A DNA stretch of 64,000 bases from positions 310,001 through 374,000 of the forward strand of contig OU015566.1 in the NCBI GenBank assembly GCA_907165135.1. Direction: 5' to 3'. This DNA comes from Oikopleura dioica. Lineage: Eukaryota > Animalia > Chordata. The notes beneath the pieces are model-generated. The model had not been told where the DNA came from and did not search any database. It was given only the letters and a program-made list of their open reading frames with translations. This document shows, piece after piece, positions 1 through 64,000 of the stretch (position 1 is the first letter of the stretch; each line of letters begins with the position of its first letter). The position numbers were made by a program, and so were the translations under genes.

Positions 1-961
1 AGTAATTTGGGAAGAACTAATTTTTGAAATGATTTTATGGAGAAGGGTTTTGATTGGCCGGTAGGCCAAATACGGCAATCTTATTGGTCATCCAAAAATG
101 GTCTTTAGAGATTTGGATTTCCAATATAGGTCGGTCCTAGATCATTTTATAAAAATTAATCGTTTAAGAATTCATTTTTCCTTAATTAATCGTTTCAAAA
201 CTCATTTCTCCAAAATTAAATTTTCCGAAAATTGTTTTAGACCTTTAATTTAACGTGGTTATGAATATTTTGATTTTTTGATCCTGTTTTTAGCTCCGAA
301 ATATGAAAGCAGAATAATTATACTTTATCCAGGTCGGGATAATCCGAGTCAGCAGTATTTTATAAGTTTTAAAGAAAGCTCAGACGCTGGGCTTTCCAAC
401 GCGCCTATTTTTGAGCCATTTCGAGTGAACCCCGACGCCCAAAAAACCGATGGAACAGTTCAAGTGCCTAATTCGGAACTTCAGGTCTCATAAATTGCCT
501 TGCGGGCATGACCCACACCAGTAGATATTGTGCCCAAATAAACGCTCAGCTTCTGGGCTTTCTAAAACTGTATCATAAGACCCCTAAACAAAGCAAGAAA
601 AATGGGCCAAATTTTCATCTTTTAACCCTACGGATACCCGACCAAAAAAAAGGACCTGAATGGAAAAATTTAAGGCTTAGCTATCTTCTGGACATGATCA
701 AATTTTAAATATCAAATGTCAAATGTGAACAAATATCGTTTTTCGATATGCGGGTAGGGGTTAAGATGGATAACCACTGTAGTAAATAACCTTTCAGTTG
801 AATTTTCTGTCTGAAATTTCCGGAATTGTACGCTCACAAAATTTTTCCGAGTTCCCTCAAATCTCCGGAATTGTCCATTTTGCTTGAGTCATATCTAATT
901 ATATGATGTACTCAAATTTAGATTATTCTTGAAACAATATGTAAAGATTTTAAAAAAATAG

Positions 962-1949
962 TTTCAACTCAAACTGAAGGGAACAAAACTTGCCCGATAT
1001 CTCACTAAAATCGGCAAAAATTCTCCATTGATTCTGAAAGCATGGGGTACGGGCATCGCTCAAGAATTCGCGTCTCACTATGTCAACTTCAACCACAGGC
1101 GATATGTGCAAGAGAGATTGCCTGTGTTTCTTTCACATTCTCCTTCTGGAACAAGTCTGAGGAATGTTGTTCATTTCGGCCAGAATATTGGTAAAAAAAG
1201 GATGGCGAAACTCGACTATGGACCAAAAGGGAATCAATTGGTAAGATTCATATCGCGGACATCCCCAACGGGTTTTTCCAAAATTGTCTCGGAGGAACCG
1301 TATACCCTTGCATAGATATTGACCAAAGCATGAACAAAAGCGATTTTTCGACAAAAAGACGGCTTCGTGTATGATACACTTTCTGACATTTTTGATTTGA
1401 CTCGATATTGACTGAAAAATATCACTTTCTCTGAAAAAGGAAAAACGTTTCTTTAAAAACCTACTCGTGGGTCGATATCCGTACAGAGAGAGCAAAAAAA
1501 TCAGTTTTATCGATTTTTTTCTAATAGACATCTTTTTGGTAACTTCAGAAATCCCCAATTATAGCATGGTTCAGGTAACGGTTCCGGTTAAATAGCGACA
1601 GGACGTTGTTGCCAAGAATTGGAAGATCATTTTTACCTCGACCTTTTTTAGTTTATCTCATTTTTGATCTAGAAGGCCCCAACATCGTGCGCAATCAATT
1701 GGTCATTATTTTCTTCAGGAGTACAACAAGGATAGTCCTCCTTTCTATGACTGGTCAAAAATCGACCTGCCTATCCATCTTTTCGTCGGAAGTTCCGATT
1801 GGATTGCAACCGTTAAAGATGTTCAGCAAACGCGACCAAATCTACGAAATTCTACTTTAACAATTATTGAAGACTTCGATCATCTCGACTTTATCTGGGG
1901 AAAAACAGCAAAAGAAGATTTGCATCCAAAAATCATTCAGATTCTTAAA
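962..1949 (+). CDS. Acid lipase family (LIPA/gastric lipase-like, AB hydrolase), last two exons; 5' exons lie upstream of the window
   Basis: Exons 962-1240 and 1719-~1949 join through a GT-AG intron to give ...HSPSGTSLRNVVHFGQ...DYGPKGNQL|EYNKDSPPFYDWSKIDLPIHLFVGSSDWIATVKDV...IEDFDHLDFIWGKTAKEDLHPKIIQILK. This matches the lipase motifs GTS, catalytic Asp (SDW) and catalytic His (HLDFIWG). The last codons are interrupted by a MITE at ~1951. Confidence 0.92.
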
Positions 1950-1950
1950 A

Positions 1951-2182
1951 AGGTGGCGGGCGGCTCTGTTTGCCATTTTGCGAAAGGCGTTCGCAAATTA
2001 CGAACGGCGTTCACAAAATCGAAAAATTTTTGGCAGAAAATCGTTGCTAATTTTTTTAAAATGTGTCCCAGCGGTAGAAAAAGACTGCTCCTGCCAAATC
2101 AATTAGTTCTCTTCAAGAAAATGCGCGAAGCGCACACTCACGGCAAGAATTTTTTCCTTGCGAACGAAGCCGCCCTACACCC
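1951..2182. mobile_element. MITE, GGGTG(TA/GC)GGGCGGC-terminus family
   Basis: Imperfect TIRs AGGTGGCGGGCGGC / GCCGCCCTACACCC with flanks TTAAAAAG / TTAAAAGG. An inverted homologue at 15410-15642 has a clean 8-bp TSD. Confidence 0.8.
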
Positions 2183-3667
2183 TTAAAAGGGGCCATTATA
2201 TTAAATGAACCTTTTTTGATTAAAAATGACTGAATAAAGAATCTTTACTAAAAATATTGGTTATCTTTGTGTAGGTACCCGCTGAAAACAAGAAGTGGTC
2301 GATATCGTACATTTTTTTTTGCTCAAACTTTAAGACTATACTAAATAAGGACCGAAAAGATCAATCGTGATCACGAAAATTCAAAAAAAAATTCATTTTG
2401 GGGTCATTTCAGGTCATTGAAATCCCGAGATAAAAATTTCTAGAACATCTGTACTCGGGGTACTTTCACATACCAACATGTTCGGAATCCAAAACTGAGT
2501 CGATTAGGACCCATCTTGAGCACAACAAAAGAATCGTTCAATATATAATTACAAATAATCGATTATTAGCGGTCCGCCTACGCATTTTTTACCCTAACCC
2601 TTACCCTAAAATGTCCTATTTTAGACCAGTTTTTGGCCCTAGAATTTTTCGACCGCTTCCGACTGTTCGATTAGTGACATATTTGGAAAGCATTTTCCAT
2701 CCTCTTTCGGTATCCTTAAAAAAGAATGATTCATTGCGAAAAAGAACCATTCTTTGAAAAAAGAATCATTCTTCACAAAGAATGGAACCCGCCGTCTACC
2801 CTTTCGATCTATCCGAGTTTCAAAGTTGGGGTGTGATGGGGTAACAAAGGCGAGCCAAAAAGCCTAAATTTGTAACGAGAATTCGGTCACTTTTTTCGAA
2901 AAAATTTTTTTCTTCTTCGCTCAAAAATAAGTGACTTTCATTGCCCACTAACTTCAACGCACAAAAAGAGCATAAGAAGATAGTTTGAAAAAGGCCACTC
3001 TAATTTCAGCGGGTACCTAATCTTTGTGTGATATCTTAAGTTTTCTTGAATTTATTAATGACATCAGTTAATTTTTCGCCTCAAAATTACAATTAAATTT
3101 AATAATAAGGGTCTCGTCGATTTTAATTGATGAAATCAACCAGCTTGTCTTCATTCTTAGAAATAAATTTACCTCGGGTACCTGATTTAGTGTCGCTTTT
3201 TTGGTCCTGAAATTCCAAAATAACGACACATAATTGGAATCGAATGGCTGCCGAGATTGGGGTTTCCTTACTTGGTAAAATTCCTTACTTGGTAAAATTC
3301 CTTACATGGTAAAATTCCTCACTTGGTAAAATTTTTTTTCTTTACCAAGTAAGGAATTTTACCAAGTAAGGAATTTTACCAAGAAAGGAATTTTGAAACG
3401 AAAAGTATTCAAAAACAAAAAACCGAGCATATTGACATGATAAGTATTCTGTGCGACCCCCTCTCCGAGACAATTTTTCAGATTTCAAATTTTCTCAAAT
3501 TTATGTTTCGGTATAATTTTTTTTTAAATTTTTGCGAAGCGAATTCTGCTCTCCAGAACGAAGCGAAGCGAAAGCGAATTCCCAAATTTACGCTTAAATT
3601 TTCGCAAAGCAAGCGGCTTTGTTATTCGGAGGATTCTTAATAAATGAGTTGGAAAAGGCATTATTGA

Positions 3668-3930
3668 GGGGGACGGGCGGCTACGTTACAAATTTGTAAC
3701 GCCGTTACAATTTTGTAACGCCGTTACAAAAATTCAGATTTTTTTCGCAATAAAAATTATTTTCCATTCCGAAATTCTTATTATTTTGGACAGAATAAGC
3801 AATAAGGTTAACCAAAAAGTAGTTTCCTTCAATTCAAGCGCGAAGCGCACACTCATTCGATGATTTTGATCTTGAATTTTTGTAACGCCGTTACAATTTT
3901 AACTACTTGTAACGTAGCCGCCCTACACCC
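3668..3930. mobile_element. GGG-terminus MITE with 8-bp TSD, nested in the MULE
   Basis: GGGGGACGGGCGGCTACGTTAC ... GTAACGTAGCCGCCCTACACCC; TSD ATTATTGA. Confidence 0.8.
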
Positions 3931-4291
3931 ATTATTGATGCTATTTTTTGCGCGGAAAGCCTTGCTTTAAATTCAAGTTTTCTCCGTCTTGTCAAGACGA
4001 GTCTAATGGCGGGTCTAATTCTTGATAAATCCAAGGAAGCTGGTTACCGGAAAACACGTTGTCACCAGCCGTTCTTATTGTAAGTTTACTAGAATAAATT
4101 TTGAATGGTCAGAAGGATCTTTATGAACAGGGCTTATCTAAAATCGAAGATGACCGCCATATCTCATCTCCAATCGAGCAGGGGTGAACATTTGGGCAAG
4201 AAATCGTCGGTTGGCCGTCCGAATGCCCGGCAGAAATCAAGGTCCAAGAATCGCGCCTTCCGAATGCCCGGCCGAGCCGAGGTGCCCGAAC

Positions 4292-4691
4292 CAGAGTTCG
4301 AAATTTGTTGGCAGTACTGCCACGACTGCCACTGGCAGCTGCCAATTTGGCAATGGCAGTAAAATTTTTCAATGGCTGCCAGTTATTGGCAGCTGCTAAG
4401 CTACTGCCACTTCGAAAGATATTAATTTCTTTATAAATTTTTCTTTCTAGAACCACAAAAAACAGCGCTTATGATCCAAATTCGCTCCCGAGCTCTATAT
4501 TATTCAATCTTTATAATCAAAAGAGACATTTATATCTCTGATATCGTCTCTTTTATATGTTTTACTTGTCGAAAAGACTGTTTTGAACTAAGTTTGACTT
4601 TAAAAAATTTTAAAAATAGCATCGAAATTGGCAGCTTTTGGCAGTCATTTGGCAGTGGCAGTCGCCATTTTCTTTCAGATTTCGAACTCTG
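4292..4691. mobile_element. hAT-like MITE (CAGAGTTCGAAAT TIR, GGCAGT-repeat subfamily)
   Basis: TIRs CAGAGTTCGAAAT / TTTCGAACTCTG; flanks GCCCGAAC / CCCCGAAC (7 of 8 match). Confidence 0.8.
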
Positions 4692-5033
4692 CCCCGAACT
4701 GCTCGAAGATACCCAAAAATGCCCAAAAATGGTCGGGCAGGTAACCAAAGTGCCTCAAACGCCCAGTTTGGCAATAATTTTCGACTTTCAAGTCAACAGA
4801 ATCGGACTGGTGATGGGATTTTCGAAAGGAAAAATAAATTTCGAGGGGCTTTGAAATTAAGGAATTTTCTTCGCCGCTGGCTTTACCAACTGCCCGAAAG
4901 CGCCGAACTGCCCGAAAGTGCCCAACTTCAAGTTTGGCACAATGCAATGCAATGCCCAAATGCCCGCTCTTGCCCTAATTATTGATCAGCGAAAATTTGT
5001 CTCGGAGAGGGGTCGCACAAAATACTTATCATC

Positions 5034-6270
5034 CAGGGGTCTGGATTTTGGCCAAAAATGAAAAGCGAAAGCGAAGCGAAAGCGAAAAATTTTCAAAAAT
5101 TTTAAGCGAAAGCGAAGCGAAGCGAATCAAAATTTCGCGAGCGAAAGCGAAGCGAAGCGAAAAATTTTTCTAAAAAGCGAAAAAAAGCGAAAAATTTCCG
5201 GAAATATTTAACCTTTGAGAAAGTGTCCCTTTCAAGTATGGTTTCATTTTTATTACTTTTTCGGAAATTTGGACGGTGGTCTCAGTTTGCCCGCGTCGCC
5301 GTTAACCCAAGTCGCCGTCTCCCAAAATCGTCGTTTACCTTACTTTGGTAAACGGAGATCTTGGGCAAACAGCGATGTGAATAAATTTATAAAGATTGAT
5401 AATTATACATTGTTTGGCTTCTCAAACGTCAATCTTGGCTTCATCAATGCCAGTCCTGGCTTCACATATTTCAATCATGTCTTCTTCAATATCATTAATA
5501 TTTTATCAACAATGGTTTATCCATCGTCAAGTCTGCTTTCAACATTTTCAAATTTTGGCTTTACCGACTTCAATCATGGCTTTTCCAATCTCAATCCCGG
5601 GTTTATCGACGTCAATTACGACTTCTCCAACGTCAATCGTGGCTTCTCCAATGCTAATCTAATCTTGAAAAAGCCATGATCGACAACTGAGAAGCCGGAA
5701 CTTACGTCTGAGAGGCTAGGATTGAAATTAGTGACACCCGGATCGGTTTTGCCGGGATTGATGTGAAGCCGGAATCGATGCTGGAGATGCCAAGATTGAT
5801 ATTTAACCAGCCAGGATCGACGTCTGAAAAGCAAGGATCGAAGTTTTTGAAGCCGGGATTGAAGATGGTGATGTCAGGATTGATTGTGGGGAGGCCAATA
5901 CATGAAATTATAAGATCAATCAATTTAAATTATAATACATCGCCCTTTGTCCAATTCGCCGATTCCCCAAGTTGGGAAAACAGAGATGAAAACTATAAAA
6001 TTTCTCTCAGCACAGCTTTTGCAAGTGCCAGCTTACCTCATTCAGAAAAATTTCCACTTGAGTTTAAGCTAAAGCTAAGCAAAAAGGCGAAATTTTCAAC
6101 TCCTGGAAAGAATTCTTTCGAGCGAAATTTTCGCGAAAATTTTTGGTGAAAAGCGAAAGCGAAGCGAAGCGAATTGTAATTACAAAAAGCGAAAGCGAGG
6201 CGAAGTGAATTCGCTTCGCTTCGCTTCGCTTCGCTCATGAGCGAATTCGCAAAGCGAATCCAGACCCCTG
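5034..6270. mobile_element. TIR element with GCGAA(G/A)-repeat arms carrying captured internal sequence
   Basis: Perfect 14-bp TIR CAGGGGTCTGGATT / AATCCAGACCCCTG; direct repeat TATCATC on both flanks. It interrupts the right TIR of the enclosing MULE. Confidence 0.75.
5405..5895. repeat. Degenerate 21-bp (heptad-period) tandem repeat in two inverted halves
   Basis: Units resembling GGCTTCTCCAACGTCAATCCC run on + from ~5405 to 5660 and as the reverse complement from ~5660 to 5895. Confidence 0.7.
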
Positions 6271-7767
6271 TATCATCATGATAATATCATGTCAATATGC
6301 TCGATTTTTGTTTTTGAATATTTATCGTTTCAAAATTCCTTACATGGTAAAATTCCTTACTTGGTAAAATTCCTTACTTGGTAAAGAAAAAAAATTTTAC
6401 CAAGTAAGGAATTTTACCATGTAAGGAATTTTACCAAGTAAGGAATTTTACCAAGTAAGGAAACCCCGCCGAGATTAAATACGAATTTGTAATAACTACA
6501 TTTTTCTAGTATCTTTTGATATTTTTCTCGTTACTGGCACTAATTTTGAGCCTCATTACTCAAAATAAAGCGCCCCTTGTATTAATTTGGTCGAAACTTC
6601 GCAAAAAAGTCGTTTTTACTCATAAAAATCAAGTTTAAAGTCACTCATAAGATTGGGGCATTTCGCATGGATTTTATAGAATATGCTGTTATTGGTTTTT
6701 AAAATTGGGTTAATTAAATTAAAAAAAATTGCCCTTCTAGCAAAATAAGTTTGCAAAAACAGTGTTGTTCGAAAAAGCGACACTTAATTAGAACTTGTTC
6801 GTTCCGGCTTTCTGTAAAAACGACACTAAATCGGATACCTGAGGTTAATTATCGGATCGGTCGTTGGAATTTTCTACTTGCTTATTTGATTAAAGTCAAA
6901 TTTTATTAATTTTAAAGTATAAGGACACCTCATAAAACAAAGATTTTATGGTTCTTGTAAACATATCTAGAATTTTTTTGTTATAACTTGTCATTTATCA
7001 GTCTTTTATGTTTCTCAAGACAATGGACATCTTATATCGTATTATAGTACGCAATAGATTGTTTCCAACATTAAAAAATTTAGAAACTATACAATTAGTC
7101 TCTGACTATTAATATTTGGGGATTTTGAATGGAGTTTAGATAACATCCGGTTCTGGGTTATTTAAATCTTAAAAAATTGCCAATCTAGCGTAATGCGATT
7201 GCAAAATCAGTGTTCTTCGAAAAGGCGACTTTAAATTAGTATTTGCAGGGTACTGTTTTTGTTTTTAAATTTGTTACATAATCGAGTAGCTGAGGTATTT
7301 CTTTCTCTTAAAATTTTGAAAACAAATAATTTGAAAAATTTTCATTGGTGGAAGATTGAGATTTTTCTAGAATTGAGTATTTATTTTATGTCAAATACGT
7401 CTAGTATCTTAGTTACCAATATGTCGTATCCGGGAAATCAAGGAAAAGGATCAAAATCAGAGTTTGAAAAAATGGTGAGCGCGAGCCACGAGCGAGCGTA
7501 AGCGAGTGAGCGAGCGCTCATGCTCACTCGCTTACCATAAAATTCTGGGCCGCCGCTCTCGCTCACTCGCGCTCGCCAACAGTTATTTTTAGTTAATGCA
7601 CCCTGGAGACAAAGTATTACGATATTTGAGAGATTTCTCTTTTAATCGCGTTATAATGCCCGTAATCAACGTTTTATATGAAATCACGCGTTAAAAATTA
7701 TTATTATTAGAATTTTCAAGGAAAAACTCGCTAGAAAGGCCCCCGAAAAGCTGCGAGTGAGCGCGAG

Positions 7768-8589
7768 CAGAGTTCGAAATCTGGTAGAAAATCCGTGCTC
7801 CCGCTCCCTCCCTGCTCCCTCACCCTGAAAAAAAGGGAGCTCCCTCGTAAAAAAACCGTGCTCCTGCTCCCTCCCTGCTCCCAAAAAAGGGAGCTTCCTT
7901 TGGGAGCTCCCAATTTTGCTCCCTTTCTCAAATTTCAAAAATTTTCGAAAGTTTTTAATTTTATTAAGTAAACTCTAAGTAGCAAAACCATCGTTGTATG
8001 GTTATTATATAGCAATGATAAAGAAAGTATAAATAGGCATAATGCCAAATAGGCGAATTTCGTGAATGACTTCAATATTTTCTTATTAAAATTACATAAC
8101 CAAATTTAGGTCAATTCTAGGCTATTTATTGATATTAAATTTCAGAAGAGACATTTAAAAATAAATCTAATAAAAAAAAAACGTCTCTTCTAATGAAAAT
8201 CTGAGCAATCACGGTATCATAATTAATAATTATGCTTATAATCTGAGAAAAATACATTATGTTGAAATTATTAAAGTCAAACTAGATATAATTTTGGCTA
8301 TATATTTATATGATATTTTAAAAGAGGCGTTTATAAACATATCTAGTGAAAAAAACGTCTCTTCTAAGAGAAAAACTATAAAGTTAGCGTTTCTCATTTT
8401 TCGGTGCGCAGATTAGATTCTAGACTAAAAATTGTTGATTTTCAAAAAATTTTTGAAATTGGGAGCAAATTGGGAGCTCCCAATTTACTCCCAGCCCTGA
8501 AAACCTGTGCTCCTGCTCCCTCCGTGCTCCCAAAAAAGGGAGCTCCCTTTGGAAGCTCCCAATTTTACTCCCATAGATTTCGAACTCTG
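7768..8589. mobile_element. hAT-like MITE (CAGAGTTCGAAAT TIR, GGGAGC-repeat subfamily)
   Basis: Perfect 8-bp TSD AGCGCGAG. A shorter inverted copy lies at 47450-48056. Confidence 0.85.
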
Positions 8590-9277
8590 AGCGCGAGCGA
8601 GCGAGCGAGCGCTCGTGCTCGCTCACACAACAAAAATATTTCGGGTCTGCGCTCACACTCACTCACTTGCGAAAAAAATTAAAGAGTGTCTGCTCGCGCT
8701 CGCTCACTCACAAAAGTTATGACCATTTTTTCAAACACTGATCAAAATCACCAGCAACCTCGACAAGTTTTGACCAAGAGACCTCGAAATTTTGAATTCT
8801 CGTTATTATTCCTTTATCTAAAAGGGGTAGAACTAGATTTTTCGACAAATGGCGATTTTTCACTGGCTCTAAAAAGCAGCGAAACTAAGATTTTTTAATT
8901 ATGAAATTTTGTCAACGCAATTTAGCGGTAGAGAACGAAACACCAACCCATCTCGTCAAAAATCCCGATTTTCGCCCATTTTCAATCTCGATTATCTCAA
9001 GTGAAGTGATTCTCCGATAATTTTATTTTAGGAGTATCTATCTGATAGATTTTATTTGAAGCTAATGAGCACTATTCAGTCTCAAAAGAAACATTTTACG
9101 TAGTGAAAGAATAAAAAATCGTCTCTTCCGATAGATCTTAAATAGTGAACAGCAAATTTGGGTCGCGGGCGCCCTGGTTCACAATTTCGTGAACCCGGTT
9201 CACAATTTTGTGAACCTGGTTCACAATTTCGGTCAAAAAAATGACTCAAATTGACTTAATGCGCGGTTGTAGAGAAC

Positions 9278-11312
9278 GAGGACCGACATTTTAATCACTT
9301 TGACATTTTAATCCTTTCTGCACTTTAATCACTTTTGCATTTTAATCACTGTCAACATAAGTGATTAAAATGCAAAAGTGATTAAAATGCGGAAGTGATT
9401 AAAATGTTGTTTTCAGAACATAATTCTTAGAAAGTGATTAAAATGCAAGAGTGATTAAAATTTCGGTATATTTTTCAAAGATGCAAACAACTACGCCTGA
9501 AAAAATTTTCGACGACCCCCCTCCAGGAGAATTTTATTTTTTTAAATTTTTTAAGTCGGGTCAGGAGCATAAACCCAACGCAAACGCAAAAATAAATACA
9601 AAACTCGGACCGAAATTTGAACAAAGCCCCTTGACTTGAAAATTTTATAGAAAGTCTAGGTTTAAAGCGTCCAATTAACCTCTTCGGAATGGTCAGTGGT
9701 CGCTGCCAACAGAGTTTGAAATGCTCGCGAATGCTCGCGAGCGCGAAGAGCAAGAGCGAAAATTTATCATTGCTCTCAGAGCAGGGGAGCGGGAGCATGA
9801 AAATGAAGTTGGCTCGAGGGCCAAAAAAGGGTGAGCCCCAATTTGAAACCGCTCGCGAGCGCATATGTCGGCAATGCTCGGGAGCAGGGATGTAAATCAC
9901 CACAACCACCCCACCACTGTGGTGGGGTGATTTTCCACCACCACCTTTTTTCAGTGGTGGTGGTGGGGTGAATTTTAACCAACCACCATTTTCAGTGGTG
10001 GTGGTGGGGTGATTTTTCACCACCAGCCTTTTTGAGTGGTGGTGGTGGGGTGATTTTTCACCACTCAAATGGTGGTTGTGGGGTGGTAAATCTATTGGCA
10101 AAATTATCTAAAAATATTCTCCAAAAGTGAAAATAATAAATAAAATCGTGATAGCGGTACTCGAAAAATGATACCTGGCCCTTTTTTATTGAAAAATAGG
10201 CTCTGATGATAAATTTATCACGTCGAAAATGGTTACTGTGGGGAAATTTTTCACCATTTTCAGTGGTGGTGGTGGGGTGATTTTTCACCATCACCATTTT
10301 CAGTGGTGGTGGTGGGGTGATTTTTCACTATCACCATTTTCAGTGGTGGTGGTGGGGTGATTTTTTTCACCACCGACCACCCCACCATTTTGCTGTGGTG
10401 GGGTGAAAATGGTGGGGTGATTTACATCCCTGCTCGGGAGCTAGACGAGCGGGACTGGCTGCTCTCATGCTCGCCATGGATTTGACCCGCGAGCGAGCAA
10501 GGCTCGCGAGCAAAATTAATAGAAAAATTTTTTCACGTTATTATTCTTTTCATCGATAAATTACCTCGCGGATCAGTTTTTCGCGTTTTTCGTTTTGTGT
10601 AAGCTTCATTAGAGCCGTAATCTCGGCAGTAGAACGCGAAAGGCCGAGAGCAGGATTTAAAAAGTCTGAACATACTCAGCTCAATGAAATTCCAACGTGT
10701 CGTGCTCAGTCGTACTCAAGCTCAGTTGAATTGAGCATTCGCCGTGCACATGCTCACGAAAGTCTTAAATTTGCGCTCAAGTGCTATGAGCACGTCTGAG
10801 CACAAATTCGCTTTCAATAGCTTTATCTTGGATCAATTGATCTACTTTACGACCTATAAATGAAGATATGGGGCCCTTTTGGTCTTCAAAAAACAGATCA
10901 GTAGTCTGCAAGTTTGATCTTGTTGTCTTCTTAGGATAATAATTATTTTTTTCAAAGCGCACAACCTTAATTCTATAGCCTGTAGTCTATAGGGCCCTAA
11001 TGAGTTACTAGTAATAATTAATATTAGCTTTAGACTATAGCCTATAGACTATTTCTTAAGTTCAAATTTTGGCTCGAGTTTTGTTTTTATTTTTGATTTT
11101 GCGTTGGGTTTATGTTCCTGACCCGACTTAAAAAATTTAAAAAAAAGTCTCCAGGAGGGGGGTCGTCGAAAATTTTTTCAGGCGGAGTTGTTTGCATCTT
11201 TGAAAAAAATACCGACATTTTAATCACTCTTGCATTTTAATCATTTTCTAAGAATTATGTTCTGAAAACAACATTTTCATCACTTCCGCAAGTGATTAAA
11301 ATGTCGGTCCTC
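9278..11312. mobile_element. MULE-like long-TIR element, nested
   Basis: GAGGACCGACATTTTAATCAC ... GTGATTAAAATGTCGGTCCTC; flanks GTAGAGAAC / GTAGAGAAA (8 of 9 match); inverted arms several hundred bp long. Confidence 0.75.
9885..10432. mobile_element. hAT-like MITE (CAGGGATGTAAATCACC TIR) with GTGGTGGTGGGGTG repeats
   Basis: Perfect 8-bp TSD CTCGGGAG. A 548-bp, near-identical inverted copy lies at 27249-27796. Confidence 0.9.
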
Positions 11313-11799
11313 GTAGAGAAAGCTTATAACGTCAAAAATGAGTTTCTCTATGAAATCAGGCGCGGAGCGCATAAAGATCCCTGATTTCATTCTTTTGAAA
11401 ATTTTGTGAACCGGGTTCACACAGATTGTGAACCGGGTTCACACAGATTGTGAACCGGGTTCATAAAATTGTGAACCGGGTTCACAATTGTGAACCTGGG
11501 CGCCCTTCACCCGCAAATTTCGAACCCTCGAATCTATCACGAAATTGCGTTATCTTTGAAAATGATAATGCTGGCCCGAAAAATTTTAGGTCTCGAACTT
11601 TTGAATTTTCGAATTTGAATAACGAATATCTCTTGATCTCCTTAATTTTCGCTACTTATATCTTTCTTAGCCTTAGCCGGTCAAAAGTTATTATTCTTGG
11701 TTAGGGTTCGGTATTGGGTCTAAATATCAAAAAAATTTTTTTTCTGTTAAATAAAGAACAATTTTTCTAAAATTTTTAATAATTGCTTTAAATACGATT

Positions 11800-14700
11800 A
11801 TGACGATCCGTTTCACAGGGCAACAAATTCCTTTGGGCTCACCACCCATGTATCCCGTCCAAATGCAAACGGGTGCTTCCTTGAATCCAGGTCAACCTGT
11901 TTCGCAAAGTCCTTCATTCCATGCTGCTCCTGCTTATGCGCCTCAACAAGTTCAAATGGCGCCACCGGCCTATTCTCCTCAACCAGCTCCTATGCCGCAA
12001 GTTTTTACTCCTCAGCCAACTTTTGCTCCACCACCAGCCCCGCCAAAAGCTCCGACATTTCGTGAGTATTGGAAACAATTTGATCGCCGACACTTGAAAA
12101 AACGTCGTTTATTTTTATTGTCTCCCGAATACTTAAAGAAAATTAATTTTTAACCAAGAGGTACAGTTTTTTTCCTCTTTTGTGGACCCCAACTTTGTGG
12201 ACATTTTCTTCATTTAAAGGGGTTTATCTGGGACACTTTTGCAAAGATGATGTTCCACTTTTGTGGACATTTTCCCTGGTGAAAAAATTTTAGAGGTAAA
12301 AATAGCGTATATTTTTAAAAATCTTTTGTTTTTTCTAAGACATTTATGGCTTATGAGGAACATTTGACCGACTTTAGTAATAAATAAGCAAGAAAAATGC
12401 GTTTCAAGGATGAAATTTGCTATTTTTAGATAGAAACTAATGGGACCGAAAAATTTTAAGCCTCTACGGTAGGACAATTTTTTGAAGACTCTTGCCCACT
12501 TTTGTGGATATTTTTGAGAAAATCTGGGACAAAAAATGTCCACAAAAGAGGAAAACGATTCTGTTCTTTTTTCAATCGTTTCAAGAATAAATATTTGAAA
12601 ATTAAGTCTATAAGATTAAATAAAAAGGCAGCACAGATAAGAATTTCTTCATAATACTGCTTTGAAATCTTGAATTAAATATGAAAATAGAATCTCACAT
12701 CAGTAAACCAATAGATACAGTCGATTATTGAATTTTGGGACATTTTTGTCGCATAATTTTCTCAAAAATGTCCCTTCATTCGAATTTCGAAACACTCGCC
12801 CAAAATAATGTCCCATCCGAATCGCTTAACTCAAGCCGGCCAAAGCCAAATTTCTAATACATTTTTCGAGCTCTTGCTCTTATCAGTATCTAGCCACTTC
12901 GAAGTATCTTGAAGGCGGTAAAGAGGTCTCTTAAATAAGAGGTACTCATGATTGATTGTTCCATTTTGCCATTTTTGGAATTTAATTTTTTCCTTATTTA
13001 TTCCTCTTATCAAGTTTTTGAAGCAAATTTAACCACAAAAAAAAACTATTATTCTGCGAATGCAGAAGTTGTTAAGTGCAGAAAATGAAGTAGAAAAAAA
13101 CTGCCCTTGCCAACCCATTTTGGTCTTCATCAGAAAGAAACCTCTTCGGTTCATCTCTTTCTAACAAAGAATTATTGTTATTGATTGTTTTTGGCTGCAA
13201 GATTGGTATTATAATCGACCATGAGCGAGGGGGTGTGAGCGCGAGCAGTGGCCCTGAAATAATACCTGAGTGAGTGAGAATGAGCGTGCGCTCGCGCACC
13301 CACACCTCGTGCTCATCATTTTTTAAAACACTGCAAAAAATGTCCATAAATTTAATTTTTAAATTCCATAAAAATCGTTGATCTCATAAATGTTTTTAGA
13401 ACCTCAACAAACGAATGCGCCTGCTCAAAATCAAAGCGAAAATAGTATTTGTGGTTACATTTGCTTTGGCCTTGTTGCAACAGTGTTGATCTTGATCTCT
13501 ATTTTGAATGCCGTCGCACCAGAAGGCCCTCCAGGAGGCCCTATAGGAGGCCCTCCTAATGACAAGAGTTTGAGAAAAAAGTATTAAAAAATGGTTGGAA
13601 AAATTTATTATTCGGTCGACGAGGCTCTAACCATGGCCTAATTCACGGAAATCAAGAAGAGTGAAAGGCTAGGATGTTTCATTTTGGTCATAAATGCTCT
13701 ATTTTTATTATTAAATTCGAATATGTAATAAAAATTTTGAAAAGTCGAAAAAATTTTTCTCGACGCCCCCCCTTCCGGGAGGTGGTGGGTTCATTTTGAC
13801 CAAGATTCAGCCAAAACCACCTATGATACGAAATTTCGCGGATTTTTTCTCTATTTTTACATTCTTTTGTCAAAATTATGGTTTGAAACTTCGTTAAAAC
13901 AGGCATCACGAACCATTTTCTATTCATTCGTGAAGAAAAAACTGATCGACAAAAGGAATTATTGAATTTTTTAGAAAAACCGGGTCTTATTCTCGACCAC
14001 CACCCCCTTAAGTCGATTTTTTTTCAGCGATATTTATACTCGGAATTTTTCAAACTCTTTCTCTGACCCTGGCTATTACAATTATTATGGTCCTGGTCCC
14101 GACTATGGTCCCTACGGTCCCCCTCCAGGATATGGTCCCTATGGTCCTTATGGCCCCCCTCCTGGATATGGTCCTTATGGTCCTCCTCCTGGCTACGGTC
14201 CATATGGTCCGGGATCCGGTCCTTATGGTCCCTATGGATACTACTACGGCGGTCCAGGCGGTCCTTACCGGATGAATATGACAAAAATGGTCGAGATATG
14301 CGGCAAAAAAGAGCCTCTCTCAATGGCGACAGACTTTATCTATCAAGGCTCACTCTTCAATACAACAGTTTCGATATGCGATGGCGATTACGAGTACTCT
14401 GTTCATTCTTCTTCCGACACTTTTATCCTCAGGTTTTTGGATACAATTATTATCATCATTTTTCGAAAGACAAATTAATAGTCCGTAGAGTTTTCGTAAG
14501 ATTGTCAACATCGATTTTTAGCGTATTTTCTGTGTCAATTTCTTTAAGCATATAAATTTTGCATTATTAACTTTATAATATGATTAATAATACAAAAGTA
14601 AGGTTTTTTTTTTCTCATTGCCGTGAAAACCTTTCTGATTTTTTTCTTTATCCCCCCGCGGTTAAGGAGGTCGATATCAAGAAAAAAATTTTCCATTTTT

Positions 14701-16099
14701 TCGCTTCAAACTTTTTCTACGTATAGTTTCGAGGTCAAGGAGAAAACTTGTAAGCAAAAATTTTTTAATTGGACCACGTGATTTTTCACAAAATCGCCTC
14801 TAAAATCTCGAAAATTTGCCCTTTTTATAATAGATCGACCAGTTTTTAGTAATTAAATAAATAATTACTTAGCTTTCGTCCAAAAAAACATTAACAGAAA
14901 CCCCTGGGAACATTTATAGAATGATTTTAATACTGCTGAATATAAATTCAAAATTTTATATTTTCGTTGAAAATTGCGAAAAACAGGAAATCGATTTTTT
15001 TCTAAAAAAAATTTTTGAAATTTTGAATTCTGGCCTTCATAGGATCTAGACAAGGGTCTGATCTAACTTCTCAGAAAAAAATAAATTCCGCTCAATATAA
15101 GGGTTTCGAGAAAAGTCTGCCAAGAAAATGGTCATTTTTAGCGATTTCCGAGTTTTCAACGCCATTTTTTACGATTTTTTTCTGGGAATTTAGAAATCGG
15201 CCTTCCATAGGCACGAGATAAGGGCCTCAACTCTTTATTAAAACAAAAAAATCATCGGTCACTATGTTAGGATTGGGAGAAAAGTCTGCCAGAAAATCCC
15301 GATTCTTGATATCTACCTCCTTAAAACAGTTTCGATTGATCAATTTGAAAAATCATGAATTTTAATATCCGAAATTTACAAAAAAATATTCTCTTGCATT
15401 GTTGAAAACGGGTGTAGGGCGGCTTCGTTCGAAATTTTCGAACGCCGTTCGTTATCTTGCGAACGCCGTTCTCAACAAAAAAAAAATTGCCGTGAGTGTG
15501 CGCTTCGCGCACTTTCTGGTAAAGAACTCATTGGCTTCGCAGGAGCAGTCTTTTTCTACCGCTGGGACACATTTTGAAAAAAATTGTGAACAATTTTCGG
15601 CCAAAAATTTTTCGATTTTGCGAACGAAACTGCCCGCCACCCTTGAAAACTCATAATTTTTTTAAGCTCACCATCAAACAAAGGATATTATGAGTGCAAT
15701 CAAAAAATTACTTCTGCTTCTTCTGGCATCACATTCGAGATTGTAAAACTTGAGACCGAATTTTGTGCTGATGATCTTGTATTCATAGATGAAAATGAAG
15801 ATGAATATGCCTTTTCTGGAAATATCACAGAGGTAATTTTACTTCAATAATCTCGTCTGTATGAGTTCACCGCCTAAATTTAATTCCCATGAATTATTTG
15901 TTATTTCTATTTTCAGGTTGCCCGCTTTTCGTTTTCTTCTCCTTCCGTCTTTATTCATTATCGAGGCAATACAACTTCAAACGATGGCTTTTTAATATCG
16001 ATCGAAGCGGGATTCGAGCCAAGAAACAACATAAGCATCATCCATCCTCTCGTCATGTCGAAGACCCTTTCAAGATACGCAAAAGCAAGAAATGAATAA
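11800..16099 (+). CDS. Predicted type II membrane protein: Pro/Gln-rich N-terminus, one TM helix, Gly-Pro-Tyr repeat stalk, C-terminal CUB-like domain (~400 aa)
   Basis: Phase-consistent GT-AG exons 11800-12061, 13400-13580, 14028-14432, 15667-15832, 15917-16099. TM segment ICGYICFGLVATVLILISILNAVA; stalk GPYGPPPGY repeated. C-terminal YYECNQKITSASSGITFEIVKLETEFCADDLVFID...SSPSVFIHYRGNTTSNDGFLISI resembles CUB strands. The exon 2/3 junction is the least certain. Confidence 0.75.
15410..15642. mobile_element. GGG-terminus MITE (same family as 1951-2182)
   Basis: GGGTGTAGGGCGGC ... GCCCGCCACCC; perfect TSD TTGAAAAC. Confidence 0.85.
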
Positions 16100-16327
16100 A
16101 AATTAAAAGGTTGAATACTCGCGTGGGCCATTAACCGTCCATAAATTTTTTTTGTTTGAAATTTTGAAAAAGATTGCGACTGTCACTTCTAGTTATTGCC
16201 AAAATTGGTAAATATTGTCTGGCAGTTTTGGGGGAACTGTAGGGAGAAAATTTTTTTTCATATTATAAAGTTAATATTAAATGAGAAAAACTAAAATGAA
16301 ACTAGATCAACAACTCCGTTTTCTTAA

Positions 16328-16606
16328 CCTTACGCCGCCAAACTAAAATTTCACCCCCCGCCGCCAAATGTGCCATATATGGCACATCATCTTTTCCGTT
16401 GTCCTAGGCCCCATATAATGGCCGAACCCGAACCTTAACCAAGATCCGAACTCGACCCAGAACCCGAGCTCAAAAATGAACCCAAACCCAAGCCCAGACT
16501 ATTGCCCGAAAATGAGTAAAAATGGAAGAACCCGAAATGATGACGGAGAGAAAAATGGGTGTTGGAAAGCCCTTGTGCCATATATGGCACATTTGGCGGC
16601 GTAGGG
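16328..16606. mobile_element. piggyBac-like MITE (TTAA, CC...GG termini)
   Basis: TTAA|CCTTACGCCGCCAAA ... TTTGGCGGCGTAGGG|TTAA. Confidence 0.7.
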
Positions 16607-16950
16607 TTAAGGGGAAGGTCGACGAGAGTCAGGATTTTTCAACCAAATTTCCGAAAAAAAACCCTACACACTTTGGGATCGCTCTAGAATTGACCAAAAA
16701 ATGACCTACAATTCGTCAGGAAGGTATTTTCTTGAATACCTTCCTAAAAAGGGAGAATCTAAGGAATTCAAAAATAAAAATTTCATATGCAGATGAAGTA
16801 AAATCACATTCTCGGGGCAAAATCCTAACCCCCAGGTTTCTCATGCGTATTAGAAAGCCCGTGATCTGAGGAGTCGTATGGTATGTTTTTTTGGGCTTTA
16901 GTCATAGAAAATGACGTCATTCTGGCTGACTGAAGAGGCATATGGCCCAT

Positions 16951-17471
16951 ATTATGCCTTATTTAAGTTTTGTTAAAACAGAATAGCTCTGTCAAACAGA
17001 ATGGTTCTGTCAACAGAATTATTTCGAAGGCCGGCCCTTGCGGGTTGAAAAATTTCCAGGGAAAAAATTTTAGAGCCACCTAACCACATGGTGAAAAATT
17101 GAAAACCGGTTGGTTTAACGAGATTTATAGATCCGCAAATAGATCTCGAGCTGCTCTTGAAAATGAGCCCAAAATCAGTGTACATTTATACAAAAACCAA
17201 AAAGTTACAGGTCCCGTTCGGTTTACCCCATATCATATGTACACTGATTTTGGGCTCATTTTCAAGAGCAGCTCGAGATCTATTTGCGGATCTATAAATC
17301 TCGTTAAACCAACCGGTTTTCAATTTTTCACCATGTGGTTAGGTGGCTCTAAAATTTTTTCCCTGGAAATTTTTCAACCCGCAAGGGCCGGCCTTCGAAA
17401 TAATTCTGTTGACAGAACCATTCTGTTTGACAGAGCTATTCTGTTTTAACAAAACTTAAATAAGGCATAAT
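16951..17471. repeat. Perfect inverted repeat: 235-bp arms, 51-bp spacer
   Basis: 16951-17185 is the exact reverse complement of 17237-17471. The ORF track shows the identical peptide on both strands (16973..17185 - and the end of 17099..17449 +). Confidence 0.9.
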
Positions 17472-18641
17472 TAGTGCTTGAAATGGGTAACTGCGGCGGT
17501 AAAAATTTAAAGAGAGTGTCAAAAAACATGATACTCTCCATTATGGAGTTTTCTGAAAAACAGGCGCGAAGCGCACGCCCATTCTTTGATTTTACGAAAA
17601 CAGAATAGTTCTGTTTTCTACAGAATGGTTCTGTCAACAGAATTATTTCGAAGCCCCGCCACCCGCAAGTGCTCCGAAAATAGATCTCGAGGTCCCGGTC
17701 GGTTTCAACCAATAACAGGGGACCTATGACGTCATTTGTGATGACTAAGACCCCTAACTTATACCATTCGACTCCCCAGATCACCGGCTTTCAGAGAAGA
17801 ATGAGAAACATAGGAGTCGGGATTTCGTCCCGAGAATGTCATTGGCAGACTATGCGTAAAGAAAAAAGCGTCATAAGAATTGAGTAACACTCAGTGAATG
17901 AGTTTTTTGATTTTTAGGTCAATTAAAGTAAGCGAGTATTTAACCTTTTATTTTGATTCTGTCATGTCAAAGTTGCCTTGGAATATAATATCTCATTTTC
18001 TCAAATGATTATACCAGTCTTGTTAATGTCTGTAGTTTGTGTCTTATCTTCTAAGAGAAGAATCACTTTTTTTATCTCAAGGACCCTTCCATCAAGAATC
18101 GTGAAAATATGACTCTAAAGTGAACGTTCTTCTCGAAAACAACCTTGGGTAGACTATTTATTTCAATTGCAAGCTTTTGTTCGATTGCCCTGAATTACGT
18201 GTTTTTACTCGTGTTTATGATAGAAAAAGTTTTTGTGGTTGGAATACCCTTTACGGGGTAGAAATAGATTTTTCGAAAACCCGTGATTTTCGGGAAGCAC
18301 TTTAAATAAGAAAAACCTGTTTTTACTTATGATTACGCAATTTCCTCAAAAATGTTGCTAGATAAAGGGTTATACAGTATAACCCTATATATATATATGT
18401 GACATATCAGAAGTATTATTTGTCTTCTTTCCAAACCATCAAGAGTATTTTAATGTAAATATCAAAAGTGATCTTCCGATACAAAATCTTAATATGCTCT
18501 TCTTGCTTCCTAGTTCCTGTTTCTGAACGAATTCAACAGGCCAGAGGCGAGAATTTTTAGTTAATCCCAAACAATGTATCCCAAACAAAAAAATGAAAAA
18601 ATCATTGTCATCCGGCTCAACCCGAAAGATATCCATTTTAA

Positions 18642-19309
18642 GGGTACTATCTTCGATTTCCAGAAGGTGTCTTTTCAAAAGATGTATAAGAATCGGTTAT
18701 TAGAGATGGATTCTTCATTAAAATCAATGATTATACCTAATTGACAACTATTCAAAATTATCAATATATCTTGAGATATGGCCTCTAGAAGTTTTTCGAA
18801 AAAAAATTTTGAACTTCTATTTTCTCGATCAAGTGCTTGTTCGAAAGCTCAGAGCAAGAGCAGTATGTTGGTAGCTGTATCCATCGCGACATCAAGATAT
18901 TTTTGATTTTAGAGCCAAAAATGTGTCGCTAACTTTTAAAAAATGCTCAATTTTCGCAAAATCGGCGAGACACAATTTTCAAAAAATTATTTTTGGTATT
19001 TTTAGTTTTTCAATGAAAATATCCTTCTGTAATTTTAAAGATTAATGTTCAAACATTATTTAAAAAATAAAATAAGGCCAAGTTATCAGACTTGTTTTTG
19101 AGTTATTCAGCCGTTTATATAGGCCATTTTGGCGGAGATGACCACTTCAAGCAAAAATTTAGCCGCTTTTCGGTTAAGCAATTGAGAAACCCCTCTGTAA
19201 TAGTTAAGATCTAGGACAGATCTAATCAATGAGCCCATATAAACTCAGCAATCATTCACAAGTTCCGAGTTATTCAAAGCTCAAGTTGGGGAAATCGAAG
19301 ATAGTACCC
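18642..19309. mobile_element. Kolobok-like MITE (TTAA TSD, GG...CC termini)
   Basis: TTAA|GGGTACTATCTTCGATTTCC ... GGAAATCGAAGATAGTACCC|TTAA; 20-bp perfect TIR. Confidence 0.85.
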
Positions 19310-19818
19310 TTAAAGCCACTTTTCAAATTCGCTGTTATCCAAAAATCGGCCTTAAAATGGGTTTTCACTGTATTTTTGGAATCCTCAGGTTCTGGGTATA
19401 AAGGAGAAGAATCTCTGGGGGGTCTTTCTAGTCCACTAGTACTCTATGAGTCCTAGTTGTTGGTGCTGCACTTGCTGTCGCTTCTTCGGGTACTGCTGGT
19501 TTCTGCTGGATAAAAGAGAGTCAAGTTGTTTTGTCGGTTTTATTCTACTGAATTATAATAATGAACTAACAGCAAGGTGCACGCTTTATATAGTACAGAA
19601 AAGGGAAAATAAGAACAGTCGAGAAGCTCCTTGATCGGGATAGATGAATCTTCAAGCTTCTTAGAACAGTGATGTTCGAGTAGATTCTCCAAATGATGTC
19701 ATCCTTCGTAATCGTGAGTCATAGTGAGTAAGGGTGTCCAGAATGTTCCAGGACCTTCATCGAATGAAGTCGATCCTCAGTCACTGATGAATCAGGATGA
19801 GATCTCAAGCTTTGTGCT

Positions 19819-19965
19819 CACCATAGGTGGCGCAACTGAGCCACCACTAGAGGTCACTAGAGAGCTATTCCTGAGTGTCCACTAGGTGGCGCTCGAGAGC
19901 TGACACTAGGTGGGGCGCGAGAGCTGACGCTAGATGGGGCGCGAGAGCATGCACCAGGTGGCGCT
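19819..19965 (+). promoter_or_regulatory. Array of ~6 CTCF-like motifs at ~24-33 bp spacing
   Basis: CACCATAGGTGGCGC, CCACTAGAGGTCAC, CCACTAGGTGGCGC, ACACTAGGTGGGGCG, ACGCTAGATGGGGCG, GCACCAGGTGGCGC, compared with the CTCF core CCACYAGRKGGCRC. Confidence 0.55.
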
Positions 19966-20045
19966 GTTTCAAGTGAGCATTAGCTCAGTTATGCTCTTGT
20001 AAGGTATATGAATGGATGTACACTTATAGCAATGATTTAGAGGTG

Positions 20046-20100
20046 AACCGGAAGTCACCTGACGTCACCGGAAGTGAACCGGAAGTTACCGGAAGTAACC
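20046..20100 (+). promoter_or_regulatory. Four tandem ETS/GABP-type CCGGAAGT sites plus a CRE palindrome
   Basis: GAACCGGAAGTCACCTGACGTCACCGGAAGTGAACCGGAAGTTACCGGAAGT. Confidence 0.55.
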
Positions 20101-20430
20101 AGAAATGATCACAGGCATTTGCTACGGGCAAGAGCAACTCTTGCCTAGCATTTTCACTCAATTAGCGCCCTCCGGCGACCAAACACCGGGAAAGTCTCTG
20201 TTACTGAGAACAGGATACTGCTCTCTCCACTCAGACACTATTGTAAGGGATATTCTCCCTTACACTGGGCTTTCTAAAAATAAATTCACAGATACCGTAT
20301 ATTGGCGAACCCTACTTAAGAAGCTTTTATTATTTCCAGTTTAATAATAGCATAAATACCATCGGTATGCTAAAGCAAAAAAAGATCAGTACGTTCTCTT
20401 GTTGACCTTGTCGCTATCTCATTTTATTGG

Positions 20431-20468
20431 CAGCGACTAGTTTCGTAGTAGAACTCCTTCTTCAGGCA
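20431..20468 (-). ncRNA. Penelope-type minimal hammerhead ribozyme, partly degenerate
   Basis: Minus strand: GC-CUGAAGA-A-GGAGUUCUACUAC-GAAACUAGUC-GCUG-CCAAUAAA. Mismatches in stems I and II relative to the 41.4-kb copy. Confidence 0.6.
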
Positions 20469-20686
20469 ATAAAAAAAATCGATGTGTTTTCCGCGGAAAA
20501 ATTTGTGCTTTCTGAAAATAACAAAAAAAATCCGCAAATTTGATTTTCGAAAAATCCTCGAATAAGAAAGAAACGGTTTTGTATGCTCTATTTATTCGAA
20601 GGGTATATTAGAATTGTTTTTCAGGTTGTTCTTTTAAAAGAAGCTTAAAAGCCTTTTGAAAGGGCCCTTTTCATAATGTGGAATTA

Positions 20687-23600
20687 TTAATGTCCATTAA
20701 GAAATCTGAGAAAGACGACCATTAAACCAAAGAAGAGAAGAAGACCAATTAAAAGTATCCTGATAGCTTTGAAACTTTGGTAGAATGCCGACACTAAAAT
20801 AAGCTTGCATCTATTTGTTAATGATCTTATTCTAACCTCCTTTCGTATATTCTTTCATTCCACTGTAAAGTTGTTCCTGAGTCCAGCCAGTCTGAATAAA
20901 ATTTAATAACTCAGAATTTTCCAATAGATCTTTCTGGTCTTTGAATCTGAAAATAACTCACAACTTCCATAATCATTTGATCTTCCGGTGAAGGAGGCGT
21001 AGTTTCGTTCCAAGTTGGATTAACTCCACAAAAGTCTTTTTCCACTGGGAACTGATAAAGACGTTGGTCAGTCGAGTGGCAGCATGGACAACAAAAAATG
21101 AAAGCAGTCGTTTGCGAACCTTAATTTAAAAATACAGGTAATCAATTTAACCGCGTGGGACGAATCCGCGCGTATGAGCGCGGGACGAATTGTACATTCC
21201 ATTGTAGTTTAAGCGAAAACTTGAATAACTCGCGACTCGCTCATCCGATTCCCGCCAAATTTACAGACAATACTTAATCGAATACAGGCTTTCATAATTT
21301 CAATTTAAATTTTCGTTTTCCTGTCTGCAAACCTCATTCTCATATAACTTGTAGCTCTTGTTTTGACCGTTTGAGTTGATTTCGCATTGAATTTTTGTAA
21401 ATATTATTCAAAATTCGAAATCTCCAGTATCGAAAACCTATATTTTCACTTTGAAAAAATAAAAATCCCAATTGAGACCTGAATTACGAGTGAGAAAAGG
21501 AGCGCAGTGCGAAGTAGGTCAGAGTTAATCCGCTGCAGAGCGCTGGTGGTGCGCGATAATTCGGTGAAATTCAAAAGAGCGAGAGATTAAGGATGTGCAA
21601 AGGCGCATTTGAATTTTCAGATCTATACGATAAGTAGTTTTTGAACTAGGGCTGTTCAAAGTCTTAAACTACATTGAAATGTTCAATTCGTCCCACGCGG
21701 TTAAGGGGGTGGTGGTCGAGAATTGGATTTTAATCAAAAAAATTGGCTCAAAATTTTTTAAGAAAAATTCTTCTTTTTTCAATGATAATGAGTTTGAAAG
21801 GGTTCAAATTATGTGGGCGTTTCAGTTTAAAAAAGATTTTATTTCGGAAAAAGCTCAAAATATGCTTCTAAAGTGGACCTTTTTCTTGCGAAAACCCTTA
21901 ATTTTTTTCAAAATAAAATAATTCTGAAGAGAGTTGAGACCCTTAGGCGTGTATGGAAATAGCTTTTAGAAGGTTCTGTTACATTTTGAGACCGCAGAAA
22001 CTGGTTTTAAAAAAGTTGTTTTCTTAAAAATTTTTTTTTAACAATATCACGCAGCAAAATACGTATAAAAATCGGTTTTAAGACAGAAAATACAATTTTA
22101 AAGTTTCGAAAAATCGTCGATTCCCGACTTGAAATCGATATTTTCTAAAGTAAAGTTGGTGCAATCAAAAAATGGTAAGGACCGAAAATGATTCTTTATT
22201 ATCGAGGAATTCAAAAATACAATGATAAGTTCGAAAAATCGAAAAAACATTCTCTACCACCACCCTCTTAAAATAATTTCGAGCGAAATTTCGAAAATTT
22301 TACGGAAAAATATATTGTTAATAAATATTGTTAGAGCCTTAATAAAAGATAAAAATAGATAGGTATTTGGCGGCTATCAATGTCGCCATATGTATTTTAA
22401 ATGGTGATTCCCCTTACAATTTCAATTCAAATTTCTTTTTCAAACAAGGGATTCTTCATTTAGAAAATAGCCGCAAAATAAGGTCCTCACCTCTTAGATA
22501 GCTGAGCCAAAAATAGGATTTTGACCTCAAAGTTAGCGAAATCGGGGGGAGAGGAGATCCCTTAAGCGGTTAGAACTAGGATTTTCGAAAATAGCCAATT
22601 CTAGACCGGCGCTCAAAGCAAGGCATGCCAAGACATTCAAATTCTCTTTTCAGCTGAAGATAGAGCTAACTTAAGGTTGAAATGTCGATTTAGTATAAAA
22701 CCGCCGATTTTCGGAGTGTTGTTTTGCTAAAAATCGTCCCTTTTCACCCATTTTTGAATAAAATTTTTGAAAAAATACAATTTATCGTAATTTTTTAGAT
22801 TTTCATTATTCAAAAACATGTATGAAAATTTAATATCAACTCGCAATAAAAATCAATCTTTTGCTCGTTTACACGCAAAAAACAAGTTTCAAAATCCCGA
22901 AAAATCCTTATTTCATGACCTTAATTTTCCGATATAAAATTGGTCGAATCAAAAAAAGCAAGAGACCCAAAATGACCCATTTTTAACGAGGTATTAAAAA
23001 AAAGTATCAAATAACAATAAGTCGAAAAAAATTTTCCCGACCACCTCCCCCTTTAAAGGGGTCCCCAACGATTTTTCCGAAATTGGCCATTTTCGACCGG
23101 CGCTCACGCCAACACAGACTTATATTTTTCAAAAACTTTTTCACATATAAGTAGATCAAACCTAGATCTAATGAAGCGTGTCTCAGATTTTTTTAAAACC
23201 AACCACATTTCGCGTAACGGCGCCGAGAAAGAGCGCATCTCGCAGAAAATCGCGTTTTTGGCCATTTTTTCACCTGAGATTACTCCAAAAATTTAGGGAG
23301 ACACTGAATTGTGCCGCCCTGCGCCGCCTTGCGCCGCCCTGCGCCGCCCTGTGCCGCCCAACCTCACCGGGTTTGAAGATATTTGGTCTTTCAAAGGCCA
23401 TAATTTAAGCTTTTTATGTCAACTTAGTTATTCTCACTTATTTATATTGTCAAACAGTTAAAATAAGTAAAACCTATAATTTAGGGTGCCAGTAGCGTAG
23501 TTCTCAATCAAATTCAGATCTTGCATAAAATCACTAATATATTGAGCACGCGACGGGCCAAAGGCCCTTACGCGTGCATTTTCTGGTAGAGAACTCATTG

Positions 23601-25907
23601 GGTTGGCGGGGCCCAACTCTCGCTCTTGTTAAGAACTCTTTCCTAGGTCATGGTTTGGTCGATTGAGAGTCGATTGGTTTCGGACCGGGCGACGCTGGGC
23701 GGCGCGGGGCGGCGCAGGGCGGCGCAAGGCGGCGCAGGGCGGCACAATTCAGTACCCCCCAAAATTTAGGTTACAATATTTTTTTTCTTGCTGTTTCTGA
23801 AAGCTCTAACCCTAATTTAGTGAAGCGTCTCTCAGTTTTCTCAATTTCCAAAAAATGATTATAAAACAGAGACGATCAAAAAATGTATGATTTCGGAAAT
23901 TTCAATGATGTTAATTGCACTAAGGGCATAACCCAAACCCATTTTGTCGGGTATTTACAGAAAGCTTAGCTCATAGGTTTTCTAAAAAAAGGCCACATGC
24001 GACCCCTGGGGGGTGTAGGGCGGCAACATTCTGCAGCAGAACGGCGTTCTGCAAATGCAGAATGGCGTTCTGTAAATCAGAGTTCAAAAACACGCGGATT
24101 TTGAAAATTGTTGCGCACGCGCACGCACGCGCACGCGAAGATTGGGATCGCGCACGCGTGCGTGATCGTGCGCGTGCTCAAAATCCTAGAAAATTTGGCG
24201 TTTTTAGGTAATTTTTGCCGAGATAATTTCCAGAGTGGATTCAAATACATAAAATTTTTGGTTTTCGTATGTTGTAAAACAATTTTGATTTGTTTTTAGC
24301 AATAATTGATCTATAATTAACGATTTCAAAAATTTGAGAGGCTAAAAAAAGCTAAAATTCGACAATTCTATCCCTTTTTGCGCACGCGCTTGATCACGCA
24401 CGCGTGTGCACGCGTGTTCGAAAGTCGTTTCCGCACGCGCACGCACGCGCACGCGAAATTTTAAATTTCTCCGCACGCGCACGCACGCGCACGCGAGAAT
24501 TTTGCGTTTTTTGGAACTCTGCTGTAAATACAGAACGGCGTTTTGCACTCAAAAAATATATGCGCTTCGCGCGTGTCTTAAAGGAAATCTCAGAATTTCT
24601 AAAATCAGGAGTTACTCTTTAAGCTAAGCTGAATGCGTTTAAGGAGGGGGTCGATCGGGATTTCCGTGACCAAAAATGCGGGAAAACCTGATCAGATAGG
24701 CAAAATCTGAATTTACTGGCAAAAAGAAAAGGGTTGAAAAAATTAACCGGCGAAAAGTAGAATAAAATTTGGCCGGAAAAACTCGGTCAAAAATGCCGTC
24801 AAAGTAGGGGCATTTTCGCGAAAAAGCACCAAAAATAGTCATTTTTTTTATATTTTTCTTAATTTCACCCCCTAAATCTTATTTTTATCAAATGATTTTA
24901 GGCTCAACAGATTCAGGAGGATCTGAGGATTCCAAAAATATAAGATTCATACACAGACCATGTGTATACGCGAAATTACGATCACCTCTGAAAAAATTCT
25001 CGTCGAATGCATTTGCAGAACGCCGTTCTGGCAGAACGTGGCCGCCCGTCACCCCCCTGGGCAACAATAAAAAAGGGTTGACTCTTAAATATTTATGAAG
25101 ATGCAGCGAAATTGCACACTTCAAGGTCGATTTAAGACACTTTTTTTTACAAGAATTGAAAAAAGCTAGAGACCTTTTTTGCAGCTTTTTCATGAGGAAT
25201 TAAGATCTGAAGAGAAAAAAAATTAATTTGCAAAATTGAAAAATCGTGGGGGACCCCCTTTAACGGGCTCTCGAAAAACACTTATTTTCAAAAAATCTAA
25301 TTCCTCTAGGGGGGAAATTAAGAAAATTAGAAGAAACCATTCTGAGGAGCGCACTCACTTAGACTTCTCTCTCACTTAGACTCGCGCTCATTTTAACTCG
25401 TCGCTCGTTTTTTTGACCGTTTTTTTTTCGGCCAAATTTTTTTCTTTTTCAGAAAGAATAAAAAAATGAGAATTTTTCTATCAAAGATTCTACAGGAGTA
25501 CTGAAATATGAAAGAAAGATTACCTGGAAAAATATTATATATAACGTAAGTTATGAATTCTGGCGAAGCGGCGCGAAAATTCGCTGGAGAGAGTGGAAAT
25601 CGTGGAGAGTAATAGCCTGCAGAATTGCCGTTACCGCCGTGGTAATAGACTTTAATATCGCGAGTCTGGATAACCTCTAAAAATTGGTGAAGTCTTTCTT
25701 TTCGCAAAGCCAAAGAGTCTCCAGGATCGATTCTTCGATTGATTTGATTTAAGTTATAACTTCGATAATTGCTTATTAAAAAGTTATTTAAATCAATTTA
25801 CTGAATTTCTTCCATATTTTGTCCAATTCACACAAATCGCCGCTAACGACAACTTTCGGAAAACATTCGTTAATCGGCGCGCGATAAAGTTGAACAGCCT
25901 CTTGCAT
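20687..25907 (-). CDS. Uncharacterised tail-anchored protein, paralogue P1 of a three-member family
   Basis: Exons ~25907-25800, 25732-25524, 21119-20962, 20891-20837, 20793-20687. Peptide ...RKERLHQFLEVIQTRDIKV...FPLSPANFRAASPEFITYVIYNIFPG|SQTTAFIFCCPCCHSTDQRLYQFPVEKDFCG...WNETTPPSPEDQMIMEV|TGWTQEQLYSGMKEYTKG|V...ILLIGLLLFFGLMVVFLRFLNGH*. Homologous to P2 and P3. The start codon and intron 1 boundaries are uncertain. Confidence 0.82.
21151..21700. mobile_element. piggyBac-like MITE in P1 intron 2
   Basis: TTAA|CCGCGTGGGACGAAT ... ATTCGTCCCACGCGG|TTAA. Confidence 0.8.
21705..22267. mobile_element. Kolobok-like MITE sharing a TTAA with the previous element
   Basis: TTAA|GGGGGTGGTGGTCGAGAA ... 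TTCTCTACCACCACCCTC|TTAA. Confidence 0.7.
23057..25259. mobile_element. Kolobok-like element with nested MITEs
   Basis: TTAA|AGGGGTCCCCAACGATTTTT ... AAAAATCGTGGGGGACCCCCT|TTAA. It contains a GGG-type element (~24011-25054) and an hAT MITE. Confidence 0.65.
24078..24521. mobile_element. hAT-like MITE (CAGAGTTC TIR, GCACGC-repeat subfamily)
   Basis: Perfect 8-bp TSD CTGTAAAT. The uninterrupted host element is seen at 50932-51192. Confidence 0.85.
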
Positions 25908-26029
25908 AGACCGATTCAGAGTTGGAAATGTATCGAAATGTAGTTTCTTTTTGCAATGTTTATTCGAACCCCGCAATCATATCACTTTTTAACCCTTTTT
26001 CTGGATAAGGGTAATCTCTTTAAGGTTAA

Positions 26030-26464
26030 CTTCTCAATGCACGTGGTCCAATCATTGGACCACGGCGACTTTGACCCCCTGTAATTCCCGTTGTAGTTAT
26101 CTGTTTGACCTGAATTTTGTAATGTGAGCTGACAAGACAAAAACGAACCACTCTGTGAAGTTTCGAATGAAAACTCAAAAGTGGTGGCGTTTTGCACCAG
26201 ATTTCTCTTTCGTTCTCTGGTGAAAAATCGGAACGGATTTTTCGATTTACAATTGTTTATTTTTATAGAAGAGGGTTCAAGCTTTCTAGCTATATATTCA
26301 CGAGCTTTTTTACTTGACGGAGACGTCAATTCGAGCCAAAAGTCCTGAGCGCTGTTTTTCACACTCTGAATTTGGCGCGCCGCGCGGGGCTGGATAATGC
26401 ATTGTGGTCCAATAATTGGACCCCGTGTTTTGAGCGCTTAGTCGCGCGCCCGTGTATTGAGAAG
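26030..26464. mobile_element. TTAA-specific (piggyBac-like) MITE
   Basis: TTAA|CTTCTCAATGCACG ... CGTGTATTGAGAAG|TTAA. Confidence 0.7.
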
Positions 26465-26513
26465 TTAATGGTATACATCGGCGCGGCGCTGCTCGCTCGA
26501 TCAGCGCTCCGCC

Positions 26514-26969
26514 CAGAGTTCGAAATTTGTTGGCAGTACTGCCACGACTGCCACTGGCAGCTGCCAATTTCGGCAGTCACTTTGCAGTGGCAGTTACATT
26601 TTTCAAGTGCTGGCAGTTACTGGCAGCTGCCAACCGACTGCCACTTCGAAAGATATTAATTTCTTTCTAAAGTTTTCTTTCTAGAACCACAAAAAACAAC
26701 GCTTATGATTCAAATTCGCTCCCGAAACCTGTATTATTCAATTTTTTTAATCAGAAGATACATTTAAATCTCAGATATTGTCTCTTTTATATGTTTAACT
26801 TGTCGAAAAGACTGTTTTGAACTTAGTTTAACGACTTTAAAAATTTTTAAAAATAGTATCGAAATCGGCAGTATTTGGCAGTCACTTAGCAGTGGCAGTC
26901 GCCATTTAAAAAAAGTTGGCAGTCGCTTGGCAGTCGCAGTCGCCATTTTCTTTCAGATTTCGAACTCTG
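26514..26969. mobile_element. hAT-like MITE (GGCAGT subfamily)
   Basis: Perfect TSD GCTCCGCC. Near-identical inverted copy at 40434-40886. Confidence 0.9.
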
Positions 26970-27248
26970 GCTCCGCCAGAACCTATTTCTCACGAAGCCG
27001 TAAAATCTGAACGAATAAAGATTTTTTCAAAATTCAAAAAGGTTCTGAATAATCAAAGTCACTTCTATTAACACAGCAAAAATGATAATGATTGTCAAAG
27101 AGGAACTATATGAAAATTGCCACTTTCCTTCAAACGACATTTTCTTCGATATTTCTCATCCAAAATTTTTGAAAATTAGACTGTCTTGTAGAGAATCGTC
27201 AGCTCTACAAATCCTGTTTTTCAGATTATTGTTTTAAGCTCTTCGGAT

Positions 27249-27796
27249 CAGGGATGTAAATCACCCCACCATTTTCACCCCACCACAGCAAAATGGTGGG
27301 GTGGTCGGTGGTGAAAAAAATCACCCCACCACCACCACTGAAAATGGTGATAGTGAAAAATCACCCCACCACCACCACTGAAAATGGTGATGGTGAAAAA
27401 TCACCCCACCACCACCACTGAAAATGGTGAAGAATTTCCCCACAGTAACCATTTTCGACGTGATAAATTTATCATCAAAGCCTATTTTTCAATAAAAAAG
27501 GGCCAGGTATCATTTTTCGAGTACCGCTATCACGATTTTATTTATTATTTTCACTTTTGGAGAATATTTTTAGATAATTTTGCCAATAGATTTACCACCC
27601 CACAACCACCATTTGAGTGGTAAAAAATCACCCCACCACCACCACTCAAAAAGGGTGGTGGTGAAAAATCACCCCACCACCACCACTGAAAATGGTGGTT
27701 GGTGAAAAATCACACCACCACCACCACTGAAAAAAGGTGGTGGTGGAAAATCACCCCGCCACAGTGGTGGGGTGGTTGTGGTGATTTACATCCCTG
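27249..27796. mobile_element. hAT-like MITE (CAGGGATGTAAATC TIR)
   Basis: Perfect TSD CTTCGGAT; same length as 9885-10432. Confidence 0.9.
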
Positions 27797-29371
27797 CTTC
27801 GGATATTAATATGCGACCTTGAAGTCAGCGCTGTGAGGTCGTGGCGTGAAAAATAGAGCGGAGAGGCGCGAGAAGAAGTAGCGCTCTTTACGAATCGCGA
27901 TGTAAGATTAATGAAAGCTTAAAACAAAAATCTGAAAAACAGGATTTTTAGAGCTGACGATTCTCTACCAGACAGTCTAATTTTCAAAAATTTTGGATGA
28001 GAAATATCGAAGAAAATGTCGTTTGAAGGAAAGTGGCAATTTTCAGATAGTTCCTCTTTGAAAATCATTATCATTTTTGCTGTGTTAATAGAAGTGACTT
28101 TGATTATTCAGAATCTTTTTGAATTTTGAAAAAATCTTCATCTGTTCAGATTTTACGGCTTCGTGAGAAATAGGTTCTGGCGGAGCGCGGGTCGAGCGAG
28201 CAGCGCCGCGCCGATGTATACCATTACCCTTAAGAAAAAAAAACTATAAAGTAAGCGTTTTTTATTTTTCTGTGCGCAGATTAGATTCTAATTTAAATTA
28301 TCGAATTTCAGAAAAAATTTTAAATGGGGAGCAAATTTGGAGCTCCCAATTTACTCCAAGCCCCGGAATTCCGGGCTCCTGCAGCAGAAAAAAGGTGAAA
28401 CTATTTCCACAGAGTGTCCCCTTTAATATTGACCAAATGCTCTCTGATTGGCTTTTATTTTTGAAGCCCCAGTGGAGGGCGCTCTCCGAGGAGCGAGCCA
28501 ATCAGAGAGCCCTGAGTATTCCTTTTGTAATATTTAATATAATATTTAATTTAATATAATTTAATTTAATATAATATTTAATTTGTTTGATATACAAATT
28601 CCTACATTTTAACCTATTTCCGGGCAAGAACCGCGACGAACCGGAAGCACAACCGGTTGGTCAAAAAAAATACCACACCATTTTGATCAGTAATTAATAA
28701 GCTTCAATTTGAGCTATAAAACATCATCATAGCATGCTTATATCAGAAGTTGATAATATTGGATTTTCGTATCTGGCTGCTTGCGTCAACTTTGGAGCTC
28801 TAGAATCATATGAAGGAAGCACTCCGCAATAATAAATTTCATATGTTTCGATGCATCTTGCGCTTATCTTTCACATGGTAGGCATCAAATTATCAAAATC
28901 GATCTAGCACGCACTCAAAAGCCGCTTCTAATCAAACTAGTGCTTTTTTTCTCGCTAAAAATCCCCCAAAAAAAGAGGTAAGATGACTCATATCGAAAAT
29001 TCTGTAAGTGCAGTTTTTCAAGGCTTGTCTTGATGCATATGTTCTGAAAGTATGGGGAGATTTTTCAAAAGAACCTTGAAAATCGAAAAACACCGCGGTA
29101 AGCCTAGTAATACTTTTCCAACTCTGGACTGCGTCGTTTGGTGGCTCATATTTTGTAACTGATTACCTAGTACCGTTTTATCCACTTTAAAAATAAATGT
29201 TCTAGAGAAATCAAACTTTCCGCAGAAAATAACGGTTACCTTCTTGCAATGCCTGATTGGAAATCATTGATTGCTTATTCGAAATTTCACTTCTACATAT
29301 ACAGTTACAGTTATTTTCCTCTTTTGTGGACATTTTTTGTCCTAAAATTTCATAAAAATGTCCACAAAAGT

Positions 29372-29631
29372 GGGGAGACGGACGGTGCCGGTACCAAATT
29401 GGTACCCGGTACCAAAAAATTGGTACCCGGTACCAAAGTCAAACATTATTTCTGACTCGTCAAAAAACTAATGTCCGCTCCGCGGCTGAAGTGTAAGAAA
29501 ACTTCATTTATTGACCGAATACACCTTTTAAAATCAATTTTGGCTCGGTATCCTGACAATTTTTGGTACAGGGTACCAGAAATTTGGTACCGGGTACCAA
29601 TTTTGGATTGGTACCGGCACCGTCCGTCCCC
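29372..29631. mobile_element. GGGG-terminus MITE with GGTACC repeats
   Basis: GGGGAGACGGACGGTGCCGGTACC ... GGTACCGGCACCGTCCGTCCCC; flanks ACAAAAGT / GCAAAAGT. Confidence 0.75.
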
Positions 29632-30716
29632 GCAAAAGTGGGCAACAGTCTTCCAAAAAATGTCCCGCCGTAGGGGCTCAAAATTTTTTCTTCGATAAAT
29701 TTTTCGTCGAAAAATGGCAAATTTCATCATCGAAACGTATTTTTTACCTTTTTTTACCATTTTTGGTCAATTAAACAGTAAAAGCCATTGATTTCTTATA
29801 AAAAGATCCTGATTTTTGAAAAAAACACCCTATTTTTTCCTTTTAAATTTTCTCGGTTGACAAATGCGCACAAAAATGGAACATTATTCTTGCAAATATG
29901 TCCCAGAAAAACCCTCCCCCCGTCAACAATTTTCGAAAAATTTATTCGGAATTTCATAATTTTGACCCCGGAAATGGATTCTACAGGTCAAAAAACGATT
30001 TTGAGGCTTTATTTTTTGGGGGTCTATCTCGACTCTAACACCCTCAAAATCGCGTTTGAAAATCGGACTTTTTGACGAAAAATGACGAAAAAATCCCAAT
30101 TTTGCTATAATTTTAGATTTTTATGGGTCAAGAAGTGCTCCGAGCAAGTTTTTATGGTAAATTGAACTTCCAGGGACGCTAAGAAGCCAAAATATGGCTT
30201 TTTTGAAATTTTCGATTTTTCGAGGAAAATTGTTGACGGGGGTCCTTCAAGAAATATTTTCATTAGAAAAATCGCGTTCAAAAATGACGCAAAATGATGA
30301 TTTTCACGGACATGACTTGAAGTTGAGCTCTCTATGGCCAAACTTCCTTAATCATTTTTTCTGAAAAAATTTTAACTCTAGTTTAAGGCCAAATCTATAA
30401 GTAGAAGAAGAGTTTATAAAAATTTTCTTACCCATCTGAGCCAGAGGGCTGTTTGAAAATGGTCAATTTTCTGAAAACCGCCCGGTACCTCCTTTAAAGA
30501 TTTTTATTTACATAATGTTTCAAAATTAATAAATATTGTTTGTCTCTAGAACACATTTATAAAGATGTTTTTTCGTATTTAAATACATCAGTTTTGTATT
30601 TTTAGTGTCAGCTAAGGTAAAAATCAAGTTTTTGTCGTGCGAATAATAATTTTTGAAGGCAAGTTTCTTTGTTTTCTTATAAAAACTCTTATTCATATAC
30701 ACTAAAAAGTCTTACC

Positions 30717-31969
30717 CAGAGTTCGAAATTTGTTTGCAGTACTGCCACGATTGCCACTTGCAGCTGCCAATTTTGGCAGTCACTTGGCAGTAGCAGTTAC
30801 ATTTTTCAAGGACTGGCAATTACTGGCAGCTGCCAATCTACTGCCACTTCGAAATTTATTGATTTTTTCTCAAATGATAAAGAATATAACGATTATAATC
30901 AAATTTTGCTACCGAGACATATTAAATTTCATTTTTCTCATCAAAAGAGACATTTTGATATCGGATTATGCTTCTGTTATATGGCCAATTCGTCAAAACG
31001 ACTGTTTTGAACTTAGTTTGACTTTAAAAATCTTTATAAATAGACTATTTACTATTTAAAATAGTATCGAAACCCGCAGTTTTTGGCGGTCAACTAGCAG
31101 CTTCCGATTTTCGCAGTCAATCGGCACTGCCGATTCGGCAGTGGCAGTTGCAATTTAAGGGTAAAACATGAAATCGGCGCGGCGTGGCTGCCCGTTCAGT
31201 GCCCCGCCGTGACCTATTTTTCAGAGGTCCGTTTAATCTGAACGGAGAAAGTATTTTCATAATTCTTTTTGCGTTAAGATCATCAAAGCCTGCACTTTCA
31301 TAAAGACAATTTTGAAAGAATCGTGAGCGTAGAAGTATGAAAAAATGGGATGACTTGCTCAAAGTCTATCTCCTCCCACAATTTTCGTCCGATCTTTCCC
31401 AAATTAGAACCATTTTGTAGAGCTCCGTCTACTCTACAAATTCATAGACTAACTTTTTAAATTTTAATTTTAAAGATTTTAGACGGAGCTTTGAAATGAG
31501 CGCTATCACTCCGCGGCCGCCTTTTTCACACGCTGCGCTCCTGCTAATGTCTTTTTCGAGGGAGCGCTCATTTCCAAGCTCCGTCTAAAGATCTATAAGA
31601 TAAAAATTTAAAAGAAAGTCTACGAATTTGTAGAGTAGACGGCGCTCTACAAAATGGTTCTAATTTGGGAAAAATCGGACGAAAATTGTGGGAGGAGATA
31701 GACTTTGAGCAAGTCATCCCATTTTTTCATACTTCTACGCTCACAATTCTTTCAAAATTGTCCTTATGAAAGTGCAGGCCTTGATGATCATAACGCAAAA
31801 AATTATGAAAATACTTTCTTCGTTCAGATTTGACAGGTCTCTGAAAAATAGGTCACGGCGGGGCCCTGAAGGGCAGCCGCGCCGCGCCGATTTCATGTTT
31901 TACCCTTAAATAAGGCTGGAAGTCACTTGGCAGTGGAAGTCGCCATTATTTTTCAGATTTCGAACTCTG
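30717..31969. mobile_element. hAT-like MITE (GGCAGT subfamily) interrupted by a foldback element
   Basis: CAGAGTTCGAAAT ... TTTCGAACTCTG; flanks GTCTTACC / GTCTTATC. Confidence 0.75.
31159..31905. mobile_element. Kolobok-like foldback MITE
   Basis: TTAA|GGGTAAAACATGAAATCGGCGCGG ... CCGATTTCATGTTTTACCC|TTAA; arms ~340 bp, nearly palindromic. Confidence 0.85.
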
Positions 31970-32772
31970 GTCTTATCACCGGCAAATTGAAAACTAATTT
32001 TATAAGGTCTCAGTAGCGGAAGTCTGAACTGACTTCAGATTTTGGCATAAAATCACCAATTTATTAAGCACTCGACGGGCCAGAGGCCCTTACGTGCGCA
32101 TTTTCTGACAGAGAACTCATTGGTTTTTTCGTTCACGTTCAAAGATCGTCTGTTTTAGAGCTTATCAGTGCTCGTTAGCCCCAAAAAATCTAGTTTGACT
32201 TTAAAAATTTCGCGACAAGAATTTTTTCGGATTTCGAGTGAACAGTGATCAGTTCTTTTAAATCGCTGTTCACCGAGTGAAATTCACTCTACTGTAGACT
32301 CTGTAGAGTGAACAGTGAACAGGGGTTTTCGGCGGATTTCGAACCCTGTGCCGAGCTCTTGCTCTTATTTCGAGCCATTGGTTCGGTTAGGCGGCGCTAT
32401 TCAATATCCTCGAAATTTCTGAATCATCAAAGAAAGGGTCTGTTTGCCCTTCGAAAACGTCTCTTCTGAAAAGATCTTCGGATAATATATTTTCATTTAG
32501 ATTTTGGGTCTCAAGAACGAGTTTGATGGAATAAATCTGTTTAAAATTATAAAAAACGAGGGTTATTGAACAGCGCCGCCCGGTCCGTTATAAACCAGGT
32601 CTCTTTTGACAAAATCATAATCAAACAAAACTGCGCTTTAGGAAGTTTGCGAATCAATTTTCAATCTTTTTGGTAAAAGTAATTTAAAAAAACAGGAAAT
32701 CTTTTACTGAAAATAATTTTGATCAAAAAAGGGGTCCTAAATAAAACATTTAGCTGTCAAGGTTGGCTTCTG

Positions 32773-35700
32773 ATGAAGCCAAATATGGTCGCTCCAGAAT
32801 CAACAAGTACGGAAAATGCTGGAGCAGATTCTGACAAAGTTGCAGAGGACGTATTGGAGCAAAATGCACCTCAAGTGAGTGGAATGGCGCCCGTTCAAGC
32901 TCATCCAGGTTATGGTCAACCTCAACCAGGAAAGAATTAAAAGTTTATTTTCCCGCTTATTTGGTCAGATAATACTATTGTTTACGATTAAATTCTTTAA
33001 TTCACTGACAAAAATTATATGATTCATAGATAAGTATAGGTTGTCTGTGATTCATAGTGATTTGAAATCACTGATTTCCCAAAAATTTTAGCGGTCTACT
33101 TTTTCGGTTTATCAAATTTAGCGCGCATATAAATATTATATTTTTAGAATCAACAAATCCTGACAAGTCTGTTGAAATCATTTGATAAAAATCGGTTGTA
33201 ATGGGTAAAATTGATGAATTTGTAAAAAATGACCATTTTTGGTGAATTTTCTCGAAAAGGGCCTTAATTTAAGCGGATTTTACCTGATATTTATTATTAT
33301 ATTTCTTTGGTAGAGTTTAACAACCCTTTAATTTTCCCGTAACAATTCGATTCTTCCTATCCAATCTTGTTTCCCGCTTTTTTGGTCAAGAGAAACCCCA
33401 TCGGTTACCCCGATATTTACGATAGGTTTTATAGAAGATTTTTTATAACTTCACAAAATCATTTCTCTATACTAAAGATAATAAATTTTATCTAAATCAT
33501 GTCGCAGATCGAGTCTTTATCAGCACAAATCGGCCGTATTTCCATAGAAATTCCCTGAAAATGGCCTTTATCGAAATTTTCGAATTTCAGCGCCTCCGAG
33601 TGGACGGTTTTGCTTGAGCAAATCATTTTTGTGTAGAATACCACTGTACTAGGGAATAGGAGATAGCACTCGAGCTTTCTTTAGAGCCTATATACGACGT
33701 ATATTATACGTAGGGTGGCGCGCGAAAAAATCAGCTGTTTGATGTCGTCATTCCGGTCGATGACGTCTTAAAATCATCAAAAACATACAGTTATCGGTCA
33801 ATATGTACTCTACGACTGTGATGACCAAAACATTTTCTTTTTGTTTCTGACTAAATTGAGTGCGCTCTTTCCAATGGTGAGCTTTGTTTTTCTCTACCTT
33901 GAGGCGCTCTGGAAATAGCTTTTTGGGTGCAAAAAATTGTACTTTCTGAGGTCACACAAACTAATTTTTTTCAGATTCGGAATTTTCAGCGTCAAAATTA
34001 TAAACAATTTTCAATGGAATTTTCGGACATCAAATTTTTGGACATTTTTGCGATTTTAAGGGCTTTTCTTGGGACATTTTTTCAAAACATTTTCTACGCC
34101 AAAATATTAAATTTTCAGTTTTTTTTATCAGATATGACGTTTTTTTGTCAAAAATCTTACTTTTTCTTTAAGAATAATAGAATTGAAGGTTGATCTCATA
34201 CCCCTAGAATATTTTTTGTCTTTGGAAGGAGGAGGAAAAAGAGGTTGATCAAGTTTTCATCAAAAAGAAAAATTTTAAGAGATTTGGATGGGACATTTTT
34301 TTGGGAGCGTGTATAAAATTTTTGGACATTTTTGAGAAAATCATGGGACAAAAAATGTCCAAAAATTCCATAATTAACTGTAATATAATTATATAATATA
34401 ATATAATTTAGGCTCGACACAATTTCAGGAGTTAAGAAGATTTAGAGTAACAAAACCTGGAGAAACCGAAATTTTCAAACCGATTTTTAGGGTGTTAAGG
34501 GCCTCCCGGCCCCCTCAAATCCCGGCGAAAACTCGGCTTATGGCCCGGGCTTTCTTTTGACCGAGTCAGATACCCTTAATTATGACTTTAACACCCTTAA
34601 AAATCGGTTTGAAAATTTCGGTTTCTCCAGGTTTTGTTACTCCAAATCTTCTTAACTCCTGAAATTGACTTTTGCCTATAATTTATATTAAATCCAAAAA
34701 TGATCCCTATACGATATATGATGCCAAAGTTGTTTTTTTCCGTGCCGGTTTTCAGTTGAAAATGGCCAAAACGGAGGAAGATCTCTTTAGTGATAAATAA
34801 TCACTGATAATAAAAATCGTTTTTTTGATAAAATGTCTTTGAGCTTCGTATTTACTGCTGAAGGGACTGTCTCGAATTTTCGCCTTAATAATCAGTCAGT
34901 TTCTAATATAAAATTCACAAAAAGGATACGCTCAGCCTCAGCCTGGTTACGCACCAGCTCCTCAGCCAGGCTATGCTCCAGCTCAGCAGCCAGGGTATGC
35001 CCCGGCGCCGCAACTTGGCTATGCTCCTCAACCTGGTTATGCCCCTGCTCCTCAAGTTGATGCTTATGGACAGCCTCTTCCTCAACAAGCTCCAGTTCCT
35101 CAACCTGGATATGGCTCAGCTCAGCCCATTCCTCAACAAGCGCCGATTACTCAACAAGCACCGGTACTTCAACCTGGCAATGTACCTGCTCCTCAATATG
35201 ATGCGTATGGGCAACCAATTCCTCAACAAGCACCAGTTCCTCAACCTGGATATGCACCTGCTCCTCAAGTCGATGCGTATGGGCAACCGATTCCTCAACA
35301 AGCACCTGTTCAGCCTGGCTATGCTCCTGCTCCTCAAGTCGATGCATACGGAAATCCGATCCAACAACAAGTAGCTCCTGTTCAACCAGTTCAACCAATT
35401 CCTCCTGTTGCTCCTCAAGTAAATCCTAATGGGCAGCCACTTCAGTCTTTGGTCACGAAAAAATAATTTGATATCAACAAAGATAAATCTTGGGCGTTAA
35501 GGGCGTCCCAAACGACTTTGTTAGAGTTTGAATTTTTTTAAAAAATTTAAGGATAAAAAAAGGAAGAAAAAGTCCGTAGAATTTAATAGTAAAGAATTTC
35601 GGTCTTTGAATCAAGGAAAAAGAAAAAAATCAGATTTTCATAGGACTGTTTATTTGAATCTCAACGTGCAAATTTTCAACAGTCAAGTTTTGACCAGTTA

Positions 35701-37534
35701 TTAATGTAAGTTCTGGATATTTTGTCTCGCACGATTTGCGCAAAAATGTCCAAGAATTTGATGCATTGCCAGAAAAAAATGTCCTATCCAAATCGCTTAA
35801 ATTATTTTATCTTCTTTCAGAAACCTGTTTCATTTCTTATTCCTCCTTCTCAAGAACAAAATAAAGTTCTCGTGGCTTTTGTGTAACCTTCAATCTCAAC
35901 AAGAGCTTTTCAAAAGTGTCGCGAGAAAACCTCTTAAAATTGTCCAGAATTTCCATAAATAATTGTTATATAATCTCATAAAAAATAGAAATATTTCGTG
36001 ACCTGTTGAAGCCACCAATTGCAATACAGCCCCAAGCTGATGAGAATCAAAATAAAAGCCAGGAAGAATCTGAGACTGCCAAAGAAAGTTCTGCACCAGT
36101 TCGACAATCAATCATCATCAATGTTCAGCAAAATGTTGGCTGGGCACCTGAGCCAGAAAATATTCCAGAAGATCTTCCTTATGGACTCGAGTATCTGTAT
36201 AACGTGAAAAAACTGACTATCGAGCAACAAGTTGAAGCTTTTGAGACTTACTCTGGCTTCGAAACAGCTAATCAATACAAGGCAAGTGTTTTTATTCACG
36301 ACTTATAAGGGTGAAGTAGGGTTACCGTTAAAAACCTTTTATGAGCAAAAAATTTATCGCGGAAAATATGGCATGCGTCTTTATTTAAATTATTTTAATA
36401 ATTTTGTTGACGAAAAGATAATTGAAAGTTTCGATTTTACACTACGTCTCAGGCAGTTATCCGCATAGACCGAGAGATAGAAGTGTATTAATGGATAATT
36501 TTAATAAGATTGCTTCACTTTACCTTATTGGCCGTTAGCAATGGCTGATTAAGGACCTCCCCCGTCAGCTTTTTCCTTCGAAAAGCTTAAAATTTTCAAA
36601 AAACCATGCAAGAGCCATTCGGTTCTCAATGCGTCCTCAGGTTAACCTTCACAAACTTGAGAGAAGGAATTCTTGACAAATAAAAATCAATATTTTTGCC
36701 AAAATTAGGGCAAATTCGTCAATTTTCGGAGATAAGTCTAACTTTTAAATGCCATTTTGGAGTCGAGATAGACCCCAAAAAATCGAAGCCTCAATATCGT
36801 TTTTTGACCTGTATTATTCATTTCAAAGGTAAAAATTTTTAAATTCCAAAATCTGATTCTTCGAAAAAACTGACGGGGGTCCTTAAGACAGAATCCGAAA
36901 AATAACTTTTTTGGTTTCGCCCCAAGAGTTCGAAATTTCGGGAACCCTCGACTCGCCGGGACTTTCGGGTACCCTCCCAATCCCTGGGCAAAATCGAAAA
37001 CCCAGGGATTCGGAGGGTCAAATCCAAAGTGTTCTAGAAAAAGCTTTTAGCTGTTTTAAATCAGATTCATTGATTAGTTTTCTCTAAAAATTTGTTAGGG
37101 TTGAAAGCAAAACAACTTTAGCATACTTATTAAATGTTCTAAATGTAATATTGGTGACTCACAAATTGTGAGCATATACTATTGATGAAATTGAAATGAT
37201 TTTAAAAATACTTTTTGCTTTCATTCAATTTTCTTCTTTTAAGGGTTAGTGTTTAATCAAATATGACATACAAGCTATCTTATAAAATGCGTAATTTTTG
37301 ATATATTTTGAAAAATGATAAATTAAAGATGTTTTTTGATCATTTGTAGGGGTTTTCTAGAACATCACCCTCCGAATCCCTGGACTTTCGCCAAAAACCC
37401 AGGGATTCGGAGGGTGCCCAGGGATTCGGAGGGTCACCCGGGACTTTCCATATTTTTTCCCGGCGAGTCGAGGGTGTTCTAGAGATTGCTAGAATCGCCA
37501 ATTATACCCATTATTAACGCTTAAATATTGTATA

Positions 37535-37576
<42 letters not shown>

Positions 37577-39430
37577 TTAATCATTCCTTATCAAATATTT
37601 CCCAGAGAAAAGGTAAAGTAAGAGCTATTGTTTTGGTTTATGGTTAGGGTTTAGGAAAATTGTCGAGGAATTGTGCTTAGCGATAAGTGATAGGGTTAGG
37701 CTAATTGACCCTCGACTCGCCGGGATTCTGTCTGCATATTTTTTCCCTGCGAGTCGAGGGTCAGGCGAAAATCGCGGCGAGTCGAGGGTCTCCCCGAAAT
37801 TTTCTGGCAGTAATGTCACGACTGCCACTGACAGCTTCCAAAGATATTTTGTTTTCTTTCTAGAATGACAAAGAAAAAAAACGTCAATGATCAAATTTTT
37901 CTCCCGAGACCAAATTTATTCCGTTTCTCTTCTCAAAAGAGACATTTATATTTCAAATAATGTTTATTTTATATGTTAAACTTGTCAAAAAGACTGCGTT
38001 CAACCTAGTTTGATCTTAAAAAATTGTATAAATACTTTTAAAATTGGAATTTTTTGACAGTCAGCTGCCGATTTTGGCAGTAACTTGGCAGTGGTAGTCG
38101 CTATTTTCTTTCAGATTTTTAACTCTGTTTGCCCCAATAATACATATTTTTGAAAATTTTGGTAACAATGATTTTTTCTCCAAATATAAGTAAATCAATT
38201 AATACTGTATTCTTTGAAACGCTTTCATTTTTTCCGTCTTTCGGAAAAGACTTTTTTCAAATCAGTTTTTAGATCAAAAACAGTAAAGGTGATCAAGTTT
38301 TTTATGCTGGAGAAAAAAGTGGGTTCTGTGCAAGAAACTGTTGCGGAGCAAACCGAGATTTCGACATGGCTATTACAAACAATCATGGAGAAGAAATTGC
38401 CAGATTCGTTCGACCTTTTAAGCCTCAAGTGAGATGTGGCTTGATTTATTCGCCATTGTTTCTTCAAAAAATGGGTATGTCACAAACGTGTTTTTCAATT
38501 CAAACAAAAAAAAAACAAAATTTTTCATTTAACAGGCGCCTGATTTTAGATTAAACATTATCTTTCAACATTTCTAAATCAAACCGGGCCAAGGACCTTG
38601 GCCAAAGGTATAGTGTGTTGCGCAGGTAATGTGACTCTTAAGGGTAGAAGAGGATCCTTGCGCGCGCCCCTTTGACGCTATTTCTCATCCTCAGAGAATC
38701 TGATGGGATTATTATGCACCAAAATTTGTTTTTGAAAGGTATACTCAAACTAAGTAAGTAGTACTACTAAGTAATATTTTTAAAATTTTGATTTTCGTAA
38801 TTTGAAATAAAAAAGTAAATACATAACTAACATACACAGTTAATTTATACTGAAAGAATTTTGTTGCAAAAAGATTCAGTTTTTAAAAAAAATTCCCAAT
38901 CCAAATTATTCAGGTAACTAATTGACATTTATCATTAGATATTTTAACAAATGGAAATATTGTTGGGAAAATCCGTCAAGTTGCTGATTTGTCAAAGCCG
39001 ATTTTTTCCATTCAAACCGCAGACGATCAAGAAGTTCTTCGACTAACTGGCCCGGCTTTGTCATTCGCCTGCTGTGGCGATCTTGAGTTTGAAGTCTCCA
39101 CTGCTGATGGCGTTGTTGTTGGTAAAGTTTCAAAGAAATGGGAAGACACTGGCGGAGAATTTTTGAAAGAGATTTACACAGATGCGGACAAGTTTGGAGT
39201 CACTTTTCCGGTCGATTTGGATGTCAATGTCAAGCTTTCTCTTCTTGGCTGCGTTTTCCTCCTTGTAAGGCGAAATTCTTTTGATGAAAATAAAATGTTT
39301 TTAGGATTTCATGTTTTTTGAAGATTCTTGCAAATGGACTTCTCACGCAAAAGATGAGGAAGAAGGAAGCGGCAGCTCAAAGCTAGACTTCCTCATGTGC
39401 ATATGCGACTTTATGTGTAGCGATGACTGA
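32773..39430 (+). CDS. PLSCR: Phospholipid scramblase (PLSCR family) with a long Pro/Gln/Gly/Tyr-rich N-terminus
   Basis: Exons 32773/32785-32929, 34925-35451, 36012-36281, 38273-38474, 38939-39264, 39305-39430. Motifs GLEYLYNVKKLTIEQQVEAFETYSGFETANQYK|IKN, CARNCCGANRDF, ACCGDLEFEV, GKVSKKW, YTDADKFGVTFPVDLDVNVKLSLLGCVFLL|DFMFFE align with PLSCR. Intron 1 is modelled as GA-AG and intron 3 as GC-AG. The exon 2/3 junction is less certain. Confidence 0.93.
34420..34667. mobile_element. Hairpin MITE in PLSCR intron 1
   Basis: CAATTTCAGGAGTTAAGAAGATTT ... AAATCTTCTTAACTCCTGAAATTG; arms ~100 bp. Confidence 0.75.
34925..35420 (+). repeat. Coding tandem repeat (PQPGYAPAPQVDAYGQPIPQQAPV-like units)
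   Basis: Repeated CCTCAACCTGGATATGCACCTGCTCCTCAAGTCGATGCGTATGGGCAACC within PLSCR exon 2. Confidence 0.85.
37531..37574. repeat. (TA)n microsatellite
   Basis: Directly visible. Confidence 0.95.
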
Positions 39431-39749
39431 TTATAAATCATTTTGCTGCGAGAAAATACACTGTTATCATTTTCAATATGCGGTCTCGAATTTTTCACAT
39501 TCTTTTTGATGGAATTTAAAGATTTTGGAATTCATTTTTTTCCCGTAGAAAATTAAATTTGCGAGTCATTTTCGGCGTAAAAGAAAGAGGTTTTGTCAAA
39601 AAAATCAAATTATGAATTTTCTGCAAATTATCAAAACGAGAGACATTATTCTTCTACATTACGTTTCTTTTATAAAGTCGACATGTTAAACAAATCTTTT
39701 GATCTTAGTTTGTCCTTCTAAATATCTATACCTCGGATACCTGATTTAA

Positions 39750-40129
39750 GGGGGGGGGGGTCGACGAGAATCGGGATTTCCGTGACCAAAAATGCGGGAA
39801 AACCTGAGTAGATAGGGAAAATCTGATTTTATTGGGGGATAGAAAAGGGTTGAAAAAATCAGGCGGCGAAAACTAGAAAAAATTCTGACCAGAAAAAATC
39901 GGTCAAAAATCCCCTCAAAGTAGGGCCATTTTCGCGAAAAAGCACTATAAATGGTCAATTTCTTTACAATTTTGTTCATTTCACCCCCTAAATCTAATTT
40001 TTATCAAATGATTTTAGGCTCAACAGATTCAGGAGGATCTGTAGATTCCAAAAATATAAGATTCGTATTCAGACTATGAGTATAAGCGAAATTACGATCT
40101 CGCCGGAAAAAATTCTCGTCGACCCCCCC
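39750..40129. mobile_element. Kolobok-like MITE
   Basis: TTAA|GGGGGG..TCGACGAGAAT ... ATTCTCGTCGACCCCCCC|TTAA. A truncated copy lies at ~24640-24990. Confidence 0.85.
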
Positions 40130-40433
40130 TTAAGGCACCCCAATTTAAGGCACAAATTTGCTTACTCCTGCAACCATCGAACTCTAATTTAAGGCATATT
40201 ATATCATATTATTTATATGCCGCATATATTTTCGGTGATTAGATTCCTCAAGGGTCTTGTTATTTGGATCGCATGGTCTTTGGACTTCAAAAACTAATCC
40301 AGAGGTATTTTATGGGGCCTACATCCAGAGGTATTAGCGTCTACCCGACGCTGCTCGGCACTCCCTTCCATGCCTTTTGCAACAAAAAAAGATGTTTTGT
40401 TCTCATTCGAAATTGTCTACTCTTAGATGAGAG

Positions 40434-40886
40434 CAGAGTTCGAAATCTGAAAGAAAATGGCGACTGCCACTGCCAAGCGACTGCCAACTTTTTTTAAATG
40501 GCGACTGCCACTGCTAAGTGACTGCCAAATACTGCCGATTTCGATACTATTTTTAAAAATTTTTAAACACAAACTAAGTTCAAAACAGTCTTTTCGACAA
40601 GTTAAACATATAAAAGAGACGATATCTGAGATTTAAATGTCTCTTCTGATTAAAAAAATTGAATAAAACAGGTTTCGGGAGCGAATTTGAATCATAAGCG
40701 TTGTTTTTTGTGGTTCTAGAAAGAAAACTTTAGAAAGAAATTAATATCTTTCGAAGTGGCAGTCGGTTGGCAGCTGCCAGTAACTGCCAGCACTTGAAAA
40801 ATGTAACTGCCACTGCCAAGTGACTGCCGAAATTGGCAGCTGCCAGTGGCAGTCGTGGCAGTACTGCCAACAAATTTCGAACTCTG
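40434..40886. mobile_element. hAT-like MITE inserted in a Penelope-like terminal fragment
   Basis: Perfect TSD GATGAGAG. The empty site is visible in the related copy at ~50705-50780. Confidence 0.9.
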
Positions 40887-40934
40887 GATGAGAGTATTCT
40901 TCTTTTTCTGAGCTGTAAAGTTTATTCTGTACTA

Positions 40935-40972
40935 GGGCTGGTGAAGGCACTTTTGTAGACGAAACGCGTCCC
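40935..40972 (+). ncRNA. Degenerate Penelope-type hammerhead motif
   Basis: GGG-CUGGUGA-A-GGCACUUUUGUAGAC-GAAACGCGUC-CCAAUAAA. Core A6 is changed to G and stem II is broken relative to the 50.8-kb copy. Confidence 0.55.
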
Positions 40973-41400
40973 CAATAAAAAACGTATCTATCAATAAGGA
41001 GAAACGCCGTTTAGAGACACGAAAAAAAGCATAATTTGGCAAAAATTTTATTTTTATACCGTCAACTCCCCACTTCCTTAAATCAGGTATCCGAGGTATA
41101 AGGAATCGAAATTCTATAAAAATAATTGCGGTTGTTATTTCAAAAAGCTAGCAATCATTTGGCTTTCCGCATCATACAGCGTTTTCTGGATAATTTATTT
41201 GCTGAAAATTATAGTGAATTTAGGGATCCCCCTGTTTTTCAAGTACTTGATGAGGGTCTATATTTGATATTTTTAGATTCCTCGTGCTCTGAGGATCATT
41301 TTGATGTATAATATTACCTCTTTACGAACATCTTTCCTCAAAATATTAGCCTTCAAAAATTTCGAAAATGCATGGAAATTGTACTTAGCTCATTTATTGG

Positions 41401-41439
41401 CAGCGACTAGTTTCGGAGATAGATTCCTTCGTCAGGCTA
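41401..41439 (-). ncRNA. Penelope-type minimal hammerhead ribozyme (appears intact)
   Basis: Minus strand: UAGC-CUGACGA-A-GGA(AUCUAUC)UCC-GAAACUAGUC|GCUG-CCAAUAAA. Stem I is UAGC/GCUG, stem III is the palindrome ACUAGU, and the cleavage triplet is GUC. Confidence 0.75.
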
Positions 41440-43607
41440 TAAGGTCAATGAACAGTTAACCCAGAAACAAGATGTTACCTCTGAGAAGCGAAAAGCGCGT
41501 CTGAGTAACAAGCGAGATTACAAAACGAGATATTTGAGCGTAACAGAAATTGCAAAAGGGGCGCCAAGGATGCACAGTTAGCGTACAATGCAAGAATACT
41601 TCTAAGTGTGTCAGCTAGATGTCCCTTTCTAGAACTGTTTACTTTTACTTTTTGAAGCGCAACAAATAGTCAGTTATGAATTTTTACAACGGCTACCAGG
41701 GTTTGTGAATAAGGGATTGACTGAAATTTTGAAATTTTGAAGAAAATCAGTAATCCCGCTCCCTCCGTGCTCCCAAAAAAGGGAGCTCCCAATTTTACTC
41801 CTTTTTTTCAAATTTCAATATTTGATTTAGTTTTTCATTTTATTTATTATATTCACAGTGGCAACATCATCGTTCAAAATTCATCATCAAGGGTTCAAAA
41901 TTTGCTGTTTTCTCTGTTCACTCTGTGAATTTCACGGTGAACGGAGATTTCGAATTGCTGTTCACTCTAGAGTAGGGATCGGGAAAAATTATTGGCATGA
42001 AAAGTGTACAGCGATTTGAAAAAGCAAGTGAGCAGTGAACTATTCACTCTGTTCACTCGACTTGTTTTGCCAAATTTACTTTGTCATCGATAATTTGAGT
42101 CAAAATTTTTGACTCCGAAACTCGGCAGAAGATTGCTGTGAAAAAGCAACAATTGTGTTCTAGAATGTATTTTTGCGAAAAAAATGTAACGAGAGTACAT
42201 CTGTTAATATGATCTAACGAAAGAGACGATTTTTTATCCTCTCATTTTTTTAACCGTCTCTTTTTAATAATAAGAAAGCTATTTTGCTTCGAAAATCTTA
42301 GTTAACCAAAAAAAATTTTTGTCTGATTTCGTGCAGAGTGAACTGTTCAATCTATTCACTTGATTGAACACTGAACAGGACTTTCGAATCCCTGTTCACT
42401 CAAGAATGAAAAGTAAACAGTATTTTGAGATTGCTGTTCATCTCAGAGTGAACAGTGAAGGGGGGTTTCGGCGGATTTCGAACCCTGATCGGTTTATTGG
42501 ATGAGCAGACTTCAACGATTTCTTCTTTGCATTTATTCTTTTGAAATTATGAATTTCAATGAAGATGATTTTTAATTTTTATTTGAATAAAATTTTCAAA
42601 GAAACATTTTAAAATATATCGAATCATATAATAACGTCTTTTTTTTGTATAAATTCGTGCGGGCGTTGCATCTATTTTCATAATTATGTCCATAATCTGA
42701 GATTTTATTTTTTTTTAAATTATAAGAAAGAAACAAGCGGTTAAATCCTTCAACCTTTCGGGATCCCGAATGTTTTTGTCTTCAAACCGGGGACGCTCGA
42801 TTTGTGTACCAAATTTTTTTGGTATTCGAATACCAATTTTTGGTATTCCAATACCAAATTTTTTTTACCAGATCATAGTTTTTCCTTCAAAAAACTAGTA
42901 AACCACTTCTAAAGTTTCCTTCATGACAGGCGCGGAGCGCATAGGGTCTCTTTAGGTGTATCAAATTTGGACTTTTTGACGAAATTTGGTATTCGAATAC
43001 CAATTTTGGTATTTGAATACCAAATTTCGTCCCAAAGTGTCTCCCCTTCAAACCTTTCGGGGATGATTTTCAATAGTTTCTATCCCAGAAAATATTTGAA
43101 GCCAAACAGTAACGTCAAAGTACATATTTATTGAAGAAAATGGAGGCGCGAAGGAAAAAAAATAATTAACTCGAAAAAAATGGATCTCATAAAGTTCTCT
43201 GTAAAACAGGCGCGGAGCGCAAACATTCTCTTTTACTACAAATTCAATATTTATAAATGGTCTGGCCTTCTTAGACCATCGAATTTGACGAAGGAAGATA
43301 GAGTTATCATTTTTGATTAGTAAAATGACCTAATTCTGCATTTATGCCACTTTTTTTAACGTTATCCTCAACAAAACTCCCGAAAGATTCGGGCGATCCC
43401 GAAAGTTTCGGGAAATCCCGAAAGATTCGGGATCCCGAAAGGTTGGAAGTGACAACCGAAACAAGCTAAATCAGTTTCTTCCAATTCATTCATTTCTGGT
43501 CACTCGTCTGGGATTGACACTAGGTTCATGTTCGAGTTAAGGTTTCGGACTCTCTTTTGGTTAGGGTTAAGGTTTCACTTCGGGCATTCTATTGATCAAA
43601 AGATGGC

Positions 43608-45254
43608 GTGATTCTAGCACCCTTATTCGGCAATCCTGGCGGCAACAATAATGAAGACAGGAACCATCAGTGTTCGTCGGGTCTTCAGCAAGCTTCCAAT
43701 GCAGCAGTAGAGGATCATTTTGGAGGGCAAGAGAGGTCGCAATGTAGTGGTCTTCCTGCATCTCACCAAGGTCAACCTGGAAATCAACAGTATCCTCCTA
43801 TTGGAGAAATTTCACCTACTCTCTATTCGAGTTATGCAATTCCTTCAATAAGCGCGGTTGGTAGTGTTATGGGGCCTGTTCGTGTTCTCGATGAATATGT
43901 TTTACAAGACTTGCAAAAGCTTTTCAGGTTCACCGGTTTCGAATTGGGCTTCAAATAGCTTAAAAATTGTTCGAAACCAAACTAAGATCACCAATACGCG
44001 CTGATATAGATGAACGAAGAGCGATTCTTCGACAATATATTCAAGTCTTAAAGAGCCGTGATATCAAAATTCGAGAAACTTACCAAGAAGACGGAGCAGG
44101 AGACAATCCTCGCTCTGTGACAGTTTACGTGCCAACCAAGTTACCCCTGACCGCTGAAAATTTCGCAAAGGGAAACCCTGAATTTGTTTATTATTTTATA
44201 AAGCATGTTCTTCCGGGTAAACTTATTTATTATTATTCGGTTTCAATTTAATTTAGGCGGACCCAAATATATCAATTATGGCTGCTGTCCGCATCCATTT
44301 GATAACCGATTATATCGATATCCAGTCATCTCAACTGGATGCGGCTACAAATCTGGCTGGAATGAAAACATGCCTCTTTCAGAAGAAGACGAAATGCTGA
44401 TGGAATGCGTAAGCGATTCAATCGGAAATTTATACTTATGAAATGTTTAAGACTGGTTGGAATCAAGCTCAACTTTGGGAAGGGATGAAAAGAGTTCAAT
44501 CAGCATGTAGGTTTTAATTTTCATAGTTAGAAATTGCGACAGTTGAAAATGTCATGAGTGTCAAAAGAACATGTTTCTTTTGATGATTTATCACTAGGCC
44601 TCGGACGTAAAAAAGACGATTTTCACCATCCGGTCATCGTCCGGGAACATGAGAGGGCTCATTCGAAAGGTTTTGATAAGGGCTTTCTATTTGTCCGATA
44701 AAAAAACTGGACCCTCCCTTTCTGTTACGAGTTATTATGAAAAATATTTTTCGAAGCTTACCTTCAAAATCAAATATCTCGAAAAAGAAGGACAGGGCCC
44801 ATTTTTTTATAAGACCAACAGAAAGCCCTGTTCAAGAGCTTTCGAATGAGCCTACTCTTGTTACCGTACGACGACCGGCTGGTGGTGATGATTTTTTACG
44901 TCCGAGGCCTATTTATCACCATCATTTCGATTTTTAACAAATTAATCAATTTCTTTAGTTTTTTTTGTTTATTATTATTACCGCTTAATTCCTTTTTTTA
45001 TAACGGACCCCCTCAGCTTCTTTCAAAAAATCAAATTTCGAAATCTTTAAAAACCGAAAATATGGTGAAAAAGATGATTTGGGGGTTCCTTAAATTCAAA
45101 ATATTCGTGAAGGTCATAAAATGAGTTTTCAGTGGATTCAAGTCATTGCTGTGCACTCTATTTCAAACTTGTCGTCTGCGCGTTCATCTTGTTCTTTTTC
45201 GTTATGGCGTTCATTGACCCTACTCATCCTTTTCATGATGCTCTTGCTGGCTAA
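43608..45254 (+). CDS. Uncharacterised tail-anchored protein, paralogue P2 (5' end unresolved)
   Basis: Exons ~43603-43927, 43987-44216, 44257-44408, 44452-44506, 45133-45254, all GT-AG and phase-consistent. Peptide ...LQKLFR|SPIRADIDERRAILRQYIQVLKSRDIKI...LPLTAENFAKGNPEFVYYFIKHVLPG|GPKYINYGCCPHPFDNRLYRYP...WNENMPLSEEDEMLMEC|TGWNQAQLWKGMKRVQSA|LDSSHCCALYFKLVVCAFILFFFVMAFIDPTHPFHDALAG*. Confidence 0.85.
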
Positions 45255-46017
45255 AAATCAGATGAACTGCTACTTGAGTCAATAAATGATTATTATCTTT
45301 TCTTAATAACATCGAAATAAAATGAGAGTGCAGTCACTCAAAATGAAATCGCGGTATATGATTCAGTGACGACGTGATTAAGACTTTATTTTCTGATACA
45401 ACCTTACGTTCACAAACGGGAAATTCAACCAACTATCGGGGGGCGGTCAGCCGTTACAAAAGTGGAATTGGTACAGCGGGTACAAATTTTGTACCCCCGG
45501 TACAAGGAGTCGTAATTTTTTTGAAAATAAATACCGATTTCTACCCATTATAATGCGAATTTTCGGACAGAACTCCACCTCAGCTATACCAGTAAGGGGT
45601 TTCCTTCAATTCTAGCGCGAACCTCAAACTAATTCTTTGATTTTATTTCTGGTCTGTACCGGCGGTACAAAAATTTTTGTACCGACATTATTAATTTGTA
45701 CCGTCGCCACCCCACACTTTAACTATCTGGCAAAAGGGTTAAAAAATTATAAAACCTCTGTTCACTTTTCACTCTCTTTACTCTGTCCAAAACCGAAAAA
45801 AAAATTTTTTTTGGAATATTTTTTAAGTTAACCTATTTTTTTTAAGTTAATGCAAACTATTAAGTCTGAAAAGAGATGTTTTACGCAGTGACAGGATAAA
45901 AAATCGTCTCTTCTGATAATTCTTAGATTTAATTGTATACTTTTTTTGAAGTTTGCTGATCTCTAGAATGTGTGCAGAGAATGTTGTGAAAATGGTAAAC
46001 GCAATCAGTTACAAGTT

Positions 46018-48970
46018 ATGAGTTATTTTGACGACGACAAGTACGGGGATGTAACCGATCCGGTGGGATCAGCATTTGATTCGGGTGACAGCTTCCAGCC
46101 TCAAGATACATCCGTAACAATCCCACAACCATCAGAACAACCGAAGTGGGCCATGGCTCCTCGTATTTTTCCTTCGAGTCAACAAGAAGAACACGTTGAA
46201 ATTAATGAAGCGCCTATTTATCGAGCTCCAGAAATCGTTGTCGATTCGAAGATAAGTTACCTAGGGACAATCGAGAAAAAATTCAGGAAATTGATTTCAA
46301 CGAAAGACATTTAACCTAAAAATTTTCTTTAGAGCGCTTGTAGAAGGGTTCGAAATCCGCCGAAAACGCAGAGTGAAAAGCGAATTACGAACTCTGACGT
46401 GAACAGAAATTTAAAGACTTTAATTTTCTTAGGGAACTAACCATGGCCCGTGTAAAGTGACCTTGTCGAGCTAGCTGAGACGCTATTTCACACGCGCCAT
46501 TTTATTTTCTGAATATAAATGATAAAGCGAAAGAATCGGTAATCCGGAGTTATTAGCGCGCGCGTTGGGGGAATCGTGCGCAATCGGAAAACACATTTTT
46601 CTCATTTTTGAAAACCCACCATTCCCATCTTTAAGGAAAACCAACTTTCCCATCTTTGAAACCCATCTTTCCAATCATTCCCACCTTTCCCATCTTTCGG
46701 AAAACCCATCTTTCCCTATCCCATCTTTTGTTTGAAAGATGAGTTCCCGACCGAAGCTCGACAGGTTATTGTTATCATAACCCCACAAGCCAATTTTTTT
46801 TTTCGAGAATCGTCTGCTCTTTCTTCTGAATGTATCTTTTATTTCGTACGATGAAAATGAGGGAGCTAATCATTTGATCATTTCCAGGAGATAGCTCAGC
46901 CTTTAATCTTTCAATTCATGTCCTTTCGAAAATTTTATCACGACTGTTAGACCCTAGAAAAGCCCGACCTATGCGTAGGTCGATATGCGGGCAGAAGTGA
47001 CAAATTTTTCACGCGGGCAGGGGTTAAGAGGGGGGTCGCCAATATTCGAATAACGGAAAAACAAGAAAGCGGGAAAATCTGATTGTATTAAAAACATTTG
47101 ATTTCTTAGGTAAAAAGGGAAGGATGGAAAGAATTCATCGGCGAGTAGAAAAAAAAATTCTTGGAAAACTTTCTCAAAAAATAAGGTTAAACTGGGGGCG
47201 TCTCCCGAAAAAAAATCTCGAAACCCTTAATTTTTTATTGACAATCAAGTTTTATTTACAGATAGATAGGACCCTTAAGGAGGGGGTCGTTGATATGAAA
47301 ACTTTTCGACTTTGAAAATTTTGACCAGATTTTGAATTACTCATGAAAAAATAAAATTTTTTGGTTCCTGGCTTTCTTTGATTGGTCAACGTTAAAGCTC
47401 GCCTTTTTTGCGCGAGATACTGGGTCAGAATATCAATTGGTGTTCAAATCAGAGTTCGAAATCTATGGGAGTAAAATTGGGAGCTTCCAAAGGGAGCTCC
47501 CTTTTTTGGGAGCACGGAGGGAGCAGGAGCACAGGTTTTCAGGGCTGGGAGTAAATTGGGAGCTCCCCAAATAATAATAATTATTAGCTTAATAATTATT
47601 AATTATGATACCGTGATTGCTCAGATTTTTATTAGAAGAGACGTTTTTTTTATTAGATTTATTTTTAAATGTCTCTTCTGAAATTTGATATCAATAAATA
47701 GCCTAAAATTGACCTAAATTTGGTTATGTAATTTTAATAAGAAAATATTGAAGTCATTCACGAAATTCGCCTATTTGGCATTATGCCTATTTATACTTTC
47801 TTTATCATTGCTATATAATAACCATACAACGATGGTTTTGCTACTTAGACTTTACTTAATAAAATTAAAAACTTTCGAAAATTTTTGAAATTTGAAAAAA
47901 GGGAGCAAAATTGGGAGCTCCCAAAGGGAGCTCCCTTTTTTGGGAGCAGGGAGGGAGCAGGAGCACGGGTTTTTTACGAGGGAGCTCCCTTTTTTTCAGG
48001 GTGAGGGAGCAGGGAGGGAGCGGGAGCACGGATTTTCTACCAGATTTCGAACTCTGGTTCAAATACAAATTTTAGGTATTCAGTAAAAAATAAGGTCCGA
48101 ATCCGCGGAAGAATACTTATTTAGACCACCAAAAATTGTGAGTGTGCGCGACGCGCCTTAATTAATATATTTTTTTTAGTAGAAAAAAATTTGTATAAAA
48201 ATACCGCGGGAAAACAAAAGCACTGTAGACGATCTGAAATAAAGTCATAAATACTCAAATTAACCCTTTGTGATAAGAAACGAAGTCTACCGATCTACAA
48301 ATTCTGATTCTATCTCGAAATCGATCGAAGAGCTAAAAAGGGAGACGATATCCAAGTGCGAAAAGAACGACTTATTCAGTTTTTACAGATTATTCAAAAC
48401 CGCCACATTACTGTCTTTCAAACTCCAACTCTGGAACCAGAATTTTATCTCTCTGCTGACAATTTTCGAGAAGCAGATCCTGATTTCGTTGCATATGTTA
48501 TTTCTAAAATTCTTCCAGGTAAAAATTCAACTTCTTCAGATTAAATCAGAATATTTCCTAAGGCTGCAAATTGCCGGAAACCTTAGTCAAACCCTGCAAT
48601 TTTTACGACGACCGTCTCTATCAGTTTTCGATTCGAAAAACCGCCTGCTGTTGTTTAAACAAGCCAGAGTGGGATGACTTAATGCCGCCTTCAGAAGAGG
48701 ACCTGATGATCATGGAAGTTGTAAGTTCTTTTAATCCCATTGGATTCACAACTTTTTGATTTAGACTGGTTGGACCAAAAGACAGCTTTACAAAGGGATG
48801 AATAAGGCGCAAGAGGATCGTAAGATAAAAGATATTCTTATTTCTGACTCAAAATTATATTTTAAGTGATGGGACAATATGTGTCAACAATTTTTTTGCG
48901 ATTTTTTCTTTACATCTTCATTATTCAAGTTGTGACTATACTGAGCTTGATGAAAGCTGGAATTATTTAG
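46018..48970 (+). CDS. Uncharacterised tail-anchored protein, paralogue P3
   Basis: Exons 46018-46286 (GA donor), 48331-48518, 48563-48720, 48765-48819, 48867-48970. Peptide MSYFDDDKYG...IEKKFR|AKKGDDIQVRKERLIQFLQIIQNRHITV...FYLSADNFREADPDFVAYVISKILPG|CKLP...DDRLYQFSIRKTACCCLNKPEWDDLMPPSEEDLMIMEV|TGWTKRQLYKGMNKAQED|LMGQYVSTIFLRFFLYIFIIQVVTILSLMKAGII*. Confidence 0.87.
47450..48056. mobile_element. hAT-like MITE (GGGAGC subfamily) in P3 intron 1
   Basis: Perfect TSD GTTCAAAT; internally deleted, inverted copy of 7768-8589. Confidence 0.9.
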
Positions 48971-50778
48971 TTGTTAACTGTCACATATAAATAAAGAGAA
49001 AACTTTTTATTCAAAAGATAAGAAAACATATAACACTTTCTTGTTGATCACACTTATTGAATCAGAAGGGTCCTCTAAATACGGCTAAATCTTAAGCTTG
49101 AGGGTCCCCCCGTCAACAATTTTCGAAAAATTTATTTTCGGAATTTCACAAAATTGGACTTTTTGACGAAAAATGACGAAAAAGTCCCAATTTTGCTTTA
49201 ATTTTAGATTCTTATTGGTCAAGAAGTTCTCCGAACAAGTTTTTATGATAAATTGAACTTTCAGGCACGCTTAGAAGCCAAAATATGGCTTTTTTGAAAT
49301 TTTCGATTTTTCGAGGAAAATTGTTGACGGGGGGGTCCTTAAATATTGCTAAATCGTTGGAAAAGCATCCCCTAAAGAACATGTATTATGATGGCATAAA
49401 AAAATGTTTTTCTTTTATGAAACATATGTTTTAGACTTTTCAATTTGTTAAAAAGATAATTTTTGTTGCGCAGCATGGCTCTGCCATTCACCACTAATAC
49501 AATTCGCCCACGCAATTTAAAGCTTCATTTCCCCAGAGCTCCATCTCCCCAGAGCTTCATTTCCCCAAGAGTTTCATTTGCCCAGGCTAAGGAGAACGTC
49601 TCTTAGTGTTCGTTAGCTTAAGGGGTCCCCCTCCGGAATTTCAAATCTTGATGACGGGCCCTTCTGAGACATATTTAGATTCCCCGTGTTCTGTGCATCA
49701 TTTTGATGTATTATAGTCCCCCCTTACAAATATCTTAACCCAAAACTTTAGCCTTCGAAAATCGCAAAAATGCATGTAAATTGTACTTAGCGTGAAAATC
49801 GTAATTTGTTCGACTTTTCAATGTCCTCAAAAATATACAAATAAGGGGTCTATCGAAAGCTCAGAATGTACTGAGTAAGAATATAATACCCGCACAAGAA
49901 TTTTCGGCCATAATTCGGCGCTAGAGAGCAATTTAATGCCAAAAATAGGCGAAAATGGGTTTGAATAGTTTTTCTTAAGAAAAATTTTTTCTCACTTGAT
50001 CAATCATGGTAAAGCTACTTGCAAATTCAGATAAGCGTCTACTCTTTCGAGTCTGCAAGTTTTAAGAGCAAAACAAAAGCCCAATGAAATTTTATTTCGG
50101 CTTGAAAACACCCCAAAAAGGCGTTTTCTGAAAATTCGAATTTTTCAAGAGCCTCTGGTGGCACGTTTGGGATTCGGAAAAGAGCTAACGCTACTTGCAA
50201 ATTGCAATGAAGGCCTAAACTTTCACATGCAATTGAAATTAGATAAATTCACAATGCCAAACAAAAGTTATTTCGAGTCAAAGTTGGCGATTCCGGGGGA
50301 GGATCCCTTAAAAGAAATCTAGTTTGACTTTAAAAAATATGCAAAAAAATAATTTTTCCAGATTTTTGGCAAAATGAACAGTTCAGTCTGGCCATCATTG
50401 TTGGGGGTAGGAGAATGGCGTTCCTAAAATTAGGAACGGTTCCTAAATTTAGGATCGGTTCCTAAAATTAGGAACGCCATTTCAACTTCTGTTGAGTCAA
50501 CAGAGACTCCAATCAACCGTACTACAAAGACCGTTCTCTATGTGAAGCGTTTTCAATCAAATTAAAAGATCCAAGCATAAATAAGCAAATCAAATTCGCT
50601 GAAGTTAAATTTCTGTAATGGAGCATTTGAAACTCGCTTTCTCTGGCGCTCCATTACATCTGCCGCGAAAGCGAGTTTTCATCTTTTGTTTTCAACTTTC
50701 GATCTCATTCGAAATTGTCCAACTCTAGGTGAGAGTATTCTTTCATTTTTCTGAGCTGTGAAATTTATATCTGTACTA

Positions 50779-50819
50779 GGGGCTGATGAAGGCACAATAG
50801 TCGCCGAAACGCGTACCCC
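50779..50819 (+). ncRNA. Penelope-type minimal hammerhead ribozyme (appears intact)
   Basis: GGGG-CUGAUGA-A-GGC(ACAAUAGUC)GCC-GAAACGCGUA|CCCC. Stem I has 4 GC pairs, stem III is the palindrome ACGCGU, the triplet is GUA, and AAAUAAA follows. Confidence 0.78.
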
Positions 50820-50931
50820 AAATAAATTACGAATCAAATAATTTTCGAAAAATCTATTTTCGGAATTTTTAAATTTTTACCCCGGAAATGGATTCTACAG
50901 GTCAAAAAACGATTTTGAAGCTTCATTTTTT

Positions 50932-51192
50932 GGGGTGTAGGGCGGCCACGTTCTGCAGCAGAACGGCGTTCTGCAAATGCTGAATGGCGTTCTGCACTCA
51001 AAAAATATATGCGCTTCACGCCTGTCTTAAAGGAAATCCCAGAATTTCTTTAATCAGGAGTTACTCTTTAAGCTTAGATGAATGCGTTAAAACTAATAAG
51101 AATCAAGTTATATCGTAAAAAAAATCTTTATGCAGAACGCCATTCTGCATTTGCAGAACGCCGTTCTGGCAGAACGTCGCCGCCCGTCACCC
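50932..51192. mobile_element. GGG-terminus MITE
   Basis: GGGGTGTAGGGCGGC ... GCCGCCCGTCACCC; TSD CATTTTTT; homologous to ~24011-25054. Confidence 0.8.
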
Positions 51193-51838
51193 CATTTTTT
51201 GGGAAAACCTGAAATTGTCAACAAGGCCATCAAGGCCATCACGGCCATCAGGGCCATCGAGGCCATCAAGACCATTTGAGAAATAAACAAAAGTTCCCAT
51301 AACCTGAATTTGTCAACAACGCCATCAAGGCCATCAATTCTAGAAAGTTGCTTCTGAGGTTTCCTTTAAGACAGGCGCGGAGCGCACACCCGCTTTTTCT
51401 GCTTTCTGATCGTCGATTTTTGCTTCAAAAGCACAAAAATTGATCTGCTTCCTAAGCAGTGTCCTTAAGAATAGCGGAAGCAATTTTAAATTCAAATCTT
51501 AGTTAATAATTCAGCTAAGCAGTATTATCTAGAACGTTTCTAGAACCGCGCTTATAAAAACAATAACAACCAAATCTACAAAACTTCGCAAAACCTGAAA
51601 TTGGGAATTGATGGCCGTGATGGCCTTGATGGCCCTGTTGACAATTTCAGGTTCGTCCCCAAAAAATGGGTCTATCTCGACTCTAACACCCTTAAAATCG
51701 CGTTTGAAAATCGGACTTTTTGACGAAAAATGACGAAAAAGTCCAAATTTTACTAAAATTACAGATTTTTATTGGTAAAAAAGTACTCCTGACAAGTTTT
51801 TATCATGAATTTAGTAGTTCTGTCTTTGCATCACTCAA

Positions 51839-51872
51839 GCACTGAAGAAGCCGTAAGGCGAAAAGCTTCTGC
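51839..51872 (+). ncRNA. Minimal hammerhead ribozyme, third sequence family
   Basis: GCA-CUGAAGA-A-GCC(GUAA)GGC-GAAAAGCUUC|UGC. Stem II carries a GNRA tetraloop, stem III is the palindrome AAGCUU, and the triplet is UUC. Confidence 0.72.
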
Positions 51873-52506
51873 AAATAAGTGATATGTATGAAATTCGTTT
51901 AAATATCACGGGACTCGTGATCTTTGTGGTTGGAAATTTGCGAAAAACTGTTTCTACCCCCTTAAACCTTCTTCTAAAAGTAAAGAAAAAAATTGTTTAA
52001 AATATTCGTTTGACTATTATGTTTGATTGTTAATACTGTCTGTCAATCTATTGAAAATGGCAGTAGATTTGAAGCTGCTTTGAAAATATCCGTGTTCTCG
52101 GATAAAGAGAATAAAGAGAGAGGTTAGATTTTCCGTAAATTAGATTTGACGTATCTTAGATTTTACGTATATTAGATTTTCCGTAACTCACGGAAAATCA
52201 AATTTCACGGAGTTTTTCCGTGAGTCACGGAAAATCGAATCTACGGGAATTCGAATCTCTAAAGGAAAAGTATTGGATAAAAAATTACTGAATGTACAGC
52301 TTAGACGTTATTTTCGAAATAAACATTTTCTGAATTCTCAATCTCAAAAAGACCACAAAGGCTGAGCAGGAGATTAAATTTAAGTACTTTTTGATGAGAC
52401 CAAGAGGTGCGATTGATTATTATTTTCCGGGAGAAACTATTTTATTGAGATACAGAAGGATTTATAAGAATTTTGATGAGTCATTATCAATGATGAGTCT
52501 TCAAAT

Positions 52507-53197
52507 TTACATAGGTTGAGCAGCGATTGGCTGGACGATGGTCTTTGGTGGTCGAGTCTGGAGTTCGTGCTGGACGATAACGCACAAGGAGCAGAACCAG
52601 ACGGTGAGGAATTCGACGGCGGGGGAAGCCATTGGGATGCCGTATTTCTCCTTGATTTCCTTTCGCTGCTTGAAGAGCATGATGGAAGTCAGCTAAAAAT
52701 AAATTAAGAAAGTGATTCTTACAAAAACTTTAAGGTTTCCCCCCTGATTATTTCGCCTTTTGATTATATACAAATGTCGCCGTTATATAAAAAATGTTTT
52801 TTATCAAAGAAAAATCGTTCCAGAGAATGATTTTCTTTTAAATAATGAAAGGCAAAAAGTCATTCCAAGTGACAAAATAATAAGTTAATCTTTTTGTCAC
52901 CTTATTAAGTTTTTAGTAACTTACGATTGAACCAATGGCGTTGATTGTAGGCATGATGTTGTTGACCATCATTGGAGTAAAGGTGACAAATTTAGATAGA
53001 GGTTGCATCCAGATCCAATTGTATCGTCCAGAAAGTTCACCAAGAGCAACAGTTCCAGTTCGGAGGCCGTTCTTGCTCTTGTCGAGTCGAGCCTGGGTGG
53101 AGTTGACAACAAGGCAGGGACAAATGATTGCTTTGCAGCAGAGCCCGAAATCGCAATGGAAGAGTGAGGAATTAAACTGACCCTTTTTGATGGTCAT
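52507..53197 (-). CDS. PLAC8/cornifelin family Cys-rich protein (152 aa)
   Basis: Exons 53197-52925 and 52692-52507 with a GTAAGT...TTTTAG intron. Motifs GQFNSSLFHCDFGLCCKAIICPCLV...ARLD and QRKEIKEKYGIP...EFLTVWFCSLCVIVQHE match the two halves of the PLAC8 domain. Confidence 0.85.
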
Positions 53198-56100
53198 TAA
53201 AGTGAAGAATAAAATAAAAATAAAAGAAATATTTTGAACATATATCTTCGTTAAGCATGAGCCTCAATAGACTATTGACAATAGTGAATCCCCGAAAAAT
53301 AAGAAGCAATTTTATGCTAGATTAAGGGTGTCAACAACGATCGAATATGGGTCTTTCTTTTGATTCGACAAATAAATATCATTTTATTTAGCTTACAGGG
53401 ATTCCAAATCTTTTTTCAGATCTGAAATATCTTATCTAGAAAACGAGATATGAAACATTCTATCGGCGCGCTAATGCACTAGCACTCAGTAGAAATACAC
53501 TATTAGAAAGGTGATTTTTTAATTTCCGGTTTGGTATATCAAACTATATATTTTCTAAAAGCTTGAAAAAATCTCTATTCGCTGATACCAATATTGATAA
53601 GATCAGGCAATTTTTTCAAGTTCGAACTGCGCGCCAAAAGTCGCAAACAACTGCTCTTTCGCGCCGGAAAAGAGGATTAAGAGATTAATCAGTATACAAT
53701 CTGAGCGCACCGGGTGATTGCCGAGGTATTAAACTATTATCCCTGTGAAAATAAGAATATTCGAGCTTTAGGATCACCACTAGAATCGAGCACGAAAATT
53801 CGGAAAATCGTATGTTTGCACAATGCATGCTGTCCGGATGCATGCATGCAAAATCGAAAAAAGGGCTTTCAGAGCCGTCGTAGTTTCGTCTGAAGATTCT
53901 TCTCTGAAAATTTCAGGTTCTTTTCTCATCTAGAATTCTAGTAACGGGGGTCAAAAGTTACCCCTATTTTGTGTATTACGGGCTTCCTTTGAAATCGGCG
54001 GGAGGATTAACGAGAGTACTAATCCAAAATCGGGCTTTCAGAGGCGTCACAGAAGGGTTTAAACATTCTTTTTCATTCATTTTTGAAAGAAATACCGCGA
54101 TTGGCATTTCTGACTGACTGATTCTGATTTTCGACTGAAATAACTAATCAACCAATTAAAATTTGACTCTAGTGTCTCTTCTTTGAGAGTTCCGTCAAAC
54201 CAGTGACGCCTACGCAATCTACGTTACAAATCTCCTATGTTTTTAGCATGGAGAATTGTAACGTCAATGTGCATCTTTCAAAAATCAGTCAGTCAGGACT
54301 GCCAATCGCGGTATATATATCTTCCGAATTGGCAGTAGGTTGGCAGCTACCTTAAAATATGTGCTGCTCGTTGTAATTGTGGTTAATTATGAGTTGTGAA
54401 TTGTTGTTTCGACCCAAATTTATATTCTGATCATGGGTAGAAAAAAATTCTTTCATTTTAATATTACCTTATCCGTTTATTTTTCCTCGAAAATTTATCA
54501 TGAGAGTTATTGTTCTTGTTACGCAGTTACTTTGCAGTGGAATAAATATTTTTAAGGATTTTTTTTTTTAATTTGAAACCTCGCAAGATATTTATTCTTT
54601 CTAGAATGACAATAATTGTTTTGCTTCAAAGACCTTTAATATTCAAAAAAGCCATTTTTACATCAGAAATCGTTTCGCTGAAGGCTTAAAAAAATGGAAA
54701 AATGATGAATTTTTATCACAAAAAATTATATTTCATTTTTTCTTTTTAATTATCAATCAAAAATTTTGATAATTAAAGATTCTTTTTGCTCTTAAATAAC
54801 GATTCATGCGAAAAAATTTAAGATTTTACCCAGAGTTCGAAATCTGAAAAGAAATGGCGACTGCCACTGCCAAGTGACTGCCAAAATCGGCAGCTGCCAC
54901 TGTACTGCCAGAAACTGCCGATTTCGATAGTATTAATTAAAAATTTTTAAAGTCAAATTTTGTTCAAATTAGTCTTTTAGACAAGTTGAGCATTTAAAAG
55001 AAACATTTTCTCAAAATAAAAATGTCTCTTTTGAATCAAAAGTTTCGATAAAAAAAATGTAATAAAATAAGTCTCGGGAGATAAATTTGATCATTAACGT
55101 TAGTTTTATTGATCATTCAAAATAAAAAACTAAATATCTTACGAAGTGGCAGTAGGTTGGCAGCTGACAGTGACTGCCAATCCTTAAAAAATTTTACTTC
55201 CAAGTGACTGCCAAAATTTGCAGCTGCCAGAAAATTTGGAATTATGTTTTAACCTTTGTCACTTGTCCATAAAGACTTTCAATACGAGATGTTCATATAA
55301 AAATTATTCGATGACCATTCCTGAAAGTTGCCAGAGGGAGTTGGCTGGGAGCTAACGGGCTGGCTTTCGACGGTCATTTTCAAAACTAGTCTTCTTTTGT
55401 TTTGATCTTTTGTGAACTAAATAATACATGCGGGTCACTCCTTTTATAGGCGACATCGAAAACAATTCCAGGAATTTAGGCATTCGAGAGAGAAAAATTT
55501 TTTTATTTATTTTTTAGAATTCTAGAAAATTCCTGTCGTAAAATATATCAAGCTTTAAGATTTTGGCGCAATTGAAGGGCATCAATCGATACATTATGTC
55601 TGTCGACGTGATTTTACGAGTGTAAATGATAAAACATTAGTCTCGTTTCTTTCTATTGAATAGTCTCAATTATTTGAGAAAAATTTTCTAAATTGATTTT
55701 TGAAAATGTTTCTTTTTAATTATTTTGAACGAAAAAATTACACTATTTTATGAAACGAAGGAGGTCAGCCCTCATTTTTGCGATTATGGGATTTTTTGAA
55801 AAACAATTTGCCAAATTTGAACTGAAAATTAAGATTTCAGAAAATTTTTTATTTTATTTTTCCTTATTAAGAATGGCGTGAGAATTTCATTACTAGATGA
55901 ATTTTTAAAGGCGAAAAAAAGGGGTGCTGAAACCGCTCATATAACTGTCTCTTAAATTTTTTCCTCTTTTTAATCAGTGTTTACTCGATAACACGGCTGA
56001 AATCATTAATTCCAGACAACGAAGAAAAACTTTTATCTTAAAAATTTTTTGCTGCTATAGAAAATTTAGAAAAAAATTGGCGTTAAAAATCCGAAATCTC

Positions 56101-57641
56101 CATTATATCGTGATTATCATTTCTAAGTGACCAAATTTAATTTATATTGTAATTCTCGCGGACATATTTTGCATTGTAAAGTGTCCGCGACGATTCGAGT
56201 TGGTCATTCAGGAATGATAATCGCGGTACTTAGGCTGTTTATCTTAGATTTGCTCTTTTTTTATTAAAATTAAGGGGATACTTATCTTAAAATTTTAATT
56301 TTTTTTATTTTACACACAAAGTCAGCTGATTTAAATGAAAATGTATATTTTTTGGATAATAAGCTTGAAGAGAAGAAATCAAATCAGTTTTTAATTTCCA
56401 CCGCCGAACATATTCGAAATGAATGCTTGAGATTCGTCCTTGAATTCAAAGGCCTCCATTGCTGTGTACATCATAAGACCTGAATGAACTGTTTTAGAAA
56501 TTGTCAACAAGCTAAAAAAACAGTTTTTTCTTTCTCAGTTCAATTTTCAAATTTCCCCGCCTAAAAATTTCGCTACTTCTACCCAAATCTGCCATATTTT
56601 GAATCTGAAAATCAATGCTTTTAACCCAAATTTGTTTTATCGGCTTCAGTAGAAAAAGATAGATCTTGTGCTGACTGATTTTTGTTTAAGGACCCCCCGG
56701 CAGGGATCGAAATTTGCTGTTCACTCAGAGTGAATAGAATGAGCTGTTCAGTGTTCACTGTTCTCTCTGTTGTGAACAGAAATTCTGGATTTCTGTTCAC
56801 TCTAGAGTGAACAGTGATCAGCATTTTGAAAAGTAGAGTGAACAGTGAACCGGGTTTTGACAAATTCTAGAGCAGATTGGTTATTGTCGAGTTAAATTTC
56901 AGAATTGAAAAAGTAATAATTTTGTTCTAGAATGAATTCTTCAAAAAAAAATCATGACGAGAATAACTTTATACTTTAAGATTTGTCGGAAGAGACGATT
57001 TATTATTCTTTCACTACTTGAAACGTCTCTTTTGTGACCAACAAGTGTTCGTTAGCTTCAAAGAAATCTAGTTTGACTTTAAAAATTTTGCAAAAAAAAT
57101 GTATTTTTCCAGATTTCGGGCAGAGTGAACAGTTCACTCTGTTCATTCGAGTGAACAGTGAACTGAATTTTGAGATTTCTGTTCACTCCAGAGTGAACAG
57201 TGGACAGAGGTTTTCGGCAGATTTCGAACCCTGCCCCCCAGTCAGCTTTTTTTCGAAAAATCGAGTTTCGGAATTTTAAAATTTTGACCCCGCAAATGGA
57301 TTCTCCGGGTCCAAAAACGAGTTCATTTAATGAAGGTCTATCTTGACTCCGTCAATCCGAAACTCGCATTTGAAAACTGGACTTTGGGCTCGGTACTTGC
57401 TAAGAAAATTTTGCTGGCAAGGCAAGTTGATTTGCAAGGCAAGAAAATTTTGCTTTTGCAAGGCAAGTTGCCGACCCCGAAGGGGGCATATCGCCAGAAA
57501 TTGCCAAAAATATTCATTTTTTCGACGGGAAAAGCTGACGAGGGTCCCATAGAGGTGATTATTCGAAACCTTCCGTACCAAATTCGTTTAAATTAATGAA
57601 TCTCAATTATTTTCCCTTATTCTCGATAAAAACAAGTCGGA

Positions 57642-58116
57642 TTAGGATAAAAATTTGTCTACTAATATACAAATAAAAAAAGATATTTGCGAAAAAAACC
57701 GATTGAGGATCATTGATAAGTGAAGCGAATCTATTGTAAAAATCGTCAATTCCGATGAGTAACTTACAGATTTTTGCTTGAACGGATAATTCCGCGGGAA
57801 AAGTAAAAGTTGAAATTGTTTTCTTCGGAGTGAATTTACTATCGATTTTACACACTGGTTTTTCATCTTTACTAAAAAGGATGTAGATGAAATTTTTTGT
57901 CGTGAAAATGGAATGATACCTGAAAATTACTTGACGCTTTTTCGTCAGCTTCACTTTCTCCTCCTTTTTTGTTTTGACTGGTTCTTTGCTGATGTCAAAG
58001 ATGACATTATTTTGTGGATCTCGGAAGGTGTCCGACTCGGAGCACAATGATGCAGAATGATGGAAGCTTCCACAAATTTCGGTTTGTCCAACAACGATCC
58101 CATAATTGAAACCTTT
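57642..58116 (-). CDS. Divergent scramblase/tubby-C-like barrel protein B, 3' exons
   Basis: Exons 58116-57920, 57871-57768, 57730-57642 (48- and 37-nt GT-AG introns). GSFHHSASLCSESDTFRDPQNNVIFDIS...KPVCKIDSKF...TFTFPAELSVQAKIYSLHL parallels the PLSCR strands (compare FPLDLDVKMKA). Putative 5' exons at ~59050-59380 do not phase cleanly. Confidence 0.6.
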
Positions 58117-58628
58117 CTGAAAAACCCCAGGATAATTTAATCAAGAATTTTTCTTTGGCCTGCCAATACGTTTATACTTTTTTTTACGGAGAAGAATGTC
58201 GAATCTGTTTTATTTGTAAGCGAATAGAAAAATTAACCCGTATTAACTTTTATAAAGGAATTTTGGCGAGAGAGAGCTCATCATCAAGTCATCTCGTCGA
58301 AAATTCAGATTTTGCGTCATTTTTGAACGCGATTTATTCGATGAAAGAATTTCTGATTTTTAGAAGTGAGATGACGAATAGAAACCTCTATCGTTGTTCT
58401 CGGGCTAGATTCAACAAAGTCGCCCGAAACCAAGATCGGATCGGATCGGGTTTTAAAGATGTCATGAAAAATCGGATCGGGTTTTGTTGGATATTCTCGG
58501 GTTTTGTCGGATCGGAATTCGGGTTTTTATCGGGTTTTTTGTCGGATTTTCGTCGGCTTTCCTACAAGCAAAAATTTAAAAAAATCAAGTCATGAGAAGG
58601 TTAAAAACTTGTTTTTGTTAATTTCCCA

Positions 58629-59026
58629 GGTGATATGCGGTCAATAGGAGACTTTGTCTCCTAGCTCACACTTTTTCAAAGTGCGGTCACTGGGAGACTT
58701 TTTTCTCCCAGCTCAATTCTTACGCAAACTGCGGTAAATAGGAGACTCTAGAATTTTGGCTAGCGTTTAGGGTTAGGGGCTGGGGGCTCTTAACGGGGGG
58801 TTCGGGGGGCGAAGCCCCCTGATTTAGGCCTTAGGTGGGGGGTCCCGGGGGGCGCAGCCCCCTGGGTTAGGTGTAGGGTTAGGGGCAGCTTTAATGATAA
58901 GCCCTCAAAAGTCTCCCAGTTCGACAATTCTAGACTGTGGTCACTGGGAGAAAAAAAAGTCTCCTAGCTCGCATTTTGACGAAATGTGGTAAATAGGAGA
59001 AAGTCTCCTATTGACCGCCTACAACC
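58629..59026. mobile_element. MULE-like MITE with G-rich core
   Basis: TIRs GGTGATATGCGGTCAATAGGAGACT / AGTCTCCTATTGACCGCCTACAACC; perfect 9-bp TSD AATTTCCCA. Confidence 0.85.
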
Positions 59027-59662
59027 AATTTCCCATTGTGCCTCCCCTTATACATAAAAATGCCTAGTCTTTTTATTTGAGTTCCTGTTTGGGGGGATAG
59101 ACCTCGCCGAAGTCACATGACCTCAAATATCCCGTTCGGTCGAAAATAGTGGGAGTCAACTTTAAAGGACATCTGTTCTGCGAAAGCCGTCAAGGCTTGA
59201 AGTTCAAGCACAGGCGTTCACTGAAAATCTGCCCTCGAGATTGGATCGCCGATTGCCAGGGACCTCGCCGGGTTTCATTCTCTCAATAGCAAGAAGATTA
59301 TCTTTGGTAAGGTTGATGTGCAAGTCGTCTAGAGCTCGTTCTCTGCTTTTTTTCGGTTTTGGAGGCAGTTCTCATCTACTTCGAGTGCATTTTGAGTAAG
59401 AAAAGGCAACTGAGGCTTTTTAGACCGTCTGTGATTGGCCGAAAAGGCAAGAAAAACCCGACGAAATTCCGAAAAAATCCGAGAAAAACCCGATCCTACG
59501 TCGGGTTTTGAAATTTTCAGGATCGGGTTTTGTAGGATAAAAAAAAAATAAATTTTGCTATCTAGTGAGAGTTTTCGGCTATCTTGGTCAAAAAAATCTC
59601 GATTCTCGACCACCACCCCCTTAAACGCGAGAGAAAATTGGTGTTAAGCGCTTTCTTTGCTG

Positions 59663-60853
59663 TCAAATTAACAAAACTCCACTCAGTGCTTTGATTTGTT
59701 CATTTGATTGCACATTGCAAAAATTAGATAGTGAATAGGCACATTTGAAGTTATTGAAGGAAAAAGTCGCACTTATTGATTTTACCAAACTTGGTGTCGT
59801 ACCTTAAGGAACCTTGGCGAGCTGGCTTAGGCGCGACTTCGCGAGCGTTTCATTCATTTTTGACTTCACTTATTTCGAAAATTCTTTCTGCAAACATGAT
59901 CTTCAGACACTCCTTTTTCTATTACTGCTTTTTTTTCTTTATCATTTATTATTCAGGCGCATTATTCATTTTTCAAGATATGAAATTAAAATACCTTCCA
60001 CCGAAAAGCCCAGAATACTCTGTTCAAAACTTCGCTTTTGGGGTAATGACCACAATTATCTGTCAAGTCTTGACAGTCAAGATCAAGGTGACCATTTCCA
60101 GAGTGGGTCGGTACCACAGCGAGCATTCGCGCTTCGTGAGACATTATTCTGGCTTGGTTGCGCGCGTTTCCCGCAAAGCGCGCGCTAATAATTTCGGATT
60201 ACTGATTCTAACCACGTTATCAATCATTTTCATAAAACAAAATAAGCAAAGTTTTTTAGAAAATTGTCAGGCTTTTACGGTGAACGTGATTTTAATTTCA
60301 TATCTTGAAAAATGTAAATGCTTAATGCTTTGAGTTAACTTTCTCTTCTCGACTACAGCGCCCGAATTAAAAGGGATGGGGGAAAACTAAAAACAGAAAA
60401 AGAAAGATTCAGCCGAGTGCATTTGCGCGAGAGAGCCGCCTAAGCTATGAATTTATGAGAAAAAATTCTATTGATATTTTGACCACAATTTTAATTAAGA
60501 AAAATCCGATCTTGTTCTTCTCCCCTTAATAAAAATTTCAACTTGAAATTAATCATACCTGGCATTTAAAACAGCTTGTACCAGGGTCCAATTCTTTAAG
60601 GGCCAAAATCTCGCCATATTGGGGATGAATACCATCGACTTCCTTGTTTCCGATATTGCAGCAACTCATACCACAGAAAATATATGAAAGGACCCATTTT
60701 CCAATGTTTATAGGTGGCGTTTTTATGTCCATTATATGTTGATTTTCGCTGAATTTAGTTTTTCTTTTTATTTGTGAGCATCAAAATATAACCTGTTATA
60801 GATTGCAGCATCACCTGGAGAATTCCATTCGACAACAGCTGTGAATTGGGTTT
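59663..60853 (-). CDS. Divergent scramblase-like protein A (partial model)
   Basis: Exons 60853-60793 and 60748-60559 join through a 44-nt GT-AG intron: ETQFTAVVEWNSPGDAAIYNSENQHIMDIKTPP...FCGMSCCNIGNKEVDGIHPQYGEILALKELDPGTSCFKCQ (compare PLSCR IIDNMGQEVITLERP...CCC...GVPIG). A probable last exon ends ...EQIKALSGVLLI* at 59663. Intermediate and 5' exons are unresolved. Confidence 0.45.
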
Positions 60854-60972
60854 CTATGAGTAATTAAATTTCAGAAAAAAAACGCATTTTTACGCTTGAA
60901 ATAAGGCTCGCTTGAGAAAACAAAAAAAGCCCTGACTGACAAGATTAAAAATTATAATTTAAGTTTTCTTAA

Positions 60973-61652
60973 GGGTACGGGTGTCGGCTTTCTATCGTCC
61001 GTAATAATATAATGTGGATAAAAACAGAGTATTTTATCGAACTCTACAGAAAATTTAAGCTCGAGTCATAATTAATTGTCAGCTGCTATCATTGTTATTT
61101 TACGAGTTATGCGTTCGTAAAAAATTACCGAAAAAAATTTTTCGGCTCAGATTTTTTTCATCCGGGGCTTTTTAGAAAGCTTAGAAAATGAGGATCATCA
61201 TGATATTCTCGGTTTTACATGAATCTGTCCAAAAACATTTTTAGAGCCGAAAATGTGTCGCTCAGTTTCAAAAAATGCTAATTTTCGGTGCAATAACAAG
61301 GATACTTTTTTTGAAAAAATTAAATTCCATACGAAATGTAATTCAATCTCAAAAATCTCTTGACAAAATTAAGATAAGAGTCTGAATTTTTACATAAAAA
61401 TATAAAAAAGGTATGTTTACAAGCTCATTTCTTCGGAATTGAAGCCTCTTTTAGGCCCATTTTCACCATTTAAGGTCGAGATCACGACTTCGAGCCAATT
61501 TTTAAAACAAAAAATCTTTATAAATCCAAATTTCCTCTTGACAAAATGTAAAACTAGGATGGATCTTTGCACTAATGTAGGCGAATTTTTTCCACCGCCT
61601 CTATATCACGAGGAATTGAGCCCTAGTTAGAGCCTCGCCGACACCCGTACCC
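60973..61652. mobile_element. Kolobok-like MITE
   Basis: TTAA|GGGTACGGGTGTCGGC ... GCCGACACCCGTACCC|TTAA. Confidence 0.85.
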
Positions 61653-64000
61653 TTAAGTTTTAAAGTTTTATAATTTAAAACAAGATAGACCTAGATCTAC
61701 AAACTTAAGTACAGGCGTTTTATTTTCTATACTAATAAAAAAAATAATAATTTGAGCTTTTTTGAGCTCAAAAGATTATGCTTAACCCCTGCCCGCATAT
61801 CGACCTACGCGTAGGTAAATTGATTTTCAAACGCAATTATCTCGCGTCTGGTAAATATTTTCTGAAAAGCTGACCCCAACTTATGGTACAACTTTTTAAT
61901 GGGGAATCAGGATCTGAGGTCAAACTAAATTTTTCTCAAAAATTTAAGATTTTGGCAATTGAGCGAATTGATCTCTGCTCAACCTGACAAAATCCAACTT
62001 TAATTCAACTGGCCTTGGCATGATTTTTCCATCAATTTTATGCTAAGTAAATAAAAAAGTCCGTAATTCTTAATTTTTACTGTATTTATGACTCTGTGAA
62101 AATATTTTAGTTGATATGGACGAGATTTGGAGCTCTCAAGACTGTTTCTTTTATCAAAAAATGAGCACTTATGAAAAAACGACATTTGTTGACATTTGAC
62201 ATTTGATATTTGAAATTTGATTTTGTCCAGAAGATAGCTCAGTCTTTAATCTTTCCATCCGTGTCTTTTAAAAATTTTATCACGACCGAAAGACCCTAAA
62301 AAGGCACGACCTACGCGTAGGTCGATATGCGGGCATCGTTTTTTGACCTGTAGAATCCATTTCCAGGGTCAAAATTATGAAATTACGAAAATAGATTTTT
62401 CGAAAATTGTTGACGGGGGTCCTTAAATTCAAACAACTTATTAAAATCTGACAAAAATTAAAACTCATAATCGGTTTTTCTTCGACGCTAATAAGTCACT
62501 ACCTGGTGCTAGATATGAGAATATATGGCTCATTCTGATGAATTCTTTAACTAAATGTAAATGCGAAAAAACATACACGATAACGACATGTTCTAGAAAG
62601 AACATTCTGTTTATAAATCATCTGTGCTTACTTAATAAAATCATCGGATTTGTTATGATTTTTTTGACATTTTTTAACTTCGTTTTCTATGAGAATGTCG
62701 AGAGATATCTTTGACTTCAGCTAGAAATGTCCTTTATGATCAGGGCCGACGCGTAAAAAATCAACCCCAAGAAAGCATCAACGAAGAGAGCTGAAACTTC
62801 GGGAAGTAATGTAGTTCGACCAAACTAAAAGAATTGCTATAAGAAGGCACCAGAAAACACCGCTCTATTAAACCGATACAAGAATCTTCATTACTACCAA
62901 GGCTTAAATACTTCCTACTACGTACTGCAACGACTAAAGAAAATTTTGTATGAAGAAATCAGTTGACCTTCAGTTCTCTGTAGTAATAGCTAGTTAACTA
63001 CTATCTACTACCAGTAAAATAACTTGAAATTGAAATTTTACAAATCAAACTAGATTCGCTGTATTCAAATTAACATTTTTAAACATAGAGAAGAGACGAA
63101 AATACTGCTTAAAAAATTCGGACGTCTCTTTATCATAAATAATAGCAAATAAGGCTAGTTTTCAAAAATTAATTAATCCCTTGAACCGGATGATAAAAGA
63201 GAATACCTTCATTACAACAAATTTCTGAGAACGCTTCTATCTACAATTTCTGCCACTCGATATGCAAAAGGAAGTAATTTACTATATTACTACATTGCTA
63301 TCCGACTCCATCTCTAATTCTGCTGGAGCTGATGGTTAGCTCTGCTCCCCTTATGCAGTAGAATATTCAGTTTTCCGTTGACGTTTATTAATATTCGCTT
63401 TATGCTTTAAATCTGGCCTTTGCATTAAAGCTTATTTCTGTGCTTAATAAGTCGAATCAAGAAGCATTCGGAAAAAAATATCAAACACGCTTAGCTTCAG
63501 AATATTTTCCTGTTTTTAATTTTAATTTCTAGAAAAATTTTTGCTTGTATTTAACCCAACGAGTCAAAGTCGACATTTTTATCGAAATCCGGTTTTAATC
63601 AGCTGCCCTAATTAGCCAAATCACCACAACAAGCCAAAAATTGTAATGTGTGTTTGCATACGCCTTAGGCACCATGTGACCAAAAATTGAGGTGATAAGT
63701 ACAATTGTATTAACCTGGTGCTCTGTACCTGTTTATTTCCGCTCAGCTCGAACAAAATCAGAACGTGATCACTGCAAAAAAACAAATTTCCGATTATTTG
63801 AGGAGTTTTACCGGAAAAAAACAATATATTGGTTTTCGAATGTGGAGAATTCTAACTAGGATGTTAAAACCAATCATGAGTGAATTTTACTTTGAAATAA
63901 AATGAGCTATTGATATGCAAGAGAAAAACAATTAACACCATCAAAAAGTGCTTATTTTAATAAATGTTAGAACAAAGTTTCAGGAGAGTATGAGAGCATT

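Follow-up and report, generated by a model that had tools for sequence, protein, structure and literature searches.

What do three loci (P1, P2 and P3) of the Oikopleura dioica genome encode, all lying within one window of 64,000 nucleotides (assembly GCA_907165135.1, contig OU015566.1, 310,001 to 374,000, forward strand), whose coordinates are used below unless a chromosome is named? The reading that we prefer, and think rather probable, is that they are tail-anchored paralogues whose cytosolic domain resembles none yet described and whose cysteine cluster may be S-acylated. As the initial annotation of this DNA had proposed, all three are real spliced genes at the places where it put them, with open frames each terminated by a stop codon, and all share the intron phases 2, 1, 0, 1, a fourth exon of exactly 55 nt and a hydrophobic last exon.

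On the forward strand, P2 begins at the ATG of the public gene model (43869): exon 1 (43869..43927; MGPVRV..LQKLF plus AG) ends in phase 2 at a GT donor, and is followed by exon 2 (43987..44216), exon 3 (44257..44408, with a CC cluster, DNRLYRY and W....PLSEEDEMLMEC), exon 4 (44452..44506, 55 nt) and exon 5 (45133..45254), which encodes the predicted tail-anchor helix and the stop, with AATAAA 29 nt downstream. The start originally assigned to P2, 43608, did not hold up: the codon there is GTG, the open frame between it and the annotated start (43608..43868, +) has no in-frame ATG, and the nearest ATG to this frame, at 43603, is out of frame by one base. N-termini in the family are variable, as had been claimed, but not all “unrelated”: by alignment, the P2 upstream frame is homologous to the N-terminus of another paralogue, P0013.

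P3, also on the forward strand, opens with a low-complexity N-terminus (exon 1, 46018..46286, ending ..EKKF plus AG) and a GA-AG intron of 2044 nt, with exons 2 to 5 at 48331..48518, 48563..48720, 48765..48819 (55 nt) and 48867..48970 (predicted tail-anchor helix and stop, AATAAA 22 nt downstream). Translations of both exon models are identical throughout to database proteins, P2 to P0003 (CAG5101851.1, chr1.g30) and P3 to P0006 (CAG5101853.1, chr1.g31). Calling the family “unrecognised” was an overstatement, since P2 and P3 were available beforehand as unnamed public gene models; their GenBank records give neither a name nor a domain or family.

P1 runs on the reverse strand from an ATG at 25907. 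Exon 1 (25801..25907) ends ..KKF plus AG in phase 2 and is followed by TAAATT, a non-canonical donor; exon 2 (25524..25732) contains RKERLHQF and PEFITYVIYNIFPG and ends in phase 1 at donor GTAATC; after an intron of 4404 nt, exon 3 (20962..21119) has a CCPCC cluster, DQRLYQF and W....PPSPEDQMIMEV, ending in phase 0; exon 4 (20837..20891, 55 nt) reads TGWTQEQLYSGMK.. and ends in phase 1; and exon 5 (20687..20793) encodes the hydrophobic C-terminal helix and the stop, with AATAAA 93 nt downstream. Intron 1 is irregular: 68 nt long, it reads TA-AG or, equivalently, GT-AA, and no canonical splice keeps the family junction. There is an alternative, canonical and in-frame GT-AG intron of 83 nt at 25801-25719 (GT donor at 25801), giving a product 5 aa shorter. 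The P1 product was absent from the database proteins returned by our searches.

The TA donor of P1, where five paralogues have GA, is one of several observations that could mean that copies have decayed, some or even all of them now being pseudogenes or untranslated relics of a subtelomeric cluster that expanded recently, with P1 the foremost candidate. A copy at chr1:416214 has TT after exon 3 in place of the GT donor seen in a near-identical twin; the pattern search missed exon 4 at two loci (the annotated protein of one of them, P0009, does have it, with TNW replacing TGW); and an ATG has been lost from the P2 upstream frame. Such decay nevertheless seems very unlikely: every exon of P1, P2 and P3 is open, a canonical intron is available to P1, invariant residues are retained in 13-15 copies, dN/dS between paralogues is 0.23-0.29 (for pairs with unsaturated synonymous sites), and nine loci have public models, from an annotation made with RNA-seq hints (PMC8008620). 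Purifying selection on the family, as originally suggested, is supported by these dN/dS values, and the genes are presumably expressed.

The family also bears on splicing in this species: non-canonical introns make up 11% of the introns in this assembly (PMC8008620), and the alternation of GA-AG and GT-AG at intron 1 between paralogues should be useful for studies of non-canonical splicing in O. dioica. The idea of a “frozen” five-exon architecture is approximately right. Exon 4, 55 nt long, is directly followed by a GT donor at 13 of 15 loci, and by a hydrophobic last exon at 12 or more of those, but intron 1 is missing from one paralogue, and exon 2 is interrupted by an extra intron in three. 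In a fused form, exons 1 and 2 read straight through as ..QKKFRADEF..RKERL in one paralogue, confirming where the two exons meet in the other copies. Most of the motifs first described as shared are present (D.RLY.(F/Y); W....P.S.ED...ME^TGW...QL..GM, with ^ for an exon junction; (F/L).L...NF....P(E/D)F..Y.I...(L/F)PG), but the spacings “C..D” and “K.FR^....D...R” misfit some genes.

How large is the family? Similarity among P1, P2 and P3 is beyond chance (P2 and P3 are 32% identical, BLASTP E = 3e-29), but the three-member count was wrong: an exon-3 profile search of the OKI2018_I69 genome found at least 15 paralogous loci, these three among them, with matches at E 1e-14 to 1e-27. The count is for OKI2018_I69, an Okinawa assembly and the one genome that this search covered. 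Nine of the loci fall in chr1:330-547 kb, and GenBank holds seven further unnamed paralogues from the same genome beside chr1.g30 and chr1.g31.

Relatives beyond this genome were sought with single exons or database proteins; joining by coordinates served only for counting stops and for the comparison with P0003 and P0006, so the searches reached P1 as separate exons, and folding covered P2 and the P3 domain. The original statement that no known domain is recognisable was borne out: Pfam gave nothing above threshold for the exons or for six full-length members (the best sub-threshold match, RecX_HTH3, reached 15.6 bits where 26 were required), and no match came from PDB sequence profiles. A HMMER scan of 1.84 billion representative proteins returned only O. 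dioica OKI2018_I69 proteins, apart from spurious matches to tandem-repeat proteins (P0008 and P0010-P0012, rejected as relatives, which score by summing short partial matches), consistent with the proposed lineage restriction. Scans of metagenome and viral contigs yielded no relative, and exact-product look-ups of P0003, P0006 and P0013 nothing outside their own genome. Word-index protein searches returned nothing for the P1 exon-2 frame, P0006 alone when queried with itself, and four O. dioica proteins with the family alignment; the last search did not recover all the rows that it was queried with, which marks its sensitivity here as low. A limited full-text literature search found no paper treating these proteins as a family. 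A viral or transposon origin is not supported: there is no viral match, and the paralogues share host-type intron positions. A UBA/CUE relationship was also considered and is not supported, no such family appearing in the Pfam results or among the best 50 structural matches; the resemblance is our own impression of the SEEDxMIME-TGW-xxxQL segment only.

The proteins, about 200-260 aa long, combine a low-complexity N-terminus that varies between members, a compact alpha/beta domain (about 150 aa), a poorly ordered loop with one to four clustered cysteines just ahead of an invariant D-x-R-L-Y, and a final part in which an acidic helix (SEEDxMIME) and a turn at T-G-W lead to a long helix continuing into the hydrophobic segment at the extreme C-terminus. 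That the domain is globular, as suggested from the outset, is supported by two confident AlphaFold2 models, of P2 (pLDDT 89.5, pTM 0.82) and of the P3 domain (pLDDT 83.7, pTM 0.80), built on shallow alignments of 21 rows, many of them single-exon. Both have the same order of secondary-structure elements and are mostly helical, with 6 helices and only 2-4 short strands (two short hairpins); in P2, helix 152-193 continues into the anchor segment. Structure searches of the PDB and the ESM Atlas found no fold match for the predicted domain, and an ESM Atlas feature search, queried with exon 3 and with P2 residues 1-167, gave no usable match. The domain is without a detectable relative by sequence or by predicted structure. 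Proteins evolve fast in O. dioica, and an alternative is that the domain belongs to a known family from which it has diverged very far, in which case the family here would not be truly new; given as a rival to a domain of a new kind, this alternative strikes us as quite unlikely.

The putative C-terminal tail anchor stood up well. Hydropathy windows give a single C-terminal hydrophobic segment (KD19 2.2-2.6); seven of eight annotated members have one segment of KD19 >=1.6, ending 3-24 residues before the C-terminus, while the tail of P0007 is weakly hydrophobic (KD19 1.35). No N-terminal hydrophobic segment was found (best window in the first 48 residues <=0.67), and no other segment reaches 1.6. 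Because a signal peptide is absent, a GPI anchor is not supported and post-translational insertion is proposed: the products would enter the membrane as tail-anchored proteins, the domain facing the cytosol. The anchors are very hydrophobic, so the membrane of residence would most likely be the ER or the endomembrane system.

The label “Cys-rich” suits these proteins only modestly, with 4-9 cysteines each, although these do cluster in one loop (in most members) and near the membrane helix. Both the loop cluster and the cysteines beside the helix may carry S-acyl groups that would hold the domain close to the membrane; a domain so held would most plausibly serve as a membrane-bound adaptor or binding module. 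S-acylation is not guaranteed, because the number of loop cysteines varies from 1 to 4. Might the clustered cysteines instead bind metal or form disulfides, in a structural or redox role, rather than serve as lipid-attachment sites? Cysteine and histidine do occur together in the loop (CCPHP, CCHST, CQH), and an additional cysteine in the hairpin after it (..FCG..) is conserved in most members; against this, the variation in loop cysteines extends to their spacing, with no conserved four-ligand pattern, both models have their lowest confidence in the loop (pLDDT ~55-70), and the probable cytosolic location speaks against disulfides. We consider such a role unlikely.

Taking the cysteines as candidate lipid-attachment sites, a broader proposal can be put forward tentatively, as somewhat less than an even bet: that the fold and the family originated among appendicularians, perhaps in the O. 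dioica species complex itself, and grew to about 15 copies, most of them in a single cluster close to the left end of chr1, and that they form a new class of tail-anchored, lipid-pinned cytosolic membrane modules without counterpart in other animals. Should the models be correct, a very small animal genome has kept, under purifying selection, about 15 copies of a compact and confidently predicted domain for which 1.84 billion representative proteins offer no relative and the PDB and ESM Atlas no analogue; this would be a clean case for the origin and expansion of a new membrane-protein family and fold in a fast-evolving chordate, and the family offers a concrete O. dioica target for work on localisation, S-acylation and structure. 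Since Oikopleura has many orphan gene families, the present value of this one is moderate.

Among known systems, the nearest class in layout is that of the tail-anchored proteins inserted by the GET/TRC40 pathway, such as Sec61beta, cytochrome b5 and the SNAREs: like them, the family lacks a signal peptide and has most of its sequence ahead of the anchor, with one hydrophobic helix in the final ~30-40 residues and a very short stretch beyond it, but it is related to none of the three in sequence or fold. The adjacent cysteines (CC, CPCC, CCCC) in the flexible loop of a predicted cytosolic, membrane-associated protein would be analogous to the S-acylated clusters of the SNAP-25 linker, cysteine-string protein and the CCCPCC motif of phospholipid scramblase 1. 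Scramblases would also be matched in having a Pro/Gly/Gln/Tyr-rich N-terminus together with a C-terminal membrane helix; a relationship to them is not supported, however, as the family has no Pfam scramblase match (PF03803) and is predicted to be mostly helical, where scramblases would call for a Tubby-like beta-barrel.

The best-supported reading of P1, P2 and P3, the three spliced paralogous genes, is that they belong to a multigene family encoding tail-anchored proteins, with a cytosolic domain that lies outside any described family or fold. Six-frame translation shows short open frames bearing the motifs at 20.7-25.9 kb (minus strand) and 43.6-49.0 kb (plus strand). Exon borders were set by anchoring peptides to coordinates and inspecting the flanking bases, giving 25907-25801, 25732-25524, 21119-20962, 20891-20837 and 20793-20687 for P1 (minus strand); 43869-43927, 43987-44216, 44257-44408, 44452-44506 and 45133-45254 for P2 (plus strand); and 46018-46286, 48331-48518, 48563-48720, 48765-48819 and 48867-48970 for P3 (plus strand). 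All three models are open frames with a terminal stop, with products of 211, 205 and 257 aa respectively, and AATAAA follows 22-93 nt past each stop codon. The intron phases (2,1,0,1) and exactly 55-nt exon 4 described in the initial annotation recur in all three. The P2 and P3 translations are identical to CAG5101851.1 (chr1.g30; database protein P0003) and CAG5101853.1 (chr1.g31; P0006), so both were already public models, though unnamed, from an annotation (OKI2018_I69) made with AUGUSTUS and RNA-seq intron and exon hints (PMC8008620).

The start originally proposed for P2, at 43608, has to be replaced: the codon there is GTG, and the annotated start is ATG 43869. The open frame spanning 43608-43868 has its homologue in the N-terminus of paralogue P0013, but the sole ATG nearby, at 43603, sits out of frame by one base. 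Possible explanations are a frameshift, a homopolymer error left in the nanopore-based assembly, or an N-terminus in decay. Just upstream, 43380-43440 holds a short palindromic unit in several tandem copies (..GATCCCGAAAG(A/T)TTCGGG..). Between P1 and P2, a plus-strand open frame at 38989-39321 reads ..ACCGD.EFEV.. and ..FGVTFPVDLDV.., then ends hydrophobically; we take these motifs to be phospholipid-scramblase-like, and the frame is presumably an exon of a scramblase-family gene unrelated to P1, P2 and P3.

The family is larger than the three members first claimed. Searching the whole genome (64,281,565 bases, 19 contigs) with exon 2, exon 3 and an exon-3 profile gave 15 loci: 11 on chr1 (nine of them within 330-547 kb), three on the PAR scaffold and one on chr2. 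The 55-nt exon 4 with an immediate GT donor is present at 13 of the 15, followed at no fewer than 12 of these by a short hydrophobic last exon. A pattern search did not find exon 4 at the other two, one of which encodes P0009, where TNW replaces TGW in the annotated protein. Exons 1 and 2 are fused in the paralogue at PAR:5219575 (single frame ..QKKFRADEF..RKERL), an independent check on the exon 1/2 junction elsewhere, and three paralogues have an extra intron within exon 2. The five-exon architecture, initially called frozen, is therefore well conserved but not fixed.

The donor of the first intron varies among paralogues. At the same site, five paralogues (including P3) have GA, three (including P2) have GT, and P1 has TA; the GA-AG junction is used by the annotated proteins P0006, P0007 and P0009, and one family gene lacks the intron. 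The authors of the Okinawa assembly put its non-canonical introns at 11% (PMC8008620). In P1 the intron can be written as TA-AG or GT-AA, with identical mRNA; a canonical GT-AG alternative (25801-25719, 83 nt) keeps frame and loses five residues. Donor-site evolution in O. dioica could be studied at this position (25800 and 46287 in the window; loci L026, L027, L037 and L038), where the paralogues form a small natural series. The 2-kb GA-AG intron 1 of P3 (46287-48330) contains a 22-nt tandem array (46598-46676) and, at 47437-48086, repeated units reading ..ELPFLGA.REQEH.F.. in several frames, and thus repeat-derived sequence. Intron 2 of P1 (4.4 kb) owes its unusual length partly to a 479-nt unit (23289-23767) that looks like a MITE-type insertion, bounded by GC-rich 89-nt inverted repeats (87% complementary) with GCGCCGCC motifs.

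Are these genes under constraint? A main rival is that individual copies are decaying, with P1 the weakest of the three. Near-identical inverted duplicates on chr1, at 416214 (minus; L034) and 534507 (plus; L033), share 94% exon-3 aa identity (pN 0.027, pS 0.033); the 416-kb copy reads TT after exon 3, where its twin has a GT donor; the annotated product, P0005, breaks off there, and this copy may have been recently disabled. On the other side, dN/dS (Nei-Gojobori counts summed across the conserved exon 2 and exon 3 cores), for which values near 1 would mean pseudogenes, is 0.23-0.29 in the three pairs with unsaturated synonymous sites (pS 0.45-0.57). The low identity and old duplications first proposed are borne out: P1, P2 and P3 cores share 38-49% aa identity, and their pS of 0.65-0.84 makes these duplications old. 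P2 and P3 are 32% identical over their full length; P1 and P3 each share 62% of exon 2/3 core residues with the PAR:5217931 copy, and P2 clusters with the copies on chr2 and at chr1:435 kb (50-51% core identity). Nine residues are invariant across eight aligned proteins: D, R, L and Y of D-x-R-L-Y, two W, and E, D and M of the acidic helix.

As anticipated, hydropathy places a single strongly hydrophobic segment at the very C-terminal end (KD19 2.2-2.6 for most members), with none at the N-terminus. AlphaFold2, given the public P2 protein and a 21-row alignment made up of paralogues and translations of single exons, predicted helices 12-18 and 27-43, a hairpin (47-54/62-69), helices 76-81 and 84-94, a second hairpin (120-123/126-129), helix 139-148 and a long helix, 152-193, continuing into the anchor (mean pLDDT 89.5, pTM 0.82); a low-confidence loop (block 101-110, pLDDT 55) contains a CC cluster. 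The P3 domain alone (residues 71-224) gave the same element order (pLDDT 83.7, pTM 0.80). Given this topology, anchors of very high hydrophobicity and a flexible loop whose cysteine cluster varies, the loop cysteines may be S-acylated, and the proteins might reside in the ER or endomembranes and act as adaptors. Another main rival is that these cysteines bind metal and are not lipid-attachment sites.

As for the cytosolic domain of the tail-anchored family, searches used single exons, then database proteins that match the P2 and P3 models exactly, with P1 entered as separate exons. An exhaustive HMMER run of the exon-3 profile (13 paralogues) over 1.84 billion representative proteins, one per 50%-identity cluster, so that close orthologues from other strains could hide behind Okinawa representatives, returned eight true matches, all O. 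dioica (Oidioi.mRNA.OKI2018_I69.*); a word search recovered a ninth. Four non-Oikopleura matches were tandem-repeat proteins whose scores summed many partial matches. No Pfam family passed threshold, either with the exons or with six full-length members, in agreement with the initial annotation, and PDB sequence profiles, BFVD (for the fold), and JGI metagenome and IMG/VR contigs held no relative. Foldseek against PDB found nothing better than E 0.15, ESM Atlas shapes reached TM 0.37 or less, and full-text literature searches found no paper on the family. A further main rival, which seems unlikely, is that the domain is an extremely diverged member of a known family. Lineage specificity here is a statement about protein databases only. 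The family first called unrecognised is real and broader than initially thought, but was partly public already as unnamed gene models; orphan families of this kind are common in the O. dioica genome.
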